Shown one piece after another: positions 1 through 64,000 of a DNA stretch of 64,000 nt. The notes below the pieces were generated by a model, which searched no databases, was not told where the DNA came from, and worked only from the letters and a program-made list of their open reading frames with translations. This DNA is from an uncultured Nitrososphaeraceae archaeon. Its GTDB lineage: Archaea > Thermoproteota > Nitrososphaeria > Nitrososphaerales > Nitrososphaeraceae. The number at the start of each line of letters is the position of its first letter. Positions within the stretch are counted from its first letter, which is position 1. Both the position numbers and the translations under genes were made by a program. Location: positions 106,559 through 170,558 of the forward strand of contig CAVSMN010000010.1 in the NCBI GenBank assembly GCA_963729045.1, given 5' to 3'.

Positions 1-115
1 GCTCAAATAATGAACGTTTTTTTTCTGATTATTTGTCTTGACTTTTATCGTCTTTGCTATCTCAAGATCAAGAAATTATCATCGTATTAGCAATTCTAGA
101 CCGGTCTGAATCACA

Positions 116-256
116 TCATAATGTAAAATTAGGACAATTACATCCCTCAACCTTGCAAAAAGGTGGAGCATTGCCCATACCCATGGCTACATGAACGGAT
201 TTCGGATGGTTGCATACTTTACATGTTACAAAATCTTCAGGTCTACTAATGCTCAT
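116..256 (-). CDS. 46-aa Cys/His-rich putative metal-binding microprotein (not in ORF track)
   Basis: Hand translation MSISRPEDFVTCKVCNHPKSVHVAMGMGNAPPFCKVEGCKCPNFTL*; CxxCxH...H...CxxxxCxCxxF pattern. Confidence 0.6.
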   Translation of the reverse strand: MSISRPEDFVTCKVCNHPKSVHVAMGMGNAPPFCKVEGCNCPNFTL

Positions 257-384
257 GTATATTGATTAGTTATTATTTTATAAAAAGCATAACTATTTCA
301 GGTATAATCTACCAAGTCTATTAACCATAAATTGTGGTGCAGATCAATAAACCACAAAAAAAATATGGTTGTTCTTGTGTTCTC

Positions 385-759
385 CTATCTATTTTCCTGG
401 TATAGCCCGAACATGTTGCCCTCACTATCTAAATATATTTCATAATACCCCATATTCGGGATTTCTGTTTTTGGTACAATGATCTTACCTCCTGCCTGTT
501 CAATTTTTTGCATATATTCCGCTATTGAATTAACAGTAATGTAATTAGTAACTTTGTGTTCCTGAGATTGTCTTTTCATCATTCCTCCACTCAATCCTTT
601 GTTCCCATTCTCATCTTTTGTCTCAACAAACCAGTAATCTTTATCAGGGTTTTCAGGATTTCCCCACTTCTCCATTTCCCATCCAAATACCTCTTTATAG
701 AATTTCCTTGCCCTTTCTACATCACCAGCAGGAAATTCAAAGTGTTGGATATTAGGCAT
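385..759 (-). CDS. VOC/glyoxalase family protein
   Basis: HFEFPAGDVERARKFYKEVFGW ... DSEGNMFGL motifs. Confidence 0.9.
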   Translation of the reverse strand: MPNIQHFEFPAGDVERARKFYKEVFGWEMEKWGNPENPDKDYWFVETKDENGNKGLSGGMMKRQSQEHKVTNYITVNSIAEYMQKIEQAGGKIIVPKTEIPNMGYYEIYLDSEGNMFGLYQENR

Positions 760-1317
760 TGTAGTCCTGTCTCATTTACCATCGACATTGTAATTTTCTT
801 TTTATGTAATGAAGAATTGTTCAAGTAATTTTTACAAAATCAATACTATAAAAATTAGTATGGGATCAAAGGTATAGCAATTAGAATAATACAAATTCCC
901 ATGCATCATAACATTCCCCAACACCTACTCAAAGATCTTGAAGTTAGCTTTGTTCCAGATGGTTTATGTTCAAACCAATTCATTGAGCTTCCTTATTTAT
1001 TTTAGTTTTTTACATAAAATACTAAAAGGGAATATACTATAGGACTAGTTTAAAAAAAATTTGCTCGATAAGTCGGGTAAATATCAAATTCCAAGATTAG
1101 ATCCTCTCCTCAATCTTTTTATTCCGTTATGTTGTTTTCTTTCAGGAAAAAGGACCTTTAGGTGTCATCGCCGAACTTTTCAAACACCATCAAAAGGGTC
1201 TAGCTTGGATGATTCCTTATTGGAAATATTCTCTCAACAATATTTTATTGAGTTGAGTATACATTGTGAAAATTATATGACAAACGAAATTTTAAGATGT
1301 AAAGTATATGATACTCT

Positions 1318-1845
1318 ATGGAAAATGTAAATCCTATTCCAACTGGATACGACAGAATAATTCCTCATATTTTTGTGCCTGATTCTGCAGCTGCCATCGA
1401 ATTTTATACTAAAGTATTTGGTGCAGTTGAAGAGTACCGTCATTCGATTCCTGGAGATAAGAGTAAAGGAAATAAAGAAAAGATTGTTCATGCGGTGATA
1501 AACATAGGAAAGTCAAAAATCATGCTGGCTGATGAATTTCCAGAAATGTGTAATGAACACGTCAAGGTGGGCGAAAAAATAGGGGCACCTAGTACGATAG
1601 GAGGTAATTCAGTATTTCTTAACATGTATTTTGAGAATGTTGATGATATCTTTGAAAGAGCTAAAATGGAGGGAGCAACTGTGATTATGCCTTTAACGGA
1701 CGCGTTTTGGGGAGATAGATATGGTCAATTTAAAGATCCATTTGGACATATTTGGGAAGTTGCCACGCACAAAAAAGATATGACAAACAAGGAATTAGAA
1801 AATGCAGCTAAAGAATTCTTTGAAAAAATGGGAAATATGAGCTAA
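1318..1845 (+). CDS. VOC/PhnB-like glyoxalase family protein
   Basis: AAAIEFYTKVFGA, IMLADEFP, DAFWGDRYGQFKDPFGHIW. Confidence 0.9.
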   Translation: MENVNPIPTGYDRIIPHIFVPDSAAAIEFYTKVFGAVEEYRHSIPGDKSKGNKEKIVHAVINIGKSKIMLADEFPEMCNEHVKVGEKIGAPSTIGGNSVFLNMYFENVDDIFERAKMEGATVIMPLTDAFWGDRYGQFKDPFGHIWEVATHKKDMTNKELENAAKEFFEKMGNMS

Positions 1846-2133
1846 GGAACATATTTTTTACCTCAGGCATAATAGCAACAATAACAACAATCCATCACAG
1901 ACAATACGCATAAAGGATTATTTTAAACCAATCCTTTCTTGTCGCAAGTTTTAAACAAATATAACATTACGCTAAGAAAATGCTTGGGAAATAAAGCGAG
2001 ATGACATTTCTCCCCTCAAATAGACAGAACAAGTAGTAAACGCAAGTACCATTGAGATAGAAATAATGATTTGCCAGTATGGAAAAAGTTAAAAAAGGAA
2101 TTAGATCCAAAAGCTTTTTTTCTGATCTAATAA

Positions 2134-2346
2134 TTATGCGGAGGCAGTAGTTACTGCAGGTTGACTATCAAAAAAGAGAGCCGACGAAGAAGATAAACAT
2201 TCTCTCTCAGCACCATCGCCACTTTCAACTGCATTGACTTGTTGAATTGTAGAAGAAATATCGATTGTTCCCGGGGTTACTGCAACTATTGAGAACAATG
2301 CTACGGCTGCCAGAAGGCCAAGCCCCAAAATTTTTGGACTATTCAT
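2134..2346 (-). CDS. small secreted hypothetical protein
   Basis: N-terminal hydrophobic signal-like segment. Confidence 0.5.
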   Translation of the reverse strand: MNSPKILGLGLLAAVALFSIVAVTPGTIDISSTIQQVNAVESGDGAERECLSSSSALFFDSQPAVTTASA

Positions 2347-2546
2347 TATATAAATACACTCATGCCAATATTTAAAATTGATGGCAACTGAAATAGGGTC
2401 TCCGACCTACTTGGATGCTATAAATTTCTAAATAATTATTTTATCTGATAAATGATAAATGATAAGTGGTATTATGACTCTTTGAGTTTCCTCACATAAG
2501 CAATATTTATTACAAATTATGACACCAAACATACAAAGTCCAGGGT

Positions 2547-3161
2547 TCATTCTAGCTGTTTTAGTCGGGAAATGAAATCGGATAGTCTGAAGGGCATGGT
2601 TAGAATATCCTCCTCATCTATCATTGCAGACCTTAAGACATTCTTTGGTAAGTATTCCACCGGAGTTGTTGTAACCATAAGTATTCTTTGGGTAGGTTTT
2701 ATATCGTGTATCTTTTTTGCTAGGTCAAGGCCACCTAAACCTTTTAGGTGAGTATCCAATACGACCACGTCGTACGGTCTACCCTTGTTTTCATTCTCAA
2801 GAAAAACTTCAAGGGCCACCTCACCATCAGCGACTGTAGCCGATTTTACTCCCAGAGTTTCCAGAAATGTCTTAAACAAGGATAGAATATCTGGTTCTGG
2901 TTCTGCAATTAAGATTTGGTCTGGTTCAAATTCTTTTGATAAGGAATTATTGGACTTACTATCTTCAACTTTGCTTGATGTTCTTTTGTATTCATTGGAT
3001 AAGCTGGAATCTGCAACGGATGCAGCTGAACTATATGTTTTGTCTTTAAACCAAGTAATTTCAGCATAATCTTTATAAGGTTTGTCCACAGGTTTTTCAA
3101 ATGGTTGTTCCTGTTCCCGTTGGATTTCAGATTCTTCAAAGTTCATAACCATTTCATTCAC
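2547..3161 (-). CDS. response regulator receiver protein (atypical) with N-terminal extension
   Basis: ILIAEPEPD, YDVVVLDTHLKGLGGLDL, MPF in place of KPF. Confidence 0.85.
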   Translation of the reverse strand: MNEMVMNFEESEIQREQEQPFEKPVDKPYKDYAEITWFKDKTYSSAASVADSSLSNEYKRTSSKVEDSKSNNSLSKEFEPDQILIAEPEPDILSLFKTFLETLGVKSATVADGEVALEVFLENENKGRPYDVVVLDTHLKGLGGLDLAKKIHDIKPTQRILMVTTTPVEYLPKNVLRSAMIDEEDILTMPFRLSDFISRLKQLE

Positions 3162-3776
3162 CTTAGACTACAAAGATATAATCAACATAGCTTAAATACA
3201 TCGTTTTAAGCCAAATCATCTAATTTGTTCTGATAGCATACTGCCAAGGGTGAGGATTACTTTTATGGTGGCATTGAATACCCATACCCAAATTTTTGAC
3301 ATACTTCAATACATCATAATCTTTCAAACCACACTTAGACATAACATCAATCTTAAAATTGATAAAGCGAAATGAATAAGCATTTTAATACCTCAATTGA
3401 ATAACACTAGCAAACTAATTTACCAAATCCTTCGGTGAAGATTAGTTATATGACTTTAAATGCCCAAAGTTTACACCAACTTGATGGGTTTGCAATCAAA
3501 AAAAATAATAATTTGATTTACTACCGCATTCATACAAGTGACCATTATTACAAAGACCTTATGAACTTAATTTCAGTCTTATTCTACACAAACAAACATG
3601 TGCTATGTTGCTCCAAACCTCAACTATCATGATAAAATTGATCAAAATATAATGCTTGAATCAACATGAAGATACATTTTCCATTCTAGACAGATATTTC
3701 CCAGTTGGATAGATACAGAAATAACCACAAAATAAGATAAATAATTATGTGTAGACCACCAAAATAATTTAGATCT

Positions 3777-4148
3777 GTGAATAAAGACTTAGAAATAACA
3801 AAAAGTATAATGACCCATATACATCTGATCTTAGGAAACGAACCTAAGAAAAATCATACATTTAATTCCATACAGGAGTTATATGATAAAATAGATGCGA
3901 GACTTGAACCCAATGATACAACCAAAGGGACAAGTTATCATAGAAAGGAACTATTATATACATTTGACAAAAACATTGAATGGATGAAAGTTAGAAAAAT
4001 AATTATTTTTGATCACGATAAGAAAAGTGGCATTCTAGGTATTAAAATAGATAAAGAAAAGTTGGTGAAATACATTGTAGATCCTGAGACGCCTTTGATA
4101 GAAACAAATGAAGATAATGATAGACAAAATGGACAAAATATGGTATAG
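3777..4148 (+). CDS. hypothetical protein
   Basis: 123-aa ORF with host-like composition. Confidence 0.5.
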   Translation: MNKDLEITKSIMTHIHLILGNEPKKNHTFNSIQELYDKIDARLEPNDTTKGTSYHRKELLYTFDKNIEWMKVRKIIIFDHDKKSGILGIKIDKEKLVKYIVDPETPLIETNEDNDRQNGQNMV

Positions 4149-4207
4149 TCATAATCATTACAAATGCAATATCATGAATTTGTTGATGCTTTACACCACA
4201 AAATGTA

Positions 4208-5050
4208 CTATCTTTTTGCAATGGTCAATAGGTAACCTAATCCTATACTATTGTCAAAGACATATGGATCTATTGCTTTCAAGAAATCATCTCTAAGTGA
4301 ATCGGTTTCATAAGAATCACCACGTTTCTTTAATATTTGAATAGTATTAATCAATGGTCCATATTTTGTACTCATAAATTCCCAAAAGTGATTTGGACTA
4401 AGAATTGGGAAAAGTACCGTTCCTCGTTCAAATTGCACTTTTGTTACTTCATTTAATCTTTTTTCTATTACTTCAGGAACACCCCACAGTATTGGGGAGG
4501 GCGAACTATTGACTGGTCTAGGTAAATGTTTCCCATTTACTTTAAATATTGATCCAATCGCAAGTTCGGGTGGCCAAGTTGCGAATCCTATTCTACCACC
4601 TTTCTTTGTTACTCGAATCATTTCTTTGGCAACGAGGTCTGCCTGAGGGGCAAACATATGTCCAAAGGTTGAAAGAACGACATCAAAGGATTCGTCCTCA
4701 AATGGTAGATTCTGGGCATCACCCTCTTTCCAAGTTATCCCGTCGACCTGTGCTATTTTCGCTTCTTCTGCGGCGAGATCTAAAAGTTCAGTCGTTATAT
4801 CAATTCCGGTTACATTTGCACCCATTCTCCGGGCCGTAATTGCAGTGTTACCATTTCCGCATGCGATATCAAGAACATCCTCTCCAGATCGAATATTTAT
4901 TGATCTCACCAGGTGAGAGGAAATTGAAGGAAGCATTGTAGAAATAGTACGGTAATCACCTAGTTTCCATACATTCTCTGTTTTGGTTTTTTTCAAACTT
5001 TCTTTGTCACTTGCTTCATTCTCTTTATTTGATAGATTTAGTTGACTCAT
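4208..5050 (-). CDS. class I SAM-dependent methyltransferase (UbiE-like)
   Basis: VLDIACGNG, GDAQNLPFEDESFDVV; paralog of 6930-7742. Confidence 0.9.
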   Translation of the reverse strand: MSQLNLSNKENEASDKESLKKTKTENVWKLGDYRTISTMLPSISSHLVRSINIRSGEDVLDIACGNGNTAITARRMGANVTGIDITTELLDLAAEEAKIAQVDGITWKEGDAQNLPFEDESFDVVLSTFGHMFAPQADLVAKEMIRVTKKGGRIGFATWPPELAIGSIFKVNGKHLPRPVNSSPSPILWGVPEVIEKRLNEVTKVQFERGTVLFPILSPNHFWEFMSTKYGPLINTIQILKKRGDSYETDSLRDDFLKAIDPYVFDNSIGLGYLLTIAKR

Positions 5051-5144
5051 ATTGTGATATCACGATATCACTTTATAAATAGTTTTCTATTGATGATATC
5101 TAGATATCAGAACTTATATTGCTCTGGAGGCATCATAATAGGAT

Positions 5145-5804
5145 ATGGCTCGTAACATGATAATCCGAGGCTTCGACGATGAGATTCATTCTCAACTGGG
5201 CGATCAATCAAAAAAGAAGGGTGTTTCCATAAATTCAATTGTAAAGGACGCCGTAGATCAATGGCTAAAAAAACAGGACGAAATCCCAAAACGACATCAT
5301 TTACTTCTATATGATAATACAGAGTCTGTTATCCGAATGATCAAGTCATTAGATAAATTGGCCAAGGAAGGTGAATGGTTTAGATGTTTCGTCTCTTCAT
5401 CAAATTCTTCACTTACCGAGGTGTTAGAAAAACTAGACTGGTTTGACGGGACAATAACACCGTACAAGTCGTCCCAAAAAGATCCCCTGAAACACATTAA
5501 AGACATATTGCAAAACATTTCCCAGAATTCTAATAATAAAGAAATATGTTTGCTTGATTTCCTCATTAATGATATTGCAGACTCGTCAGTCAACGAAGCA
5601 TGTTATCTTGAAAAAGAATATGACAAGAATAGATTAGAGGGTCTGGTATTTTGTGCGTATGAGTTAAATAATCTATTTAAAGCTTCTACAACAGAAATGA
5701 TAGAAATGTTCGAGTTACATGATCAGGTATTTATCCTCAATAATGATCAAATTTACAAAATGCATTTGACCAAAGAAAATATGCATAAACTTTTCTTGAG
5801 TTAG
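5145..5804 (+). CDS. putative regulator: N-terminal ribbon-helix-helix plus MEDS-like domain
   Basis: MIIRGFDDEIHSQL...KKGVSINSIVKDAV (RHH-like); HHLLLYD and FCAY (MEDS-like). Confidence 0.6.
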   Translation: MARNMIIRGFDDEIHSQLGDQSKKKGVSINSIVKDAVDQWLKKQDEIPKRHHLLLYDNTESVIRMIKSLDKLAKEGEWFRCFVSSSNSSLTEVLEKLDWFDGTITPYKSSQKDPLKHIKDILQNISQNSNNKEICLLDFLINDIADSSVNEACYLEKEYDKNRLEGLVFCAYELNNLFKASTTEMIEMFELHDQVFILNNDQIYKMHLTKENMHKLFLS

Positions 5805-6057
5805 TAATATACACGAATAAGAATTAAACGTTCCTTATTATCGATCCGATATGAATGAAAAAGAAGTTAGCGCAGAAATCAAATATAAAACATTAAGGTG
5901 TAATCGATAATTAAAATTATCATATTTGATCTAAACATTTTAGAATACCATTATTTAGAAATAGTAAACCATTATTGTTGGAATGTTAATTCAATACAAA
6001 TATCAAAGATCAGAAAATTCAATGATTTTTAATAGATGGTAAAAGCAAAAAAAAGAT

Positions 6058-6333
6058 TTATTGTTGGCCTAATGCCAAATCGCCTAATTGTTCTTGCAAT
6101 TGTATTCCTACATTGTTACATGATGCGAAGGTGATTTCACCAGATACACATTGTGCATTCTGTTCGTTTGATTGTCCTTGTTCGATTCCCTGCTCTGCTT
6201 CGTTATGTTTACCTGTTGCAAAGGCCATGTTATCACCAAAGGCTACGACTGAACCAACGAGAGCTGCAGCGATAAACATCATTGCAAATATTCCAATCTT
6301 ACTAGTTTTTGTTATGTTACTCATTATAATCAT
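6058..6333 (-). CDS. small secreted Gln-rich protein (QCVSG motif family)
   Basis: Signal peptide; QNAQCVSG..SCNN motif shared with 10291-10800. Confidence 0.7.
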   Translation of the reverse strand: MIIMSNITKTSKIGIFAMMFIAAALVGSVVAFGDNMAFATGKHNEAEQGIEQGQSNEQNAQCVSGEITFASCNNVGIQLQEQLGDLALGQQ

Positions 6334-6581
6334 AATGTATAGATGAAATTTATTATATCATAGTTTGGATACTCATTCCTGTCATATTTCTATAAAATAC
6401 TTAACCAGTAAAATATTCTGATATATAATTTTGTGAAAATATACGGACGATAATGCAACATAGATACATCGAATAGTCACACTCTATCAAATCAGCATAC
6501 CAAAGAAAAGTAAATTGAAGAACTCCAATTTAGGTTTCATTACTGCTAATTTGAGACTGCCTCAGGCTAGTTTTATAAATT

Positions 6582-6845
6582 ATGATCGCAATACTATATC
6601 ATATAATGGAATTAACGAAAGTCGAGAGAGAAAATAAAGTGTATGTAAATGATAAAGCAATAGTTCTGGACAAGAATACCATTACTGCATCTGAATTATT
6701 GGAATTAGCTGGATTTTCATCTCTAGCGTACAATATCTACCTAGTTCTAGATAGAAAGAGGAAGAAGATCAAATTGTTGGGCGAAAATAAGAAAATTAAG
6801 ATTGAAACAGGAATGCGTTTTGATGCAGCCTTAAAACAGAATTAG
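6582..6845 (+). CDS. multiubiquitin-like (beta-grasp) small protein
   Basis: KVYVNDK..L...ITASELLELAG...Y.IYL...GMRF pattern. Confidence 0.55.
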   Translation: MIAILYHIMELTKVERENKVYVNDKAIVLDKNTITASELLELAGFSSLAYNIYLVLDRKRKKIKLLGENKKIKIETGMRFDAALKQN

Positions 6846-6929
6846 TTATGGCAATCATGATAAGATGAGAACATGCTTTAGTTCCAGTATTTTTTCTATT
6901 CAAGTTATATAAGAAAAATTAGATTATAA

Positions 6930-7742
6930 TTATACCTTTGTTGCTATAGTCAGCAAATAACCTAATCGCACTATATTATCATGTATGTATGGTTCCAAGG
7001 TTTTAAGATAGTCTTGTCTAATCAATTCTATTTTTTCTATTTTATTCTCCTTCTCAAGTCCCCGAATTAATTGAATCATTGATCCTGATTTTGTTGCCAT
7101 CTCCTGCCAATAGTGATTTGGACTAAGGATAGGATATTCAATGGTATCCCTTTCAAAAAATATATCCTTAACGTCGAATAATAGTTCTTGGATGTTGCTT
7201 GGGATTCCCCACTGCATAGGGGACAGAGGAGGTGCTAGTGATTGGTTGTTTTGAACGGTGGGTAAATACTTTGAGATCGTTGCATACATTCTTCCCCATG
7301 CAAGTTCTGGAGACCAGGTAGCAAATCCCATGCGTCCACCTTCCTTGAGAACCCTTTGCATCTCATTTGCCGTTGCTTTTTGATTTAATGCAAACATGTG
7401 ACCAAATGTTGATAATACAATATCAAATGATTCATCTTCAAATGGAAGGCTTTCAACGTTACCCTCTCTCCATTCAATCCCGCTGACTTTTGCTATAGAC
7501 TCCTCCTCTTTTGCTTGTGTTAAAAGTTCAGGTGTAATGTCTATGCCTGTCACCTTTGCACCGGCTCTGCGTGCAGTTATTGCAGTGTTACCAAATCCGC
7601 ACGCCACATCTAAAACAGAATCTACAGGTTTAACATTAACAAGTCTTACTAGCTTAGCAGAGACTGGAGAAATTACCTTGCCAATACTTCTATAATCACC
7701 TAAGGTCCATCTTTCTCTGATGCTCTGGTCTGAATTATTCAA
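6930..7742 (-). CDS. class I SAM-dependent methyltransferase (UbiE-like)
   Basis: VLDVACGFG, LPFEDESFDIV; paralog of 4208-5050. Confidence 0.9.
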   Translation of the reverse strand: MNNSDQSIRERWTLGDYRSIGKVISPVSAKLVRLVNVKPVDSVLDVACGFGNTAITARRAGAKVTGIDITPELLTQAKEEESIAKVSGIEWREGNVESLPFEDESFDIVLSTFGHMFALNQKATANEMQRVLKEGGRMGFATWSPELAWGRMYATISKYLPTVQNNQSLAPPLSPMQWGIPSNIQELLFDVKDIFFERDTIEYPILSPNHYWQEMATKSGSMIQLIRGLEKENKIEKIELIRQDYLKTLEPYIHDNIVRLGYLLTIATKV

Positions 7743-7910
7743 TCTAAAACCATACCTCAGTTTAGTCTGATAAACTTTAATATTGTATTTATGACGATAT
7801 ATAGTAAGAGAGTCTATACCATATATTCGTGATTTAATTTTCCATTGCTATCTACAATTACATCATGGTTATGAATGAGTCTTGAAAGGAATGCATTAAA
7901 TGGATATTGA

Positions 7911-9011
7911 TCAAGTAATGACTTTGGGTATGGGACATACATAGGAACCGTCAAAAGGTTTTTCGTGCCACCAGTTCTCCAGATTTATGCATTCCTCAAA
8001 ATGCTTGTTCTTAAGCAGCAATGTAGCACAATCTGCGGTTAAACGTATATGCTTATCTTTTCTGTTTGTGTCTTTATTGGCCTTAAAAATCATTTCTTCT
8101 TTTAATTTATTAAAAGATTCTAAATGTCCTACCATCGCATTAACATAATAGGGTACCAAGTCAACAACAATCAGATTTCCTTTTTCTAGGTTTTCTTGAT
8201 AATTTGTGATCTGTGATGAAAAGTTTTTTAAATAGCCTTCATTTGCTAAACTAACAGAGGCATGAACGCATATCTGACCTCGCTTTAAGCCTTCATTAAT
8301 ATATGCCGAAATTGCCTTGTCTAAATCATCTTGTTTATCATACAAAAGTATGACATGCATGTTGGTACTAGGAGTAATCAAAGCATCGTAGTTCATTTCA
8401 TTTATTAGAGTATGATTCTTTACTAATGTCCTAAATGCTTCTGGACTTATCTCTTGCATCAACCCTATTTCATAAGCACACAAAGTATTTGCTGGACGGG
8501 AAGCACCTTCTTGTGTTAATTCATAATTGAGCAACGCATCGTAATATTTCCTCTCAAAAAATGGTTTCATATCGTAAAAAGCTCGAAATATTTTTTTGCC
8601 TTCCTTTGGTAAAATAAAATGATTACACTCACTATTATCTTTATTCTCAATTTTAGTATCTTTGTGAATCGGGGAAAGACTTTTACTCACTGTTATTCCT
8701 CCAGAGGACGACACCCTACCCATTTCTAACATGTCGTCAGAAAAATACCACTGGGTACTCGACAAGATAGTAATTGTCCCATCATTTACTAAGGTAGAGA
8801 TATTGAATCGATATTGACAAATCTTTTTTAGTCTTTCTATAATTTCTTCTTTAGGAAGATCATCTGTTACAAACAAAACAGATTCATCATTTTCCAAACC
8901 CTCAATCAAATATTTAAAACCAGCATCTAATTTCTCTTGACTATTAGAATAAATGGAAAATGTATGTGAGATAATATCACTCTTTTTGGGTTTATATACA
9001 TTAATTGTCAA
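7911..9011 (-). CDS. tandem MEDS-domain sensory protein (C-terminus possibly frameshifted)
   Basis: Two H...Y....EGL...E/Q units; LCAY and YVCP motifs. Confidence 0.75.
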   Translation of the reverse strand: MTINVYKPKKSDIISHTFSIYSNSQEKLDAGFKYLIEGLENDESVLFVTDDLPKEEIIERLKKICQYRFNISTLVNDGTITILSSTQWYFSDDMLEMGRVSSSGGITVSKSLSPIHKDTKIENKDNSECNHFILPKEGKKIFRAFYDMKPFFERKYYDALLNYELTQEGASRPANTLCAYEIGLMQEISPEAFRTLVKNHTLINEMNYDALITPSTNMHVILLYDKQDDLDKAISAYINEGLKRGQICVHASVSLANEGYLKNFSSQITNYQENLEKGNLIVVDLVPYYVNAMVGHLESFNKLKEEMIFKANKDTNRKDKHIRLTADCATLLLKNKHFEECINLENWWHEKPFDGSYVCPIPKVIT

Positions 9012-9124
9012 GATTATACACTATTCTATTATGATCATGAAGTATATGAGTATTATTAAGAATAAAAAAATTAGATTCGAGAATGCTAGAAAAACTAAGT
9101 GACCTAGCATACCCTTAACTATGT

Positions 9125-9946
9125 TTACTTTTCAATACTCGCGTTATTATACGCCTTCGCCAGAGCTTGACTATTCAAAAGATCCCCTTGATTTAGATTT
9201 TGACTTGGATTTCCAATAGTTGAAGGAAGACTGGTAACCTGTGTTTGGTTCGTTATTATGCTACCAAAAGGAACAAGCGTATTGTCTGGAATTTCAACTC
9301 CTATCACAATGCTGCCAAGCCTTATGACAACATTATTACCTATTTTTGAATCAAGTACTGCACTTTTTACACCTACTATGGTGTTATTTCCAATCCAAAC
9401 AGGTCCGTGGACTATTGAATCATGTGCTAGACTCACATTGCCACTGATGAAAATAGCATATCCCTGATCGAACCTCGTATCATTCCCCAGTAATCGTTCC
9501 CCATTCTGAGAGAACCTTTTGTTATCATTATTTACGCCATCTTTAACAGCATCAATGGCATGTAGTATGACCCCATCTTGTACGTTAGAATAATCTCCGA
9601 CATGAATTGGAACACCTTCATCGGCCCTGCAAACTGCCGTTGGAGCCATTAATACTTCCTTACCTATAAAACAATCACCTATGACAACTGCAAAAGGATG
9701 TATAAAAGCTGAATCATCTATTTTAGGAGAGGAAACATTTGAAACTACAAATGTTTTTACATTAGACATTATGTTTGGCCATTGGTTTGTTGCTCTCGTG
9801 TCATTAGTTTCTTTACCTATTGCTAGTGGTCCCTGATGACCAACAAAGACAACTATCCCCATTACTATTAGCAAGGTCATGACTGTTACCCGTATAGTAA
9901 TATTCTTGTTTGTATTAATTCTCATTAGATCAATTGTATGTTTCAA
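9125..9946 (-). CDS. cam: gamma-class carbonic anhydrase (Cam type) with signal peptide or membrane anchor
   Basis: RADEG, NVQDGVILH, SLAHDSIVHGP (three Zn-ligand His), hexapeptide repeats, hydrophobic N-terminus. Confidence 0.88.
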   Translation of the reverse strand: MKHTIDLMRINTNKNITIRVTVMTLLIVMGIVVFVGHQGPLAIGKETNDTRATNQWPNIMSNVKTFVVSNVSSPKIDDSAFIHPFAVVIGDCFIGKEVLMAPTAVCRADEGVPIHVGDYSNVQDGVILHAIDAVKDGVNNDNKRFSQNGERLLGNDTRFDQGYAIFISGNVSLAHDSIVHGPVWIGNNTIVGVKSAVLDSKIGNNVVIRLGSIVIGVEIPDNTLVPFGSIITNQTQVTSLPSTIGNPSQNLNQGDLLNSQALAKAYNNASIEK

Positions 9947-10290
9947 ATGTATATAAACAAATGAGTTTTGACGGATTATTGATTAAATAATACATTTCCG
10001 TTTTTAGAATTGTTCGCCTCACCCTTTTTCATTCTCATAATCTGGATCCTTAAAAAATAGGAAAAGTCTTTTTTATTGGTATGGTAATCAAAGTAAAAAT
10101 TCCTATATAAAAAATTACATGCAGAATTTGAACCAAAATTATCAAATAATCAGGAAATAGGATATCTTGATCGATCATAATACTACTGGCGATCTAGTTA
10201 TCTATGATGATCAAAATGATAAATTATTAGTCTCAATCAATACTACCTTTTATTCAAAATCGATATTAGATTCATTATGTCCAAAATCTT

Positions 10291-10800
10291 ATGAAAATAC
10301 AAAAAGGATTTATTGCATTATGCATCTTGGTCTCCTCCGTATTTGTGATTGCGAATGAGTTGAGTCCAGTTGAACTGATTTTTGCTCAGAATGAAGATAA
10401 CAATGTAATTGGACAAGAAGGGGATGGAAATGACGCATCTCAAAGTGAAGAAGATTCTCAAGAAACAGATCAAAATAGTCAATGTGTTTCTGGAGACAGT
10501 AATTTCTTTGGTTGTAACGATGGGAGTTCAAACAGTATCGATACAAATGAACAAGGAACACCGGGAATGGGATTTCCAGTAATCATCAGTAATGACAATA
10601 TTTATGTTCGGGATGGAAATCGAGATACTGCTACTGGTCCTGATACAGCCCTTTCAACCGTAGCATGTGATGCCGGGGATGCTTTGATAAGTGGAACCTC
10701 TAATTATGAACTATCGGATGGATCGGCATTGGCATCTGATAAATCATTTTCTAAGACATCTTGGATTTTCTTGGAATGTTCAAGGTACAGCTCAGGATAA
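10291..10800 (+). CDS. secreted protein (QCVSG motif family), C-terminus probably frameshifted
   Basis: Signal peptide, QNSQCVSG..GCN motif, TVACDAGD. Confidence 0.7.
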   Translation: MKIQKGFIALCILVSSVFVIANELSPVELIFAQNEDNNVIGQEGDGNDASQSEEDSQETDQNSQCVSGDSNFFGCNDGSSNSIDTNEQGTPGMGFPVIISNDNIYVRDGNRDTATGPDTALSTVACDAGDALISGTSNYELSDGSALASDKSFSKTSWIFLECSRYSSG

Positions 10801-11358
10801 CGGAGAGATCACTGTTACTGCTAAGATTTTATGCTATAACAATCCCTCCCCATAATTTTATCTTTTTTAGTAAATGACTTTTTTGGTGATTTCTTTATGA
10901 ATAGTCCCTAAGGAAGAAATTCTTGAATTGTGACAAAGGAATCTTCTATTACCAATTGACAATCTAACACATAATACCAATCAACTAATAGTAATTTATT
11001 AACAGATCTAAAATATTCTATTTTCATTAGTAAGTTTAAAATTCACTCTTTATGTTTAAGATCATTTCAAAACATCATCACCATCTGATGGATACGCATA
11101 TAATGATTCTAGCGTCAAATATAAGCAACATATATAAATATCAAATTTGGGTGTCACCTTTTTTTTGAAATAATACTCAATTTTTTTAAAGTAATTATAG
11201 TTTTTAGTACATGGAAGCCAGTAAATTAATCATTTATAGGTCAATTAATGATATTTAGTGTGATTTTTTTTTGAATTCTTCTTAATTATTGTATATTAAC
11301 GGCTAGAACAATGTTGTCTTAAATGAAAATACTTATTTACCTAGGACTTGGATAAACC

Positions 11359-11731
11359 GTGATGAACAAAATTAGAAATTTAAGCATCTTTATTGTAGCA
11401 TTTTCTGTACTGATGATTGGCGCATCAGCAGCATCTACCATAGGTTCAATTAGTCCAGTATTTGCTAGTACAGACAATTCTAACAATGATGATCAATCTA
11501 ACAATGATGATCAATCTAACATGATGATCAATCTAACATGATGATCAATCTAACAATGATCAATCTAGTTCAAGTCAAACAGCTAATGAACAACCATCTT
11601 TAGAAACTGTAGACACTCATTTGGAAAGTTGTATTCAACAGATAGCAAAATGATAACACTGATGAGGCCTTAAATGATTGTCAAAATGCTGATGATGAGT
11701 TAGACAGATTATTAGCTAATGCAACTGGATG
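11359..11731 (+). pseudogene. secreted protein gene with SNNDDQ tandem repeat, frameshifted
   Basis: Signal peptide ORF; frame lost in the repeat tract; coding-like sequence continues to about 11730. Confidence 0.55.
11479..11563 (+). repeat. tandem repeat TCTAACAATGATGATCAA x5 (18, 18, 17, 17, 15 nt)
   Basis: Read directly from the sequence. Confidence 0.95.
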
Positions 11732-12149
11732 ATGATGTATAAGGTTCGAAATATAACAAATTCGTCTTAACTGAATGAAATCAACTACAACACATTCCTT
11801 AATTTTTTTTATTACCAATCAGAGTTTATGATTATTAAAATTTATAAAATGCCTGCATACCTACTAAACTAGAAATATTAAGGTAACACTATTAGATTTG
11901 ATCAAAAATGGTACTTTATTACAAGGGAACGATAATGATCCAAATGATACTTTTTTCCAGTAATCAATCTATAATTGAAACCTTAAATTCTGACAAAGTG
12001 TCGAATAACTCGACAGATTTGTTTGAATCTGAATTAATTTTCATAAGCATAGAAACAAAGTTATCCTATAGGAAAAATTCGAAGTCAAATAATTGATAAA
12101 GTACAAATATTAAATTGAATTTGGATAAACACTTAAGTTTCGTTTGAGT

Positions 12150-12430
12150 CAAATTATTATTGTGATTCCTTCAAACTTTGTATTTTTATTGGTAACATTG
12201 ATCCCAATGTTCCACAATGATTTCCAGTAACGGAAAATCGACAGACAATTTTGTTTTTTTCCTTTAGAATATTTAGGATTAATATTTGTGACCTGGAAAA
12301 TACAGACCAAATGCTTGATAAAAATTCCTTAAACTTTCAATTCCAGGTCTAACTCCTGGAAATCCTTGTGCATCGATTTTTTGATTATATGTTTGCATAT
12401 AACCGTCGAGACCTTGAGCATTCATCTTTC
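12150..12430 (-). pseudogene. SnoaL-like ester cyclase remnant
   Basis: Fragments QGFPGVRPGIESLRNFYQAF, CRFSVTGNHCG, FEGITII across frameshifts. Confidence 0.55.
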
Positions 12431-12564
12431 AATTATTTCATGTAAAACATCCTCATATTGATTCAATTTGATTAGTTGAAAACAACAGGATCAATTAAAT
12501 ATTTTGAGGACGATTAGCTAAAGATTGATAAAATCATCAGATCTTACAAAAATATATTAAGAAT

Positions 12565-12589
12565 AAAATGCAACGTGAAGGATTTGAGC
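12565..12589 (-). repeat. tRNA-3'-derived repeat, highly degenerate
   Basis: + strand aaaatgcaacgtgaaggatttgagc versus consensus aagtgcgaagtgcgggatttgaaccc. Confidence 0.5.
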
Positions 12590-13097
12590 TTGACTACAAT
12601 CTGACTGCAAATATTAATTATTTAAAGGATCATTATTCGGGAGAGCAAAGAATACCAATCAAATCTAGAATACGATATACGATGACTACATTTACTAAAA
12701 CAAGATACAGATGGATATTTATTGCCAAAATAACAAAAGAATTTGTTCTCTACATGCATTCATTTAAAACTATATCTATTTTGTCCTTTATTTGAAAAAG
12801 ATTTTTCTTATTGACGGTAATACTATGAGATTCGATAAAGTTTTCGCCCCCATAAACTTGATGAACTATTGAATACTGATTCTCAAACATATTGTCTCCT
12901 TTATGTTGCTTGTAAAGATCATTAACTTCAATAATCCAACGGATTTTATTTTCTTCTCCTGATGTACTTTCTTGTGAGATCACGAACGATATTGTAAGGT
13001 GGCTAAACTTCATTTATTTGTATCCACCCAAAGATCTTTATTTTCATAATCAATATGAACCAATTTTACTGATTATAATGTCCTATCTATTCTATCC

Positions 13098-13126
13098 AAA
13101 AGTGCAAAGTACAGGATTTGAAGCCG
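13098..13126 (-). repeat. tRNA-3'-derived repeat, degenerate
   Basis: aaaagtgcaaagtacaggatttgaagccg. Confidence 0.7.
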
Positions 13127-13306
13127 ATCCTTCCTGCAGTATTCGTTATCTAATTAAGTATTTCTTTAAGAAGGTGTATATTCTTGATATGGTAGTATTT
13201 GATTCTAGAGTATTAAACAAAATGATCTGAAACCACATAGATATATCCATTTGGTCTAGAACCATCTAAATTGTTGATTTTAGTAAAAAAAGATGGAATA
13301 AATTAT

Positions 13307-13735
13307 TTACTTGCAGTGACCTTTTGACCAGCCAACACTGTATCCTTTAGCATAATCCCCTGATCCTGGAGAATATCCCCAGCAGTGATTATGATCCCAC
13401 CAGCCCTGTTGGCATCCTTTTATCCAATTCTGAGACTTTCCAGAGTATTCTGTGCAATAATGGGGTGAGCTTTTGCATTCTCCTTTATTCCATCCAACTT
13501 TGTATCCCTTGGCTACCTCGCCGGTCCCTGGGTTGTAACTTTTGCAATGGTCATGATCATACCAACCTTGTTTACATCCTTCTACCCATGCGTTTGACTT
13601 TCCTATTTCATCTGCACAATAATGTGAAGCAGCATCTACAGATTTATTGACGACCAATGATGGAGCGACGGCGATTGATATTGCAACAAGTGCTATTGCG
13701 AGTATCTTTATATTAGTATCCATTAAATTGTTCAT
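13307..13735 (-). CDS. secreted Cys/Trp/Gly-rich protein with two tandem ~55-aa repeats
   Basis: Signal peptide, then two copies of HYC....GKS..W..GC.QGW.DH.HC..Y.PG.G..AKGY.VGW.KG.CK. Confidence 0.8.
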   Translation of the reverse strand: MNNLMDTNIKILAIALVAISIAVAPSLVVNKSVDAASHYCADEIGKSNAWVEGCKQGWYDHDHCKSYNPGTGEVAKGYKVGWNKGECKSSPHYCTEYSGKSQNWIKGCQQGWWDHNHCWGYSPGSGDYAKGYSVGWSKGHCK

Positions 13736-13940
13736 ATAATTTGGGCATATAAAAGCATTTTTGGGTCCTTTTGAATTATACATGTCATCTGATGTTACTC
13801 CAATTCTCAAAGATGTTGTAAATATGATAGAGTATGGAAGTCCACAAGGTTATGAATATCATTTAGATTATCAGCAATTGTTTGGATCCAATATGTGGTA
13901 AGAATAGAAAAAGTCCAATAAATAAAGAAAATTATAGTAT

Positions 13941-13986
13941 TGATTTTTCCTCTGGATCAACAAGGATGAACCCTTTATTTGAACCC
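13941..13986 (+). repeat. family-2 ~47-bp repeat, copy 1
   Basis: tgatttttcctctggatcaacaaggatgaaccctttatttgaaccc; similar copies at 23719, 42529, 49722. Confidence 0.75.
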
Positions 13987-14099
13987 GATTCTTTTTTATT
14001 CATATCAAATGAACAATGACTATTGCCTTGTATTATTTCATGAATCATTAAATCTTAATTTTGGAAATTATTGACAATTCTTAAATAATTCATTTGGCT

Positions 14100-14525
14100 A
14101 GAGTTAAAATACAATCAATAAAACAAATTCTGGTAGCATTCTAACTCTCATAATAGTAGCAATAGTAGTAGCGATTATGTCGACAATGATCATCACAAGT
14201 CCGATGAAAATTGCTAACGTAGATACGCAAAATATGGATACTTATAGTCACACTCTATATGGTAATAATGTAGTATGATACTGTTTAATTGACCTTGATA
14301 CTGCGAAAAAGTGGTATAGTACATATTGAAATAATAATACTAACCTACCAAGTGCGTACATACCGACTTCGGAAGAAAATACCGATGGCTGAGATAACAC
14401 TAATCCAAAGGACGGTGGAGGAGTACAAGTAACCTACATTTAGAGCAATTCGTGTGGCTCAAAAGGAGGTGTTGATTCGGACAAAATCAATAGCGGTGCA
14501 ATTTTTGATTAAAAAGAATATCGCA
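14100..14525 (+). pseudogene. degraded paralog of the secreted protein at ~37830-38307
   Basis: gattcggacaaaatcaatagcggtgca...aagaatatcgca matches ~38265-38316; multiple stops. Confidence 0.6.
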
Positions 14526-14580
14526 AAAACATTGGAATAAACAACATTTTTTTATTTTAATAATCTAAAAAATATAAAGA

Positions 14581-14596
14581 GCGGGATTTGAGCCCC
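14581..14596 (-). repeat. tRNA-3'-derived repeat, truncated
   Basis: gcgggatttgagcccc. Confidence 0.6.
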
Positions 14597-14603
14597 GTAA
14601 ATG

Positions 14604-14951
14604 TCATAAATTCCTTATCTTGTCAATTAGATCTAGTGAATTAGATCCAACATCAGTAGTGATATAGAGCAAGTGACTCTCGTCAAATGGCATGGTTATA
14701 CGCTTTATCTTTTCGTACTCCGCTAGAACATATTTTCCTTTTCCTATCTTTGAAGCCAATTTACTTCGTGTTTTCCATGCGTTAATGGCCAACTGCAAGG
14801 ATTCCTGACTCTCTTCTTTTGATAATAAATTTGTAGTTCCGGGATTATGCTCCGAATACAGGATCTTTTCATCCTTTGTATCAAATATTGTTACAAACCT
14901 TATTGCAGAATCCATACCCAATATCCTTTTTCCTAGTTCATTGTATTCCAA
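14604..14951 (-). CDS. thaumarchaeal DUF6659-like small sensory-fold protein
   Basis: ILGMDSAIRFVTI...KIGKGKYVLAEYEKIKRITMP pattern. Confidence 0.7.
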   Translation of the reverse strand: MEYNELGKRILGMDSAIRFVTIFDTKDEKILYSEHNPGTTNLLSKEESQESLQLAINAWKTRSKLASKIGKGKYVLAEYEKIKRITMPFDESHLLYITTDVGSNSLDLIDKIRNL

Positions 14952-15202
14952 TAGTACAACTTTGTATCATACTTTTTTATAAACATTCTCTAAATAATAT
15001 ATATTTTTAATTAATAACATCTAAAATAAGTATTATTTGTAAATTTCATATAAATATTTGTAAAAATAATAATATGATTGAAAATACATTACTAATTCAT
15101 TTTTTATTTCGATTTAATTGCAATTTATTGAATCTAGTAATAAAGTAAAATTTCAACACCAAAATCATACATAATTAAGAAAAATCAAATCATAAACTAA
15201 AG

Positions 15203-15237
15203 ATGCAAAGGTGTTGGATTTGAACCCGCGATCCCTT
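15203..15237 (-). repeat. tRNA-3'-derived repeat including variable-arm end
   Basis: atgcaaaggtgttggatttgaacccgcgatccctt; partial inverted echo at 15261-15274. Confidence 0.8.
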
Positions 15238-16066
15238 AAGATCTCTTTGACTAGATAATCGATCAACACCTTGCGATTAGACATTCAAGATATGCATTAC
15301 CAATAAGTAGTAAGTAGTAATATACAATTTTGTTCAAAGTCATATGCTAAAGGAAGCTGAAGACAATACATCTCATCTCTACGGTAACTGACAATATGAT
15401 AATCTCCCCTTATGATCACGAGTTATCATATGTTGATTTTGTACTGAAATTATTAAAAGTAAAAGATATCTTGATATTATTGACCGTTACAGATCAGAGT
15501 TGGTGCTGAAATCCACACACCATTGAGTCCATCCTGTTGAAAAGGGAAGTGTGGAAAGAGTTACGGGCAATTGACATTAAGCAATAACGCGACTATAGAA
15601 GGAGCAATAGAATTCCAGATCAAAGAATCAAGCTACATTGAGGAAATCATGTTTGAATTTGTTATAGAATATTCTCATACTCGATATAGAATATATGACT
15701 CCACTTTAAGCTTCTAGAGAATATCACATGCAATTGCTTATACTATTCGATTAGCAGCGGAATGACTGGACAAGTTAGACTATTTGAGATATAATTGCAC
15801 TGGAAATATGAAACTAATCCTGAGATTTTTATATAACGAATTATAGTAACAAAGTTATGAAAATGAATGCCAAGATGATCTCCTCGCATTTTATATCCTA
15901 TATTATGAGCGCTAATGATTAGGACATCATAAAGAATAAGTTACTATGGTAAGAATCTAAAAGTATGAGACATTTAGTTATCATTATCTATACCCCAAAT
16001 GAAACAAAGATAAATGAACAAAATAAAGTAAAAAGTATATACGAAACTTATTCTTTAATGCTATGC

Positions 16067-16222
16067 ATGGCAAAAATGATCAGTTGCCCATGTGGTTGGA
16101 CACTTATATCTCCCCAAGGAAATGACGATATAAAAAAGCACATACAAATACATGCTAAGGATCATCATCCTGGCTTAACCGAGACAGAGGATGAAGTTGA
16201 AAAGATGATTAAAACAGTTTAA
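16067..16222 (+). CDS. DUF1059-like small metal-binding protein
   Basis: MAKMISCPCGW...HIQIHAKDHH. Confidence 0.7.
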   Translation: MAKMISCPCGWTLISPQGNDDIKKHIQIHAKDHHPGLTETEDEVEKMIKTV

Positions 16223-16287
16223 TGTTTAGCCAATGATGGACCGTGGATAGTATTATGACATCAAATTGCCTTCACGAACTGCAAATT

Positions 16288-17229
16288 TTATCTAGATTTT
16301 GACTCAGTCATGATTTTCTGATCTATCAAGTCGTCCATCCAATTTTGCCTTTTCGGTTCGACAATTTCTTTAAATATAAAAAGGGAGCAAGATCTAACAC
16401 CTTCTAGTTTCAATACGTTTACATATGCTTCTTCAGGCTCTGCAAGAGTAAAAGCAAAAAGATTAGCAAGCAAGATCTTCTCTGCTATGGTTCGTACAGA
16501 CCAAAGCTTATCTGCATATATTTCCCTTAAATGCTTGATAATTTTGTATCGGCTTGCTGCATCGACTGACAACTCCAGTTCATAAAATATTAAACCTTGT
16601 TGTTTCTGGCTATTTATTATTGCTCGTACTATTAACATATCCGAACCCAAGAGTTTTGTAATCCTATATCGAACCATCCTCGGAGTAATTGATAATGAGT
16701 CAGAGATCTCGTTGATTCCGGATAGTGCATTATATCGAAGCTTTTGAATAAGTTTCCAGTCTAACTTGTCCGGAATGATTAGTGGTTTTTTTATTGCACA
16801 ACTTCCAAGCCTCCACTTAAATAATTCAAATCTATTGGCTATTTCTATGGCTACTTGATCTATCTCCTCAGAGGAACCGCCTGTGATACTAATAGATACT
16901 ATATTCCCTAGATAGTCAACTATATCGACAATAAATGGAAGTCCATGAGCATATTTTATAACTCCGTGTTTGGTGGCAATATTTAACGCTTCGAATCGAT
17001 AGGTATTAATATTTTTGAATTCAAAGAAGCCCAGCCTGGGCATAGCCTGATAGTATTTTATAAATCCGTCATTTTCCATTTTCTTTACTCTTGATCGAAC
17101 TGTCTTCTCATCTAATCCAAGCTTCCTTCCAATCGCTGAAGGACTAACTCTCCTATCTGTAAACGAGTCATAATCGATTCCTTTGAATGCTATTTCGCAG
17201 AAGATCCATACGTCTTTGGCATCCATCAA
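16288..17229 (-). CDS. Lrp/AsnC-type transcription regulator with two wHTH units
   Basis: SPSAIGRKLGLDEKTVRSRVKKM and DKLDWKLIQKL...ISDSLSITPRMVRYRITKL. Confidence 0.85.
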   Translation of the reverse strand: MMDAKDVWIFCEIAFKGIDYDSFTDRRVSPSAIGRKLGLDEKTVRSRVKKMENDGFIKYYQAMPRLGFFEFKNINTYRFEALNIATKHGVIKYAHGLPFIVDIVDYLGNIVSISITGGSSEEIDQVAIEIANRFELFKWRLGSCAIKKPLIIPDKLDWKLIQKLRYNALSGINEISDSLSITPRMVRYRITKLLGSDMLIVRAIINSQKQQGLIFYELELSVDAASRYKIIKHLREIYADKLWSVRTIAEKILLANLFAFTLAEPEEAYVNVLKLEGVRSCSLFIFKEIVEPKRQNWMDDLIDQKIMTESKSR

Positions 17230-17500
17230 TTTTCCCTGAACTACCTGGCTAAAAAATTTAAATAAAAATTGTTATCCATGATTGATGCATTGGCGATAGA
17301 CGCAATGTCTATCAATTAATATGTAAAATACGGGTGTCAAGCTCCCGGCATTTATTTACCAATCTTGCACCTTGTATCTATATAATGAAACAAGAAACAA
17401 TATCATCGGTACCCTTTCAATTGGAGATGGTCGAATCTCTTAAAAGGGCACCTAAGTATCACACAAGGTTCTGTTAATTATACAGGAGAAGTGGAAACAA

Positions 17501-18559
17501 ATGGTAGTAAATGAAATAAAGTTGCAGGAATTCATTGGAAGGATCATAAATGACTGGGGAGCTGCAGAAGGAGCTTTGATCACTTTTGTTGGCGACAGGC
17601 TTGGATTGTTTAAAGCTATGGCGGGAGAAGGTGAACTGGCACCTGAAGAACTAGCAAAGAAGACAAACACACATCCACGAATGATTAGAGAATGGCTAGC
17701 CAGTCAAGCTGCTGGAGGTTATGTCATTTACAACAGTAACACCAGGAAATTCTTTTTGCCCGAAGAACATGCACTGGCACTGACTGATGAAAATAGTCCT
17801 GCATATGTCTCTGGATTTTACCAATCAATAGTAAGTCTTTTCAAAGATGAGGAAAAAATTATAGAGGCATTCAAGACTGGAAAAGGTCTAGGATGGGGGG
17901 ATCATCATCATTACTTGTTTGAAGGAACTGAAAGGTTTTTCAAACCTAATTACATAGCGAATCTAACACAAAAATGGATTCCAGCTCTTGATGATGTCGA
18001 AATCAAGCTAAAAAATAGAAAATGCAAGATAGCGGATGTGGGATGTGGTCATGGAGCATCAACAATCATGATGGCAAAAGCATATCCAAATTCAAGTGTT
18101 ATAGGATTTGATTCACATAAGCCATCTATTGAATGGGCCAAAAAGCGGGCAGTAGAAGAGGGTATAATGAACATTACATTTGAAGTGGCAAAATCATCAG
18201 ATTATCCAGGAGACGATTATGATTTGGTTACCTTCTTTGACTGCTTCCACGACATGGGTGATCCATTAGGTGCAGCCAAACATGTTTGTCAAACCTTAAA
18301 GAAAAAGGCAGGCACATGGATGCTAGTAGAACCATTTGCCAATAATCAATTAGAGGATAATCTAAATCCTCTTGGAAGGGTGTTTTATTCGGCATCTTCT
18401 CTGATTTGCGTTCCGGCATCTTTGAACGAAAATGGACCGGCATTGGGAGCTCAAGCGGGTGAACAAAAAACAATGGAGATAATGAAAACGGCAGGATTCT
18501 CAAAGATCCGTTGTGCTACTCAAACACCATTCAACTTGGTCCTAGAGGCACGACCATAA
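17501..18559 (+). CDS. SAM-dependent methyltransferase with N-terminal wHTH (Rv2258c-like)
   Basis: GDRLGLFKAM, REWLASQAAGGY, ADVGCGHG, FFDCFHDMGDP. Confidence 0.9.
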   Translation: MVVNEIKLQEFIGRIINDWGAAEGALITFVGDRLGLFKAMAGEGELAPEELAKKTNTHPRMIREWLASQAAGGYVIYNSNTRKFFLPEEHALALTDENSPAYVSGFYQSIVSLFKDEEKIIEAFKTGKGLGWGDHHHYLFEGTERFFKPNYIANLTQKWIPALDDVEIKLKNRKCKIADVGCGHGASTIMMAKAYPNSSVIGFDSHKPSIEWAKKRAVEEGIMNITFEVAKSSDYPGDDYDLVTFFDCFHDMGDPLGAAKHVCQTLKKKAGTWMLVEPFANNQLEDNLNPLGRVFYSASSLICVPASLNENGPALGAQAGEQKTMEIMKTAGFSKIRCATQTPFNLVLEARP

Positions 18560-19386
18560 TCCACCTATTCCTTTCAATATTTGGAGAGTAATAGGACAAT
18601 CAACCAAGAAGGGGTATTGATAATGACGATCGGAAAATAGCCTAGGATAAATTGATCTTTCTTCGAGAGCAACAGTGATGAACCTCTCTATTGGAATCCG
18701 CAATCTGTGACTAGAAAGAACCTTATATGAATAACGTTCCAGATTTAGATTCCAAATCATCAAAAGGTTTTATGAAATATCTGGAGTTTCGAAAGATTGA
18801 ACCAAAGACAATTAATAAAACTATTTAGAAATACTCTAAAATATCATATCATATATTTTATGAAAGAAATGGAGTTGAACTTACTACTTATTACATCCAA
18901 TCTAGCAAATATCGATTCAAAAGTTCTGAATAGATGCACCATAGCAAATATTTTTGAATTCATGTTAGAGTAGACTCATCCCAGGGTTAAACCACTACCA
19001 AGTCTTAAAGTTGAGACAAACAAAACAATGTAGTTTTCTATTGTGGAGAGATTCTTTAAGTTTAAATTCTGTATTGCATTTGTCACAAATCAATTATATT
19101 GCCAATTAAAAACAATTATCAACAATATTAATCTTATTAATAATGTGACTGATTAATCAAGTAGTCAAATAAGAAATAATCGTCAAATATGTAGTCAAGA
19201 GATGAAAATGACAGGAATGGTACTATTACATCATTTTTAAAATCTATAATTGTTTATGCTGTGGATTCACTTCACCATCGTCATAACAGTTAAAAGTGAT
19301 TATATGGGGTTTCTGGTTTATTTCTAACCTCTTTAAGTAGTTTCTTAATACTATAGAGCTGTTGTTTTAATTAAGTACTATATATT

Positions 19387-19576
19387 TTAGGAGCCAACCA
19401 ATCGCTTACCGCAATAAGGACAAAACATTAAAGGTGCGCTGGCAATATTGCCTTCAAACATTAGATAGTAAACTCCTTTATGATCTCCTGAATACTTAAA
19501 AATCTCTGTATCATGTCTAATGCATTCACTTTCATATTCTTCTTTAAATTTCTCACAACAAAATTCTCTAGTCATT
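19387..19576 (-). CDS. small Cys-rich hypothetical protein
   Basis: MTREFCCEKF...FCPYCGKRL (C-terminal part of ORF 19387-19728; start approximate). Confidence 0.5.
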
Positions 19577-19927
19577 CTTCCTTGCTCACTCCACAGAATG
19601 GACAAAACTTTAGGAGTATATAAACAAGATTGCAAATCTCTTTTTTGATATACGAGTAGAAAATTAACCAGGACTCCAAAGTCAGTAATCATTCTAAGAA
19701 CAAAGAGTGGAAAGTGTGGACTAGTCAAACATTAATCAATCTTATTAAATAAAATAGAAAGTGAGTTTGGTTTGGTTTGATAGTAGGCTTTTGTAAATAT
19801 ACCATATCTTATTCAAATTAATAACAATTCAGATATACAAATGATTTTGGTGTAACTATTATTGTTCTAAGAAATTAGTATAGAAGGCTATTTTGGGATT
19901 GGGGAAGCCATAGGAATTATTGGTACT

Positions 19928-20332
19928 TTGTTTGTCGTTCTTTATTTTTCTAGAAAACAAATGCAAAGCCTATCGGTTGATCTTGAAGCAAAAATTCTAC
20001 ATGATTTGGATGATAAGATAAATGGATTAACAAGAATGATGGTGGATGATCCAGAACTAATCAAGATTGTGAGTAAATCGGAATCACATTTTACACCAGA
20101 TTTAGCATTTAGTTACCATGTGTTATATACATTTGCACATGTTTTTCATATGCGACAACGTGGAGTAGTTAGGGATAATGAATGGACTGGATGGAGTAGA
20201 TATATAACATCTGCATTTCAACATGGTAATATATATGAAATATGGAAAAATAACATAGAATTAGAAAAATGGTTCGACCCTGATTTTCAAAAATTCATTA
20301 ATGATGAAATAATCCCTGCCATTAGGAAGTAG
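19928..20332 (+). CDS. hypothetical membrane-anchored protein
   Basis: 134-aa ORF; in-frame hydrophobic sequence continues upstream. Confidence 0.6.
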   Translation: MFVVLYFSRKQMQSLSVDLEAKILHDLDDKINGLTRMMVDDPELIKIVSKSESHFTPDLAFSYHVLYTFAHVFHMRQRGVVRDNEWTGWSRYITSAFQHGNIYEIWKNNIELEKWFDPDFQKFINDEIIPAIRK

Positions 20333-20697
20333 ATAATTTGAAAATTTTTTTAATTCAATTATCTAAAAAGTAAAATCTCCTTATTTAAACCCACTTGATA
20401 TTATCCTAGAGAGCCTGACGTGGGTAACATTAAGAATACTATTTAAGATCTAAATCGTACATTAGGGTTTTTTCTTTTAGATGTTGTATAGACAGGACAC
20501 AGAAATGTTGTAAGAAAACTTATCTTTTAGTCTTTAGAAAAATCAAAGTTTATTGATTTAGTTATATTTATTTTGTAATGCGGTATTTGTTTATTAATTC
20601 ATTAATAAGATTGTTTTCGGTTTTATTATTCATTATTAAGTGTCTAGATGATTTGTTTGTTCAGGATTTATATAACCATCAAACAGTGTGGGACTAT

Positions 20698-21085
20698 ATG
20701 ATCTCCCCCGCATCCGTAATGGTGGTGGATGATGAAAAAGACCAGACAATTCTTTTTAGTCTATTTCTGGCGAGATTTGGATTTGACTCAATTACGTTTA
20801 ACGATCCATTAGTAGCACTCAAACATTATGGCCAATATAACAAAAGATACTCATTGGTACTTGTAGATTGGAATATGCCTAAAGATCGACGGATTAGGGC
20901 TTGCTAGAAAAATAAGAGAACATAATTCCAAAGTGAAAATCATTTTGATTACAGCCTACTTTATTGGCGACATTTTTGCAAAGGATGAGTTTAAAGAAGT
21001 TAAAATAGCAGACGTAATTCAAAAGCCGATAGTACTTACGGAATTTGGACGACGAATAAACTTGCTTTATCCAAAGAAGAAATAG
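20698..21085 (+). pseudogene. single-domain response regulator, frameshifted near 20885
   Basis: VMVVDDE, LVLVDWNMP, then GLGLARKIRE...ILITAY...IQKP in another frame. Confidence 0.75.
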
Positions 21086-21184
21086 ATTTACTAATAGCAA
21101 CCCGATGGACAAACAGATTATCAGAGGGGAACAAATTGGTTCAAATCCCATAGCATATTTTCAAATTCTTTATGTAAGTTTATT

Positions 21185-21238
21185 AAGTGAGATGTGGGGA
21201 ATTTGAATCCCCAATGCTTGTCGCCTCAGGATTCTAAG
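21185..21238 (-). repeat. tRNA 3'-half remnant, possibly with a Leu(UAG) anticodon loop
   Basis: Reverse complement CTTAGAATCCTGAGGCGACAAGCATTGGGGATTCAAATTCCCCACATCTCACTT; inverted GGTTCAAATCCC at 21138. Confidence 0.55.
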
Positions 21239-21587
21239 CGATTAGGAGGCATTAGTATAAAGACTATTAATGCAGGTGAAATGATATACTATAGTCAAAA
21301 GACCTCAGAAATATGGTACTTGACAATGGCAATGATAACATCAATACTGATTGGCAGTAACAACGAAGAATAGTTCAAATGATGAAGTTAACGATGCAAC
21401 TCAACTCAAAGATTAGGTCGGTCACAATCAACCAATGAATAAAACTTTGAATAATAATTAAGTATCATACGGAATAGTTAGCAAATCTTATTCTCATTTC
21501 GTATTTTAATATCCGACGTTTTTATTCAATCCATTTCCCTTACATATACCCAATTCTCCATACGTTATTGCTAATAGTTTATATATA

Positions 21588-22103
21588 TTGTCTTTTAATC
21601 ACAAAATAATGAATAAACTAGGTATAATATTAACTGCAATCGCGTTGCTTAGTGCAATTGCTTTGGTTATACAACTCTCGGAACCAATATCGGCACAACA
21701 ACAGGAACAATCTACTCCCTTTGTAGTACAAACTACAAAACAGTCTATGCAAGATCCTCTGCCAGGTCATGAATCACATCAAGTTGTGATTGCAGCTCCA
21801 CTCAGAGATGACGGAAAGATTTATTCAGGTATAGTTTCATTTACTGCAAGTCAACCCATCGAGGTGGTAATACTACATAAGTACAATCTGGTATCAAATT
21901 CATCTATAATTGCAGAACCATTGAAGACATCAGTTGATGATGGCAAATTTGCAGCATCAGTGATGAAGCAATTCACAGAATCCCCGTTTAATGCAGGATC
22001 ATTTGTATTTGCAGGTAACGCTTTAGCATTCCACAATTTAGAAGGAAAACCCTTCGTCATAACATATACAATAGATGGAGATGTCAGTTCCTTAACACAA
22101 TAA
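21588..22103 (+). CDS. secreted hypothetical protein (QDPLPGHE.HQ motif)
   Basis: Signal peptide; His-containing motifs. Confidence 0.75.
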   Translation: MSFNHKIMNKLGIILTAIALLSAIALVIQLSEPISAQQQEQSTPFVVQTTKQSMQDPLPGHESHQVVIAAPLRDDGKIYSGIVSFTASQPIEVVILHKYNLVSNSSIIAEPLKTSVDDGKFAASVMKQFTESPFNAGSFVFAGNALAFHNLEGKPFVITYTIDGDVSSLTQ

Positions 22104-22133
22104 AGATGACAGCTATGTCAAATACCTAGGATA

Positions 22134-22161
22134 AAAATGCAAAGTGTTGGATTTGAACCCG
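22134..22161 (-). repeat. tRNA-3'-derived repeat
   Basis: aaaatgcaaagtgttggatttgaacccg. Confidence 0.8.
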
Positions 22162-22558
22162 TCATGTCGTGATTCTGTTATGCGGCCATATATCCCTTCA
22201 AAATATCGTTTACTTTTGAATATCGGTTTTCTGATTCTTGTATTTACAGATAAAGGAGCAACAGAAGCAGCATTTTACCTTTAATGCCAATCATTCAAAT
22301 CAGATAATGAGTTTTAGATTTCAACCATTCATCAAGTGTAAGAATATTTTCGTACAAAATTGTTACGGTTACAAAACATTTTGAATAAAATTTTCCATAA
22401 CAAGTTTGGCATATGATAATTTGAGTTCCAGTAAACAAGTTGCTTTTAGTAGACAATTATCAAGACGCTTAGAACAATAGGTATTCAAGTCATCTATAAT
22501 AAAGACATGTTCCTACCTTGAAATTTTTATTTAAATAAGATTAATTAATATAAAATAC

Positions 22559-22969
22559 ATGCAAGTCACTCATGAACTAACAGATTCGGCCCTTGGACTA
22601 TTAAGAGGGAAGAATATTGCTTTTGTAGCATCTTTAATGAAGGACGGTGGACCACAAATCACCCCTGTCTGGATTGATTACGATGGAGAATTCATATTAA
22701 TTAATACCGCAGAAGGGAGAGTAAAACAGAAAAATTTTCAACGAGACCCAAGAGTAGCCATCTCTATAATCGATCCGACCAACCCGTACAATACAGTTAG
22801 TATTAGAGGAAATGTAAAAGAACAAAACTCAGATGGTGCAGATGATCATATCGATAGACTTGCAAAAAAATATCTAGGAGTAGATAAATACCCGTTTAGA
22901 TCTCCGGAAGAAAAACGAATTATTCTAAGAATAAAACCTGAAAAAGTGTTTCATATTTCGAATGAATAA
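22559..22969 (+). CDS. PPOX-class F420-dependent oxidoreductase
   Basis: DGGPQITPVW, NTAEGRVKQKNFQRDPRVA, IDRLAKKYLG. Confidence 0.9.
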   Translation: MQVTHELTDSALGLLRGKNIAFVASLMKDGGPQITPVWIDYDGEFILINTAEGRVKQKNFQRDPRVAISIIDPTNPYNTVSIRGNVKEQNSDGADDHIDRLAKKYLGVDKYPFRSPEEKRIILRIKPEKVFHISNE

Positions 22970-23126
22970 AATATATCGTGATACTCTTACATCAGAGATT
23001 TATTTACACTGCATTACTGGGTAAAAATATTCGAGTAATCATTTCAGTCCATCGCCCTTGATAATGGATGAACATTATATCAAATTCAATTAGTCATGTA
23101 CACGGAATATTTTGTTGTCAAAATTA

Positions 23127-23153
23127 AAAAGTGCTTAATGCAGGATTCGAACC
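23127..23153 (-). repeat. tRNA-3'-derived repeat, degenerate
   Basis: aaaagtgcttaatgcaggattcgaacc. Confidence 0.65.
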
Positions 23154-23205
23154 AGACTCCTAATATAGATTAGCCGGGCTTTTTATCATACCAAACGAAA
23201 TAGAC

Positions 23206-23661
23206 ATGGGACTCCCCTTAGGGAACAATTCCTTTTATTTCATGTTTGAACATAAGATGATAATCATGGAATCATCGAAAAACAATAAAGATACTAAAAA
23301 TTATGTGGAATTTGTCTTTTATCGAGTCCTCAAGAAAAATCATGAGTCATTATTACAAGTTACAAATCGATTGATCGAGTTGCTTAAAAAAGAGGAGGTG
23401 ACATATGACTGCTTTGGTTTAATTAGTGCTGAAAAAATAGCCGGATTCACTAGCATAACCAAAATCATACCTATCAACCCCGAAGAAGAAGATATATGGA
23501 TAAATATAGTAACATACAAAGACCGGCAACACCGTTCTGAAGTTGTAGAGAAAATATCAAATGATAAAGAATGTCGAGATATTTACGAAGAGTTTATGAA
23601 GTTAATTACTCCAAATACGGAATTTATCAACGGTGAATTTAGAAATTTATTGAGCAGTTAA
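23206..23661 (+). CDS. DUF1428-like dimeric alpha/beta barrel protein
   Basis: YRVLKKNHE...YKDRQHRSEV...GEF pattern; true start probably ~23266. Confidence 0.65.
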   Translation: MGLPLGNNSFYFMFEHKMIIMESSKNNKDTKNYVEFVFYRVLKKNHESLLQVTNRLIELLKKEEVTYDCFGLISAEKIAGFTSITKIIPINPEEEDIWINIVTYKDRQHRSEVVEKISNDKECRDIYEEFMKLITPNTEFINGEFRNLLSS

Positions 23662-23718
23662 TGACTAGGTGTAAGATACTCAAATCCCTACCTATAAAAT
23701 TCATAATCGTGATTAGAA

Positions 23719-23765
23719 TGATCTTTCCTCAGGATCAATGATGAATCGCTTTATTCGAACCCACT
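23719..23765 (+). repeat. family-2 ~47-bp repeat, copy 2
   Basis: tgatctttcctcaggatcaatgatgaatcgctttattcgaacccact. Confidence 0.8.
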
Positions 23766-23787
23766 TACTGGGAAAAAAGGTCAAATA

Positions 23788-23890
23788 TGTCAAAGGTTGG
23801 TATGATCATAACCATTGTTTGTCATACAACCCAGGGACCGGCGAGGTAGCCAAGGGATATAAAGTCGGTTGGTCAAAGGGCAGTTGCTAA
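23788..23890 (+). pseudogene. 3' fragment of a paralog of the Cys/Trp repeat protein at 13307-13735
   Basis: GWYDHNHCLSYNPGTGEVAKGYKVGWSKGSC*. Confidence 0.85.
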
Positions 23891-23913
23891 TAACTTATTT
23901 TTTTATTGTTGAT

Positions 23914-24183
23914 TTATAAATTAGATAGTCTTTTTATTTCTAAATTCTGTTCTATTAGTGTAGCCATTAGTGTTGAAAGTAGCAGTTCCGTATCACTTTC
24001 AGATTTTGTTTGTATGGCCTTGCGCCGCTTGTAATAAACCTTTGATACCATTTCGAATAGCAGTTCCTTATCCTTTGATGAAGAAAATCTAGCCATAAAA
24101 CCATCAAGATTCTTTTTGATTCTGTTATATGCTTCATCTTTTATCAAATGAGAATTATCAGAGGCATCAATATAACGATACAT
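23914..24183 (-). CDS. hypothetical protein
   Basis: 89-aa ATG-initiated ORF. Confidence 0.55.
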   Translation of the reverse strand: MYRYIDASDNSHLIKDEAYNRIKKNLDGFMARFSSSKDKELLFEMVSKVYYKRRKAIQTKSESDTELLLSTLMATLIEQNLEIKRLSNL

Positions 24184-24374
24184 GAAAATTACTAAAGTTA
24201 AAAATATTTAAGTTAATATATTTACTATCTATAATATTTGAATCCTTTGAATTTCCAATTAACTTAAACAAGAAGTTTAGCACAAATTAATGGTCATCAC
24301 ATCCATTGGATGATCCAACATTTAGTGGGTCAAAGGAATCCATATAACGCAATTCATGTTATGTAATAAAATCT

Positions 24375-25151
24375 ATGACTACCGTGATATCCATAAAATC
24401 TAAAGATGGAATTGTTTTAGCAAGTGACAGCCAAGGCACATCATCAAAAGTCAAAACCACTATAAAAAAAGTTTTCAAAATAAATAGTCATGCAGGAATA
24501 GGTGCCTCTGGAGATAGTTCACAAATTGAATTATTTGTTGATGAACTCAAGCAAAACTTACAAAACGAAATTGAATTAGAATCAGGATTTAGAACCCAAA
24601 TGTATAGTATTATGGCGAATTTGCATCGAATATACAACTACAACCATTCATTTCTATGTGGATATAGTGGAGCACGATTGTTTTTTACTCCAGTCTCACT
24701 AGTAGCTGTAAAACCAAAAAACGGAGATTCTTATCTCTACCGTATGGGTTTTGGAATAACCGGGAAAAATAATGAAGTATCTCCGTATCTATACAAGGTA
24801 AATAATGATTATGTGTCAATAGGTTCTGGTTCCACTTATGCACGTTTGGTTCTTGCACAACAAGACAGACTTAATTCCACAATAAACAGGAAATTATCTG
24901 ATTTATCCACAGAAGACAATGTCGGGATAGCAGCATACATTATTAATGAAGTGAAGCAATTGGACCTAGAAACAGGGGGAAAGACACAGGTTTCAATAGT
25001 TGATCGTGAAGGCTATAGGGAACTTTCATATGATGAGCAAGCCAAATGTCATCAAATGATGACCGCTAATCTATTTTCCTCTTTGAACGAATACTTTTCA
25101 AATAAGGATAAAACAAGCAAAATTATTGAATATCTTTTTCCATACGACTGA
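24375..25151 (+). CDS. divergent proteasome beta-subunit-like Ntn hydrolase without propeptide
   Basis: MTTVISIKSKDGIVLASDSQ, KKVFKI, GASG, SIGSGS, ETGG. Confidence 0.85.
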   Translation: MTTVISIKSKDGIVLASDSQGTSSKVKTTIKKVFKINSHAGIGASGDSSQIELFVDELKQNLQNEIELESGFRTQMYSIMANLHRIYNYNHSFLCGYSGARLFFTPVSLVAVKPKNGDSYLYRMGFGITGKNNEVSPYLYKVNNDYVSIGSGSTYARLVLAQQDRLNSTINRKLSDLSTEDNVGIAAYIINEVKQLDLETGGKTQVSIVDREGYRELSYDEQAKCHQMMTANLFSSLNEYFSNKDKTSKIIEYLFPYD

Positions 25152-25753
25152 ACCATATTTGATTACCACTAATTTAAATTCCATAATGGATGAGTTAATA
25201 TTTGACGATCTTATGACAACAACCCCTCCGTCACAATGTATTTTTTGTTGTTGCCTTAATCCTCCATTATCAAGTGCATATAATGATTGCAATGCATAAT
25301 GAATGAATTTTGTATCATGTTTTGCTTGAAACCCTAAAAAGGACCAGTGAACAAAGCAAATGACAATGCGAGATCAAGACAAGTCATTTCAAAATAAAAG
25401 TAACCTCTATTCCGTTTATCTTTGTTTTTCTTGTCCAAAACAAAAATGGAATAGATATTAGCGCCGCCCTTAGGGCTTTGTACAACGACGATTATCAAAA
25501 AGATACTACAAGTCGACCGCTCCATCACCACGCAGTCAAACTCGATACAATGGATTCTTCTTTTATCATTACTGCACAGTTCAGGATCTCCAAAGATTCA
25601 TTCCCCGGCTTTTACAATTGATCTACTTCTTATCAGCTATTAGCGTAAATGTATGATTTTGGTTGGTATTTACAATATATAACAATATTTATAAATATGG
25701 GTACCAATTATAATATATGGTTAAAAGCAATAAGACTTTACTAAATATTAAAA

Positions 25754-26188
25754 GTGTTAAGGCTATACCAAGAATTGTATAAGATTAATATACCTTTAAT
25801 AGTTGTTGTCTTGTTTGCCATAGCTTTTTCAATAGTTAATGGCATACTCTTTTTACCCATCTATTGTCATCCGAATCCTTTATCCTATGAACCACAACCC
25901 AATCAGATAATTGATTTGATACAAACGCTGCCCGACAAAGTAGCTATCACTTTTACAGAGAGACCAGAATTAAAAGCTAGCAGCATACGTGTTATGAATT
26001 TAAATAACGAGAGGATAGACAACCATGATCTCAAATTAGCAGGGTCTGATAAATCACTTTCTGTCTCTTTAGATAAATCGAAACTAATATCTGGTGATTA
26101 TACCATAAAATGGTTAGTCTTATCTAAAGATGATGGTTTTATTACTAAAGGATCATACATTTTTTCAATTGGTAGAACGAAAAGTTAG
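25754..26188 (+). CDS. copC: CopC-family copper-binding protein
   Basis: Signal peptide, HPNPLSYEP, FTERPE, GDYTIKWLVLSKDDGF. Confidence 0.8.
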   Translation: MLRLYQELYKINIPLIVVVLFAIAFSIVNGILFLPIYCHPNPLSYEPQPNQIIDLIQTLPDKVAITFTERPELKASSIRVMNLNNERIDNHDLKLAGSDKSLSVSLDKSKLISGDYTIKWLVLSKDDGFITKGSYIFSIGRTKS

Positions 26189-26385
26189 GATCAAAAATGA
26201 GAGTAACGTCTGTCATAATGATGGAGTTTGTATGAATCTTTATTGAATCCAATACTAGAAATTATTAATTAATAGTATATTGTTACTTATGGTAAAGTAA
26301 TTTAATAGAAACAAGTATCAAGAAAAGTTACCTCGAAGACACTTGTTTCTATTTGAACTTGCTTATTCAGTATATGTTGAATGAT

Positions 26386-26964
26386 TTAATTTTCACTAAT
26401 TCGAACTGTTTTCAGAGCTTTTCCCCAAACAATAACTTCATCTAACATGGCATTGACCGATTTTTCATGTACTGAATGAGGTTTAAACCTTGTAAAGTTT
26501 TCAAAATCAGTATACAGAGAAAGTTGTACTTGAGCTCGAACAGTAGCAACCTTAACCTCTGCCATAACCAAACGCAATTGCTCAACTGCTCTTACACCTC
26601 CTGCACTTCCATAACTAACAAACCCTGCTACCTTGTTGTTCCATTCTTTGAAGAGAAAATCAATAGCGTTTTTTAAAGCGCCAGGAATTCCATGATTATA
26701 TTCAGCAGTCACAAACACAAATGCATCAAATGAGTTGATTTTCGCAGCCCATCGTTTTGTGTGATCCTTTGTATATTGACCTATCAAAGGCGGAATTGGT
26801 TCATCCAATAGCGGTAGATTGTAATCTACTATATCAATTAGTTCAAAATCGGCATCTTCTCGGTTCTTTGCGAGGTCATATATCCATTGACTTACTGCTT
26901 CACCATTTCGACCAGGTCTAGTGCTGCCAAGTATGATTGCGATCTTAAGCATTTGATTGATCAT
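26386..26964 (-). CDS. NADPH-dependent FMN reductase
   Basis: ILGSTRPGR, TAEYNHGIPGALKNAID, GGVRAVEQLR. Confidence 0.92.
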   Translation of the reverse strand: MINQMLKIAIILGSTRPGRNGEAVSQWIYDLAKNREDADFELIDIVDYNLPLLDEPIPPLIGQYTKDHTKRWAAKINSFDAFVFVTAEYNHGIPGALKNAIDFLFKEWNNKVAGFVSYGSAGGVRAVEQLRLVMAEVKVATVRAQVQLSLYTDFENFTRFKPHSVHEKSVNAMLDEVIVWGKALKTVRISEN

Positions 26965-27373
26965 GAAATAATTAGATCAATAAAGTTCTTATATATCGAA
27001 GTATTTTGCGGTATCCTAGTAGAATTATTATATAATTATTGAACATATTTTAAGTCGAGCTAGGTTTTTTAATACTGTTAGATTGTTTTCAGAGGCAATT
27101 GATCGCTGTTTTTTCAATTATGGTTGTTCAAAATTGAATCGTAACCATAGCGAAACATGATGGTCAAGGATTCAATATCGCTTTATGGTTCTTCCCTGTA
27201 ATTTTTCCTCATTTTCCAGCTACGAAAAGATTATGTTTATAATATATTGTAACATCGCGGTCAATATGGATTCTTATCTTGTTTCATAAAATTCTCAACG
27301 CTACACCATTTCTGTCCATCTACATATCTAGATGGAATATACTTCATTCAAAACATCAGGTTACATTGTTTGC

Positions 27374-28285
27374 CTAAAATAAACTAATATTATCCATTAC
27401 AAATTCTTCAAATCTATGGGGTTTTCTTCCTATAATGCCTTCCACCGTGTCTGTAGTTCTGGAAGTCTTTCCTGACCTAGTAATGTTATGTAACTCAATT
27501 ATTGCGTCGACTAACCACTTCTTCATACCTAGCTTTTCCATATTAACCCGAGCCTCATTTTCTGGAATATCTATGTATGATATTTTCCGGCCAACAATAT
27601 TTGAAATAATTTCTGCAGCCTGACCGTAGGATAATGCTTCTGGACCAGTAAGATTAAACGATTGGTTTTCATATTGTTCACGTTCTGCGCTGTGGGATAG
27701 CATCATTGTAGCTGCTACTGTTGCAATATCTCTGGAGTCCACAAAACTCACTCTACCATCCCCCGCAGGAGCATAAAATACATTTTGTGTTCTTATAGTG
27801 TATCTGTAAAACGTTACAAAGTTTTGCATAAATCCAGTAGGACATAAGAAAGTATGCGGAATTCCAAATTCCTCAATTATTTTCTCTTCCTGCTTGTGTA
27901 ACCGTCCGAGTATTGTCTTGGGTTCTGAATCCATAGTTTCCTGAACTGATAGTTTTACTATATACGATACTCCGTTATCCTTTGCTAGATTAATCACACC
28001 TGTGAAGTTATCCATAGAATCAGGATTTGGGATAGTTAGCAAAAAGAGGTTGTCGACATTTCTAAATGCCTTAGCGACCGTGTCAGGCTTATCATAATCT
28101 AAGTCGACTATTTTCAGCCCCGAATAATTGCTCAATTTTTCTGCACCGTCTTTTGAGTGAACTCCGGCTATGATGTTATGATTTGTTAAAGGGGTTGAAG
28201 CAAGGAGTTGTTTTACCAGTTCATGGCCAACAGTTCCGCTTGCACCAGTTACTAATAAATTCGGCGTTATGTCTGAATTATCCAT
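27374..28285 (-). CDS. NmrA-like atypical SDR oxidoreductase
   Basis: LVTGASGTVG, FMQN, VDSRDIA, LTGPEALS. Confidence 0.9.
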   Translation of the reverse strand: MDNSDITPNLLVTGASGTVGHELVKQLLASTPLTNHNIIAGVHSKDGAEKLSNYSGLKIVDLDYDKPDTVAKAFRNVDNLFLLTIPNPDSMDNFTGVINLAKDNGVSYIVKLSVQETMDSEPKTILGRLHKQEEKIIEEFGIPHTFLCPTGFMQNFVTFYRYTIRTQNVFYAPAGDGRVSFVDSRDIATVAATMMLSHSAEREQYENQSFNLTGPEALSYGQAAEIISNIVGRKISYIDIPENEARVNMEKLGMKKWLVDAIIELHNITRSGKTSRTTDTVEGIIGRKPHRFEEFVMDNISLF

Positions 28286-28439
28286 TTATTTGTATAAAGT
28301 CAAACCGTAGATTATAAGATAGATAGTTTACAAATTATATAAAATATTTCTAATTTCTTAACTCTGGCAATTCGTTCAACACCGATCTTATCTTTTTAGT
28401 AATAATTCGTATCTATTAGAATTATAAGGACTTGTATAC

Positions 28440-28763
28440 CTATTCTTTTGAATCTGTAAAAACTACATCGTACAAATTACCATCTGCTTTTGCCATAGAC
28501 AATACTTTATTCATGTGGATTATTGCCTCCGGATTATCAAGTCTCTTATCGAATGCTTCTTTACCTTTGTACTGTACGTAATTTACTACCTTCTTTCGAT
28601 CCTTACTCTTATGAATACTTGCTGAAATGAATCCATCTTGTAAACGCCATACTTGTCTTGTGGTTTCGATAAGAGCATCTACTAGTTGTTGTTGCCTCGA
28701 AGGATCGACGGTAAATACATTAATCAAAGTAATAATGTCCTTATCTACCTTTATCGTTGTCAT
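28440..28763 (-). CDS. antibiotic biosynthesis monooxygenase (ABM) family protein
   Basis: TLINVFTVDP..QQQLV, GFISASIHKS, VVNYVQY. Confidence 0.85.
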   Translation of the reverse strand: MTTIKVDKDIITLINVFTVDPSRQQQLVDALIETTRQVWRLQDGFISASIHKSKDRKKVVNYVQYKGKEAFDKRLDNPEAIIHMNKVLSMAKADGNLYDVVFTDSKE

Positions 28764-29040
28764 ACTTTTTAATATTGTTAATTATAGCCAATAGAATAAA
28801 AATATAGTTGTCAGGAGAGGTTATTGTAGACATAAATCATTACCAAAATCAAGGGCTATCAAAGGATTATCAGACCATATCTTTTATCTTAAAAGGGTAT
28901 ACTTGTTAAATGTTCATATGTAGAAACACCTTCGATGTCAATGTTAGGTCAAACTCGATTTATCATAAACATATATCGGCCTTGCTTAAAGCGTATATAT
29001 CAAACCTACTAATCGCGGTATAAAGTTAAGTCTTCATAGA

Positions 29041-29067
29041 AAAGTGCAAAGTGCGGGATTGAACCCG
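29041..29067 (-). repeat. tRNA-3'-derived repeat
   Basis: aaagtgcaaagtgcgggattgaacccg. Confidence 0.9.
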
Positions 29068-29075
29068 TCATTTTG

Positions 29076-29861
29076 TCATTTCTTATTTTTATGAATTTCA
29101 TTCACGACATATTGTATATAATCGACTATTTCAATTTCAGTCATTGACGGTTCAACTCCTGATGCTTCTTCTATTTCATTCTCAAGATTCTTAGCAACAG
29201 TCAATACTCTAGATTCTAATTCTTTATTTCTATGAGCAGTGCCAATACTACCAAGGAAATTGGCTTGTTCAGTTACAGAGTTCTTGATAGATCTAAGAAG
29301 TACAAGATCTTGAGAAACAATTTGAGCTGCCGAACAAAGTCCTGAATATATAAGGTAGCAAGATAGGCCAATAAGCGAAACTGAAATTAAGCCAAATGGT
29401 GGGTATGCGGCTTGTGCAGCAGTCGCAGACGCTGTAATATAGAAAAGAAGAAATCCATATGCAGTCAAGATTAACTGAGTTCTGATAACAGAATTTGTCT
29501 TTAAAGTTCTTGCTACATACAAAAAAGAAATACCAAAGATAATACCTGAAATGATTCCTCCAAAAGAAAATATCAGGATATTTAGTAACGCATTTTCATC
29601 ATTGACTGTAGATTTTTGAACATCAACTTTGGTCTTTTGAGAAATTTCATCAGGATGTGTAAGTGTCAGATTCATTACTATCGGGTTAGAACAATATTGA
29701 ACAAAATCACAAACCAAAATCTCATAATTTGTTTTTGAATTATTCTGAGCAAACACATTGGTCATGTGAGAAAATGGAATTAGCAAGATGGTCAAAATAA
29801 GAAACGTTAACAAATAACAAGATACTGAAGATATCCAGAACGACCCCTTTGTTCTTTTCAC
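29076..29861 (-). CDS. hypothetical membrane protein, possibly chimeric
   Basis: Signal peptide, short soluble segment, three TM helices; stop lies ~9 bp from a repeat. Confidence 0.65.
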   Translation of the reverse strand: MKRTKGSFWISSVSCYLLTFLILTILLIPFSHMTNVFAQNNSKTNYEILVCDFVQYCSNPIVMNLTLTHPDEISQKTKVDVQKSTVNDENALLNILIFSFGGIISGIIFGISFLYVARTLKTNSVIRTQLILTAYGFLLFYITASATAAQAAYPPFGLISVSLIGLSCYLIYSGLCSAAQIVSQDLVLLRSIKNSVTEQANFLGSIGTAHRNKELESRVLTVAKNLENEIEEASGVEPSMTEIEIVDYIQYVVNEIHKNKK

Positions 29862-30173
29862 AATTCTCTAATTTGAATTAGTCATATAACAATCACCATT
29901 AATTTTACTTCTAGATATTAGTGTGTCAACATTCTCGACTATTGTCATAGGAAAATAATAAGCAATTAAATAACAAAACACTCTAAATTGACTATATTTC
30001 AATCTTACTTATCTACTCAAGCATAAAAAATTATCCTTATAAAACACCTGTGAAATTGAAAATGCAGAATTAGTGTCAGAAGTTTGATAGGCAGTTAGAA
30101 ATGTCTTCAATCTGATGAAAAACAAATTAAATTGTTTTAATCCTAAGGTATAAGAACATCCTACACACTACAA

Positions 30174-30719
30174 TTACAAAATAATGTTCTGATCTTTTAG
30201 ATATTCTTCATATTTCTTTAATATTTCTTGTTGTCTATCTTTATGGGGAACCCTTTTGCGTAATTCTAAAACTTTTTTTAAAGCTGCTTCCATAGGTATT
30301 TTTTCGGTTTTCATCAAATAAGCAGTAACTAAGACTCCGGTCCTTCCGTGACCTGCATTACAGTGAATTAGAACCGGTTTACCCTGCTCAATATGTTGAT
30401 CCATATAGTCAATTGTTTTGATCAAGACATCAAGGTCTGGAGCATCATGATCATCAACCTTAATGTGCAGATAGTCTATGACTATATTTTTGCCTTCGCT
30501 TTTTTCCTTTTTTGAACTTTCAAAATATTTTCTAGGCAAAGGAATTTCTCTGATCGTTACAATACTTCTGATTCCTTGTTTCACAACCCACTCGAATTCA
30601 TTGTGAGTTTTAACTAGACCAGAACCGGCAAGTCGACTAGGAATGACCCATGAGAAATTTGATGGCTTCCGAAATAGTCTGCCATATATCCATCTATAAA
30701 AATCACCAAGTATAGCCAT
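30174..30719 (-). CDS. dual-specificity protein phosphatase
   Basis: NFSWVI, HCNAGHGRTG (CX5R). Confidence 0.92.
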   Translation of the reverse strand: MAILGDFYRWIYGRLFRKPSNFSWVIPSRLAGSGLVKTHNEFEWVVKQGIRSIVTIREIPLPRKYFESSKKEKSEGKNIVIDYLHIKVDDHDAPDLDVLIKTIDYMDQHIEQGKPVLIHCNAGHGRTGVLVTAYLMKTEKIPMEAALKKVLELRKRVPHKDRQQEILKKYEEYLKDQNIIL

Positions 30720-31275
30720 ACTTAGAATATTGTTAATTATAGCTTATATCCATCATATATTTATTAAAATTGATTTCAAGGTACAAGATAGAACCCAATA
30801 GTCACAGCGAAGAAAATCATGCTAGCATTCTCCATGAACCTTTTTCCTTTCCAATTCGTATTGCAAAAAAACAACAAGAGAAATACGAGGAAAAATAATT
30901 ACTAATCCAAATAAAGACCAGTGGGAATTTCATTCCTATCTTAATTGAGGCAAGAACAATTATTGGCAAATACAAACAGTCCCGATTAAGAGGATATGCC
31001 AGCAACTATTCCCAAGTGTTTAGTAATATCTTAATCCACAGTAGACAAATTATATGATTAGTGATTTGTTATCATCTATTTGTGATTGTATTTAGGTTCA
31101 TGAAACTTTAAGAGGGAAATTCTTACAATCAATTGAAAGTTCCTCTTCCAGATATTGTTTGAATTATGCTAAAGTCCACAATTCTTACACTTTTGTTAAG
31201 TCAACAAGGTCTTAGTGAGGCATGACCATCTAATGTGATGGTAGGATTCATATTGGCTTTTTCGGTTCATCACGG

Positions 31276-32340
31276 CTATTCTTTAATATTTATACATAAT
31301 GGAAAAACTTTGAAATACGATGGTAAAATGCCGATTGGTTCCCCGTCCACCGATACCGTAATGTTATTTTCAAGGTCTGATAATAATGCTACAGCTTGTG
31401 ATTGACCATAATAAATTCCATCTTGGTTATCAATAGACTCCTCCCCCCTTTTTATATCCACAAGTTTATCAAGTATTTTGAAACTACTTGAATCTTTTAC
31501 TATTATAGTATCAAGTAATCCGTCGTTCATTTCGGCTCTTGTTGCCGCATTAAAACCTCCTCCCATAATACTGCCGTTTGATACCATCGCCATCGTCATC
31601 TTGGTCAAAAGCTTTTTTACGTTTATATTATCAGTATCGCCTAAAAATTCAATCAATTCACAAACATTGCTCTGATATGTTGGTATTGTTGCAAGTATTC
31701 CTGTAATGGTTGATAGCAGACGACTGCTGATTCTGTCTCTTACCATTTTAGACCTGTTTATTACTTCTGCCCCAATTCCTATTTCGGCAGCATTTAAAAT
31801 AACCCTACTGACATAATCTTCTTTTACTTCTTGGTCATTTATCTTATTGTGCACAATTGCTGTGATAACATCTATTTTCTTGAAGTTATCTGTTGAAGTT
31901 ACTACCTTGCAGCATTCTTCAATTTCTGATGGCAACCCCAATGACTTTACTAGAACATTTCTAGTTCCACCTGGTAGAACTGTTAGTATTGCTTCGGGAT
32001 TAATGACATCCATATGAACAAATTTTGATAAATTTTTATCATCCTTCATGTTTTCTAAATTAAAGTCTTTATCTATTTCAATTTTAAAAAATCCATTAGC
32101 AACTTCATTTATCATTCCGTCACCTCCTATTGGAATTATATTGTTATAGCCTTTTTCGAGATATTCTAGTGTTAGAATGGTGCCATCATTGGCTTTCTTT
32201 GTAAATATGTATTCGATGTCTTCTCCAAAATATTTTTTTAAAATAACATACAAGGAATCCCAATTTTTTCCTGTTTGACCTCCACTTGAATTTGGATTTA
32301 CTATTACTATGGACTTTTTGGTCATTGTTATAATCTTCAA
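31276..32340 (-). CDS. diacylglycerol/lipid kinase family protein
   Basis: IVNPNSSGG, GGDGMINEVANG, LPGGTRN, VDGE. Confidence 0.9.
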   Translation of the reverse strand: MKIITMTKKSIVIVNPNSSGGQTGKNWDSLYVILKKYFGEDIEYIFTKKANDGTILTLEYLEKGYNNIIPIGGDGMINEVANGFFKIEIDKDFNLENMKDDKNLSKFVHMDVINPEAILTVLPGGTRNVLVKSLGLPSEIEECCKVVTSTDNFKKIDVITAIVHNKINDQEVKEDYVSRVILNAAEIGIGAEVINRSKMVRDRISSRLLSTITGILATIPTYQSNVCELIEFLGDTDNINVKKLLTKMTMAMVSNGSIMGGGFNAATRAEMNDGLLDTIIVKDSSSFKILDKLVDIKRGEESIDNQDGIYYGQSQAVALLSDLENNITVSVDGEPIGILPSYFKVFPLCINIKE

Positions 32341-32415
32341 AGTATATATTCATATTGATTAATGTGTCGGTGTGCCTACCTACAATTGTTGTGAATATTT
32401 ATGTTTTACTTTTTA

Positions 32416-33399
32416 TTACTTTGATTTGATTTCCTTATCGTAGGAAAATATCCATTTTTTCTTCCAAAATACAAATAACGATACTATAGTTATGACTAAC
32501 ATCACTAATACCAAAAAGCCTAGATACCTTGGTATTGTGTCTAGGTTGTTTAAATCAAATCCCTGCAAGCCTAATACACCTATCAAAAGTGTGAGAGGTA
32601 ATACGATAGCAGAGAAAATCGTCAATACTCGCATTGTCTCGTTTATCTGTAAAGATATACTACTCGAAAATAGATCTCTTGTAGAATTTATTGTATCCTG
32701 ATAGGATTGGATCATTTCTATGAGCTGGTTAATATTATTGAATACAATCTGGAGATATTTTATATCATCTTTGTCTTTTTCCATAGTAACATGATAGTTT
32801 ATTATATTCCTAGCATCCCAGAAATATCGTCGAAGGGTAATGACCTGTCTTGATAACGTATCCAAATAGGTGAGCACTCGTTTGGATGGTCTATATTGTG
32901 CGTCTTTTTCAATATCAAATACTTTGAGCTCTATTGCTGTCAAAAGTTGTTCGTAATCTTCTATGATATCTGAAATTATACTATAGTAGAGTGCATCGAT
33001 TGAAGATTCCAAAATTGTTTTTCTATCTGCGAGAATTGTTTTTACTTTCGTTACCAAATCTATTTTATTTGAATGAATAGTTATCAGCCACCTATCTCCT
33101 ACAAAAAAGTATAGTGGAGAAGATTCAAGATGTTGTAGATTATTAAATTTTAGGTCTAGTAAAATGGTGAACTTACTATCATGTTCTATTTCTTTTACCA
33201 CAGGTTTTTTTGATTTTTGTCTAATTCGATCTAATGCTTTTTTGTTTAGTGAAAACTTATTTTCCAAATTTGTAATATCTTCATCTGTGGGATCTGAAAT
33301 ATCGATCCAAAGATTATGGTTTTCTTTTAGATCCCCATTTAATTCATTTTTCTCTTCTACCATTCCCTTTTGATTATAATAGAAGATAGTTTTTTGCAC
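32416..33399 (-). CDS. corA: CorA-family divalent cation transporter
   Basis: WIDISDP, NETMRVLTIFSAIVLPLT, two C-terminal TMs; GMN replaced by GLQ. Confidence 0.85.
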   Translation of the reverse strand: MQKTIFYYNQKGMVEEKNELNGDLKENHNLWIDISDPTDEDITNLENKFSLNKKALDRIRQKSKKPVVKEIEHDSKFTILLDLKFNNLQHLESSPLYFFVGDRWLITIHSNKIDLVTKVKTILADRKTILESSIDALYYSIISDIIEDYEQLLTAIELKVFDIEKDAQYRPSKRVLTYLDTLSRQVITLRRYFWDARNIINYHVTMEKDKDDIKYLQIVFNNINQLIEMIQSYQDTINSTRDLFSSSISLQINETMRVLTIFSAIVLPLTLLIGVLGLQGFDLNNLDTIPRYLGFLVLVMLVITIVSLFVFWKKKWIFSYDKEIKSK

Positions 33400-34099
33400 T
33401 ATATTTGATGTTGTTTTAAAGTATTAATGTCTATTTCATATTACAGCAGATCCATCAACCAAGCATTCTTGAAGATCAATTTATTCGGCAAGAGGGTTTA
33501 ATTTGTTTCAAATTGTATAATTTAAACATTTGACTAACTCTAAGGTTATGGCTGCACCATCATTTGAAAAAGACGGGATCTCAAAATAAATTTGATAAAT
33601 TTGTAATAATAGACAGAGCAAAAATTACTCTAATAAAAGTAAGACACTCTTTTGTTATTCTGTTCAGTTGATTGTTCCTTAAGGATTGGAGAGTCACTAA
33701 TGAAAAACTAGCAACGCTCGCGTGTGTTTGTGATGTTGATAAGTCATAACCTTTCTTAAGCACAACTAGAGGGCATACTTATCGTGAATTTGATACTAAT
33801 CGAAGTTTTGTATATCCATTACTTTAATATTTCAATATTCAGGTCAAATGGCAGGAAGATGTAATTTATTCTTGTTAGAGAGAATGAAATCTAGAATTAC
33901 CGCATATTCTTTCCTAGAATCTAATTTATAGATCACCTTTTATTTAACAAAATATATAAAACTTGTAATTTTGAGGATATGAAAGTATGACATCGCTTTG
34001 CACGTTCAAAAAAGAATATTATGATTTTCAAAATAGACAAATGAAGACAGTTTCATGCGAATATGAATCTTTGAAATAGAAAAATGATAAAACTGGTCA

Positions 34100-34775
34100 T
34101 TAAGAATTAGGGTAGAAAAGAAGAAAAGGTAAAGCAATATTTAACATTTCTATAGGCGGCACATCTGTGAAATAACAACTACACAGTATTACCAATCCTA
34201 TTTGTTTGTCTGGATTGAATCCGACAAATGAACTATAACCGTCTATACCTCCATTATGCCAAATTACCTGATTTCCTAAATCAGTTGTGCTAAACCACGA
34301 CAATCCGATATATCCATAGTGGAACGATTCAAATCCTGAAGGATCATCAAATGGAACTTGTACTTCAGTAAACGGATGTCTAATCAAGTGACTTGTCTCC
34401 ATTGCGTTATTGAGCTTTGTATCCATCAATCCCATGTTAGCTGAGACATACTTTAGTAAATCATTAACTGTTGAGTACATCGCACCTGCACCTTGTACTT
34501 TTTGAGGGAGAAATATTAATTCACTTTCATTTCCTACCATGTGGCCTTTTGCAAATTTAGATACAATATTCTCAGAGTACTGATATACTTGTTGCATTCA
34601 TTGCAAATCCTGTACTATTCATTCCTAATACATTCCCTATTCTATCCTTAAGCAGTTGATCCAGGGGAATACCTGTTAATGACAGGACATGTCCTACCAG
34701 ACCCAATCCTATATTTGAATAAGCAGATTTAGTTCCTGGTTCAGTTGCTAGTGTTGAATTCGAAAGAAAATCATA
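34100..34775 (-). pseudogene. serine hydrolase (beta-lactamase class C-like), truncated and frameshifted
   Basis: EPGTKSAYSNIGLGLVG upstream in another frame; GAGAMYST, WHNGGIDGY; SxxK region missing. Confidence 0.8.
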
Positions 34776-35588
34776 AGATTTCTCCGGTAGAATGAAGGAT
34801 TATACTCTACCAAAAATCGAATACAATGAAAGTTCACTCAATTTCAAGGAGAAAAAAAAGAAATCGCTAAACTATTAAGAACAGATAGACATGAGATCCT
34901 ACTGTTCAAATCAGAAAATATTAGCACAAATCCAGATGAAATTCCAGAGGATGAAACTGCGATCACCGATAATATAATTAATTATGATTAATGGGTCAAC
35001 TCGGTCTATTAAATAGTTTTCAGAATAAAGCCAGATCGTGTACGGTTCATGTTAGACTAGATAAACTAAACACAAATTCAGACTTGGGTAAAATCATTAG
35101 CAACCTTATCTGTATCAGACAAAGGTATTGTTACTTCTCGTACGTTAGCAAGAAATGATGAAGTAATAATAGGAATATCAGGTTACCACATAGAAACTGA
35201 GACTAAAGAGGAGCATATCTGTATCTATTGGAAGTGAAATGTTGAATTAACACGCATGGACATATACCATACCCATATTCTCGTGCTCCAGTAGAGTGGG
35301 ATCATAAAACTAGGTATGGAGGATATGTTTAAGACAGAAATTTCGGAACTCGATGCCAACAAGATGAAATCAAGGTTAAGAAAGAGAAAGATAACTTGTT
35401 TATGAATCCGAGTTTGGGACTCTTAAAGTCTTTGATTATGTCGATTATTTCTTTTCATCTAAATACGTTAGTGCAATTTTACGATGGAATCTCCTGACAT
35501 ATTACTGCTATAATCCCAAACGGACTAAAATCCTCAGATCTATCCAAATTATTCTAATTTAAATATGCAATAGGACCTTAAACAACCG

Positions 35589-35912
35589 ATGAACGCATCA
35601 CATAAACTTTTTGGAATATTCGCAATCCATAGCCCAGAGTCTTGTCCGCTTAATAATACTAAAAGTAAAGAGATCTTTAAAGAAATACACAAGAAGCTAA
35701 AATCAAATGCTGTAAAATATGGAGTCAAAGAAATTAATGGATTTTATATGTCCGTACTAGAGCATGAATGGTTTATTCTGGTTCAATCAAATAATGCTCA
35801 TGATATTGAACAGCTATGTATCGAATCTGGGATATCATCTTTTAATACAGTAAAGATTGTGCCTCTGACAGACTATCAAGATGTCCTAAGCAGAATTAAT
35901 CAGAATCAATAA
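35589..35912 (+). CDS. hypothetical protein (HSPESCP motif)
   Basis: 107-aa ORF. Confidence 0.65.
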   Translation: MNASHKLFGIFAIHSPESCPLNNTKSKEIFKEIHKKLKSNAVKYGVKEINGFYMSVLEHEWFILVQSNNAHDIEQLCIESGISSFNTVKIVPLTDYQDVLSRINQNQ

Positions 35913-35989
35913 ATGGATATTTACTATCTTTATTTTCATCCTTTGTGGCTTTTTATATTCGTATAAATGCTAGACTAACTATACTAATT

Positions 35990-36140
35990 TCATTTTGTCA
36001 TGCGAGAATTTATGCTGAAAATAGATAATAATAGCACTAACTGCTGTATAGGTTTTACCACTCCCAGTCGCCTTTTGAATCAAGGCGCTGGATCTATTGT
36101 CTGATAATGACTGTTCTAAATTCTTTATTGCCTCCATTTG
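35990..36140 (-). pseudogene. type I restriction endonuclease R / DEAD helicase fragment
   Basis: QMEAIKNLEQSL...ALIQKATGSGKTYTA (Q-motif plus Walker A). Confidence 0.65.
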
Positions 36141-36269
36141 TCTTAAATTTAGAGCGATGCATTTTGAAACCAACCTAGATAAGTAGGTTCAATTTTAGAT
36201 TTGAAAGTAAGATATTACTTGACTATTCCGCTCTTTAGATTGTCCTTGGAAAATATGAGAGTCAGAATA

Positions 36270-36740
36270 CTTTTCTCCAAAACCAGATTGTGCACCTACA
36301 TTATTACCAGAGTTTTCTTGAACCTAGATATTGATGTTGTTGCCTGAATCAATTATTCCTTCAAAATTAGAACCCACGGTTATGGTGACGCTATCGGGTT
36401 TACTTACCAAACCCTGCTTGTTTGTCACAACCAGTTCAAAATGCAAATGTATGTTGGAATATGGTTCGGGGTGCTGTGAAGATTCAATTTACTGCTGTTG
36501 AGTTACTCAGAGTGACTCCAAGTCCGTTTGATCGAGTCCACTATTAAGTCAGTGTTTCATTCCTTGGGTCAGTACCACCATGGCCTTCTAAATGCACTGT
36601 CACACCAGAGTCTACAGTTTGGTCAAGTCCGTCATCTGCAATCGGCACTATTGACCCAATTACAGAGACAGGGTTTGAATTTGTGCTTGCTGCATACATG
36701 TTACCATTATCCTAATTGTAGGCTGTTACCTGTGGAGACC
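36270..36740 (-). pseudogene. PKD/REJ-like surface protein remnant
   Basis: PIADDGLDQTVDSGVTVHL, FELVVTNKQGLVSKPDSVTITV with stops and frameshifts. Confidence 0.65.
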
Positions 36741-36802
36741 CTCAAACTGGGTATGGTTCATAATACCTCATTAGTATCTGAATCTAGGTTCTTTTACAAA
36801 CA

Positions 36803-37519
36803 TTATTTTGGTGGAAGTTTTTCCTCTTCCTGCTCCTCTTCAGTATGAAGCAATTTGTACACTCCTGCTGCTATTAGTCCACCAGCAATTGGTGCTACCC
36901 AATAAATCCACTGATAAGCAAAATCCCAAGTTATTAAGGCAGGGCCAAAGGAGCGAGCTGGATTTAATGACCCTCCAGTAATTGAGCCTCCGAATATAAC
37001 ATTGAATCCGAGAGTAAAACCTATGGCTATTCCAGCCAATGGAACTATCTTAAAGTTTTTTGAAGTGGTTGTGGCCAATACAACATATACCAATGTAAAT
37101 GTCATTACTGTTTCTAAGATAAGGGCTCTTACAATGTTACCGTCGGAAGGCAATGTTACACTAGCTGACATTTCAGAGCCAAAAATTGAATAGACAACTG
37201 CAGCTGCAAGCACGGCACCAATAATCTGAGCAATGATGTACACAACTGCTTCCTTTCTACCAATTTTCTTGGCCACTAAGAGACCTATTGTAACTGCAGG
37301 ATTGACCTGTGCACCAGAACGATATCCTATGGCATATACAATAGCTGTTAAGACTAGAGCATGAACCAAACCTATTCCAATTACTCCTAATTGTCCACTA
37401 TCAGAATAGACGGTTGCAGCAGAAGCAATTGCATATACTAAAATAAAAGTACCTACAATCTCTACCAAAAATTTGTTTCTTAAAGACGGTCGGAAAATCT
37501 TTTGAACGTCTTTATCCAT
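36803..37519 (-). CDS. aquaporin (MIP family)
   Basis: SGAQVNPAVT and GGSLNPARSFGP (two NPA motifs), six TMs. Confidence 0.97.
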   Translation of the reverse strand: MDKDVQKIFRPSLRNKFLVEIVGTFILVYAIASAATVYSDSGQLGVIGIGLVHALVLTAIVYAIGYRSGAQVNPAVTIGLLVAKKIGRKEAVVYIIAQIIGAVLAAAVVYSIFGSEMSASVTLPSDGNIVRALILETVMTFTLVYVVLATTTSKNFKIVPLAGIAIGFTLGFNVIFGGSITGGSLNPARSFGPALITWDFAYQWIYWVAPIAGGLIAAGVYKLLHTEEEQEEEKLPPK

Positions 37520-37648
37520 GTTCCTTACTAATAGTCGCAAATATATTTAAATGATGGTATAATCCCAATTTTAGAGAATCAATGTCTTTTGAGTTGAGAT
37601 AATTGATAAAATTAGAACATCATATTCTTATGATTATTATTCATGTGA

Positions 37649-37689
37649 TCAAATCCCGCTTGAAAAGTGCAAAGTGCGGGATTTGAACC
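37649..37689 (-). repeat. tRNA-3'-derived repeat, hairpin form
   Basis: tcaaatcccgc-ttgaaaagtgcaaagt-gcgggatttgaacc. Confidence 0.92.
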
Positions 37690-38022
37690 ATAGTCTTTTG
37701 GCATCCTTTTATAACAAATGATTAAAAATCATTATCATGTATTAATTCACAAATTAATTCACAAATTATAAGAATCTTGGAATCTTACAAATTGTTGAAA
37801 ATTCTCAAATAATTCAATTGCCATGACTTAAAATACGACTAACAAAATAAAATTCAAAATGCAGTGCTCCCTATGACATTATTACCACTGATTTCAATGA
37901 TAAATTTAAGCACTATGACTATAGGTAATGTAGATGCACGAAAAATGGATACTGCTACATGTACCAGTAATAATGATGGAACCGTCGGTACGGTAACTTG
38001 TTGAGCATTAGATCAGGACACT

Positions 38023-38307
38023 ATGGTTCAATGGTGTACTACCTGTGTTAATACTAAACCCCCTAGTAACTGTTCAGAAGCAGAACAGCAATTTCATACC
38101 AAGGGTGGCGAAAATGCGAATCCAAACAATGGTGGGGTACTAAGTAGCGACGACTCAAGCAATCAAGGCGGCTCAAATACTGTTGATCCAGACAAGATTA
38201 TTGATGGAGGAACATTCAATGATGATGGCGGTTCAAGCAATTCGGGTGACTCAAATGGAGGGATTGATTCGAACAAAATCAATAGCGGTGCAGTATTTAA
38301 TCAATAA
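38023..38307 (+). pseudogene. Gly/Ser/Asn-rich secreted protein, 5' part disrupted (starts ~37830)
   Basis: In-frame TGA near 38002; signal-like sequence upstream. Confidence 0.55.
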
Positions 38308-38360
38308 GAATATCGCAGGAATCATATATAAATAACGTTATCTTATTTTACTTATCTATG

Positions 38361-38380
38361 AAGGTGCGGGATTTGAACCG
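38361..38380 (-). repeat. tRNA-3'-derived repeat
   Basis: aaggtgcgggatttgaaccg. Confidence 0.85.
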
Positions 38381-38546
38381 TATATTGTATCAGACAAACA
38401 CTAGTCAATTATTGACAATATCATGAAATACTTAATTACAGGCCATTAGAAGGGTTCTAATGAATAAAGTTTGGGTTATGCATCTAGCCTATTGAAAACT
38501 GAAAAACAAAATTAAGACAAATAAGATATACTTGCTTTAGAATCAA

Positions 38547-38924
38547 ATGATCATGTCTGAAAATATCCATATCAGAGCTGAATTCATCATAGAAAAAGAT
38601 AATGTAGAACAATTTAGAAAACTGATAAGAGAAATGAGCAATGTTGTTGAGACCAACGAACCAAACACATTAGTGTATCAGTTCTATCTTAACGGAGATG
38701 GAACAAAATGTATGGTCCATGAAACATATGTAGATTCCAAGGCTGTTTTATCTCACAATGATAGCACGGCTTCAAAAACAATTCTCCCTAGAATATTTAA
38801 CATAGCCAAACTAAGAACACTTGACGTTTATGGTAATCCCAATAATGAATTGAAAAAGTTGTTGGCAGGTTTCAATTCACAGATATTTAATTTGTATATA
38901 GGATTCAATCGGAAAAACGAATAA
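38547..38924 (+). CDS. ABM-family / quinol monooxygenase-like protein
   Basis: NEPNTLVYQFY, VHETYVDS, DVYGNP. Confidence 0.8.
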   Translation: MIMSENIHIRAEFIIEKDNVEQFRKLIREMSNVVETNEPNTLVYQFYLNGDGTKCMVHETYVDSKAVLSHNDSTASKTILPRIFNIAKLRTLDVYGNPNNELKKLLAGFNSQIFNLYIGFNRKNE

Positions 38925-38998
38925 TATGCTTCTCAATATACTAAATATTTATTTTCAATCACAATCACTTTATATGCTAACGCTTATTGTTATAGTTA

Positions 38999-40213
38999 GT
39001 GTTTTTAATCAAATCAAAATCAGCACCATTTATAGTTTTAAGCGTATTTTTTGGTGCATTCATGATTTTATCATCATATTCAACGTCATTCAATATATCC
39101 TTAATTTCTGAGACTTTGGCCCAGTCGGATCTTCAGATTGTCAAATATAGAAATTTAATCCTAGATTTGGGTGATGGAGTAAAGACTAATGCTCAATTAT
39201 CTTATCCTGCGATAGGTAAAGGACCATTTCCGGCAGTGTTGCTTATTCCTGGCTCTGGCGCAGTTGACATGAACGAAACCTTGGGCGAAAATATCAAACC
39301 ATTCTGGCAAATATCTCAATATCTTTCTGAGAGGGGATTTGCGGTACTAAAGTACGATAAAAGAGGTGTTGGTGAAAGTTTCACTATTTTGAACCCAAAT
39401 GTATGGGGAAATAATACAGTCGATGATCAAATTCAAGATAGCGAGAAAGCCTTGAATGTTCTCGTACATCAGCCTGAAGTAGATCCAAATAGGATAAGTA
39501 TAATTGGCCATAGCGAAGGTACACTTTATGCTCCAAGAGTAGCGGTTGATAATTCGACAAAGATAAGCAACATTATACTTATGGGTGTCCTAGCCCAAAA
39601 CCCTTTAAAAGATGTAGAGTACTATCAAGACGTTTCCTTACCATTAGAATACGCTATGCAAGTATTAGATAAAAATCACACCGGATTGATATCCATACAA
39701 CAAATAGTAACGGATCCTTTATTAAAGAACTTTTTGCTGCCTTCTTCAGTTTTGCATACTAATGATACCAAAGACATGACTAATACGTTAATTAAGGAAT
39801 TTGGTACTAGTGGGTACATAAATATTGATGAACAACTTAAACCTTTTCTGACAAAAGGCTATGAAAACATTACAGCATTCAATTTGCTAAAATGCAATAC
39901 TCTTGGAGTATGTCCTATATTATGGAAATCTTTATCTAATATGACAACAAATTTCAGCTTCATTGGTAACGTATCTAACTCTACAGGCATTCTAATACTT
40001 AATGGGGAAAATGATGCTCAAACACCAGTTCAACAAGCATTTTTATTGCATCAGAAGCTTAATGAAGTAAATCATACTGACCATACATTAATAACATACC
40101 CCGACCTTGGACACGTTTTTTATCCATCATCAAAATGGCAAACAGGGATCGGACCTATCAAACCTAATGTTTTGGCAGATTTATATTCATGGTTGGAGTC
40201 CCATTCAAGATAG
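38999..40213 (+). CDS. secreted alpha/beta hydrolase
   Basis: PAVLLIPGSG, YDKRGVG, GHSEG, GENDAQTP, YPDLGH. Confidence 0.9.
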   Translation: MFLIKSKSAPFIVLSVFFGAFMILSSYSTSFNISLISETLAQSDLQIVKYRNLILDLGDGVKTNAQLSYPAIGKGPFPAVLLIPGSGAVDMNETLGENIKPFWQISQYLSERGFAVLKYDKRGVGESFTILNPNVWGNNTVDDQIQDSEKALNVLVHQPEVDPNRISIIGHSEGTLYAPRVAVDNSTKISNIILMGVLAQNPLKDVEYYQDVSLPLEYAMQVLDKNHTGLISIQQIVTDPLLKNFLLPSSVLHTNDTKDMTNTLIKEFGTSGYINIDEQLKPFLTKGYENITAFNLLKCNTLGVCPILWKSLSNMTTNFSFIGNVSNSTGILILNGENDAQTPVQQAFLLHQKLNEVNHTDHTLITYPDLGHVFYPSSKWQTGIGPIKPNVLADLYSWLESHSR

Positions 40214-40367
40214 TAAATGGAGTTTTATTTCGCTTTTTATCAGACAGGACAATGTATTGTCATAAACCTTCGTTCTTTAGCAATAACCTATTAAAATGAA
40301 TTGAATGGCATAAAAACATGCTACTAAGAAAATTATATTGTCAATAAACAGTTAATTTGAGCATAAT

Positions 40368-40461
40368 AAAGTGCGAAGTGCGGGATTTGAACCCGTTTCT
40401 ATGACATGATTAGCCAAGGTTTAATTTACTATAGTTAATAACAATAAGGAACGGGTTCAAA
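40368..40461 (-). repeat. tRNA-3'-derived repeat (40368-40396) with inverted T-loop echo (40450-40461)
   Basis: aaagtgcgaagtgcgggatttgaacccgt ... aacgggttcaaa. Confidence 0.92.
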
Positions 40462-40690
40462 ATTATATATGCTTTAATGTTTTCATACTAATCGACTTTC
40501 GAGTATTCATCATTTTCTCTCTATTGTGTGCTATACACACTAATTGAATTTTTTCAGTTGCGGTGCGGAAACGAAAAAAAAGAATCAAGATAAACAGATG
40601 AAAATAATTTATTCTATCAATATTAGAAAAATAATTATTCAATGTCCCCCTTATGGTTCTATTTAAATTGATGAATTAGACTATTATAGT

Positions 40691-41863
40691 ATGAAATATT
40701 ATCTTTTAGGCAAGAGCGGCCTTAGAGTTTCAGAGATTTGTCTTGGTACAATGACATTTGGTAAAGAATGGGGATGGGGCGCCTCTAAAGAAGAATCTCG
40801 CAAGATCTTTGATGCATACGTAGATTCTGGTGGTAATTTTATTGACTCTGCTAATATATACACGGACGGAACAAGTGAAAAATATGTTGGAGATTTTGTT
40901 TCTTATGATAGAGATAGATTTGTTATTGCAACTAAGTATACTTCTAATACAAGAGCAGGAGATCCCAATGCTGGGGGAAACCATCGAAAGAACATGGTAC
41001 AATCGTTAGAGGCGAGTTTGAGGAGGCTAAATACGGACTACATTGATCTTTATTGGGTGCATGCATGGGATCAAACAACCCCAATAGAAGAGATGATGAG
41101 AGCACTAGATGACATGGTCAAATCAGGTAAGATCCTGTACATCGGAATTTCAGATGCTCCAGCATGGATAGTCTCACAGGCTAATACTCTTGCAAATCTT
41201 AAAGGATGGACAGAGTTTGCGAGCATTCAGATTGAATATAGTTTGATTGAAAGGACTTCGGAGCGGGAATTACTTCCTATGGCAAATGCCCTTGATATAG
41301 GAATAACAGCATGGTCTCCGTTAGGAAGTGGAGTCCTGACAGGAAAATATAACAAATCAAGTAATAAAGAGCATAAAAATAATACAGTAAATAAAGATTA
41401 CAAACAGAAAGAGAATACAACTAATGATGTTAATACTAGTACTAGTTCATCATCATCAAAGTTCGATCAGCAGACTAGTAATAGACTAAATGTAGCAAAT
41501 TTTTCAGAATTGTCAAATACTTTACTCAAAGAAAGAAATTTGAGAATTGCTGAAGAGGTTGTAAATATTGCTCAGGAGATTAAGCGTACTCCTTCACAAG
41601 TTGCACTTAATTGGATAAGACAGTCGAAAAAGATAGTTCGAAATAAGATAATACCAATAATAGGAGCAAAAGACCTTTTACAGATAAATGATAACTTGGC
41701 ATGTATGGAATTTGTGTTATCTGATGATCATATACAAAGATTAAATGAAGTAAGTAAGATAGAACTTGGCTTTCCGCATGATTTCCTATCCTCTGATGCA
41801 ATTAGGAATATAATTTACGGAGGAACTTACTCGTCAATATATAATCATAGAAAATTCAATTAA
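40691..41863 (+). CDS. aldo/keto reductase with low-complexity N/S/T/K insertion
   Basis: LGKSGLRVSEICLGTMTFG, FIDSANIY, IATKY, DYIDLYWVH, WSPLGSG. Confidence 0.95.
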   Translation: MKYYLLGKSGLRVSEICLGTMTFGKEWGWGASKEESRKIFDAYVDSGGNFIDSANIYTDGTSEKYVGDFVSYDRDRFVIATKYTSNTRAGDPNAGGNHRKNMVQSLEASLRRLNTDYIDLYWVHAWDQTTPIEEMMRALDDMVKSGKILYIGISDAPAWIVSQANTLANLKGWTEFASIQIEYSLIERTSERELLPMANALDIGITAWSPLGSGVLTGKYNKSSNKEHKNNTVNKDYKQKENTTNDVNTSTSSSSSKFDQQTSNRLNVANFSELSNTLLKERNLRIAEEVVNIAQEIKRTPSQVALNWIRQSKKIVRNKIIPIIGAKDLLQINDNLACMEFVLSDDHIQRLNEVSKIELGFPHDFLSSDAIRNIIYGGTYSSIYNHRKFN

Positions 41864-42051
41864 AGCAAGAGTTTGGACAGTTTTGGTTGTTCTTGATTGG
41901 GGGATTGGTGGTTCAGTCTCCTCAATTCTTTTTTTACTCATTCTCGCTCAAGTTGTTTCTACCCTCCTATTATCTATTTCAGTTAATGTTCCTATGTAAT
42001 TCATATATGGATGATAATACCTCTTAAATATAATTATGTAATTTTATACTC

Positions 42052-42408
42052 ATGGAGAAAAAAGCCATTATCGTTTCTACATTTGCAATATTGTTAACTA
42101 CTGGAATTTCAGCATCAATCCCTGTTAATATGACATACGCCAAACTAAACTGTACCGAACAAAAATGTACAGGTGGACAAGGAGGACAAGGAGGTGGAGC
42201 AGTAGGCAATTTTGCAATTGAAGATAACACTTTTACTCAATCTGGCGGTGGAGGTTCCTCATTTTTGCCAGGAGGAGGTGGCGGACACCTTGAATCTAAT
42301 TCTGAAACCGGCGATTTTTCCAGAAGTGGCGGTAGTTCTGATACAGGAGGAGGACGATGTACTGGTAACCTAAATGAAGGAGAACTTGAGTGCACGGGGA
42401 AAGATTAA
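42052..42408 (+). CDS. Gly-rich secreted protein
   Basis: Signal peptide, poly-Gly tracts, terminal Cys pairs. Confidence 0.7.
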   Translation: MEKKAIIVSTFAILLTTGISASIPVNMTYAKLNCTEQKCTGGQGGQGGGAVGNFAIEDNTFTQSGGGGSSFLPGGGGGHLESNSETGDFSRSGGSSDTGGGRCTGNLNEGELECTGKD

Positions 42409-42528
42409 ATTATTTTTATTTTTATTCACAAATCCCTTAATTTTTGATTTAGAATTGTATGGATTTATGAATATTCAAAGTTCTTGATGATGAATAAATT
42501 GGAAATAATATTGATTTATTATTTATTT

Positions 42529-42573
42529 TGATTTTTTCGCATGATCAAGGATGAATCGTCTTATTTGGGTACT
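42529..42573 (+). repeat. family-2 ~47-bp repeat, copy 3 (degenerate)
   Basis: tgattttttcgcatgatcaaggatgaatcgtcttatttgggtact. Confidence 0.65.
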
Positions 42574-42675
42574 CAGGCTAATTAATTCTAGAAGATAGTC
42601 GATCAGTTCTAGAATCTACTAACGTCTAAATTTAGACTAGTAATCCAAAATATGAGGTATTACAAAACTATTATT

Positions 42676-42789
42676 TTCAAATCCCGCTTGAAAAGTGCGA
42701 AGTGCGGGATTTGAACCCGCTTCTTCTTTTGTCCAGTTCAAATCCCTTTGTTCAGTGAGGGAGAAAGAGAACCCGCAATCCCTCTATCT
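42676..42789 (-). repeat. composite tRNA-3'-derived repeat (hairpin form plus second unit)
   Basis: ttcaaatcccgcttgaaaagtgcgaagtgcgggatttgaacccgc; 42735-42789 resembles the reverse complement of 63893-63941. Confidence 0.92.
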
Positions 42790-43000
42790 TTAGTTGTTGG
42801 TTATAGAGTAGGGATAATTTGACCAAGATAATCTTCTTACAAGATTACACCCTCTTTATATACTTCCTTGAGTGAATTTGGTTATGAATAATAATAGACA
42901 GGTAAGAAAAGAATTATCTTTTCCATTATAGTATTCATTTCTATACTCTAATTTTCTCAAGTATGACCATGAATCTAATGGTGCTTTACTAATATAGTGG

Positions 43001-43924
43001 ATGGGATCAAACAAATTTACCCAGACCAATTCAAGCAATACCACGAATTTGGTAAATACCCAAGACATTCCATTAGAAAAAGTCCATGTTGGAGATATTG
43101 AAATGGCGTATAAAATGTTTGGTAAAGGAGATCCCTTGATACTTCACAATGGTGCTTCTGATAATATGGATGCATGGGATCCAGCCCTTTTAAGCAGACT
43201 AGCGTCAAATAACACAGTAATTGTGTTTGATAGTCGTGGAATAGGAAATACTACTGCAGGTACCGAACCGTATTCTATTCAGTTACTTGGTAATGATACT
43301 GCGGGTTTAATGGACGCTTTGAAAATACAACAAGCAAACGTTCTTGGATATTCTCTAGGTACATTTACAACCCAACAATTTGCAATTACGCATCCTGATA
43401 AGGTTAGTAGTATTATACTTATTGCTGGAACCTGTGGTGGGAAAGATGGTATACCTAAACCGACTGAGTTTATGAAATCGATGTCCGAAATGGCAAATAA
43501 GTCTTCAAACAATGAATCCATGACTCAGGAGGATTTCAAATCCCTTGTAACTGCCTCATTAGGATCGGGATGGGTAAAACTGCATCCTGAATCTGCTGAT
43601 ATTCCAGAAAATATGACATTAGCAGCAGCAAAGCCTGGTCTTTCTCCTGAAGCAATGAACAATCAGATGAACGCTGGATTTGCTTGGGAGGCAACCAACT
43701 GGAATGGTGTTTGTGACAACCTTGCGAAAATAGACAAGCCCCTGTTAGTTATAACAGGAACAGACGACAATGAATATGTCCCACATGAAAACTCTTTAGT
43801 CATTGCAAACAAGGTTCCAGGAGCATGGCTTGTACAGATAAAGGATGCTGGTCATGCAGTTCCGGATCAATATCCTGATGAAGTCGGTAACATAATAGAA
43901 ACATTTTTGTCGACTGTAAAATAG
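43001..43924 (+). CDS. alpha/beta hydrolase
   Basis: FDSRGIG, GYSLG, ITGTDD, DAGH. Confidence 0.92.
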   Translation: MGSNKFTQTNSSNTTNLVNTQDIPLEKVHVGDIEMAYKMFGKGDPLILHNGASDNMDAWDPALLSRLASNNTVIVFDSRGIGNTTAGTEPYSIQLLGNDTAGLMDALKIQQANVLGYSLGTFTTQQFAITHPDKVSSIILIAGTCGGKDGIPKPTEFMKSMSEMANKSSNNESMTQEDFKSLVTASLGSGWVKLHPESADIPENMTLAAAKPGLSPEAMNNQMNAGFAWEATNWNGVCDNLAKIDKPLLVITGTDDNEYVPHENSLVIANKVPGAWLVQIKDAGHAVPDQYPDEVGNIIETFLSTVK

Positions 43925-43973
43925 TAGGAGACTAATCAGGAAAGAAGAATTAGATATTAATTTCGTACGCGAT

Positions 43974-44041
43974 GTAGACAAGCGGGTTCAAATCCTTATC
44001 TGAAGAAAGGAGAAGAAGTGCGAGGTGCGGGATTTGAACCC
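43974..44041 (-). repeat. tRNA-3'-derived ~65-bp element with terminal inverted repeats
   Basis: gtagacaagcgggttcaaatcc...gaagaagtgcgaggtgcgggatttgaaccc. Confidence 0.95.
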
Positions 44042-44264
44042 TAAGTGATTATTATGATCTTGTTTTCACAAAAATTGAAACCAAATAGATGAAAAATTCT
44101 GCCATTCTGATTCTTAGATTTGCTATCATTCTTCCTGTATCATTTGTTAAATTAATTGCATGTAATCCATTTAGATTGGATTATCTATGCTCAATTCGAG
44201 TGGGATTAATATCGATTCCAGTACAGGTCTTAACAAAAAGGGGTAATTTTTTGGATATTTTCCT

Positions 44265-45818
44265 TTAGGTTTGGAAATTGCACTGAGCTCTCGTATCTAC
44301 ACTTCCTCGATTTATTAAATCATTTATTGTTTTTCTTGAGAAATCAAAGGCCTTCCCATTAATGTCATCGCTACTCTCTAGAGATTGACCCTCTCCATAT
44401 CCTATTCTTTGTAGTTTGTTTATTGTTACTCTTCCCTCAATTAGTTTTCTTATTTCTCTTGGATTGCCACTTCTACTCATGCTAACTAACTTGTTTGCTA
44501 ATGGTTTTTCCAACTCTCTATAGATAGAGTCGTTTGATGAATAATTGCGGTCTGACCTAATCATGTCCATTAAAGAATTTATTATGTTAATATAATCAGA
44601 TACCATTGATGTTACCTTTTCATCATGCTTTGATTTATCATGAAATAACACATTCTGGACCCGGTTATTGATAGAATCCGGGTCCTCAGGGACTCCCTGT
44701 TCTTTGGTGGGGTACAAAATACCTATATACACCTCTAAGGATGGAACATTATCTAAGCCTTTAACCTTATACCAATAGTCCCTGTGTGATTGAATAACTT
44801 CTCTTAAAGGCGTATTACTAAGGTAATAACCATCCATAAATATTCTATTATACTGTTTTCCTTCCGGAATTTTATCATCAATGACTTCACCTGTAATAGC
44901 TGGCAGTTCTGGGAATTTGTATCTTAGATGAGAAGACATGGTGGTTAGGAGATGCTCCATCTTTATTCCATCCGGATATTTTATTACATGCTTTGATTTA
45001 CTATCCTCATCGCCATATACGGACATTCTTTGGTTGTACTTCTTTGGATAGCTATCAAATGTTATGGTTGTTGCATCTTGTACATCTACGCCTACCAATA
45101 ACAATCTTGGTTCCCCTTCATCGGTCTTTATTGGATTTTTTGAATCATCCCAAAACTTTCGAATTGTTTCTACAATAGGTGAATTATCAAACCGTAGTAT
45201 GTAATTAAAAGGATTTAGAAATCTAAAATCCGGTTGGTATATCGGAGGAGACAGAACCTTATGAGTTCCCCAAGGAAGATAAGCAAATTGATACCATGAC
45301 CAATATCTTCTGAATGCCTCACCTGAGGCTAATCTACCCAATTTATCTGGCCACAAATAATAGTAAGACAACAATGGTGATTGTTCCCTCATAGTGCCAA
45401 ATATGTTATCAAAGGGCTTTAGGGTATTAACCCAAAAGTTGTTGACTCCTTCTCTTAGCTTGGATGAGGCGTATAGCCAGCCTTGCAGAAATGGATTTTC
45501 ATATTGAGGTGTGTCTATTGATACCTCTTGCCAAAATCGATAAAGGGTCTCGTCTGACCCCTTCCAAGGATTTTCCTCTTCCTTATTTTGTAGAACGTGA
45601 TTGACTATCAGGGTTGCGTTTATTGCACCTGCGGAGGTACCAGCAACGATATCAAATAAGGGTCTTTTTTCATTTATTTCCCACTTAAGACCTTCATACA
45701 GTGACTTATAAATTCCGGCCTCGTAGGCTCCCAATGCCCCTCCTCCTTGGAATACAAGAGCTCTTTGTTGTAGCGGTCCGGAATTGCTATGTTTACTGTC
45801 TGTTGGAAAATTTGACAT
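44265..45818 (-). CDS. patatin-like phospholipase
   Basis: QGGGALGAYEAG, GTSAG, MDGYYLSNTP, FDFS. Confidence 0.92.
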   Translation of the reverse strand: MSNFPTDSKHSNSGPLQQRALVFQGGGALGAYEAGIYKSLYEGLKWEINEKRPLFDIVAGTSAGAINATLIVNHVLQNKEEENPWKGSDETLYRFWQEVSIDTPQYENPFLQGWLYASSKLREGVNNFWVNTLKPFDNIFGTMREQSPLLSYYYLWPDKLGRLASGEAFRRYWSWYQFAYLPWGTHKVLSPPIYQPDFRFLNPFNYILRFDNSPIVETIRKFWDDSKNPIKTDEGEPRLLLVGVDVQDATTITFDSYPKKYNQRMSVYGDEDSKSKHVIKYPDGIKMEHLLTTMSSHLRYKFPELPAITGEVIDDKIPEGKQYNRIFMDGYYLSNTPLREVIQSHRDYWYKVKGLDNVPSLEVYIGILYPTKEQGVPEDPDSINNRVQNVLFHDKSKHDEKVTSMVSDYINIINSLMDMIRSDRNYSSNDSIYRELEKPLANKLVSMSRSGNPREIRKLIEGRVTINKLQRIGYGEGQSLESSDDINGKAFDFSRKTINDLINRGSVDTRAQCNFQT

Positions 45819-45903
45819 ACCCTACAAAGAAGGATCCTAAAAATAAAGGTTTTGGTAATAAATTACAATGATCTTCACTTAAATAAAAATCCACCATGAG
45901 GTG

Positions 45904-46390
45904 TTATATCAAATACTTTTTTGATAACCGGTGCCTATTCCTACTTAATGTATTTGGTTGCAATTGATTGTTATTTTGAAGTTTCAGATCTTGTGAAGAT
46001 TCGGTGCTTGTCCCCTGAGAGTCAGTCGTTGTTGTTTGAGTAGGGACGGGACATCCCTCTGGTATATCATCAGATTGATCCTCCAGAACAGGACATAATC
46101 CGGGACAACCATTTTCATCAATAAAACTAGTCCCTTCAATTCGTTTCATTTGAACAAGCATTGTTTTGCTCGGATTGGGTATCAGATGATTGATCATTAT
46201 TATCAGTCAACTCTTCGTCAGTATTACTATCTTGTGATTGATCCTCCTTGGATATATCATCACTGTTGTTTGAAGTGGTTGCAAAAACCGATGAAAAAGT
46301 CATGAATTGAGAAGGGATTACTAAAGTTGGTTTAAGAAAAATAAGAGTCGTACAGATAAGAACAGAAAAATGCTGGGTTTTAAGACACAA
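45904..46390 (-). pseudogene. secreted acidic protein with C...GCP..CP motif, frameshifted near 46140
   Basis: Two overlapping ORFs join to give NNACSNET(F)EGTSFIDENGCPGLCP; partial duplicate at 59290-59478. Confidence 0.65.
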
Positions 46391-46821
46391 GAATTACCAA
46401 AAGATTTTCTCAAAGGTGAATTTTTCAACGTATGTGCAATACAGATGATATTATTAAAGATATTGCAATAGTTGTATCAAATTCTTCAATCTTACAATTA
46501 TTTTGTAAGTCATTGTAAAATTAAGCAATAAATGATAAACAATATCGATATATTATTAGCCTCTCCAAAGCATTGATCTTAGACGATAGGTTTCTCATAC
46601 TACTTAAACTTCTATAGGAGCGATATATAAGAAAAACCTCCCTTGAAATTTTATGATTAGTTAATTGTAGTTTTCAATTTTGGTATTCATGTAGAACTGT
46701 GCTTGTTAAATGGATCAGCCTGTTCCTATAACTCAACTCCACAAAACGGACAATGATTATATCATAATTATAAAGTTTGGATCCTTTCTCAATTCTATGG
46801 ATCCATCATGCTCTACCATCT

Positions 46822-48416
46822 CTATCCAGCCTTATTTAATGGCAAAGTAAAGGTAAATGTTGCTCCTGTATCATCCTTGTTATTTTCTGCCCATAAGTCT
46901 CCATCGTGTGCCACAACAATCTTTTTTGAGATATACAATCCCAAACCCATACCTTGATACGAGTTAGTGGTAAACGTGGTAAATAATTTCTGAAAAATCT
47001 CTTTATCAATCCCGACACCTGCATCCTTTACTTTCAAAATAACCATTTCCTTACTGCTTGCATTATGCATATTGATTACCTTACTTTCAGCTTTTATTGA
47101 TATTGAAACCAAGTCGGAGGAAAACTTTATTGAATTACTAATCAAATTAGAAATAACTTGGCTTATCCTACTTTTATCTCCAAAAACGACCAAAGTATCA
47201 GGGATTTCATATGTGATTTTTATATTTTTATTATCAGTACAATTTTGATAATCTCTTATCATATCTGGTATTATTTCCTTAAATGTAAAATTTTCTTTAA
47301 TGAGCGTAAGAGAATTACTTTCAATTTTTGCTACGTCTAAGATATCTTCGGATAGTTTCTTTAATCTTTTTGCATTTCTGTTTAAGATATCGAGAAATTC
47401 CCTAAGTTCATGATCTTTTATTCTACTTTTAACGAAGTCCGATACATTAATTATTGGCTGTATTGGTGTTCTTAATTCATGGGCGGCTACATTAATGAAT
47501 TCCTTTTGCATCCTGTCATTGACTTGTAATTGTTCATACAACTCTATTTGTTTCCAAATAACGTCGAATATTGCAGCATATGTTAATACAGTGGGTAAAC
47601 TATTAGAATAAGTTGCAAACCCTATTGCTTCTGCAACTGTATGCTTGGCATCATCCCTTAGCTCTGCAACTATCGAATACCTTCTATCAACCACCAAAAT
47701 TGATACTTGAGATATTGGATCCATAAATCTAAAATGAATATTTAGATTGTTGGCTAGACCTTTACATGTTGCTTCTATTTCATTATCCTTAGGTATCAGC
47801 ACTTTCATTTTTACATTGGGGTTAGAATCTGTTATTTCTTTAAGAATTCGTATAGATCCATTGTGCTCTAGTCTGTGAAAAGCATTAGCGGTAGAGAAGA
47901 TAATTAAAATCTCCTCTTTTGTAGACCTCAAAAGATCAACGAGTTTGTTTTGTAAGACCACAGGGTCATTTATAGATTCAATGACTTCAGGAATTATACC
48001 CTCCTCGATTTCCTTTATTTTTTTCTCACCTGGAACTGCGTGTTCTCCATAAGGTATCAAAGATATATTGACCCTGTTCAATCACTTCTTTTACATTGCT
48101 ATAGATAACTTGGGTAAGAGGAGTACTTTTCTTGAAGAACTGTGGTAGCCATATATTCTGACTCGCTGACGGCAACACCACCTCTAACGCCATCTAGATG
48201 CCGCAGTTCATCAACAAGATTTATCAGATCTTTACAGTTACCGACATTTTCTTTTGTAATCTCTGTAAATGCCCTTATCTTCCCTCCCCTGTTACGAATA
48301 TTTAGATATCCATCTCTATATTCTTTAATCTCTACTACAATTGATGGAGCATTTTTGTCAAAATATATATCCATCTTTTCTTTGACGTTTTCCATAAAAT
48401 ATATTCCCCTCCCCAC
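46822..48416 (-). CDS. sensor histidine kinase, split by a frameshift near 48090
   Basis: AAHELRTP H-box, NLISNSIKF, DAGVG, GMGLGL; upstream ORF 48099-48416 carries LRHLDGVRG N-terminal domain. Confidence 0.85.
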
Positions 48417-48660
48417 CGCTTTCTCGACGCCATAAAGAATCTCTGAGCTTTTATCCTTGGTTTGAGGGAAGGAAGGAATACCCGTAATGTTTCATCTAAA
48501 TATCATGTTTAAAATATAAAAATATGCCGCTGCAAACACTTTAGTACGAAACTGTCATAGTTCATTAATTCTCCTTTTTTCAAGTAACTTTTAATTAAAG
48601 AAGTTGCTTTGAGACATTTAGGCATAAATTTTTAATAAAATGGGCTTTTAATACAATATA

Positions 48661-49642
48661 GTGGATGATTTAACATTTAGACAATTGATGGAATCAAAAT
48701 ATTATCATCCAGAGGTTACAGATGTCATTTTTGATTCCGATAAAATGTTAGAAATGGGCATAGTTGCTATTAATAGTACTGAAAGAGGATTTGTTATAGT
48801 ATGGGATAAAATAATGCTTGATTCCTTGTGGAAGTTTTATAAAGTTGGTATACTCCTTGCTGAAAAACATGCCAAAGAAAGGGGTATCAAATTTAGACTA
48901 ATTGTTGAAATTACGAAAGAAAACATGGAGTCTGTTAAATCATTCAAGTATTATGAAATAAAACATATTGATAATATAAGAAGTAACTTTGCTGTATTGG
49001 ATAACAGGGCCTATATGGTGCAAATATTTCATAAGGAAAATGAGCCTCCTGCTCAGGCGTTATTTAGTAATACTAAAGCCCTAGTAGATAGTCAACAAGC
49101 ACTATTTAACAGATTATGGGAAATTGCAACTCCAATAGCAAACAGATTAAAAGAGATAGAATATCGTGATAAATTAAACTACCAGAGGATTTTAACAAAT
49201 CATAAAGAAATTCATAATGAAATAGATTCTTTAACATAACAATGTGAAAAAGAATTACTAATATTTTCGTCATTCAAATTAATTTATACTGTACTTAACA
49301 AGAATAACTTTGTAAATAATTTTAACTCATTGCTAAGAAAAGGTATTACAATTAAGATTCTCACCGACGATATTGATGAACATTTAATGAGTCATATTGC
49401 TCAAATAAAGGACAACAAATAAAGATAATCCGATGCAGTTTGGGTATAGCAACAAGTTGGGAGAATTTAATGAATTTATAATGTTAAGCGATAATAAGTA
49501 TGTCTTGCAAATAAAATATGACCAACAAAATGAAATAGTTGCCTCATTTTCAAATGAAGAGCATAATGTAATGATTCAAGAGATTCTATTTGAAAAATAT
49601 TGGAATGAAGTCAAGAGTCTTACAGTCATTAGCAATAATTAG
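48661..49642 (+). pseudogene. disrupted paralog of 50507-51487 (kinase N-terminal / TrmB-PLD-like sensor domains)
   Basis: MDDLTFRQL start, internal TAA at 49237, C-terminus QEILFEKYWNEVKSL in ORF 49433-49642. Confidence 0.75.
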
Positions 49643-49721
49643 ATAGTTTTAGATTCAATAATTGAAGGTCATTAAAACAAGGATTGATAAAATGTTGAAC
49701 GCAATGATGCGCTAATAGTAT

Positions 49722-49768
49722 TGATCTTTGCGCGGGATCAAGGACGAACCGCATTATTTGAACCCACT
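49722..49768 (+). repeat. family-2 ~47-bp repeat, copy 4
   Basis: tgatctttgcgcgggatcaaggacgaaccgcattatttgaacccact. Confidence 0.8.
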
Positions 49769-49930
49769 AACAATTATTAAATGACAATCTCGATGCTCTC
49801 AACATTAACCCTCTAATGTAATAGTAAGGTCATTGGACTAGATAAGATGTGGATTTGCACAGAAACCTTTGAAAGACAATATAAAAATGATTTAAGGTAA
49901 ATTAAATTCATATTAGATTTTGATGGTGTT

Positions 49931-50197
49931 CTAATTTAATAATCCACCTAATAAGCCGGTTGCTTTTTCTGTTAGAGATGAGTCAGACGAGGTAGAATCA
50001 TTTGTTGTTGATACTGAACTATTATTCGTTCTTTGACTATTATCATTTCCTGTCAGTAACTTTGTTGCCTCATCTTTAAGAGTGGACAAATCCTGCGCTA
50101 ATGCCGTCTGGCCTAATGAATTACTTACTAGCGATGCTGTCAATACAAATGACAGAACAAAACTCGCGATTACTAAAATTTTCTTCATCTTTTTCAA
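49931..50197 (-). CDS. small secreted protein
   Basis: MKKMKKILVIASF...ALA signal peptide. Confidence 0.7.
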   Translation of the reverse strand: MKKMKKILVIASFVLSFVLTASLVSNSLGQTALAQDLSTLKDEATKLLTGNDNSQRTNNSSVSTTNDSTSSDSSLTEKATGLLGGLLN

Positions 50198-50364
50198 ATT
50201 GTATGTTCATCATATTATATAACAGATACAACATTGAGTAAGTTATAAACAGTATTTCATCCAGATATCAGAGTGGGAAGTTTTACAATACCAATAATAA
50301 ATTTACCATTTTCAATTAGCGTGAGACCGAATGATTAGAAAACAGAAACCATGTAGACAGATTT

Positions 50365-50433
50365 GTAGATAAGCGGGTTCAAATCTATCTTAAGAAAAGA
50401 AGAATGAGGTGCGAGATGCGGGATTTGAACCCG
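50365..50433 (-). repeat. tRNA-3'-derived ~65-bp element with terminal inverted repeats
   Basis: gtagataagcgggttcaaatct...gaggtgcgagatgcgggatttgaacccg. Confidence 0.95.
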
Positions 50434-50506
50434 AGTTAAGAGTTGTCAAGGATAAGAGACATGTCTAGGACAACTTTTTAATAAAATGGAGTTTTGATAC
50501 AATACA

Positions 50507-51487
50507 GTGGATGATATAACATTTCGACAATTGAAAGAATCTGGCTATCATCATCCCGAGGTTACAGAAGTAATTTTTGATGCCAACCAAATGTTTGAAA
50601 TGTCATTGCACTCGGTCAGTATTAGTGAAAAAGGCTACGATATAGTATGGGACAAGGTTATGATAGATTTTCTGAGAAAATATTTCAAAGAGGGCCTGCA
50701 ACTCCTTGAAGATTTGGCCAATAAAAGAGGATTAAGAAGAAGATTAATTGCAGAGACTACCGCAGATAATATTGAATTTGTAAATTCACTAAGTTATTCT
50801 GAAATAAGACACCTTGATAATCTCAGAGGAAATTTTGGAATATTTGATGAAAGGGCATATATTGTCCAAATTTTTCACAAGGATACAGAAAAACCAAATC
50901 AAGCATTTTGGAGTAATTCCATTACACTTGTAAGAAAACAACAAGCCCTGTTCGACGATTTATGGAAAATGGCTATCCCATTGTCGGCCAGAAATAAAGA
51001 GTTAACGTATCATGTAAATCCAGAATATAGGAAAACTTTTACTGATTATGATCACATATATCAAGAGGTAAAATCAATCCTTGAACAAAGTAGAAGGGAA
51101 TTATTAATATTTGCATCTTTTAAAATTTTGAAGAGAATATTTCACAATAAGGATTGGATCAATACTATCGCTTCACTGCTAGCAAGAAGAGTGAATACTA
51201 GAATATTGACAGATGATATTGATGGAGATTCAGCAAGAAAAATTATGCGGATCCAAAATGAAGATAAGGACAAAAGAATCCATTTTGGATATAATGACAA
51301 ATTAGGAAATTTCAATGAACTGGTTATATTAAGTGATGAGAAGTATGCTTTGCAAATAAAGTATGACCATCAAAATAAACTAATAGCATCATTCACTAAT
51401 GAAGAATCCAGTGTTATGATTCAAGAGATATTATTTGAGAAATGCTGGAACGAAGTAAAGAGTCTCGAAGTTGTGAATAGCAATTAG
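50507..51487 (+). CDS. stand-alone tandem sensor-domain protein (resembles N-terminus of the neighbouring kinase)
   Basis: IRHLDNLRGNFGIFD, QQALFDDLWKMAIP; no H-box. Confidence 0.75.
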   Translation: MDDITFRQLKESGYHHPEVTEVIFDANQMFEMSLHSVSISEKGYDIVWDKVMIDFLRKYFKEGLQLLEDLANKRGLRRRLIAETTADNIEFVNSLSYSEIRHLDNLRGNFGIFDERAYIVQIFHKDTEKPNQAFWSNSITLVRKQQALFDDLWKMAIPLSARNKELTYHVNPEYRKTFTDYDHIYQEVKSILEQSRRELLIFASFKILKRIFHNKDWINTIASLLARRVNTRILTDDIDGDSARKIMRIQNEDKDKRIHFGYNDKLGNFNELVILSDEKYALQIKYDHQNKLIASFTNEESSVMIQEILFEKCWNEVKSLEVVNSN

Positions 51488-51851
51488 ATTAATTACTATG
51501 AGGATAAAAATTTCAACATTATATAAATGAAAAATAAAGTCGACTGGTCCAATAATATTGAATAAATTTAGAGTGGCTTTACAAATTCTTACTAATACTC
51601 AATCTAGTTTTTGCCTTTACTATCAGGAGAACAATCGCCGCTTTCTACGAGCCTTGTGATTTCTCGTTTTTATCGGCATTTTCTTCAGCATCTTTCAAGT
51701 TGTTTATCAATCTTTTGTCTGCCTTGGTGTCATTGCTTGTCCTTTTCCAAAACTTTCCTAATTTTCTAAATAGCACAGAGTCTTTCAACTAATTCTACAT
51801 GTATACTATAGATGAATTTGCTTATAAAGAAAATAACGTCATAAAAACAAG

Positions 51852-51914
51852 TGCGAGATGCAGGATTTGAACCCGCACTTCGCTCGTACCTTAACCAGGC
51901 TGGGCCAACCTCGC
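51852..51914 (-). pseudogene. tRNA pseudogene (Leu-like) lacking anticodon and variable arms
   Basis: GCGAGGT TG GCCC AGCCTGGTTAA GGT acgagcgaagt GCGGG TTCAAAT CCTGC ATCTCGC A: acceptor stem, D-arm and T-arm present; 63 nt. Confidence 0.8.
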
Positions 51915-51937
51915 CTGAAATAAAATTAACAATACGG

Positions 51938-51946
51938 TATTAATAA
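51938..51946 (-). promoter_or_regulatory. candidate archaeal TATA box of the tRNA remnant
   Basis: TTATTAATA about 24-32 nt upstream of the 5' G; AT-rich context lowers specificity. Confidence 0.35.
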
Positions 51947-51961
51947 CTTAATGCTGGGCTG

Positions 51962-52246
51962 TTATTTGCAACTATTCCATATTTTCCCCTTTCTAAAAGC
52001 AATTTTTCTAGCAGAGCTAATGTCACGAATCCCACCTCGGTTTTTTTCCGTACCTTGTCTTATGGAGGTTCCGTATTCGTCTACAATTTCAATAATTACC
52101 TCGTCTTTGAAATACGATTTTAGAATTCCAGCTATTTGATGAGATAGAGCCAAGCTTCCATCACCGATTCTAACTATTTTAGTTGGAGACTCTATTGATG
52201 ACAAAACAAAACTGATTTTTTCAACTGTAGAATTAACCGAAGACAA
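51962..52246 (-). pseudogene. C-terminal fragment of an RNase H/YqgF-like archaeal protein
   Basis: VRIGDG...EIVDEYGTS...RDISSARKIA; no obvious N-terminus. Confidence 0.45.
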
Positions 52247-52737
52247 AATTGTTCTATGCAGGTTTGATTATAAGAGATATAACAACAGAGGAAAAATTAT
52301 CAAGAACCAAAGTAAATACGATCAAATTAAGAATTAAAGAAAACTCTAAACCAATGTAAATTAGATTTTTGAAATACACTTGTATGGTTAGATTCTATTG
52401 ATACCAGGATTAGGCTCGCTTGTCTTTCCGCTCGAGGATTGAATGAAATAATTAAATAGTGAGACTTTGTTCATCCTTGAATTATATCCCTGCGGACCGA
52501 GCAAAGTTAGACTACGGCTAATAGACAGGTCGTGTATTCATTTTTTGAGATACTTGCAATGCAATAAGTTATCGAATATGTTTGACTTACAAAAACAATT
52601 ATTGTATAGATGCTGTACGATTTCAAAGTCTTTCAAATTCTCCACCATCCTAAAGTAATTGTTTCTCTTTGGGAATAATATACAATTTATTATTATATAA
52701 GATTCGTATATAAGAAAATTATCAAATAGATAATACA

Positions 52738-53112
52738 TTGATTTACCCCATCAATTGTTACCTTTCAATGACTAATAACAGTATTAGGAAAAAAATACTT
52801 TATCAAATACCTGTATTATTGATAATACTTGCGATATCCGTTCCAATGGCCACTGCTTCAGGTTTATCCAATGTCTTTTTTTCTTCTCCTAGTATGTCAG
52901 TAAATCAACTTGTATATGCAGAAGATGAGGTTTCCAGTGGTGGAGATCATTTAACTTCATCAACTACTACTGACCCAGTCTTAGGACACAGTCTAATAGG
53001 CTTAACAGTCACTAAAGAAAATGCTAATCCTTCTTTAGTTGAAGAGACTGAAGAACAAGATCTTGATTGTAGATACGTTTCAGAAAAGAATTTCAAAGTA
53101 TCAGAGGAATGA
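52738..53112 (+). CDS. host-type secreted hypothetical protein abutting the GC-rich island
   Basis: Signal-like segment, AT-rich; stop 4 bp before the NRPS ATG. Confidence 0.55.
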   Translation: MIYPINCYLSMTNNSIRKKILYQIPVLLIILAISVPMATASGLSNVFFSSPSMSVNQLVYAEDEVSSGGDHLTSSTTTDPVLGHSLIGLTVTKENANPSLVEETEEQDLDCRYVSEKNFKVSEE

Positions 53113-53116
53113 TGAC

Positions 53117-56100
53117 ATGCCGCAATTTGTTCCAAACCAATTGAATCCCGGCCACGACGGAGGAGAGAAGGTCGCCGAGTTGCGCCCGCTCGCACAAGGG
53201 CAGCCTGATCTGAACGGAGTTTGCGGCCTCAGCCGTCCTCAAAGTATAGTACGCGAGCATGCAAGCAATTCAATTCGCTGGGCTCCTGACGAGCGGCTCA
53301 ATCATCTTCTCGAGGAAGCCTGCGTCCGCTTCGCGACGAACGATGCCGTCATTGGAAGCGGCATCGTTCTGAGTTATCGCGATTTCGACCGCCGTGCCAA
53401 TCAGCTCGCGCGTCATCTGCTCGCACACGGAATCAAGTCCGGCGACCGCGTCGCAATGATGTTTGACAGATCACCAGAAGCATACGTGGCGATGCTTGCG
53501 GTAATGAAAGTCAATGCGGCCTATGTGCCACTCGACGCTGCCTTTCCGATTGAACGCGTCCGCTTCATCCTCGGGGATGCCAACGTTTCCGCCATTCTGT
53601 CAATGTCGAGTTTCGCGGTGCGCCTCTCCGGCGCCCAGGTCAACAAGATATTTCTCGATTCGGAGAGGCAGGCGATCGGTGCACAGGCAGCCAATTCGTT
53701 GACTGGCGTTTCGCCGCCGACCGAGCCCCTCTCCTACATCATTTACACATCGGGCACAACCGGTAATCCGAAGGGTGTTTGTATCGGACACGCAAGTATT
53801 TGCAATTTCGTGCGCGTCGCCGCTGAGCTTTATGGCTATTGCGCCCGGCGATCGCGTCTATCAGGGCATGTCGATAGCGTTCGATTTCTCCGTCGAGGAG
53901 ATCTGGGTGCCGCTGATGTGCGGCGCGACGCTCGTGCCGGGCCCGACTGGCAGGACCCTGATGGGCGACGAGCTCGGAGACTTTCTGCGCAAACGCCGTG
54001 TGACCGTAATGGCTTGTGTTCCGACGCTGCTCTCTACTATAGAGCAGGACGTGCCGGACTTGCGGATCCTGTTGGTCGGCGGCGAGGCTTGCCCGCAAAG
54101 TCTCGTGGCCCAATGGTATCGCCCCGGCCGCCGCATTCTCAACACCTACGGCCCCACCGAGGCGACCGTCACAGCGGCAATGACCGAGCTGCGGCCGGAC
54201 AAGCCGGTCACGATCGGCGTACCGCTCCCGACCTATTCGATCGTCATCCTCGATCCTAACGAGGACAATACCGTTCCGATAGGCGAGATAGGCGAGATCG
54301 GTATCGCGGGCATCGGATTGGCGCTTGGTTACATAAATCGCGATGACCTGACTAAGAAGAAGTTCATCCGCGATTTCCTGCATATCAAGAACAATCCATC
54401 CGGCAAAATCTATCGCACCGGTGATGTTGGTCGAATCATCGAGAACGGCGAGATAGACTACCGCGGTCGGATCGACACGCAGGTCAAGATCCGCGGCTAT
54501 CGCATCGAGCTCAAAGAAATCGAAGCGGTGCTACTCGACCTGCCACAGGTCGCTCAAGCCGCCGTGACGACATTTGAGATTGAGGAGAGCGTCGTCGAAA
54601 TCGTCGCCTATTATGCTCTCAAGCGGGGTGTCGAGCTGCCGCATAGGGAGATCTGGCAGGCACTGCGCAGCAAGCTTCCCGTCTACATGGTGCCGGCCTT
54701 CTTCGAGCAGGTCGACACCATACCGATGACGTTGAGCAACAAGGTCGACTACAAGAGGCTGCCCAAGCCGCAGCCGAAGCGTTTTTCCGCTACGCAGGTG
54801 TATGTCCCGCCCAAAACCGACCGCGAGCGAATGGTGCACGACGCGCTCGCTGGCGTCCTTTGCATCGAGCATGTCTCGACCGAGCACCACTTCTTCAATG
54901 ACCTTGGTGCCAACTCACTGTTGATGGCACGCGTCTGTGCGGCAATCCGCAGGAAACCGGGCATGTCGAACTTGTCGATGCGCGATATCTATATGCATCC
55001 GACGATCGCCAGGCTGGCGCATCATCTCGATTCATCGATCGACGGATCTGTCGCAACGAAGCCGGAACCCTTCCATGTTCCGTCGACCTTGTCGTACGTC
55101 ACGTGCGGGGCCCTGCAGATTGGATTCACCGCGGCCTATCTGTTGTTCGGACTCTTTATCTTCGTGGCCGGCATTCAATGGGCGACCGCCATCGACAGCG
55201 TGGTGGAGATCTACGTGCGCAGCGTCGCGTTCGGCTCAGGATTGTTTGTTGCGCTGATCGCGCTTCCCGTCGCGGCGAAATGGGTGCTGATAGGTCGCTT
55301 CAAGGCGCAATCGATTCCGATCTGGAGCTTTGCGTATTTCCGCTTCTGGGTCGTCAAGACTCTGATGCGCACATCGCCTGTGGCTGCCTTCATTAGCACA
55401 CCACTCTACAACGCCTATCTGCGCCTGATGGGCGCCAGAATCGGCCGCAACGTGATGCTGAGGTGCCAGTTCACGCCGGTCTGTACCGACCTTGTGACGA
55501 TCGGTGACAACACCATCGTCAACAGTGAAACGAGCCTGCTCGGCTATCGTGCGCAGTCTAACTTCATTCATATGGGCCCGGTTACGATCGGCAGCAATGC
55601 GTTCGTCGGCGAAGGGAGCGTGCTCGACATCGATACTACGATGGGCAACAACACTCAGCTCGGTCATGCCTCGTCACTGCAGAGCGGCCAGCGGGTGCCG
55701 GACGACAAGCGCTACCATGGCTCTCCGGCGGTCGAGACGTCCTCGGACTATCGCCAGATCGAGTCCAAGAATGGTGCTGATCTCCGAGGCGCCATCTATG
55801 TGTCGCTTATCCTCGCGACAATGATCATGATTGCCGGGCCTGCCATGATGATCCTCATCTACCACGTCTGGGATCTATTTTGCCCGACTCCTCTAACCAC
55901 TCTGCATTGTACAACGTTCTTCTCCATGTCGACTCCCTTGCTTCTCGCCATTTCGGCGGCGCTGTTCTTCGGCGCGCTTGGCATCGGTCTGGCTGGTGTG
56001 TATGTCATCCCGCGCCTCTGTATGAGGGGGCTGCGGCCCGATGTAACCTACCAGAATTTCGGCTTCCACTACCTGCTGCAGAGCATCATCCGAGGCATCA

Positions 56101-57291
56101 GCAACTCGGGCTTCTTCAGCTCGCTTTTCGGCGACTCATCAGCCGTCGTATGGTACATGCGCTACGTCGGCTGGAACTTGAACACGGTCCATCAAACCGG
56201 CTCGAACATGGGAAGTGACCAGAAGCACGACAACCCGTTTCTCTGCAATATCGGCAGCGGCACGATGATTTCGGACGGGCTCAAGATGATGAACATGCAG
56301 ATGTCGCCGACGTCGTTCCGGCTTGCCGAGTCGAAGATAGGCGACAACAACTTTCTGGGCAACGGTATCTCCTACCCACCGAATGGTCGCACCGGATCCA
56401 ACGTCCTGTTCGGGACCAAGACATTGGTCCCGATCGACGGCCCGGTGCGCGAGAATGTCGGGCTACTTGGTTCGCCGGCCTTCGAGATTCCGCGCAACGT
56501 CTGCCGTGATCGCGACATATGTGCCTCGTTCGACGAGCAGACACGTCTCGCCCGTCTCCGCCGCAAGAACATGTACAATTTCGTCACAGCCTTGATCTTC
56601 ATCACAAGCCAGTGGGTGGTAGTGGCTGCCGCGTTAATGCTCACGCGAGTCGCAATTGCGAACATCGATCATTTCGGCACCTTCGTGTTCTTCGGAGCCA
56701 GCGTGGCGGATATTGGATTGAACATGGCCTTCCTCATCGTGCTCGAGCGCGCGATTATGAGATTCAAGCGACTCAAGCCGCGGCTCGCCTCGATCTACGA
56801 TCCGTATTTCTGGTGGCATGAAAGGCACTGGAAGTTAAATCGCTTTCCCAATCTTGACCATGTTCGCCGGCACCCCGTTTCGCGGAATACTGCTTCGCGC
56901 CATGGGCATGAAGGTCGGTGCCAAGCTGTTCGATTGCAGTTTGGGTATCCCGGAACGCTCGCTGATCGAGGTTGGCGACTACACCAATCTGAACGAGGGT
57001 TGTGTGTTGCAGGCACATTCGCTAGAGGAAGGCGTTTTCAAGTCGGACTATATCCGGCTCGGCAACAGGTGCTCGGTCGGCCCGGGGGCCTTAGTTCACT
57101 ACGGCGTCAGCACCGGAGACGACGTCGTGCTCGACGCCGATTCGTTCCTGATGAAGGGCGAGATCCTGGATTCTCATACGGAGTGGTGCGGAAATCCGGC
57201 CAAGTTGGTGCGCCGTCATGTAGCTCGGGCAGAGGTTTGCGTCCAGGACGTCGCCGACACCACCGCCCGAAATGACTTCGCCCCACAATGA
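53117..57291 (+). CDS. Pls/PosA-family single-module membrane NRPS (A-T-TM/terminal domains), two frameshifts (~53839, ~56845)
   Basis: YTSGTTGNPKG, FDFSV, NTYGPTE, YRTGD, GRIDTQVKIRGYRIE, T-domain LGANSL, TM helices and hexapeptide-repeat blocks (LRLMGARIG, LRAMGMKVG). Confidence 0.9.
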
Positions 57292-57742
57292 GCGACAAGA
57301 TCAGATGCTAAAGAAGATGACCACCGACAATTGGGAAGCGGTGGTCGAGATTGAGCTCCGTGCCGGCCAGGAAGACTTGATGGCGAGCAATTCTATTCGG
57401 TTGCCGAGGCGCAGTTCGATCCCGACACGCGCCCGCGCTGCTGTTTATGCCGAGAAGCACGTCGTCGGCTTTCTGATGTATGACGTACAGAAAAAGAAGG
57501 GCAAGGCGCAGAAAGCCTCGATCTATAACTTCATGATCGATTGGAAGCACCAAGACAAAGGCTATGGTCGCGCCGCGCTGAGCAAGGCTCTGCAGGAGAT
57601 CCGAGCGATCCCGGGGGTGAACAGGATATCGATTCGCTATATGCCAGAAAATCCGATTGCGAAGCCGTTCTATATCATCTTCAGATTCGTGGAGGTGGGT
57701 CGGGACCGCGATGGCGACGTGATCGCGGTTTTGAAACTATAA
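57288..57742 (+). CDS. GNAT N-acetyltransferase (BltD/polyamine acetyltransferase-like) with indels
   Basis: DNWEAVVEIEL, VGFLMY, FMIDWKHQDKGYGRAAL, YMPENPIAKPFY; ATGA overlap with NRPS stop. Confidence 0.8.
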
Positions 57743-58377
57743 TGTCAGACGGTACAGTCGATTACTCGCTGAAGCGAGCAATCGAATCCCTCTCCTTGCC
57801 TGGTCTGCTGATCGGCCATCGTGTGATTTCGCAAGGCGATGAGCTCGCGCTGCTCCACGAAGAGATGGCGTCGTTATCCTTCCCTACAATCGAGAGGCGC
57901 CGTGCCAGCGGCGCCGCACGACGTGTGGCGCGCGAACTGATGAACTCGATGGGCTTTTCCGGCCTTCCGATCCTCAGGAGCACATTTGGCGCCCCGATCT
58001 GGCCCGCCGGGGTCGTAGGCTCGATGGCACATGATGATCGAATTGCTGTTGCCGCTGTCGGGCTGCGGCGTGACGTGGAAGCGGTCGGCATCGATATAGA
58101 AACTGTCGCGCCGTTGCCGCCGGACATGCTCGAGCTGATCGCCACACCGCGGGAGCGGCATGCGATTGCTGATAACCCATTGGGGGTAAAAATTCTTTTC
58201 GTCATCAAGGAGGCAGTCTACAAGGCGGTCTATCCGCTCGATCATGAGTTTCTGGATTTTCACGATATCGAGGTCGACTTTGCCGGCCGGCTCGCGACGA
58301 CCCAAGCCGGACGCACGCTCGCGCTCCACTGGTGCGTTTTCTCTCACGTGCTGGTCGTGGCGACGATTCATATCTGA
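57742..58377 (+). CDS. 4'-phosphopantetheinyl transferase (EntD/Sfp-type)
   Basis: GAPIWPAGVVGSMAH, VGIDIE, FVIKEAVYKA; ATG overlaps GNAT TAA. Confidence 0.92.
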   Translation: MSDGTVDYSLKRAIESLSLPGLLIGHRVISQGDELALLHEEMASLSFPTIERRRASGAARRVARELMNSMGFSGLPILRSTFGAPIWPAGVVGSMAHDDRIAVAAVGLRRDVEAVGIDIETVAPLPPDMLELIATPRERHAIADNPLGVKILFVIKEAVYKAVYPLDHEFLDFHDIEVDFAGRLATTQAGRTLALHWCVFSHVLVVATIHI

Positions 58378-58599
58378 CCACTATCACAAATTAAGGAATA
58401 GTCACAATTCTGGCATTCCCATCCAGGTTTTGGATTAAATTCCCTTTTCTAATGGATTCAACAATTGAAATCATTTATCCTTTATTTTTATTATATCTTA
58501 ATCTGTAATTTCAATCATTATTTTCTTTTTTTCACGGAGAAACTGGCATCTACTTTTTGTGGTTTTTTCCATACGAATTTTCTTCCACTGATGAATAAA

Positions 58600-59275
58600 T
58601 TACAAATTGCATGTCTTCATTTAGCTTATTTTTACTTAGCGGTTCTTGATGTCTTGTAATCGATAACTATAAAATCATCTTTATCTTTTATTATTTCTTT
58701 ATACTCTATTTTGTTAACAACTTTTTTTATTTTATCAAAATCCTGTTCTAAGATCGCATCTAAAATCTCTTTAATGTTGATGTCTGTTGATTTTGTTTTA
58801 GCAAAATAAAGTATTTTCTCTATTGCACTTTGATATTTACCTCATTATTGATATCAGCGACTATCCTCTTTGTTAATTCGTCATGGGCATCCAATTTATC
58901 AACCCATGAATTTTCTATTTCAAAATCTTCATACACTATGCACGTCTTTTATTTGTAGTTCTTATCAGCTAAAAATCTAAATAGTTTTGAATTTGTTAAA
59001 TTATTTCTTTATTTTTTGACACAAGGTAACATTTTATCCGTTGCCCTTGTTATTGCAACTTACATTAACTTTCTTTCCTCCTGAATGTGTTGATCTTTCT
59101 CAGAAAGATTAGGTTGAATTCCTTTTAACAGTGTTAGGGTGCTAGGGACAATAAATTTATCTTTTATATATAAAGAAGGAAACTTTCTTTCAATTATATC
59201 TATTATAAACACCACAGGAAATTCCATTCCCTTTGAAGCGTGTACTGTCATAACTTTTATTGCATCCTCATCGCT
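58600..59275 (-). pseudogene. UvrD/AddA-like helicase-nuclease remnant
   Basis: VMTVHASKGMEFPVVFI, EERKLM*VAITRA, downstream FIVIDYKTS. Confidence 0.8.
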
Positions 59276-59289
59276 ATTTGTTTCCTGTG

Positions 59290-59478
59290 AGTAAGTTGTT
59301 GTTGTTTGAGTAGCAACGGGCATCCCTCTAGTATATCATTAGATTGATCCTCGAGAGTAAGACATGGTATGGGACAACCAATATCATCGATAAAACTAGC
59401 CCCTTCAAATGTTTCATTTGAACAAGGATTGTTTTGCTCGGATTGGGTATCAGACGATTGATCATTATTATCAGTCAC
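59290..59478 (-). repeat. ~190-bp diverged direct duplicate of 46020-46210
   Basis: TDNNDQSSDTQSEQNN.CSNET shared at DNA and protein level. Confidence 0.9.
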
Positions 59479-59497
59479 CTCCTATGATCTTGTCGAT

Positions 59498-59731
59498 TTG
59501 AAAACCAAATTTACCGAATGGTATTATTTAGAAGGAGGTGGAATTTTTTTGACTGAAATAGACCAAAAAATGTATACTAATTTTGTTAGGGAAATTGAAT
59601 GTCTGATAACAAGGTCGGGTTTTTTTATCGAAGAAAAAGAATTGGAAAAATTAAGAGAACTTGTGAGTGCATTCCGTTCAAACCTTCTTCAAAGTATAGG
59701 TACAAGAGAAGAATCACAATACCACAATTAA
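59498..59731 (+). CDS. hypothetical protein fragment
   Basis: 77-aa TTG-start ORF. Confidence 0.35.
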   Translation: MKTKFTEWYYLEGGGIFLTEIDQKMYTNFVREIECLITRSGFFIEEKELEKLRELVSAFRSNLLQSIGTREESQYHN

Positions 59732-59807
59732 TTGCAAAAAAATGCCCATCGATATCTTTATCCTCAATTTAAGAGATTCTTATGAAGTGACATATTATAG
59801 TAAAACC

Positions 59808-59874
59808 TCGCGGGTTCAAATCCCGTACTTCGCACCTCTTCTTTTCTCTAAAGGATTTGAACCCGCTTGTATAC
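59808..59874 (+). repeat. tRNA-3'-derived ~65-bp TIR element, opposite orientation
   Basis: gcgggttcaaatcccgtacttcgcacc...ggatttgaacccgcttgtatac. Confidence 0.95.
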
Positions 59875-59929
59875 ACTGTGCATCTATCGATCAATTAGGT
59901 AATTAGATTCTTTATTATATCATGAATAA

Positions 59930-60418
59930 TTGTTTTTATACCAAATATTTGATAAAACCTTAATGAATTATGGAATATTTACCCTTAGATTTATAGTTGT
60001 TATTCTTGGTGGATTATTGTCCCTATTAGGAACTAGTATTATTGCGGATATGATGCCAAATGAAGCTTTTGCTCCCATTGCCTTCCGATTTGCCCCTCCT
60101 GTTATAACAGGCGAAAATGTCTATGTTACATGGTGGACCAACAATACAGCCAATAACAATGATGAAGTCTTATTTAGAGCATCTACGGATGGTGGTGTTA
60201 CTTTTGGAGATAAGATTAATTTAAGCAACTCTAATAATACTAATTCTACAAGAGCAGAAATAGCCTCAGATGCTGATAGTGTGGTGGTTACCTGGTGGGA
60301 ATCAAATCAAACCTCTGAAACCCCAGTCATGAGAGTTAGTGATGATAATGGAGAAACATTTGGACCTACTTTGATACTTGCTGTTAACGGAACTATTGGT
60401 GTTGCACCGGCAAATTAA
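59930..60418 (+). CDS. short secreted BNR/Asp-box (sialidase-like) repeat protein
   Basis: STDGGVTFG and SDDNGETFG Asp-boxes, signal peptide. Confidence 0.8.
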   Translation: MFLYQIFDKTLMNYGIFTLRFIVVILGGLLSLLGTSIIADMMPNEAFAPIAFRFAPPVITGENVYVTWWTNNTANNNDEVLFRASTDGGVTFGDKINLSNSNNTNSTRAEIASDADSVVVTWWESNQTSETPVMRVSDDNGETFGPTLILAVNGTIGVAPAN

Positions 60419-61447
60419 GATAATTCATTCTACATCAAAAACCTCTTTCTTTTTTTAACAAAAGAATATTGATTCCTGCCAATCATAGGTAATAAATAGA
60501 TAATATTTGTGTTAATACATTGGGACTTGAATTTTGGTCAAGATTTTAATTATGAACAAAATATTACCGACATAGTATTTATAGTTATTATCATATTTAT
60601 TACGGTGCTTGTTGTCTAAGTAGTAACAACTCAAATATTGTTGACTAATTATTTATTAATTTTGTTTATTATTAAATAACATTAATTTGATGGCATTAAC
60701 CTCTGGCGATACATCTGACTTCAAATATCTACTATTATGAAGGCAAATCAGTCTAATTATTTTTTCCATAACTATATCTAATCGAATCCATTGCCTTTTG
60801 CTATTTTATCAGTGGAATATCAACATGATCGGTAGATATTAGAATAAAATTTCAAATCTATTTTCTTTAATTCTATCCATTTATCTCAAGACATTTAGAT
60901 AGAAAATGGTCCTATTTTATATTTCATATATCATTATCTACCTGTAACTAGTAACAAGTAACTATACTCCTTTTTATCCTTTTGCATTTCAAATCCACCT
61001 GATATGGATAAAAAATATTGTTTATGTTATCTAAACTAACTCTTTATTTTGGTACAACAATAATTAGAGTCTCTTTTATAGTAAGGCTTCAAGTTCCACT
61101 CTCTTATTTTTTACCATATTATTGTTATTATATCATTTTTAAAATAACATTAGAATTACTTTCTAAATACTACTGAATTTTCTCTTATTAGCAATTATCT
61201 AATTATTAAACTGTAAAAGAATTTATGATCAGAAAGTTGATATGATTAAATTCTTGTTCTAAGACATTTACTAAAAAAAATAATGAAATTTCAGTCTGTT
61301 AATGAACACAAACTTGCTTGGTTCATAGAGTGCAGGAGAATCATCGGCAACATGAGGATCTCGGTGGACAATACTACGCTTACAGGTTTTCTCGAATGGA
61401 TTTATTTTAGTTCCCACTCGATGGTAGGCTGTAATAGGGGCTTTTCC

Positions 61448-61669
61448 GAATCGTTACCACGGCAACTATGTGAGAGGAGATGATTGAGCCTTTCGCCAGG
61501 TGACCAGCGTAGTACATTATTCCCATGGTTAAGTACTAAACTCTGAGGGGTGTCGAGGCGGCAAATATCTTTCATATTAAATTACTGTGGTGTATGCTTG
61601 AGCAACTAGGAGACATTCTCCTTTTCCGTTGTGTCAAGCATCCTATGCATGTGAACCAATTTACAACAT
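61448..61669 (-). pseudogene. collapsed second copy of the NRPS island (NRPS N-terminus fused to PPTase C-terminus)
   Basis: Hand translation ...ENVS*LLKHTPQ*FNMKDICRLDTPQSLVLNHGNNVLRWSPGERLNHLL|SHIVAVVTI versus island ...EKVAELRPLAQGQPDLNGVCGLSRPQSIVREHASNSIRWAPDERLNHLL and SHVLVVATI. Confidence 0.85.
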
Positions 61670-61779
61670 ATTTTAATTCTTCAAATAAATATACCATAGT
61701 CATAAACTCAAACCTCAATAGTTCCTCCAATCGTATTTTCATTAAAGGATATTATTTAAATACAGTGTAGAAAAGTTTC

Positions 61780-62170
61780 ACATTGGGAATAATTCTAAAT
61801 AAATCTCTAAAATACTCCTAGGCGTCTTTTTTAATCCTTCTACTTTGGTTATGTATGATTACGCTTGGATTACATACAATAAATAAAATTGTAATCCGTA
61901 TGCGCCAAGAATATTTCTATCATCTCTAATATTCCTATTGCAACTTATGGTTAGCATCTATCTAGGTTATCTATTGAAATTATTGAAATTATCAGTTTTT
62001 TCTTTGTTTTCTTCTTACCATTTTTACAATAGCAGATTACAAATTTCAACAAACTGAAAAGAAAGTTTCGTTTTAGGTAACGTTAATGATTCTTTCTTTT
62101 CGGCTTTGAAACTTTCATTCATCTTATCTAGAATACTATTTCCATAAGCTTATTTTTTCGTAATCCTGTT
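61780..62170 (-). pseudogene. KAP-family P-loop NTPase remnant
   Basis: KLIISIISIDNLDRC*P*VAIGILEMIEIFL (Walker B DxLDRCxP signature) with stops. Confidence 0.65.
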
Positions 62171-62336
62171 TTAAATTACTTAAAATTTATTTTTATTTGT
62201 AACACAATTGACATACTCAAATAATAATAATATATTCTAATAAAATAGGTAACAATAACAATATACTCAGAAGGCGGAGTTGGCCTTAGAAGAAGTACCT
62301 GGATTACAAGTAACACTGGATTTTTATCGTGAGCGA

Positions 62337-62390
62337 AGGGATCGCGGGTTCAAATCCCGCACTTTCCACTTTTATCGCGGGATTTGATCA
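62337..62390 (+). repeat. tRNA-3'-derived repeat, hairpin form, opposite orientation
   Basis: agggatcgcgggttcaaatcccgcactttccacttttatcgcgggatttgatca. Confidence 0.93.
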
Positions 62391-63897
62391 TATGAATAAT
62401 AACCATAAGAATATGATGTTCTACTTTTATCAATTATCTCAACTCAAAAAACATTAATTCTCTATAATTAGGATCACATCATCATTTAAATATATTTGCG
62501 ACTATTAATAAGGGAAAATGGATAAAGACGTTCAAAAGATTTTCCGACCGTCTTTGAGAAACAAATTTTTGGTAGAAATTGTAGGTACTTTTATTTTAGT
62601 ATATGCAATTGCTTCTGCTGCAACCGTCTATTCTGATAGTGGACAATTAGGAGTAATTGGAATAGGTTTGGTTCATGCTCTAGTCTTAACAGCTATTGTA
62701 TATGCCATAGGATATCGTTCTGGTGCGCAGGTCAATCCTGCAGTTACAATAGGTCTCTTGGTGGCCAAGAAAATTGGTAGAAAGGAAGCAGTTGTGTACA
62801 TTATTGCTCAGATTATTGGTGCCGTGCTTGCAGCTGCAGTTGTCTATTCAATTTTTGGCTCTGAAATGTCAGCTAGTGTAACATTGCCTTCCGACGGCAA
62901 CATTGTAAGAGCCCTTATCTTAGAAACCGTAATGACATTTACATTGGTATATGTTGTATTGGCCACAACTACCTCTAAGAACTTTAAGATAGTTCCATTG
63001 GCTGGAATAGCCATAGGTTTTACTCTCGGATTCAATGTTATATTCGGAGGCTCAATTACTGGAGGGTCATTAAATCCAGCTCGCTCCTTTGGCCCTGCCT
63101 TAATAACTTGGGATTTTGCTTATCAGTGGATTTATTGGGTAGCACCAATTGCTGGTGGACTAATAGCAGCAGGAGTGGTACAAATTGCTTCATACTGAAG
63201 AGGAAGAGGAAGAGGAAAAACTTCCACCAAAATAATGTTTGTACAAGAACTTGGATTCAGATATGAATGAGGTATTATACACCATACCTGTTTGACGGTC
63301 TCCACAGGTAACAGCCTACAATTAGGATAATGGTAATATGTATACAACAAGCACAAATTCAAACTCTGTCTTTGTAATTGGGTCAATAGTGCCGATTGCA
63401 GAAGACGGACTTGACCAAACTATAGACTCTGGTGTAACCGTGCATTTAGAAGGCGATGGTGGATAACCCCGGGAATTAAACACTGACTTAATAGTGGACT
63501 CGATAATCAGACTTGGAGTCACTCTGAGTAACTCAACAGCAGTAAATTCAATCTTCGCAGCACCCCGAACCATATTCCAACATACATTCGCATTTGAACT
63601 GGTCGTGACAAACAAGCAAGATTTGGTAAGTAAACCCTATAGCGTCACTATAACCGTGGGTTCTAATTTTGAAGGAATAATTGATTCAGGTAACAAATAT
63701 TTTATATCTATGTTCAAGAAAACTCTGGTAATAATGTAGGTGTACAATCTGGTAGTGAAAGTCATGGACGCTTACTCCCCAATCTTCCAAGGACAATCTA
63801 AAGAGCAGGATAGTCAAGTAATATCTTACTTTCAAATCTAAAATTGAACCTACTCATCTAGAGTGGTTTCAAAATGCATCGCTCTAAATTTAAGACA
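62347..63897 (+). repeat. ~1.55-kb module, copy B, bracketed by tRNA-derived repeats
   Basis: Inverted duplicate of 36139-37689. Confidence 0.95.
62518..63198 (+). CDS. aquaporin (MIP family), second copy with a +1 frameshift near the C-terminus
   Basis: Protein identical to 36803-37519 up to GGLIAAGV; ggagtggtac versus ggagtgtac. Confidence 0.93.
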   Translation: MDKDVQKIFRPSLRNKFLVEIVGTFILVYAIASAATVYSDSGQLGVIGIGLVHALVLTAIVYAIGYRSGAQVNPAVTIGLLVAKKIGRKEAVVYIIAQIIGAVLAAAVVYSIFGSEMSASVTLPSDGNIVRALILETVMTFTLVYVVLATTTSKNFKIVPLAGIAIGFTLGFNVIFGGSITGGSLNPARSFGPALITWDFAYQWIYWVAPIAGGLIAAGVVQIASY

Positions 63898-63981
63898 GAG
63901 GGATCGCGGGTTCTTATTCTCTAAGCAAAGGGATTTGAACTATCTAAACACGAAGCAGGTTCAAATCCCGCACTTCGCACC
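63897..63981 (+). repeat. composite tRNA-3'-derived repeat, opposite orientation
   Basis: agagggatcgcgggttc...gggatttgaact...gcaggttcaaatcccgcacttcgcacc. Confidence 0.92.
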
Positions 63982-64000
63982 TGATATTTAGAGATTCTTT

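Follow-up and report, generated by a model that had tools for sequence, protein, structure and literature searches.

Integrons combine an adjacent intI gene and attC sites with a platform of attI and the Pc promoter, and their cassettes are mostly single, co-oriented and promoterless; the attC sites are imperfect inverted repeats with integron core and inverse-core motifs. IMEX elements and pdif modules are small, lack a recombinase, have short sites and borrow the host Xer. For archaea, She and colleagues reportedly described in 2001 gene capture via integrase-mediated insertion at tRNA genes, and Cossu and colleagues are said to have found in 2017 that integrases drive inversions between the tRNA genes of Thermococcales. 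In bacterial ICE/IME systems, as far as the source used here describes them, CIMEs have no integration genes, keep their att sites and need a foreign integrase, and tandem accretion at tRNA att sites is known (PMC5704250). In the parts of the survey of thaumarchaeal integrated elements drawn on here, tRNA genes are the main targets (39 integrations, 57%), tyrosine-recombinase elements are known to build arrays through re-use of a site, and possession of an integrase defines the elements, of which the smallest measures 2.6 kb, integrase included, with att sites mostly <26 bp (Krupovic et al. 2019, PMC6563490). Nitrosocosmicus is named nowhere in the text of that survey (0 occurrences; PMC6563490).

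A repeat derived from the 3′ end of tRNA-Gly(CCC)

The window, the whole stretch of DNA analysed here, is 64,000 nucleotides long. Its source is a soil ammonia-oxidising archaeon, in whose genome small blocks of accessory genes are parted by about 27 copies of the 3′ end of tRNA-Gly(CCC). Searching the window with a full-length 27-nt motif at ≤3 mismatches gave nine matches (0.00 expected), and the 16-nt core GTGCGGGATTTGAACC at ≤3 mismatches gave 20 (0.17 expected; at least 20 in 0 of 100 shuffles). Core starts lie on the plus strand at 13109, 14579, 15211, 21194, 22144, 23138, 29051, 37674, 38364, 40378, 42702, 44025, 50416 and 51858, and on the minus strand at 59813, 62347 and 63958; three extra weak matches lie at 3895 (+), 10119 (+) and 21138 (−). 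An earlier, sequence-only reading had listed 18 copies, of which 17 were recovered at this threshold; the most distal, at 12565–12591 (−, tRNA sense on the minus strand), is degenerate (about 19 of 26 bases by eye) and was missed by the core search. The strand pattern it had described, one strand and then a reversal at 59810, 62344 and 63955, was reproduced by the core search.

The copies differ in preservation. Those at 13100–13126 (−; core 13109–13124) and 21185–21211 (−; core 21194–21209) have three core mismatches, the former matching the tRNA 3′ end at 18/22; those at 14570–14596 (−; core 14579–14594), the counterpart of a copy at 3318624 in the single-contig genome G043, and 15202–15228 (−; core 15211–15226), at the end of a synteny block shared with G043, have two; and that at 29042–29068 (−) has a one-base deletion in the T-loop. 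Exact cores occur at 37665–37691 (−), behind which lies a partial T-arm copy in inverted orientation, termed ‘d’, at 38355–38381 (−) and at 44016–44042 (−), where ‘d’ makes a 12-bp hairpin. The copy at 40369–40395 (−) matches the earlier motif at 27/27 and the tRNA 3′ end at 22/22, that at 42693–42719 (−), also 27/27, lies in a full composite junction a-b-c-d (~42660–42800), and that at 50407–50433 (−) has one core mismatch and is accompanied by ‘d’. The three in reversed orientation are found at 59811–59837 (+; ‘d’ with a 14-bp hairpin), 62345–62371 (+) and 63956–63982 (+; 18 bases from the contig end). Copies are intergenic and often lie 50–300 nt downstream of a stop codon.

An ARAGORN call and sequence comparison identified the repeat as the T-arm, acceptor strand and discriminator of tRNA-Gly(CCC). 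The motif had thus been read correctly as the reverse complement of a tRNA 3′ end; the tRNA-Leu origin proposed for it proved wrong. The intact tRNA-Gly(CCC) gene was located by ARAGORN on a contig other than the window's (C13:91703–91778), and six exact 22-mer copies trail it in the same orientation. At the head of the window's run stands a pseudo-tRNA-Gly (51852–51914, −), which scored 35.6 bits with the Rfam tRNA model and received no ARAGORN call; its 5′ flank and 5′ half are those of the intact gene, GAAGT replaces the anticodon arm, and G043 carries the same pseudogene. Next to it lies a duplicated 3′ fragment (51962–52257, −) of the DUF460-like core gene preceding tRNA-Gly, and fragment and pseudo-tRNA together are 91.8% identical to C13:91360–91786.

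All 16 genome matches at ≤2 mismatches fall on the window's contig (C10), C13 and C16, and the copies are co-oriented on all three contig stretches except for one inverted block. The window ends with its contig, and the array passes beyond it and carries on in C13 and C16. Among 61 genomes of the family, which are kin and not independent, at least three copies occur in four (16, 12, 7 and 3), all within the six-genome genus g1; the remaining two g1 genomes have two copies each, and outside g1, in 55 genomes, the count is 0–2. Matches per 22 positions drop with distance from the (pseudo)tRNA in the window (Spearman rho −0.77, n = 16), and the same decay is seen in G043 (rho −0.71, n = 18), which is laid out like C13 with an intact tRNA-Gly at one end and direct 3′-end repeats between modules. 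G032 has a second array, away from tRNA-Gly. The array may well be a genus-specific island of ~70 kb or more at a single tRNA-Gly(CCC), with the window covering its distal and middle parts.

The stable hairpin given by the c-d inverted repeat and the intergenic position of copies behind stop codons would agree with a dispersed element of tRNA origin (SINE, MITE or REP-like) or with a signal acting at the RNA level, for instance a transcript-end hairpin or a tRNA-like processing signal. Such an origin is very improbable given that copies are confined to three contig stretches and co-oriented from the intact tRNA onward, that genes lie in mixed orientation relative to the repeat, that entire modules are gained or lost at repeats, and that an Rfam scan of the window returned the pseudo-tRNA as its sole match. 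The distribution itself largely rules out a dispersed repeat.

Modules, junctions and breakpoints

Pfam analysis of 80 window ORFs confirmed that the modules carry unrelated accessory genes in mixed orientation, also with respect to the repeat. Hydrolase genes run antisense to the repeats in 29/29. Two repeats (22135–22161 and 23129–23155, both −) border a one-gene module (22162–23128, +) with a pyridoxamine-phosphate-oxidase-like (PNPOx) ORF at 22559–22969. Further modules hold an ABM monooxygenase-like gene (38547–38924) and an S9/alpha-beta hydrolase (38999–40213) at 38382–40368 (+), an aldo/keto reductase (40691–41863) and a 118-aa ORF at 40396–42692 (+), and a single alpha/beta-hydrolase (43001–43924) at 42720–44015 (+). 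The 6.4-kb module at 44043–50406 encodes a patatin-like phospholipase, a histidine kinase and small ORFs in mixed orientation. It is followed by a one-gene module (50434–51848, +) with a 326-aa ORF (50507–51487), for which a TrmB/PLD-like identity is a lead only; a paralogue at 48611–49620 makes these tandem paralogous modules (48.6–51.5 kb). Several one- or two-gene modules span 0.67–2.3 kb, those of merely 0.67–1.4 kb being occupied by one metabolic gene, and the largest span 6.4–8.6 kb. Gene fragments are also present (a ResIII N-terminus at 35979–36173 and a UvrD_C fragment at 59060–59323), a luciferase-like monooxygenase (Pfam) also occurs in a module, and an 8.3-kb module of G043 has a ParB-like gene.

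The aquaporin (MIP) module was found in three contexts. Copy 1 (36133–37689, −), which abuts a truncated helicase ORF, is an inverted duplicate of 62347–63903 (93.5%) and has a homologue at C13:100848–102388 (89%); copy 2 (62372–63955, +), starting at the repeat at 62345, contains 62518–63198 and a small ORF and ends in a-b of the next junction. In all three contexts homology starts exactly at GGTTCAAATCC and stops one base before the ‘a’ half-site, copy 1 ending one base short of the position that ‘a’ has in the other copies. The junction islands a, b and d are conserved amid variable spacers and around unrelated modules; a is present in 10, b in 14 and d in 16 of 41 junctions, and the c-d pair folds to 11–14-bp hairpins in all seven junctions folded. 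Among 30 tRNAs, tRNA-Gly alone is followed by an inverted T-arm copy, and ‘d’ is absent from the three more distant species.

Homology breakpoints between genomes lie ≤80 bp from a repeat in 15 of 50 cases, compared with 2.8 ± 1.6 expected, and none of 10,000 random placements gave as many. The PNPOx module (990 bp with two repeats here) is absent from G043, where a single repeat remains; shared modules run M1, M2, M3 in this genome (G000) versus M3 ... M1 ... M2 in G043; and contig L033 has an M3-like module at the tRNA where G000 has M1, M2 and M3 in turn. No excised, circular module was seen in metagenome contigs: the joints there that ‘go back’ or ‘skip’ have a shorter side of 25–45 nt, and paralogous junctions are a possible source of them; two ‘goes back’ joints at repeats, in assembled contigs of public runs, have a short side of 27–34 nt. 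Strains that are 99.5–99.9% identical (L028/L032 versus G043) differ by an indel of 4.2 kb that does not have a repeat at each end, and ordinary deletion is therefore also active. Gain, loss and relocation of modules fall on repeats as the sequence-only reading had proposed, and the two patterns it had named as contrary, scatter across the genome (the scan gave clustered, co-oriented copies on C10, C13 and C16) and breakpoints unrelated to repeats, were both looked for and not seen.

These differences might also arise with no dedicated system, if the tRNA 3′ end and a hydrolase unit had been tandem-duplicated and homologous recombination or gene conversion between the 30–130-bp repeats reshuffled the products; such recombination would shuffle, delete, invert and sometimes take up DNA. 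Many modules are indeed alpha/beta-hydrolase paralogues: C13 has three paralogues of the 43001–43924 gene at 70–91% identity and G043 has five, and they also occur on C16, always between repeats. Their abundance could stem from tandem duplication by unequal crossing-over, of which the pair at 48.6–51.5 kb may be an instance, and hydrolase homologues at ≤67% identity in other Nitrososphaeraceae are repeat-free. Homologous recombination would suffice for the direct-repeat deletion of PNPOx and for inversion between inverted repeats, and gene conversion with the tRNA gene may keep nearby sites exact. We nonetheless regard this account as unlikely: the same site adjoins unrelated genes (MIP, aldo/keto reductase, S9 hydrolase, PNPOx, patatin with kinase, luciferase-like monooxygenase), one fixed T-arm position begins module homology in three contexts, a, b and d are conserved while their spacers vary, and the second array of G032 lies away from tRNA-Gly.

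Recombinase search and stepwise accretion

No recombinase family was detected at E ≤ 0.01 by Pfam in the 80 window ORFs, nor any recombinase in 82 ORFs of related loci; integrase, replication, conjugation and capsid families were all absent from these 162 ORFs, whose one mobile-element gene, an IS transposase, sits where contig C16 ends. With the genome's own integrase as tblastn query, the best hit over ~304 kb of arrays in five genomes (G000, G043, G032, G001 and G054) had E = 6.7, and no match at E ≤ 1 was obtained in 21 metagenome contigs (70 kb) or 28 hydrolase loci (185 kb). The description of the modules as integrase-free thus stands for the window. The tRNA-proximal modules (0.9–3.1 kb) likewise yielded no recombinase by tblastn in the five genomes or, for G000 and G043, when their ORFs were scanned with Pfam. 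In G043, G032 and G001, each a single contig, every match to PF00589 or the XerA model is ≥59 kb away from the arrays, and NF040815 (XerA-type) scored above cut-off in 0/4 genomes. When 28 ORFs without assigned function were compared with PHROG and NCBIfam, only the C12 integrase control matched, and a search of virus contigs for the site gave 0 matches. Integrase relics persist elsewhere in the genome at other tRNAs (C12:119–1025, C14:115086 and C18:12569). The integrase family of the genus is multi-copy and on mobile elements; it is present in 56/61 family genomes and therefore does not explain a genus-specific array.

Classic accretion followed by decay, in which integrative plasmids or proviruses with their own tRNA-Gly integrases inserted in tandem and were trimmed to cargo as CIME-like remnants, would be expected to leave tRNA 3′-end direct repeats, one intact tRNA end and distal decay. 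The ResIII and UvrD_C fragments and the ParB-like gene accord with it, and the messy 4.2-kb deletion shows that decay occurs. It appears improbable, since neither integrase nor relic was found in the ~304 kb of arrays and the further 70 and 185 kb, although relics do survive elsewhere in this genome, beside other tRNAs; the supposedly youngest, tRNA-proximal modules are small and have no recognisable recombinase, and some modules are filled by a single metabolic gene.

The explanation we favour, with moderate confidence, is that integrase-less modules were inserted stepwise and site-specifically at the tRNA T-arm by an enzyme acting in trans. Recombinase-free modules of 0.6–9 kb, often with one or two accessory genes, would be added successively, each entering by site-specific recombination within the T-arm of the tRNA-Gly gene. 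Every insertion would restore the tRNA and leave a copy of its last 22–31 nt between modules; new modules would therefore arrive beside the tRNA, and older ones would be displaced outward as their sites degrade. Later site-to-site recombination may delete, relocate or invert modules. An episome or some other element absent from the assembly might supply the recombinase, which could instead belong to an unrecognised family. We infer that recombination is site-specific rather than homologous, that crossover takes place in the T-loop and that an enzyme acts in trans. Site conservation speaks for this explanation, the 22-mers being exact around hydrolase paralogues of only 70–91% identity. A uniformly active cassette array would agree less well with the decay of distal sites than stepwise accretion at the tRNA does; gene conversion with the tRNA gene, if dependent on distance, would produce the same gradient.

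The observation behind the sequence-only reading is confirmed and its interpretation partly supported: tRNA-derived, att-like sites delimit the modules as proposed for cassette capture, whereas the recombinase assumed to act in trans was found neither in cis nor in trans. A more tentative possibility is a dedicated archaeal gene-cassette system, integron-like yet independent, that captures one- or two-gene cassettes at tRNA-Gly(CCC) and reshuffles them in the array. Its attachment site would perhaps be a composite of ~110–130 bp with a T-arm mimic and a c-d hairpin, and its recombinase unrecognised or episome-borne. In genomes of Ca. Nitrosocosmicus, accessory families such as alpha/beta-hydrolases and patatins have been noted to be expanded, and such a system, if real, would be a driver of this expansion.

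Comparison with described systems

The locus resembles an integron in its long array of small accessory-gene modules, its end site of ~60–130 bp with hairpin potential, its proposed entry at a single end, and an order and content that vary among relatives. It lacks the defining features of an integron: no intI-type gene adjoins the array (PF00589, XerA model and integrase tblastn; window and arrays of five genomes), and the site is a tRNA-Gly copy with a sequence unrelated to attC, as judged by the general attC motifs. Gene orientation here is mixed, some modules reach 6–9 kb, distal sites are decayed, and the platform is a functional tRNA gene instead of attI with a Pc promoter. With IMEX elements and pdif modules the array shares small, recombinase-less modules, short sites that delimit them and an enzyme presumably encoded elsewhere; its site differs in being a tRNA T-arm rather than dif, and the XerA-type result given above sets it further apart.

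As in the archaeal cases of gene capture, foreign genes are fixed by a tRNA and bordered by tRNA-derived direct repeats, and the inverted block at 59.8–64 kb recalls the Thermococcales, where tRNA-like sites can invert DNA. Each of those cases concerns one element whose integrase gene is split or intact, in contrast to the multi-module array without them found here. Phylum and tRNA target are shared with the thaumarchaeal elements, and a long array without integrases is not described in the parts of that survey used here (Krupovic et al. 2019, PMC6563490).

The accretion arrays of CIMEs, as far as the source portrays them, share modules without integration genes, att sites that stem from the target gene's 3′ end, a tandem arrangement beside the intact target, and a mobilisation that would need another element's integrase (PMC5704250). 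An intact gene at one end with direct 3′-end repeats, and more decayed distal sites, were found here as in such arrays. The differences, limited to the same account, are ~27 sites and at least 25 modules instead of two or three, many modules of one or two genes, an archaeal host and junctions with additional inverted T-arm pieces. Moreover, the modules are not recognisable ICE, IME or provirus remnants, with no backbone relic and no adjacent element with a matching integrase (162 ORFs and tblastn). The array is therefore best read as akin in behaviour to an integron or a CIME accretion array, and as a member of neither.

Repeat copies, their tRNA source and their distribution

The window carries a real array of gene modules, specific to the genus and free of integrases, with 3' ends of tRNA-Gly as the module boundaries. 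Scanning it with the 27-nt motif at up to 3 mismatches gave 9 matches (0.00 expected), and the 16-nt core GTGCGGGATTTGAACC at the same tolerance gave 20 (0.17 expected), a count reached in 0 of 100 shuffles. The core search found again 17 of the 18 positions listed in the sequence-only reading and confirmed its strand pattern, with the core on + across 13109-51858 and on - at 59813, 62347 and 63958; at 12565 there is no more than a degenerate look-alike. Three weak core matches (3 mismatches) outside that list, at 3895-3910, 10119-10134 and 21138-21153, may be still older relics; two of them sit in flank colinear with G043, a relative of the same genus.

ARAGORN detected no tRNA within the window, and Rfam a single tRNA-like match there (51852-51914, - strand, 35.6 bits). 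Applied to the whole assembly, ARAGORN placed tRNA-Gly(CCC) at positions 91703-91778 of contig C13, and the repeat is the final 31 nt of this gene, GGGATCGCGGGTTCAAATCCCGCACTTCGCA, so the source is not tRNA-Leu, as had been proposed. Downstream of the gene lie six co-oriented, exact 22-nt copies (C13:94827, 97672, 98995, 100848, 102452 and 106013), extending toward the contig end at 107641. Contig C16 holds one degenerate copy near its end, and the window itself ends at the end of its contig, C10. These contigs are not joined; by analogy, C13 would hold the head of a single island and the window its middle and distal portions. Genome-wide, 16 of 16 matches at up to 2 mismatches fell on the stretches on C10, C13 and C16; the copies are clustered, not dispersed, and a dispersed or RNA-level repeat is highly improbable.

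The match at 51852-51914 is a pseudo-tRNA-Gly, which shares its upstream flank and 5' half with the real gene, has GAAGT in place of the anticodon arm, and joins an antisense acceptor/T-stem piece to a sense T-loop. Beside it stands a duplicated 3'-terminal stretch (0.3 kb) of the gene preceding the real tRNA-Gly (51843-52257 against C13:91360-91786, 91.8% match), and all 15 minus-sense copies of the window lie downstream of it. The same pseudo-tRNA-Gly is found in G043, 9.8 kb from the real tRNA-Gly of that genome. A second pseudo-tRNA-like scar occurs within the array at C13:97597-97640 (locus L019), some 75 nt upstream of the 97672 repeat, where the tRNA-Gly 5'-end fragment GCGAGGTTGGCCC stands beside an antisense acceptor/T-stem piece.

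We surveyed 61 genomes of the family, six from the window's genus and 55 from 17 other genera. The genome under study had 16 copies and its congeners G043, G032, G001, G054 and G019 had 12, 7, 3, 2 and 2, respectively; at least three copies were seen only in this genus, and the other 55 genomes had 0-2, as a rule the tRNA gene alone. G035, the one unpublished genome of the 61, contributed one copy, and none of the conclusions depends on it. In G032, four copies make up a second array that lies far from the tRNA-Gly gene and abuts tRNA-Glu(CTC). There (locus L015, G032:C1:1375001-1395000), an inverted copy of the tRNA's own T-arm (GTTTGAACCCGGGAT) follows tRNA-Glu(CTC) at 10089-10230 of the locus, and about 300 bp past it comes the convergent array of four tRNA-Gly-type repeats, a layout suggesting that other tRNAs are the targets of related sites. 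Another tRNA provides a second case in the genome under study (locus L109, C7:141378-144749), in which the 3' end of tRNA-Ser(GGA) recurs 3.3 kb downstream; the intervening module contains a split beta-propeller gene and lacks an integrase.

Modules, site decay and composite junctions

Single modules differ between genomes and recur within one. The stretch 22162-23128 is a single pyridoxamine-phosphate-oxidase-like (PNPOx) gene between the repeats at 22144 and 23138, and G043, which lacks this module, has one repeat between the matching flanks. An aquaporin module spans 36133-37689; a second, inverted copy lies at 62347-63903 (93.5% identity) and a third at C13:100848-102388 (89%), the match to the second copy continuing to 102494 (87%). 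The homology of all three copies starts precisely at GGTTCAAATCC within the T-arm; in the window copies it stops one base short of the half-site GAGGGATCGCGGGTTC, which the C13 copy has in the same place. We infer that the module ends, if joined, would restore a full site.

Beside the real tRNA-Gly the order is tRNA, M1, M2, M3 in the genome under study, and in G043 it is tRNA, M3-like, then M1-like (3370.8-3372.1 kb) and M2-like (3359.8-3361.1 kb), with shared-module identities of 85-95%, similar to the flanks (88.7%). Two metagenome contigs show the tRNA followed by an M3-like module (L033, 94% to our M3) and by an M1-like module (L039). These orders fit insertion beside the tRNA and at least one relocation. 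Breakpoints between strains had been expected to fall on repeats, and of 50 distinct homology breakpoints in 12.4-64 kb of the window 15 lay no more than 80 bp from the centre of a repeat (expected 2.8 +/- 1.6; 15 reached in 0 of 10,000 random placements), although kinship of the compared sequences overstates their independence. Comparative signs of this kind point to putative mobility at the level of modules.

Contigs from four public runs mapped on 36000-53000 had alternative joints at repeats: 38325/38328 to 42691/42675, 43997 to 50393, 50386 back to 44012, and 51837 to 40369. We do not take them as signs of excision, their short sides being just 25-45 nt, and at least one of the joints, from 49621 back to 42855, is the paralogous C13 locus. 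Comparison of L028/L032 with G043, strains 99.5-99.9% identical, was expected to reveal a recent insertion with clean ends and did not, as the breakpoints are not both at repeats. An 82-nt direct repeat (14444-14525 and 38236-38317, 87% identity) was observed immediately upstream of two separate repeat copies, and also beside the G043 copy at 3318624.

The number of matching positions (of 22 nt) drops with distance from the (pseudo)tRNA in the window (rho -0.77, p 5e-4, n=16) and likewise in G043 (rho -0.71, p 9e-4, n=18). The decayed part, 12.5-29.6 kb, is mostly colinear with G043 at 80-90% identity, and homologues of the exact-core part, 37.6-51.9 kb, are scattered across the G043 array, indicating that rearrangement accompanies intact sites, and stability decayed ones. 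Moreover, hydrolase paralogues that are merely 70-91% identical are yet flanked by exact 22-mers, so the proximal sites are renewed or conserved rather than drifting.

Many junctions proved to be composite. In tRNA-sense order, a (GGGATCGCGGGTTC, a left site part that stops in the T-loop) is separated by a variable spacer from b (GGGATTTGAAC, an inverted T-loop); beyond another spacer comes c, the complete 31-nt site, and 8-25 nt further on d (GCGGGATTTGA or GATTTGAACCCGC, an inverted partial T-arm). Element d was present at 16 of 41 junctions, and at 0 of 41 when the flanks were shuffled; b was present at 14 and a at 10. Alignment of 14 junctions showed a, b and c as conserved islands and the a-b spacer as more variable. 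The c-d pair formed 11-14-bp hairpins in all seven junctions folded (z -1.8 to -5.5). Element d is not a general feature of tRNA genes, as tRNA-Gly alone (1 of 30 tRNAs in the genome under study) is followed by an inverted T-arm copy. The three more distant species lack d, so the array itself does not depend on it. The alternative of purely homologous processes acting on a duplicated hydrolase unit is, in our view, unlikely; islands a, b and c terminate unrelated modules, namely a hydrolase, an aquaporin and a 207-aa ORF of unknown kind.

Cargo, recombinase search and proposed mode of insertion

Pfam analysis of 80 window ORFs revealed accessory genes for methyltransferases, PNPOx, FMN reductase, NmrA, CorA, diacylglycerol kinase, phosphatase, two aquaporins, aldo/keto reductase, alpha/beta hydrolases, patatin and histidine kinase, together with an NRPS-like protein and its phosphopantetheinyl transferase. 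The last pair (53775-58377; a 1166-aa ORF with the C-terminal part of an AMP-binding domain, a carrier domain and hexapeptide repeats, then the 4'-phosphopantetheinyl transferase) occupies part of the interval from the pseudo-tRNA to the inverted block; the arrays fetched from relatives contain no counterpart of it. Gene fragments were also observed in the array: a ResIII/DEAD helicase N-terminus with Walker A (35979-36173) and a UvrD C-terminal piece (59060-59323), the surroundings of which recur at 46001-46213 with 80-96% identity.

No recombinase family was found by Pfam in the 80 window ORFs, and no recombinase in 82 ORFs of C13, C16, contig C12 and 40 kb of G043, the one exception being an IS transposase where contig C16 ends. 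The sole tyrosine recombinase gene of the assembly, at C12:401282-402226 beside tRNA-Arg(GCG), scored 13.5 bits with PF00589, E 2.4e-6 with phrog_1 and 26.5 bits with the XerA model (cut-off 220). Used as a tblastn query, it gave a best E of 6.7 in about 304 kb of arrays (G000, the genome under study, with G043, G032, G001 and G054), and neither 21 metagenome contigs (70 kb) nor 28 archaeal hydrolase loci (185 kb) yielded a hit at E<=1. The proposal that the modules are integrase-free was thereby upheld. The 21 metagenome contigs, retrieved by a scan for the b-c junction, were all array fragments without integrase, and virus contigs scanned for the 25-nt site gave 0 matches. PF00589 and XerA-model matches in single-contig genomes were all at least 59 kb from arrays, and the XerA cut-off was reached in 0 of 4 genomes.

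Several candidates were dismissed. The C12 recombinase is no conserved trans factor, its family being multi-copy, borne by mobile elements and present in 56 of 61 genomes, with best matches within the genus of 39-63% identity (71-97% for the DUF460-like core gene) and no conserved orthologue. That DUF460-like gene (RuvC motif), upstream of tRNA-Gly, occurs in 58 of 61 genomes and 18 of 18 genera and is therefore not array-specific. An SSV-type split integrase was set aside by reasoning, since 1.3-kb one-gene modules leave no space for integrase halves, and tblastn was negative. The 326-aa ORF by the pseudo-tRNA belongs to no Pfam, PHROG or NCBIfam family, and its Atlas hits to TrmB/PLD-like archaeal clusters are a lead only. 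Proteins of about 326 aa are encoded by two paralogous adjoining modules (48611-49620 and 50456-51465, 67% over 1 kb), with more copies on C13 and in G043.

Integrase genes or pseudogenes lie directly beside tRNA-Arg(GCG) (C12:401058-402226) and tRNA-Lys(CTT) (contig C14, 114694-115712), so classic integrase-bearing elements are present in the same genome. The modules could be elements of this kind stripped of all but cargo. Integrase relics at C12:119-1025, C14:115086 and C18:12569 (a further contig) indicate that relics can persist, though none are in the arrays, and we consider this origin unlikely.

The T-arm, GCGGG-TTCAAAT-CCCGC, resembles a tyrosine-recombinase core in layout, with two inverted arms flanking a 7-nt overlap; T-loops and anticodon loops of tRNAs are established crossover regions, as reportedly described by Williams in 2002. 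We propose, at roughly an even chance, that modules would have been inserted repeatedly and site-specifically at the tRNA-Gly gene and then reshuffled by site-to-site deletion, relocation and inversion, with the enzyme acting in trans because no module carries one. The fixed left boundary at GGTTC, the a half-sites terminating at GGGTTC, the pseudo-tRNA fusion and the inverted block at 59.8-64 kb fit such insertion and reshuffling. Of the cassette capture at tRNA-derived sites first envisaged, the clustered sites, integrase-free modules and module-level changes stood, and the tRNA-Leu identity fell.

Significance and relation to known systems

Soil ammonia-oxidising archaea are key nitrifiers, and to our knowledge little is known of their routes of accessory-gene uptake. 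Were the array an active platform for gene capture, it would represent a second, intI-independent route to an integron-like gene collection, an archaeal one with a tRNA gene as docking site. It would also offer a concrete mechanism for the hydrolase/lipase family expansions reported in Ca. Nitrosocosmicus: alpha/beta hydrolases and patatin-like lipases, in which the genus is rich according to a 2026 study of skin Nitrosocosmicus (PMC13245735), fill array modules, and the islands described there are flanked by integrases. Read conservatively, it is still an unusually long accretion array, wholly without integrases.

In Krupovic et al. 2019 (PMC6563490), thaumarchaeal integrated elements are catalogued by integrase, the smallest being 2.6 kb with its integrase included, arrays are considered possible for tyrosine-recombinase elements, and the word Nitrosocosmicus is absent. 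Integrase-defined surveys would overlook an array such as this one. Searches covering Nitrosocosmicus integrases and islands, thaumarchaeal elements, archaeal integron-like systems and CIME accretion, judged mostly by titles and abstract openings, returned no such array. Closest in logic is the bacterial CIME/accretion concept (PMC5704250). The array works like an integron, yet the tests of integron membership place it outside that class; it works like a CIME accretion array, yet by the corresponding tests it is not one of these either.

Follow-up and report, generated by a model that had tools for sequence, protein, structure and literature searches.

A rearranged, anticodon-less copy of tRNA-Gly(CCC) as a probable recombination joint inside a tRNA-anchored cassette array of a soil ammonia-oxidising archaeon

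In this work, we focused on a 63-nt tRNA-like element (hereafter the 63-mer) located on the minus strand at positions 51852-51914 of a 64,000-nt stretch of archaeal DNA, the whole of which is referred to as the window (G000:C10:106559-170558). The genome that holds it, G000, is a draft of 22 contigs and 2.85 Mb, with 33-34% G+C and a completeness of 87%. Close homologues of a protein encoded nearby bear the source name Candidatus Nitrosocosmicus. The 63-mer displays the acceptor 5' strand, D arm, T arm, acceptor 3' strand and discriminator A of a tRNA. Its anticodon stem-loop is absent, i.e. it does not form the cloverleaf by which a functional tRNA gene is recognised. The Rfam tRNA model RF00005 matched it end to end (model positions 1-71) with 35.6 bits, the gathering score being 29, and a local search gave an E-value of 1.1e-5; in the alignment, 2 positions take the place of the 13 model positions of the anticodon arm. 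ARAGORN made no tRNA call over the whole 64-kb window. The anticodon-less, tRNA-derived sequence that the original prediction had reported from the DNA letters is thus real. A T run follows directly 3' of it.

The intact parent was found on another contig of the same genome (C13, positions 91703-91777). It is an ordinary gene of 75 nt, identified as tRNA-Gly(CCC) by ARAGORN and scoring 58.3 bits with Rfam, as compared with 35.6 bits for the 63-mer. Genome-wide, the 5' part of the 63-mer has one other full match, namely this gene, and its 5' 16-18-mers match only the intact gene and a 13-nt remnant, both on C13. The assignment to tRNA-Leu first proposed was wrong, since the only full match is named Gly(CCC) by ARAGORN; no tRNA-Leu of the genome matches the 5' segment. 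A search for an intact parent tRNA had been recommended, and a matching one is indeed present in the genome, so that the refuting condition stated for the prediction, a lineage lacking any tRNA with these 5' and 3' segments, did not arise. It was also correctly seen that ACCTCGC, within the repeat at 44016-44044, is complemented exactly by the 5' GCGAGGT of the 63-mer, the 63-mer and the repeats being of the same tRNA type.

Alignment with the intact gene divides the 63-mer into three parts, all on the minus strand. Positions 1-33 of tRNA-Gly(CCC), i.e. the acceptor 5' strand, the D arm and the 5' strand of the anticodon stem, lie at 51882-51914 and show no difference from the intact gene. They are followed by GAAGT (51877-51881), which stands for 17 nt of the parent (anticodon loop, 3' strand of the anticodon stem and variable loop) and beyond which the 63-mer rejoins the parent at the T stem. 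The third part (51852-51876) comprises the T arm, the acceptor 3' strand and the discriminator, and corresponds to the core common to the att copies of the window (nhmmer match 51849-51876, E 3.3e-7). The anticodon and variable arms had been thought to be replaced by 11 nt; the first 6 of these are unchanged tRNA, namely position 26 together with the anticodon stem's 5' strand, which leaves only the 5 nt GAAGT as foreign. A split, permuted or intron-bearing tRNA was considered and rejected, the parent being an ordinary gene of 75 nt and the copy being shorter, not longer. A clean loss of the anticodon hairpin by slippage was likewise rejected, as GAAGT is absent from the parent and the variable loop has been lost too.

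The similarity to the parent locus is not confined to the tRNA. The 63-mer locus shares 376 bp with C13:91360-91735 at 95.7% identity, consisting of tRNA bases 1-33 and 343 bp of upstream DNA (window 51915-52257, minus strand). This duplicated region contains the TATA-like region of the tRNA, conserved over 14 aligned sequences; the TATA-like motif previously noticed in front of the element is thus present and is the upstream sequence of the intact tRNA-Gly gene itself. The region further holds the last ~97 codons of a conserved gene of 216 aa (ORF fragment 51962-52246), which in G000 is whole only on C13. The 216-aa protein gave no match in NCBIfam and PDB sequence searches, and in Pfam only DUF460 was hit, weakly and below the cut-off. 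Over codons 4-98, the fragment differs from the resident gene by 10 synonymous changes (a stop-codon change counted) and by no non-synonymous one, the pattern that copying of an allele from a functional gene should produce, and several of its base states are either unique to it or common to other species. Judged from its substitutions, the fragment seems to fit an allele that came from the working gene of a close lineage, and would fit less well a duplicate that had decayed in place. Purely synonymous differences also fit purifying selection on a translated fragment of 94 aa.

The tRNA-Gly(CCC) gene stands apart from the other tRNA genes of G000 (n = 30 in all). It alone has an extra copy of its 5' 24-mer outside another tRNA gene, and its 3' 24-mer occurs 14 times, whereas the maximum for the remaining tRNA genes is 5. 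On C13, the intact gene, behind a complete copy of the upstream gene, stands at the head of its own array, in which six more att copies follow before the contig ends. The intact gene (C13) and the 63-mer (C10) are borne by separate contigs, both of which end in array and whose ends, when compared, did not overlap; because of this separation, the position of the 63-mer relative to the intact gene in G000 was inferred from its relatives.

We assessed whether the 63-mer could be an artefact of assembly or binning, i.e. a mis-joined or collapsed tRNA-Gly locus. In its favour, the genome is a 22-contig draft with a completeness of 87%, and the two contigs concerned have repeats at their ends. Against it, a 489-nt contig from metagenome run X1 covers 51773-52261 without a gap, and thereby the whole element and both flanks. 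A second contig, of 758 nt and from another study (run X3), covers 51500-51911 and extends 30 letters past the junction, one letter short of our rule for bridging. Metagenome contigs of the intact gene part from the window exactly at 51882. Finally, the junction recurs in the independent assemblies G020 and G041 (in the latter as a variant) and in two metagenome contigs, which is the stronger support because the best DNA match may be the source sample. The original prediction had called for raw reads to detect a deletion made by the assembler; with a gap-free bridging contig and recurrence in independent assemblies, assembly error as the origin of the 63-mer is excluded, and we give the artefact reading a negligible probability.

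The window is rich in sequences resembling the 3' end of this tRNA. With at most one mismatch, the T-loop motif was observed 25 times against 1.5 expected, a number reached by none of 100 shuffles. When the copies are aligned on this motif, most of them prove to be the final ~28 nt of a single tRNA, comprising its T arm, acceptor 3' strand and discriminator. Nine co-oriented copies (minus strand) lie downstream of the 63-mer at an nhmmer E-value of 0.011 or better: 50407-50433 (E 3.2e-7), 44016-44042 (E 6.5e-8), 42692-42720 (E 1.7e-9), 40368-40395 (E 4.3e-9), 38362-38379 (partial, E 0.0037), 37664-37689 (E 3.3e-7), 29041-29067 (E 2.9e-5), 22138-22161 (diverged, E 0.011) and 13100-13126 (E 0.001). 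Three weaker copies (E 0.12-3.2) and one degenerate copy at 49740 were added to these, so that 12-13 were counted rather than the 14 announced. On the other side of the 63-mer, three copies on the plus strand have the opposite orientation: 59810-59837 (E 5.9e-8), which lies across a high-GC island, 62344-62372 (E 1.6e-7) and 63955-63982 (E 5e-8), just after which the contig ends. As had been proposed, such repeats are att copies of a tRNA 3' end, like those that successive integrations at a tRNA gene leave behind.

The units delimited by these copies are referred to here as cassettes. The first one after the 63-mer (50434-51851) is bounded distally by the att copy at 50407-50433 and carries an ORF of 326 aa on the plus strand (50507-51487). 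A promoter role of the 63-mer for the cassettes, suggested earlier, is unlikely, as 7 of the 10 larger cassette ORFs of the 36.8-51.5 kb interval read in the direction opposite to it and a T run comes directly after it. The array spans ~39 kb in G000 versus ~8 kb in G020; past the most distal copy, at ~13 kb of the window, the sequence is collinear with the G020 DNA that lies beyond its own array.

The junction was searched in the genus (34 genomes). Patterns matching it exactly or nearly so recovered it in G000 and G020, and a shorter pattern was needed for G041, giving 3 of 34 genomes, many of the other assemblies being highly fragmented. The G020 contig with the intact tRNA-Gly(CCC) carries the same junction 18.4 kb downstream of that gene and in the same orientation. 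In G041, a genome assembled as a single contig, a variant of the junction is found 9.7 kb downstream of the intact gene, with one att copy ahead of the anticodon-less copy and at least five behind it. Each of these two genomes thus has a co-oriented copy of the tRNA 3' end downstream of the intact gene, the arrangement that marks a displaced tDNA. The 63-mer had been regarded as the primary insertion site at the head of the array; it is the intact gene that heads an array on C13, and in the two relatives the copy lies inside the array. The interval between gene and copy contains in G020 an integrase directly behind the intact tRNA-Gly(CCC) (Phage_integr_3, PF16795, E 3.1e-8) and, beyond it, a PrimPol/D5-type helicase, and in G041 ParB-like, transporter and copper-protein genes; an integrase was looked for in the G041 interval and none was found.

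The G041 junction differs from the G000/G020 type by one indel and one substitution, and both one origin and two are compatible with it. Two metagenome contigs carry the G000-type junction without tRNA bases 1-2 and without the whole upstream flank, the rest being kept, and on them the copy sits between two ordinary cassettes. Outside this group, an exact-pattern scan of viral contigs for the junction gave no match, and a scan of genome contigs, which may omit records near the genome of the window, returned one unrelated actinobacterial MAG.

Comparison of the sequences surrounding the copy shows that its neighbours vary. The homologous left flank measures 343 bp in G000, 233 bp in G020, 124 bp in G041 and 0 bp in a fourth context (L034); further left, the four contexts have unrelated DNA. 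The DNA after the discriminator also differs in all four contexts. Different DNA is thus joined in each genome and the homology breaks at the core, as is characteristic of an att site. The DNA directly behind the intact tRNA-Gly(CCC) varies as well, among 12 relatives. The shrinking of the flank suggests that it was captured rather than being a required part of the att site. The flank of each anticodon-less copy is nearer to the intact locus of its own genome (96.9% and 93.4%) than to that of the other such copy (91.1%), which requires either gene conversion (or repeated homologous recombination in the flank) or an independent origin.

The cassette with the 326-aa ORF further localises the exchange. 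In G020, it occupies another array position and follows another left arm (L016 6370-6818, equivalent to window 51875-51428, 88% identity), and the cassette homology between G000 and G020 starts at window position 51875, inside the T arm. As one cassette is found on two left arms, the 63-mer is a chimera in which ~40 nt on the left and ~23 nt on the right have separate histories. The start of this homology would place the exchange point at or just 5' of the T loop, which matches the T-stem-loop class described among tRNA integration sites (PMC8371274, PMC4383910).

Together with the preceding GC, GAAGT forms GCGAAGT, which adjoins the T stem, and the resulting left half-site GCGAAGTGCGGG is an exact mirror of the right half-site, made up of the T stem and the acceptor 3' strand. 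In G020, the core has perfect arms of 12 bp around the 7-nt loop, with a predicted DNA hairpin of -15.6 kcal/mol equalled by none of 200 shuffles, and in G041 the arms are of 11 bp. The intact tRNA-Gly(CCC) site has only its 5-bp T stem. In the window, where the right half came with another cassette, the symmetry is degraded (-6.1 kcal/mol). In G002, G046 and G047, related 7-mers stand directly before the T stem at att copies that follow integrase genes at a distance of 13-20 kb. Among the ordinary att copies of G000, G020 and G041, the outer motif was found with at most one mismatch in 7 of 21, mostly parted from the T stem by variable-loop bases. As GAAGT mirrors a half-site derived from the tRNA, we take it to be sequence from the element side, and not random filler; it is a putative binding site of the integrase. 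Inversion-type site-specific recombination was rejected as a source of the palindrome, the T loop being asymmetric and the mirror stopping exactly at the acceptor strand.

The quality of this core raises another possibility, i.e. that the 63-mer is maintained as a second landing site, analogous to attI, whose symmetric core would take up cassettes and spare the working tRNA-Gly, the large array behind it having been built by insertions there. The 12-7-12 core, perfect in G020 and nearly so in G041, is far better than that of the intact tRNA site, and the junction persists in three species as well as on two metagenome contigs. In each of the four contexts, a different cassette comes first behind the copy. 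Moreover, att copies are more numerous behind the copy than before it in G041 (at least 5 versus 1) and in G020, and ~39 kb with 9-13 copies extend behind the 63-mer in G000. The same layout would, however, be produced by a large unit that entered at the intact tRNA and pushed the older array outward, and the variation behind the intact tRNA in 12 relatives argues that this site is active too. The symmetric core is degraded in the window itself, no integrase adjoins the copy in G000 or G041, and only 3 of the 34 genomes of the genus have it. We consider a maintained landing site unlikely. The same judgement applies to its extended form, in which the 63-mer would be a decoy attB and the main landing pad of an integron-like system in Nitrosocosmicus, the differing junctions reflecting repeated formation or selection and not shared descent; this too we hold to be improbable.

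The integrase found in G020 points to the enzyme family involved. In 9 of the 34 genomes, the tRNA-Gly(CCC) locus is followed at 150-1330 bp by an orthologue of this integrase (58-78% identity) or a fragment thereof; the gene is of full length and without stops in six (G002, G006, G008, G013, G020 and G024) and degraded or partial in three (G007, G009 and G012). No cognate integrase was found in G041 or, at 87% completeness, in G000, which has none near either array (window and C13); no recombinase was present among the window ORFs of at least 110 aa. Other contigs of G000 hold four Phage_integr_3-like loci, of which two adjoin tRNA-Ala(CGC) and tRNA-Thr(GGT). A PF00589 search of G000 gave no match, the same search having matched 14 of 14 control genomes, and an integron of IntI type was rejected on this basis. 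Viral contigs searched for relatives of the G020 integrase contained none.

We also examined the 63-mer as a potential transcript. According to this explanation, it would be expressed from the inherited tRNA promoter as a tRNA-like small RNA with its own role, e.g. as a regulator or as a minihelix that RNase P, the CCA-adding enzyme or nucleases targeting tRNAs would meet as a substrate or decoy. The upstream region of the intact gene is nearly unchanged, so that the element could be transcribed, and a T run follows it. The 63-mer has retained the D loop, the T loop and an acceptor stem able to pair, it scores above the Rfam gathering threshold, and its RNA fold is more stable than those of shuffled sequences (z -2.44). 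In the minimum-free-energy fold, the inner GCGAAGT pairs with the 3' strand, giving the imperfect minihelix that had been foreseen as an extension of the T stem. The predicted fold as a whole, however, consists of two separate hairpins and not of a cloverleaf, and exchange of the 3' half with the neighbouring cassette means that the two acceptor strands are not co-inherited. The metagenome copies without bases 1-2 and without the promoter, which keep the rest, further argue that there is no constraint at the RNA level. Taken together, these points render an expressed small RNA very unlikely.

Two observations touch on the same question. All the changes seen are C/T opposite G and are uninformative on pairing. 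Metatranscriptome contigs of run X15, in which small RNAs are not captured and which are thus uninformative on expression, do not cover the 63-mer; one of them covers 51958-52188 with 4 differences and may derive from the intact locus of a relative.

We conclude, with a probability of roughly 0.7, that the 63-mer is a non-decoding, rearranged second copy of tRNA-Gly(CCC), which now serves only as an attR-type recombination joint inside a cassette array anchored at tRNA-Gly(CCC). It is most likely neither a working tRNA nor the site at which the array grows. Under this recombination-joint reading, the left part, made up of host flank that was captured (343 bp), bases 1-33 of the tRNA, and GAAGT, would be the arm of the upstream neighbour, and the right part, from the T loop to the discriminator, would be the common att core that travels with the downstream cassette. 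The enzyme would be an archaeal tyrosine integrase of the Phage_integr_3 type, orthologues of which lie behind tRNA-Gly(CCC) in relatives, and the crossover would take place in or just 5' of the 7-nt T loop.

Two routes may be envisaged by which the tRNA's 5' half and the fragment of the upstream gene reached the element side. In the first, an element would have picked up the flank on the tRNA side by imprecise excision, as in specialised transduction. In the second, a deletion at a 2-nt microhomology (GC) would have fused the anticodon stem to an attR half-site, giving a dead gene, and elements bearing an intact copy of the gene and some flank would then have entered upstream through homologous recombination in the flank. 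The order of these events is conjectural, as is the action of the integrase in them.

The joint can be compared with several known systems. Islander islands are those in which a tRNA gene is regenerated and a co-oriented fragment marks the far end, the reuse of one tRNA leading to arrays; in the account given there, crossovers in the T-stem region form a class of 1836 out of 3919 islands (PMC4383910). The 63-mer resembles them as a tRNA-gene integration site within an array built at one tRNA (PMC4383910). It differs from Islander fragments, which are the 3' part of the gene, in keeping the 33 bases of the 5' end and a flank of 343 bp, while the anticodon arm has been excised. Islander moreover demands an integrase for each member of an array, whereas most units here are without one (PMC4383910).

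Long att sites have been described for integrated elements of Thermococcales (102 and 243 bp), the repeat common to both ends spanning the entire tRNA gene and DNA outside it, and archaeal attB sites can reach beyond the tRNA gene (PMC8371274). The direct repeat described here likewise extends beyond the tRNA gene, over ~376 bp of which 343 bp are upstream, but unlike those sites it is broken by the replacement of the anticodon arm (PMC8371274). In the main text of a survey of thaumarchaeal integrated elements, the words 'Nitrosocosmicus' and 'tRNA-Gly' do not occur (PMC6563490).

The Prochlorococcus tycheposons offer another parallel: tRNA genes seed islands, integrases are specific to one tRNA, and partial tRNAs part stacked elements, the model assuming that elements take up flanking DNA and carry it with them (bioRxiv 10.1101/2020.12.28.424599). 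The captured gene fragment of the window, with its synonymous-only differences, fits this model (bioRxiv 10.1101/2020.12.28.424599). Here, by contrast with the tycheposons, the host is an archaeon, the integrase is of the Phage_integr_3 type, the cassettes are small and dense, and the captured flank is that of the tRNA side and includes the tRNA's own 5' half; the two are likened without any kinship of the enzymes being implied.

Two other platforms also bear a resemblance. An integron comprises an IntI recombinase beside its primary site attI, attC sites that recombine as folded single strands, and a promoter at the head, Pc, reading into co-oriented cassettes. The array shares with integrons cassettes that are mostly co-oriented and hold a single gene, sites that are imperfect palindromes (the att sites here are predicted to form hairpins), an order that varies between relatives and a majority of units without a recombinase. 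It differs from them in that there is no gene of IntI type, the sites are copies of a tRNA 3' end, and the genes of the cassettes run counter to the one promoter present at the 'head'. Streptococcal CIMEs lack an integrase, have att sites on either side, accumulate next to an element that encodes an integrase, and are mobilised in trans. The att-flanked units without an integrase found here are like them, but CIMEs are bacterial and linked to conjugation; the comparison serves as a lead only.

These results bear on the cassette-array machinery of soil ammonia-oxidising archaea. The known principle of insertion at tRNA genes, with gene fragments remaining as traces of the elements, is unchanged, and what the joint adds is mechanistic detail and a ready substrate for recombination assays. 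It fixes the target of the array as tRNA-Gly(CCC) and ties the array to one integrase family, present at this locus in 9 of the 34 genomes of the genus. The finding of one cassette on two left arms would locate the crossover close to the T loop, and the mirrored left half-site, with its arms of 12 bp around a 7-nt loop, suggests what the enzyme would recognise. Finally, the core-gene fragment with purely synonymous differences would be a direct footprint of host flank moving with elements, or recombining around them, which is the step that the tycheposon model must assume.

Many of the att copies, i.e. the dispersed repeats resembling the tRNA-Gly 3' end that bound the cassettes, are composite, the 5' half of the T arm recurring as an inverted partial copy 13-35 nt past the tRNA 3' end (e.g. 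window 43982-44042, 50373-50433 and 59810-59866). This arrangement was also present behind the intact tRNA-Gly(CCC) on contig C13 of the source genome. A long hairpin can therefore form at each of these joints.

Another tRNA-Gly-derived site was identified in the C13 array (G000:C13:97597-97704, i.e. 9598-9705 in L001, the extract of this contig). It begins with an exact match to tRNA-Gly nt 1-13, followed by 52 nt of other sequence and then by the outer motif, variable loop, T arm and 3' end. The alignment of its first 45 nt with the anticodon-less tRNA-Gly copy of the window outscored all 300 shuffles. In the window, the sequence ahead of the att copy at 62344 (62270-62372) faintly resembles the tRNA 5' half; 6 of 300 shuffles scored equally well, and this resemblance may be due to chance. 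Elsewhere in the genome, integrase genes were found directly behind tRNA-Ala(CGC) (G000:C11:165925-166987, split into two frames) and tRNA-Thr(GGT) (G000:C15:73366-73767, with an in-frame TGA).

The adjacent cassettes at 48626-49644 and 50472-51489 of the window, with ORFs of 192 and 326 aa, are paralogues sharing repeats of 131 and 226 nt (83 % and 73 % identity, respectively) spaced 1845 bp apart. Three aquaporin (MIP) cassettes were distributed over the two arrays (window 36803-37540, minus strand, and 62518-63198, plus strand; L001 13018-13734 in the C13 array). C13 also carries three copies of an alpha/beta-hydrolase cassette, and related cassettes occur in the window, in the single-contig relative G041 and in the metagenome contigs that contain the anticodon-less junction.

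Upstream of tRNA-Gly(CCC) lies a gene for a 216-aa protein (L001 3006-3656, i.e. G000:C13:91005-91655), which is conserved in Nitrosocosmicus and in Nitrososphaeraceae and annotated solely as hypothetical. Its product matched DUF460 weakly, below threshold, and carries a GIDPG-type motif of the kind seen in RuvC/YqgF-like nucleases; the captured fragment of this gene in the window is devoid of this motif.

Directly adjoining the captured fragment is an island of about 5.7 kb (window 52738-58377) with a G+C content of 44-58 %, versus 33 % for the genome. It encodes an AMP-binding enzyme with a carrier-protein domain; the coding sequence is split into two frames that overlap (53039-54259 and 53775-57275), probably owing to a frameshift. 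Genes for a GNAT acetyltransferase and for a 4'-phosphopantetheinyl transferase follow. This island looks like foreign, NRPS-like DNA.

Follow-up and report, generated by a model that had tools for sequence, protein, structure and literature searches.

A GC-rich cassette for a Pls/PosA-family nonribosomal peptide synthetase in an uncultured Nitrososphaeraceae archaeon

An uncultured ammonia-oxidizing soil archaeon of the Nitrososphaeraceae carries a GC-rich island with genes for a single-module nonribosomal peptide synthetase (NRPS) of the Pls/PosA family, a GNAT acetyltransferase and a 4'-phosphopantetheinyl transferase (PPTase). Comparison with homologs indicates that this cassette is of bacterial origin and is an older, shared acquisition, not a fresh one, because related archaea carry the same cassette. 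We consider it probable that it came from Hyphomicrobiales, entered archaea once, arrived a second time in this genome and would direct the synthesis of a cationic polymer, and that the two frameshifts in its NRPS are assembly errors. The window analyzed here is a stretch of 64,000 nucleotides (GCA_963729045.1 CAVSMN010000010.1:106559-170558), and its features are listed in Table 1. A preliminary description of the block, NRPS family, GNAT and PPTase stands; its single-ORF NRPS and its ATGA coupling do not.

Table 1. Coordinates of features in the window
Feature	Position	Strand	Evidence
5' part of host gene cut by island	52738..53103	+	Relatives without island read on past 53103
GC-rich island, unit common to other archaeal copies	53104..58372	+	GC profile, homology limits, GC3
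Pls/PosA-family single-module NRPS (A-T-TM/three tandem domains)	53117..57291	+	Pfam, NCBIfam, tblastn; three frames in assembly
First +1 frameshift (TATT; one base shorter in other runs)	53837..53839	+	Contig comparison
Membrane-embedded terminal domain: three TM-segment pairs and three hexapeptide-repeat-like soluble domains	55101..57201	+	TIGR02353, hydropathy, weak Hexapep matches
Second +1 frameshift, extra C	56841..56841	+	Contig comparison, frame check
GNAT acetyltransferase gene, scrambled at about 57359-57442 in assembly	57272..57742	+	PF00583, bacterial homolog, indels versus X1/X2
Sfp/EntD-type 4'-phosphopantetheinyl transferase	57742..58377	+	PF17837 and PF01648; last ~10 codons unlike other archaeal copies
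Relic, NRPS 5' end of older AT-ameliorated copy	61474..61633	-	84.5% to G014; GC 0.44
Ancestral upstream flank "X" of island	61634..61817	-	Common to G010, G014, G011 and L033

The island and its genes

The sharp GC-rich block was confirmed by a GC scan (500-nt windows from 53000 to 58499, 0.52 to 0.62; flanks, 0.27 to 0.35). The host genome has 33% GC, compared with 55-62% for 53104-58372, and the island is the only long block above 48% GC in its 2.85 Mb, barring a block at the start of C21 and others that we take, from their size and pairing, to be rRNA operons. Homology to other archaeal copies (limits set against L025, L033, L022, L029, L031 and L043) starts at 53096-53104 and ends at about 58370-58372, so the island indeed holds the NRPS, GNAT and Sfp/EntD-type PPTase genes and hardly anything beyond these three ORFs. 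Its composition is foreign, its distribution patchy and its phylogeny nested within that of the donor group, all of which mark it as horizontally acquired. ARAGORN found no tRNAs in the window, Rfam matched one 63-nt tRNA-like piece, and an unsystematic look noticed no integrase or terminal repeats.

The NRPS contains AMP-binding, AMP-binding_C, PP-binding and weak Hexapep domains (Pfam). The TIGR02353 terminal-domain model matches at 486.5 bits over its positions 1-572 (cut-off, 423.1), and its positions from about 578 to 695 are matched by the last NRPS piece in the next frame (143.8 bits); whole-frame copies of genomes G014, G010 and G048 score 655-663 bits. Stitched tblastn matches against the intact 1,359-aa G014 protein cover residues 7-1359. 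The transmembrane (TM) count is that of Kyte-Doolittle hydropathy alone, which gives six hydrophobic segments in three pairs separating three soluble stretches (paired peaks at about 634-689, 864-928 and 1124-1182 in the G014 protein, and alike in the frame-B part of the window copy). The terminal domain has internal paralogous tblastn matches; in the PDB it is matched weakly by hexapeptide acetyltransferases only, and no solved structure of a Pls/PosA terminal domain was found there. The family call is upheld by features shared with Pls, namely a single A domain and a single T domain, neither a condensation (C) nor a thioesterase (TE) domain being detected by Pfam, a TIGR02353 score above cut-off and three tandem acetyltransferase-like domains set among six C-terminal TM segments.

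The PPTase scores 60.4 bits for 4PPT_N and 53.7 bits for ACPS, above the Pfam cut-offs, and is matched by the PptT, Npt and EntD models below theirs. It is the only PF01648 match in the genome; the PPTase matches in the genus (4 of 34 genomes) all lie inside the island, and four archaeal control genomes have no PF01648 match. Its proposed role as activator of the T domain is strengthened by this exclusivity. The GNAT matches PF00583 (Acetyltransf_1; 36.8 bits; cut-off, 20.7) and is 50% identical over 144 aa to the GNAT of bacterial locus L024; compared with bacterial homologs it has some 27 scrambled residues, and contigs of the sequencing runs X1 and X2 carry indels that would undo this. The TAATG overlap at 57740 is as described (GNAT stop, 57740-57742; PPTase ATG, 57742-57744). 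As the window reads, the ATG of the supposed ATGA coupling (57288) does not share the frame of the GNAT ORF (start, 57272), and it comes into frame only with two single-base omissions of run X1 (57304 and 57307). Tailoring or self-protection had been suggested for the GNAT; a needed role of this kind in archaea is doubtful, because in most archaeal copies the gene is decayed or survives as no more than a C-terminal stub, whereas NRPS and PPTase remain open. The cassette may thus illustrate how a needed helper (PPTase) is kept and an unneeded one (GNAT) decays.

Frameshifts in the synthetase gene

The NRPS had been read as one ORF, two +1 shifts having gone unnoticed; in the window it is spread over three frames (53117 to ~53838, ~53838 to 56841 and 56842 to 57291). 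Both shifts are most likely assembly indel errors, because they are absent from near-identical contigs of other sequencing runs (X1, X2 and X8; 1-2% different, other strains) and because this assembly likewise splits 16 of the 91 orthologs compared (at least 250 aa, from a closed genome of the genus) over at least two frames, so that two shifts in 4.2 kb are close to background. One base fewer is found at 53838 in X1 (12.1 of 12.1 depth), X2 (37.4 of about 48-54) and X8 (5.0 of 5.0), and the base at 56841 is missing from all covering contigs in the three runs. X8 is an RNA-library run with contigs over 52947-57261, and this coverage is itself no sign of transcription.

The main competitor to assembly error, which we regard as unlikely though worth weighing, is that this strain holds a true pseudogene whose frameshifts are real, and that the island is disappearing here as it is in G010 and G011. 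Decay does occur in the genus: the G010 NRPS has one frameshift and a changed adenylation code, DFDGIGTVTK (presumably in a short-read assembly, judging from the contig name), the G011 NRPS is heavily decayed (6 and 14 stops in two matches), and of 34 genomes searched within the genus, 29 yielded no NRPS. Neither insertion lies inside a homopolymer run, and the three frames and the scrambled GNAT stretch are also what a dying cassette would present. Against this, contigs of all three covering runs, albeit from other strains, lack the two shifts, ordinary genes of the assembly are split at a similar rate, the catalytic motifs and the code lysine are all kept in the window NRPS, and 19 of the 25 listed NRPS differences between the window and soil contigs are synonymous. 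With about one in six ordinary genes split by the assembly, pseudogene calls in it need a read check.

Origin and movement of the cassette

The order NRPS-GNAT-PPTase also occurs in bacterial loci L024, L034, L041, L049 and L052 (GC, 62-68% throughout), and the genes next to it at L024 and L034 have no relation to the cassette, being housekeeping genes and genes for transport or regulators. All 15 archaeal rows of a 44-row tree form one clade (SH-aLRT, 100), which a 23-row site-heterogeneous tree supports at 100/100. Its sister is a Xanthobacteraceae-type pair (L024 and L030) inside Hyphomicrobiales, and its stem length is 0.2-0.23. Shared gene order in Hyphomicrobiales and the nesting of the archaeal clade there bear out the proposed origin in a high-GC bacterium.

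Within this genome, the full copy cuts a host gene whose product in relatives is an acidic, secreted protein of 486 aa that bears two DxDxDGxGCE motifs. Island-free relatives (G013, G002, G004 and G020) continue beyond 53103, where the window turns to island, and the full-length ORF is present in G002 (L006:1188-2648). The relic is 84.5% identical to G014 and 62% to the full copy in the window. Its X flank is 84.9% identical to G014 (blastn; relic plus X flank, 84.5-85%); the full copy is 65% identical to G014 over the same 5' stretch and has a different left flank. From these comparisons, we read the 190-nt AT-rich relic at the ancestral site (61474-61817) as the remnant of an older copy and the full copy as a less ameliorated second arrival, because it is sited away from that relic and cuts a host gene; the source was probably another archaeon. 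The full copy may instead be an old paralog, as it falls inside the genus clade in the protein tree (99/98), which counts against naming a source for the second arrival.

Transfer between genera was also considered. NRPS identity is 72% between genera and 76% within the genus; three host proteins (two of them full-length) are 59-61% identical between G012 and the other-genus genome G169, and 68-84% within the genus. These values are suggestive but are confounded by fast AT-driven change of the G014 copy, and between-genera transfer is not put forward as a firm claim.

The first proposal, that this genome recently received the cassette straight from a high-GC bacterium, is very improbable, even though the island edges are sharp in GC, the window GNAT is still nearly whole and GC3 (0.757 for the frame-B NRPS part) is little below that of bacterial copies (0.83-0.86). 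The window copy lies inside the 15-member archaeal clade with its stem of 0.2-0.23, its nearest sequence is archaeal (L025; 88% nucleotide identity; dS, 0.225) versus a dS of 0.93 to the nearest bacterial copy, and the NRPS is present in 5 of the 34 genomes of the genus. Its limits equal those of islands in other archaea; at least 10 further assemblies carry such an island between AT-rich archaeal flanks, and these limits recur in at least four different genomic contexts. We give least credence to an assembly chimera or bacterial contamination in an archaeal contig. A GC jump at gene limits would speak for it, as would a right junction with no bridging contig among the matches listed and no match when metagenome contigs were scanned twice for exact patterns over 58360-58393 (not counted against that junction). 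Against it, contigs of four of four runs from four studies (one of which may be the source sample) bridge the left junction (53103/53104) with 0-1 mismatches, so that the chimera warned of earlier is not borne out there, the same-limit islands recur in the other archaeal assemblies, and a gene relic with its ancestral flank lies on the same contig.

Under the preferred reading of one old entry and a later second arrival, the cassette would have arisen in Hyphomicrobiales (Alphaproteobacteria) and entered ammonia-oxidizing archaea of the Nitrososphaeraceae once, certain lineages having since kept it under purifying selection and others having lost it or retained it in broken form. Here the original copy would have been deleted down to the relic, and the second copy, presumably from an archaeal source, would have landed 8 kb off. 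Among archaeal copies dN/dS is 0.10-0.41 (bacterial pair, 0.27), in line with purifying selection, as are the mostly synonymous NRPS differences from soil contigs; the maximum, 0.41 for the window versus L025, counts against the preferred reading. The locus offers a clean natural amelioration series, in which GC3 falls from 0.80 (L025) through 0.63-0.69 (L022, L026, L027 and L029) to 0.476 (G014) in hosts with about 30-48% flanking GC; host genes have a GC3 of 0.27-0.32.

Predicted product and known systems

The adenylation code is DFEALGTVTK, with code positions placed via conserved motifs and what we take to be the GrsA-PheA numbering. Its D-F-E start suggests that the substrate is a short diamino acid, either 2,3-diaminopropionate (Dap) or 2,4-diaminobutyrate (Dab). 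This call is weakened by the lack of precursor genes beside the cassette in archaea or bacteria and of any genome match above cut-offs: matches to diaminobutyrate transaminase (TIGR00709) and SbnA (TIGR03945) are all sub-cut-off paralogs, a result that is weak either way as both models also match all control genomes.

By analogy with the family, the PPTase would add a phosphopantetheine arm to the T-domain serine in a host that has no other PPTase, the A domain would adenylate one diamino acid and load it onto the T domain, and the three membrane-anchored tandem domains would link units via the side-chain amine. The predicted product, which would be released at the membrane, is a cationic homopolymer with isopeptide links. 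Ammonia-oxidizing archaea are viewed as lean chemolithotrophs with almost no secondary metabolism. We advance only tentatively, and as a less than even prospect, that soil members use a Hyphomicrobiales NRPS and its own PPTase to build a cationic homopolymer from a short diamino acid through isopeptide bonds, on a 5.3-kb cassette that moves as a unit between archaeal lineages and of which a fresh copy replaced a decayed one here. If true, Nitrososphaerota would gain their first carrier-protein-dependent natural product, and its synthesis would work only because the cassette brought a PPTase into a lineage without any. Were the polycation synthetase functional, some soil lineages would have a trait bearing on antimicrobial action, adhesion or surface charge, and cultures could be searched for the polymer.

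Code position 1 is Asp and position 3 is Glu, as in Pls; according to the consulted portions of two papers, these two residues are conserved in the Pls/PosA family as diamino-acid binding mode 1, and position 2 tracks chain length, Ala going with Lys, Met with Orn and Phe with PDAP/PDAB (PMC10522769, PMC12042044). Lysine is therefore an unlikely substrate, as position 2 is Phe in the window and not Ala as in Pls. The window NRPS further differs from Pls in its archaeal host, in the PPTase and GNAT that travel with it, and in being 46-50% identical even to the actinomycete homologs compared. PosA, the delta-poly-L-ornithine synthetase of Acinetobacter baumannii, shares the family model and the D1/E3 binding mode, but in the available sections of its description has Met at position 2 (from a residue list) and no neighbours cotranscribed with posA (PMC10522769), unlike the three-gene cassette. 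Actinomycete poly(L-diaminopropionate) and poly(diaminobutyrate) synthetases have Phe at position 2, going by the same sections (PMC10522769); those systems are supplied by dedicated Dap/Dab enzymes, whereas none lies beside the cassette or scores above cut-offs here.

A literature search found no paper describing the cassette in Nitrososphaerales or Nitrosocosmicus. Archaeal members of the Pls/PosA family are already listed in print: the portion consulted of Patel et al. (2023) gives archaeal/rhizobial CHPA homologs with unassigned substrate and the code DLEDIGTV(T/V/I)K. The window NRPS resembles these in its archaeal host and its code tail G-T-V-T-K, and differs at positions 2, 4 and 5, where it has F, A and L.

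Gene content, reading frames and limits of the island

The window (G000:C10:106559-170558) comes from a Nitrososphaeraceae genome of 2.85 Mb (22 contigs; GC content, 32-35%), and GC in 500-nt windows is 0.52-0.62 across 53000-58499 and 0.27-0.35 in the flanks. The GC-rich block (the island) encodes a nonribosomal peptide synthetase (NRPS), a GNAT and a Sfp/EntD-type PPTase. The NRPS matched NCBIfam TIGR02353 ("Pls/PosA family non-ribosomal peptide synthetase") with 486.5 bits over model positions 1-572 (cut-off, 423.1) and with 143.8 bits over positions 580-695. Its hydrophobic segments fall into three pairs with three soluble stretches between them, the layout published for Pls (PMC8117764, in excerpt), and the GNAT stop overlaps the PPTase start (TAATG at 57740). 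GC profile, domain matches, hydropathy and this overlap bear out the three-gene, GC-rich block of the preliminary description. In sequencing run X1, an 11-base insertion (local duplication) lies at 57728, directly before the overlap.

Features of the window
Feature	Coordinates	Strand	Match or remark
tRNA-like sequence, 63 nt	51852-51914	-	Rfam RF00005, 35.6 bits; no ARAGORN call
NRPS, first frame	53117 to ~53838	+	AMP-binding, AMP-binding_C and PP-binding (whole NRPS)
NRPS, second frame	~53838 to 56841	+	
NRPS, third frame	56842-57291	+	
GNAT		+	PF00583
PPTase		+	PF17837 and PF01648
Gene-poor, decayed stretch	58400-62500		
UvrD_C fragment	59060-59323	-	within the decayed stretch
Short repeat	~59808-59875		
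ORF	59930-60418		multi-copy family of the genus
Relic of NRPS 5' end, ~160-190 nt	61474-61633	inverted with flank 'X'	
Flank 'X'	61634-61817	inverted	joined to the relic
Short repeat	~62332-62373		

The NRPS had been described as an open reading frame; the family and its domains hold, but the gene runs through three frames, which had been missed. About 27 residues of the GNAT are unmatched to bacterial proteins, and the stretches on both sides do match. Logan contigs from four runs (X1, X2, X6 and X8; four studies) were aligned to window 52600-58900, with X1, X2 and X8 covering the two NRPS shift sites and X6 without coverage there. One base fewer than in the window was found at 53837-53839 in X1 (12.1/12.1 depth), X2 (37.4/~48-54) and X8 (5.0/5.0), and at 56841 in all X1, X2 and X8 contigs. 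X1 and X2 also omit 2 bases at 57359 and 1 base at 57442, which would undo the scrambled GNAT stretch. Given their 1-2% divergence from the window, these contigs come from close strains and not from the G000 strain itself; 19 of the 25 listed single-base differences in the NRPS are synonymous.

For comparison with ordinary genes, 145 ORFs of at least 250 amino acids from 400 kb of the closed genome G012 (same genus) were searched against G000 with tblastn. Among 91 clear orthologs, 75 had one full-length match and 16 (one of them possibly a paralog pair) were split over at least two frames, including C12:154254-155976, C11:37805-41046 and C12:163373-164528. In ordinary G000 genes, shifts thus occur about once in 6 kb of coding sequence, so two shifts in a 4.2-kb NRPS are background; indel errors seem to be numerous in this assembly. 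We consider the NRPS frameshifts probable assembly indel errors; that they reflect true decay of the gene is unlikely. A class-III aminotransferase of G000 also lies in two adjacent frames.

At the left junction (53103/53104), four island-free relatives continue into the remainder of a conserved gene (encoding a 486-amino-acid secreted acidic protein in G002, one such genome), and the island, or an accompanying deletion, therefore cut a host gene. The concern that the contig might be falsely joined is answered on this side, where contigs of all four runs (one of which may be the source sample) bridge the junction with 0-1 mismatches. On the right, homology to other copies stops at ~58370-58372, within the last PPTase codons (other archaeal copies are ~10 codons longer); no contig spanning this end was present among the matches listed, and exact-pattern scans of contigs gave no match. 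An assembly chimera is very unlikely, because many other assemblies have this island, identically bounded, in AT-rich flanks and because an NRPS relic lies further along the same contig.

The tRNA-like sequence, 1.2 kb upstream of the island, appears to be without an anticodon arm and has no recognisable genes around it. The short repeats downstream recur at many places across genomes of the genus.

Bacterial origin of the cassette

NRPS relatives were sought with one genome per species (528 encoding stretches, best 76 loci kept). Among these best 76 of 528, the closest were Nitrososphaeraceae MAGs (75-84% amino acid identity), followed by Alphaproteobacteria/Hyphomicrobiales (Xanthobacteraceae, Pseudorhodoplanes; 54-83%), and then by actinomycetes (42-50%, apart from three outliers at 56-65%). 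The order NRPS-GNAT-PPTase was also found in five bacterial loci (L024, L034, L041, L049 and L052), and bacterial cassettes were 44-51% (GNAT) and 47-57% (PPTase) identical to archaeal queries (the window's or those of G014, a genome of the genus). They stand at native composition (62-68% GC), and the genes neighbouring the cassette in L024 and L034 are unrelated.

All 15 archaeal rows formed one clade in a 44-row tree (SH-aLRT, 100), and in a 23-row tree (LG+C20+F+G4) this clade had support of 100/100 and a stem of 0.23; its sister was L024+L030, inside Hyphomicrobiales. One of the 15, L021 (JAWKYA010000049.1, 4 kb), is recorded as an Alphaproteobacteria bacterium; its flank has 29% GC and its NRPS belongs to the archaeal clade, so that L021 is most likely an archaeal contig, broken at the GC jump and misbinned. 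dN/dS was 0.10-0.41 among archaeal copies and 0.27 for one bacterial pair. The bacterial cassettes of the same order, the tree and dN/dS together argue that archaea took the cassette from a donor of the Hyphomicrobiales type, probably in a single transfer, and that selection has acted on it there ever since. Similarity search and phylogeny thus uphold the bacterial source proposed earlier and narrow it to this type.

MAG proteins of the archaeal clade already carry the NCBI name [quoted passage not shown] (P0058), and Patel et al. 2023 (PMC10522769, in excerpt) mention archaeal homologs with another code. Our search of full-text literature found no paper that describes this cassette of ammonia oxidizers, the donor it came from or its history there. 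The enzyme is of a known kind, and the evolutionary record of the cassette is instructive.

Proposed product and substrate

By the published family mechanism (excerpts of PMC10522769 and PMC8117764) and the general biochemistry of Pls, the PPTase would prime the T domain, the A domain would activate one diamino acid, and the membrane-embedded tandem domains would add units via the side-chain amine; by analogy, a cationic isopeptide homopolymer would result. The adenylation code (ten specificity residues) of the window, DFEALGTVTK, recurs in 10 other rows (7 archaeal, 3 bacterial), and eight complete bacterial rows, including sister L024, have DFEALGSVTK; two truncated rows, L030 among them, have the first nine letters of the latter, and actinomycete outgroup rows have DFECLSVVTK. 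Code positions were located by conserved motifs, using GrsA numbering. [quoted passage not shown] With Asp1, Glu3 and Phe at position 2, the window A domain might tentatively be assigned a short diamino acid; the call is held low because precursor genes were found neither beside the cassette nor over cut-off in the G000 genome.

Amelioration, probable replacement and decay of copies

NRPS GC3 declines stepwise, being 0.83-0.86 in bacteria (L024, L034 and L041), 0.80 in locus L025, 0.757 in the window copy (the part between the two shifts), 0.63-0.69 in L022, L026, L027 and L029, and 0.476 in G014; host genes in the window have 0.27-0.32. An ancestral upstream flank ('X') is common to G010, G014, G011 and L033. 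The window relic joined to this flank shares 84.5% identity and AT-shifted states with G014 and only 62% identity with the full copy 8 kb away, and by three host proteins G000 stands on a par with G014, while G010 and G011 lie apart. On this likeness and placement, the common ancestor of G000 and G014 carried an already ameliorated copy at flank 'X', which was later lost from G000.

The present window copy has had another history: it is less ameliorated, has another flank and is nearest to L025 (88% nucleotide identity; dS, 0.225). We lean towards a second arrival from another archaeon; the alternative, an old paralog kept elsewhere, must account for the lack of matching amelioration within one genome. 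In the protein tree the genus clade (99/98) has the window copy at its base, and the tree therefore names no source for a second arrival.

The NRPS was found in 5 of 34 genomes of the genus (G000, G010, G011, G014 and G048) and, in the genome copies searched, not in its three one-contig genomes (G012, G015 and G041). Across 301 sampled genomes of the order, 5 of the 74 that belong to the family have close homologs, G000 counted. Three more genomes in the sample, from other families (G066, G117 and G206), have Pls-like genes that are full-length or nearly so and 34-39% identical to the window NRPS; these other ammonia-oxidizing archaea probably acquired the enzyme family separately. The NRPS is open in G014 (1359 amino acids), G169 (another genus), L022, L025, L026, L027 and L029; a single split interrupts it in G010, L033 and G048 (the last two may be one copy), and in G011 it is full of stops; the code has drifted in G010 and lost its lysine in G011. 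Only in the window and L025 can the GNAT be recognised over its whole length; in other archaeal copies it is truncated or shifted, has shrunk to a C-terminal stub of 35 residues, or is missing. The PPTase is retained at 72-86% identity where the contig extends to it, except beside L026 and L027, both second copies. G000 has no other PF01648 protein, and the four PF01648 matches in the genus (34 genomes) are all within the island.

Two Nitrososphaeraceae MAGs have two NRPS copies each (L018+L027 and L022+L026). The second copies, L026 and L027, are without a PPTase, have the altered code DFEALGGVGK, and may be a duplicate with changed substrate relying on the other copy's PPTase.

Follow-up and report, generated by a model that had tools for sequence, protein, structure and literature searches.

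Xenologous gene displacement, with the pseudoparalogy attached to it, and tandem arrays of islands anchored at a tRNA gene are the general concepts to which the locus described here comes closest. At the level of DNA joining, passages of PMC12281630 report that joins in Haloferax occur at microhomologies longer than 2 nt and shorter than 50 nt, in some cases with non-homologous parts. Pls/PosA enzymes (TIGR02353) are described in passages of PMC10522769 as cationic homo-polyamino-acid synthetases whose homologs in a few archaea have an unknown substrate; the spread of these synthetases among archaea is not a topic of those passages. For the archaeal phylum concerned, PMC7603488 attributes, in the part dealing with gene gain, 77% of the gains to duplications and 17% to transfers within the phylum. 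Outside subscription journals we found no paper on the spread of the operon studied here among ammonia-oxidising archaea and nothing relevant on NRPS in these organisms.

The window, i.e. the whole analysed stretch of 64,000 nucleotides from an uncultured Nitrososphaeraceae archaeon (genome G000, C10:106559-170558), harbours a GC-rich NRPS operon of bacterial type, hereafter the island, and, about 3 kb from it and inverted relative to it, a short relic (Table 1). This relic is likely a Pls/PosA NRPS-GNAT-PPTase operon reduced to a stump without function. Likewise, we consider it likely that the stump belongs to an older operon lineage than the island, that both reached the genome by separate transfers, and that its ends were joined after a loss between microhomologies. 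The processes involved are of known kind, namely a microhomology deletion and a xenologous second copy. As in xenologous displacement, two operon lineages occur in one genome, one of them dead, and the island resembles a distant genus more closely than host genes do, its DNA being 88% identical to the copy in genome G091 of another genus while rpoB of G000 and G091 agrees at 74%. In contrast to that concept, the source of the xenolog would here be another archaeon, and the island may or may not be a working copy. As in the passages on MMEJ in archaea (PMC12281630), a large deletion is closed at a short near-repeat; those passages concern Haloferax, whereas the relic resides in an ammonia-oxidising archaeon. 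With respect to the Pls/PosA family, the intact orthologs of G091 and of the congeneric genome G014 show the expected architecture. Both NRPSs pass the TIGR02353 and TIGR01733 cut-offs (for G014, 656 bits against 423 and 396 against 317, together with a PP-binding match), comprise A, T and terminal domains and are followed by a PPTase gene, their product being a predicted one. The relic differs from them in that it retains only 34 NRPS codons and the PPTase end, and no domain.

Table 1. Features of the relic, the island and their surroundings (window coordinates).
Feature	Position	Strand	Evidence or remark
tRNA-Gly relic with upstream DNA, head of left arm	51843..52257	-	92% to tRNA-Gly locus on contig C13
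Native gene cut at 53103	52738..53112	+	island joined there at 6-nt microhomology
Island operon: Pls/PosA NRPS (from 53117), broken GNAT acetyltransferase, PPTase	53096..58377	+	family profiles, alignments
tRNA-Gly(CCC) 3'-end copy (att-like), left bracket of relic module	59813..59836	+	repeat search
Small BNR-like gene, convergent on relic	59930..60418	+	89% to G014 gene 3' of PPTase (synteny marker)
42% GC stretch inside the interval of the initial annotation	61290..61402	.	without significant match to operon flanks tested
57-aa chimeric ORF made by deletion	61402..61575	-	Pfam/NCBIfam scan
Last PPTase codons and bases beyond	61403..61475	-	alignment to G014; tail without island match
Deletion junction, 7-nt microhomology	61474..61480	-	6/7 alike between two G014 parent sites
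First 34 NRPS codons from derived start MKDI	61474..61575	-	alignment to G014
Former NRPS N-terminal codons, now 5' of start	61576..61687	-	TAG and TAA stops, both in intact G014 copy
AT-rich operon leader, 26% GC	61688..61817	-	common to intact copies G014, G010, G011, G177
tRNA-Gly(CCC) 3'-end copy, right bracket of relic module	62347..62370	+	repeat search

The relic extends from 61817 to 61403 on the minus strand. Its NRPS part, of the Pls/PosA family, comprises the leader plus the initial 34 codons and is joined out of frame to the end of a PPTase gene. The initial annotation had placed a second, collapsed copy of the NRPS operon at 61290..61669. The copy holds up against shuffled controls, whereas its borders have to be moved: homology starts further upstream, at 61817, and ends at about 61403, and the stretch from 61402 to 61290 matched nothing tested. 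In a local search, the island NRPS gene is matched at its 5' end by 61633-61474 (minus), with agreement at 108 of 160 nt (68%, E 4e-9, or 5e-6 against the whole 2.85-Mb genome), and throughout this genome the relic is the sole second DNA match to the island. The NRPS part reaches an ungapped score of 51, the maximum in 100 dinucleotide shuffles being 17. The PPTase part, 35 nt at 61482-61448 which match island positions 58335-58369, scores 15. This value was not attained in 300 shuffles when the entire island was taken, nor in 2000 when the comparison was confined to the final 100 nt. Inverted orientation and lower GC content, as originally described, are both observed (minus strand; 44% GC compared to 60% in the island counterpart). 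Both peptides quoted for an NRPS start running into a PPTase C-terminus are found in translation, although they are read in different frames, and the join is therefore an out-of-frame one. No Pfam or NCBIfam match is obtained for the resulting 57-aa ORF, and the relic encodes no catalytic domain. Within the leader, TTTAAATA at 61760-61753 is a candidate TATA-like element. A scan for sigma-70 promoters gave 0 sites, the model being unsuited to archaea. RadC remains in 61402-61290 were considered and dismissed (across 34 rows the pairwise z did not exceed 2.2, and a profile built from 12 regions downstream gave 0 nhmmer matches), as was an IS-like reading of the plus-strand ORF 61283-61483, which is without Pfam match.

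A search of the relic against 41 genomes reveals a match at 86% in G014, which carries a single operon copy. Aligned to this copy, the relic is identical at 292 of 344 positions (85%) over 61817-61474 and at 56 of 78 (72%) over 61480-61403, the latter segment including a 3' tail which has no match in the island (z 8 for G014, 1.7 for the island). Some 175 nt of the relic are 87% identical to G014 and at most 66% identical to each of the other 40 rows. The intact G014 NRPS comprises 1359 aa at 47% GC and starts with MKDIHRLD, the relic ORF with MKDICRLD. Of the derived states in the first 102 coding bases, the relic and G014 have 21 in common; the private ones number two and three, and two are common with the island. 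The leader of the relic is common to G014, G010, G011 and G177 (z 8-28), while the island yields a z of about 0. The in-frame stops reported upstream, where the island has E and Q, are indeed present (TAG at 61608-61606 for GAG, TAA at 61584-61582 for CAG). They do not indicate decay of this copy, since both also stand in the intact gene of G014, which uses a later start codon. The G014-type lineage lost its first codons and adopted this later start while still intact. The G014 contig bearing the operon ends 88 nt past the PPTase gene and shares a 141-nt overlap with a second contig carrying the ortholog of the BNR-like gene (89%), which is likewise convergent; for the spacer between PPTase and the BNR-like gene no alignment between G000 and G014 was obtained. 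A recent duplication of the island can be firmly rejected as the nearest relative, the derived bases and the flanks of the relic are those of G014 rather than those of the island. Directly upstream of the G014 NRPS, at L020:7008-7862, there is a gene with a peptidoglycan-binding domain, in an archaeon.

The DNA missing from the relic amounts to about 5.0 kb according to the alignments (5,032 nt when counted on the island, 5,018 nt when counted on G014). The parent sites in G014 read TCTCCTC and TCTCATC, and the relic keeps a single copy at the join, so that the originally proposed deletion of about 5 kb at a short microhomology is corroborated. The loss likely occurred through a microhomology-mediated deletion, for which replication slippage would be an equal candidate to MMEJ as an identical junction is expected. 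The AT shift is older than the deletion since the intact G014 copy shows it as well. The deletion itself was probably late: compared to G014, four of the 34 NRPS codons are changed, one of them synonymously and three not, and there are 0 stops and 0 indels, which is a small sample. The 141-nt overlap of the two G014 contigs (C71 end, C119 end; L020 13841-13981) begins inside the 7-nt microhomology, which may be coincidental or may point to a deletion allele in the population concerned. Its offset fits neither deletion register exactly, and no third G014 contig holding the overlap was found.

The native gene into which the island is joined encodes a product of 486-588 aa in four of the five relatives fetched, among them G014, where it is uncut and has 556 aa. 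In G000 this repeat-rich gene, whose product is predicted to be secreted, breaks off near codon 122. With its stop located 4 nt upstream of the island start codon, the island may be read from the promoter of the host gene. The 5' junction of the island recurs in contigs of three runs from three studies with 0-1 differences; the contigs of runs X1 and X3 depart from the window sequence near 58662. The island displays net frameshifts at 53840 and at 56837-56842 as well as indels in 57391-57442, and its GNAT gene is broken, while some contigs of other runs are free of the island indels. We dropped these frameshifts as evidence for a pseudogene because rpoB (G000:C7:78348-81260) is likewise broken up by two frameshifts, which points to indel errors of the assembly.

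The window contains two opposed arms of tRNA-Gly(CCC) 3'-end repeats, which span 15213-51860 and 59813-63981. The relic lies between co-oriented repeats and the island between the arms, and the inversion of one relative to the other follows the polarity of the arms. An intact tRNA-Gly with an array of its own is found on contig C13. An aquaporin module between tRNA-Gly repeats occurs three times, at 62347-63903, 36133-37689 and G000:C13:100845-102494 (94% and 87%), one of the copies being inverted. A sensor-like, uncharacterised gene is present twice (48611-49620 and 50456-51465, 67% identical), with more copies on C9 and C13. Between the arms, a C-terminal UvrD fragment is located at 59060-59323, and 59278-59481 repeats 46008-46213 at 87%. 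The setting resembles tandem tRNA-anchored arrays in that the relic module is bracketed by tRNA-Gly 3'-end copies and modules are copied within the genome. It differs in that the island is not part of any bracketed module and the operon loci of relatives are without repeats: the att-like repeat is absent from 10 archaeal operon loci and from five further loci, that of G014 included. Hence, the array may have taken up the relic block, either through descent or from a donor similar to G014.

Matches to the operon DNA are present in 17 of 238 genomes of the family (G000 included), in 7 of 18 genera and in 4 of the 33 other genomes of the genus. A metagenome scan added 62 loci, whose long matches with flanks show at least 79% identity in low-GC DNA and 70-76% in high-GC DNA. 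We calculated a tree from 30 chosen rows, rows covering fewer than 900 residues having been dropped (26 of 77). Therein, 22 rows form a clade with an SH-aLRT of 100, composed of the island, eight loci from archaeal genomes, 11 metagenome loci and two bacterially labelled proteins; the rows outside are of Hyphomicrobiales type. The N-terminus was checked for 30 of the 62 metagenome loci, one of which had a false anchor. Of the 29 rows with low-GC flanks, 21 share a short N-terminus with a GC edge at the ribosome-binding site and eight are trimmed further, this N-terminus being 15 nt shorter than that of the single high-GC row aligned, while other high-GC rows were judged by eye. Several copies also bear an antisense RadC fragment 3' of the PPTase gene; in L021, L024, L110, L113 and L131 it is a C-terminal fragment in various stages of decay. 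From the single clade and the shared entry marks it appears likely that one bacterial entry was followed by spread between archaea. The repeated acquisition suspected in the initial annotation is accordingly upheld as a likely one between archaea, but not as repeated bacterial uptake, against which the clade, the leaders and RadC speak. In most archaeal copies GNAT is deleted or broken (L023-L028, L110, L127, L149, L151, L020), and several are devoid of PPTase, though the NRPS frame is often intact. A plasmid search for the donor gave 66-70% at best (Shinella, Aureimonas, others), with no match extending over 80% of the island, and identified no donor. A contig scan seeded with the G014 protein returned mostly actinobacterial homologs at 38-47%, which are uninformative on the donor.

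That the relic merely reflects a chance match or an assembly artefact is exceedingly improbable. Indels occur even in rpoB of this assembly, no junction-spanning reads were observed, and no listed contig piece from independent runs spans the junction at 61474. Yet the match passes the shuffle tests and corresponds at 85% to an intact ortholog with synteny, and run X5 shows a depth of 6-8 in both bins flanking the join with 99% pieces on each side. Moreover, stump and island have different bases at one site in three, and the former is thus no mis-assembled island. A more serious alternative is an ancient duplication in the Nitrosocosmicus ancestor, giving rise to co-resident paralogs of which G014 lost the island type while G000 deleted the other. 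Two NRPS copies per genome are also found in G041 and G108, and the passages of PMC7603488 report duplication to be the predominant way in which the phylum gained genes. Protein trees place the island and the G014 copy as sisters with a FastTree support of 0.97, a topology with which an ancient duplication would be compatible. Support for this pairing is weak, however: the fork is open in the 30-row tree, a further tree gives a bootstrap of 43, and a separating tree is not rejected (AU p 0.18 with 2000 replicates only). The distance at four-fold sites between the island and the G014 copy is 0.54, compared to 0.285 between the rpoB genes of G000 and G014, whereas that between the island and the G091 copy is 0.165, compared to 0.70 for rpoB; the island is thus nearer to the copy of another genus than rpoB permits. 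With G091 as outgroup, 28 changes are island-only and 208 G014-only, a seven-fold asymmetry which speaks against co-resident paralogs but is no proof of transfer, since the distance from a near-root copy differs at least two-fold between G010 (0.24) and G014 (0.54), both with the G014-type leader. A GC-decay clock (two-state model, one host gene) places the island at 0.17 (0.09-0.24), the G000/G014 split at 0.45 (0.33-0.61) and the old, G014-type lineage at 1.04 (0.87-1.29). By this estimate the island would be younger than the split, as it is in all bootstrap draws, and the relic lineage older. We regard an ancient duplication as highly doubtful and adhere to separate transfers of the two lineages. 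Of the two origins initially envisaged for the second copy, an earlier entry or a duplication, separate arrivals are favoured by the identity to G014, the derived bases and the clock, and a duplication from the island is disfavoured.

Overlapping with separate transfers is the possibility that the relic module was imported from a G014-like relative, perhaps even after the island, which we consider conceivable though not the favoured course. It would account for att-like brackets which are present here and absent in G014, in a genome whose array modules, such as that of the aquaporin, have been copied around. Synonymous change relative to G014 is limited (1 of 34 codons; 0.19 for the BNR-like gene against 0.285 for rpoB), but few sites are compared, and the identities of 85-89% for the relic and the BNR-like gene are within the range of other accessory genes of G000 and G014. 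In three runs containing the island 5' junction the relic block is hardly or not at all covered, while one run contains the block; this is a weak indication, gaps in contig cover being no proof of absence. An unlikely course is that all GC-rich copies, and with them the island, were derived one by one from a bacterial reservoir which already possessed the shared features. The four-fold GC of copies in archaeal context ranges from 0.45 to 0.86, near-ancestral GC persisting at 0.85, and near-root copies are found in hosts whose rpoB GC4 is 0.36. In addition, nested within the clade are two proteins, likewise short at the N-terminus, whose sources label them Nitrospira and Ca. Binatia; these two, however, stem from contigs of 5-7 kb which could be mis-binned. 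Against such a reservoir stand the GC edge at the ribosome-binding site of the low-GC copies and the AT-rich leaders common to them. Furthermore, the flanks of GC-rich copies are low in GC, the genes located there reaching 66% identity to genes of G000, and no locus of the tree with high-GC flanks falls inside the clade.

With separate arrivals as the preferred reading, the operon would have entered soil ammonia-oxidising archaea once, together with the RadC fragment and from a Hyphomicrobiales-like donor, as suggested by the shared marks and the tree. One lineage would have resided for long in Nitrosocosmicus-type genomes, where AT drift and a moved start codon are seen in G014. In G000, this old lineage would have been deleted, probably late, between microhomologies which are visible at the junction, by a presumed repair pathway. 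A fresher lineage from another archaeon, whose junction with the resident gene is observed, would have arrived after the G000/G014 split if the model timing is correct. The newcomer may have come before the loss, as in displacement, or after it. On a wider scale, we tentatively suggest that the operon, having entered once, might circulate among genera from a GC-rich, slow reservoir and re-invade lineages with worn copies. The window would then represent one such replacement, with the worn stump and the newcomer next to each other at a tRNA-Gly array, which would imply recurrent selection for an archaeal amino-acid polymer.

Although presumably inert itself, the relic dates and orients the history of the neighbouring island. 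A single archaeal genome appears to hold two lineages of one bacterial-derived operon, which gene counts would score as a duplication. Duplication is the main source of gene gain reported for the phylum (PMC7603488, in the passages concerned). Some host would have to keep the near-ancestral GC-rich copies. The intact archaeal copies in G014, G091, G041, G105 and G108 are candidates for the synthesis of a cationic amino-acid polymer.
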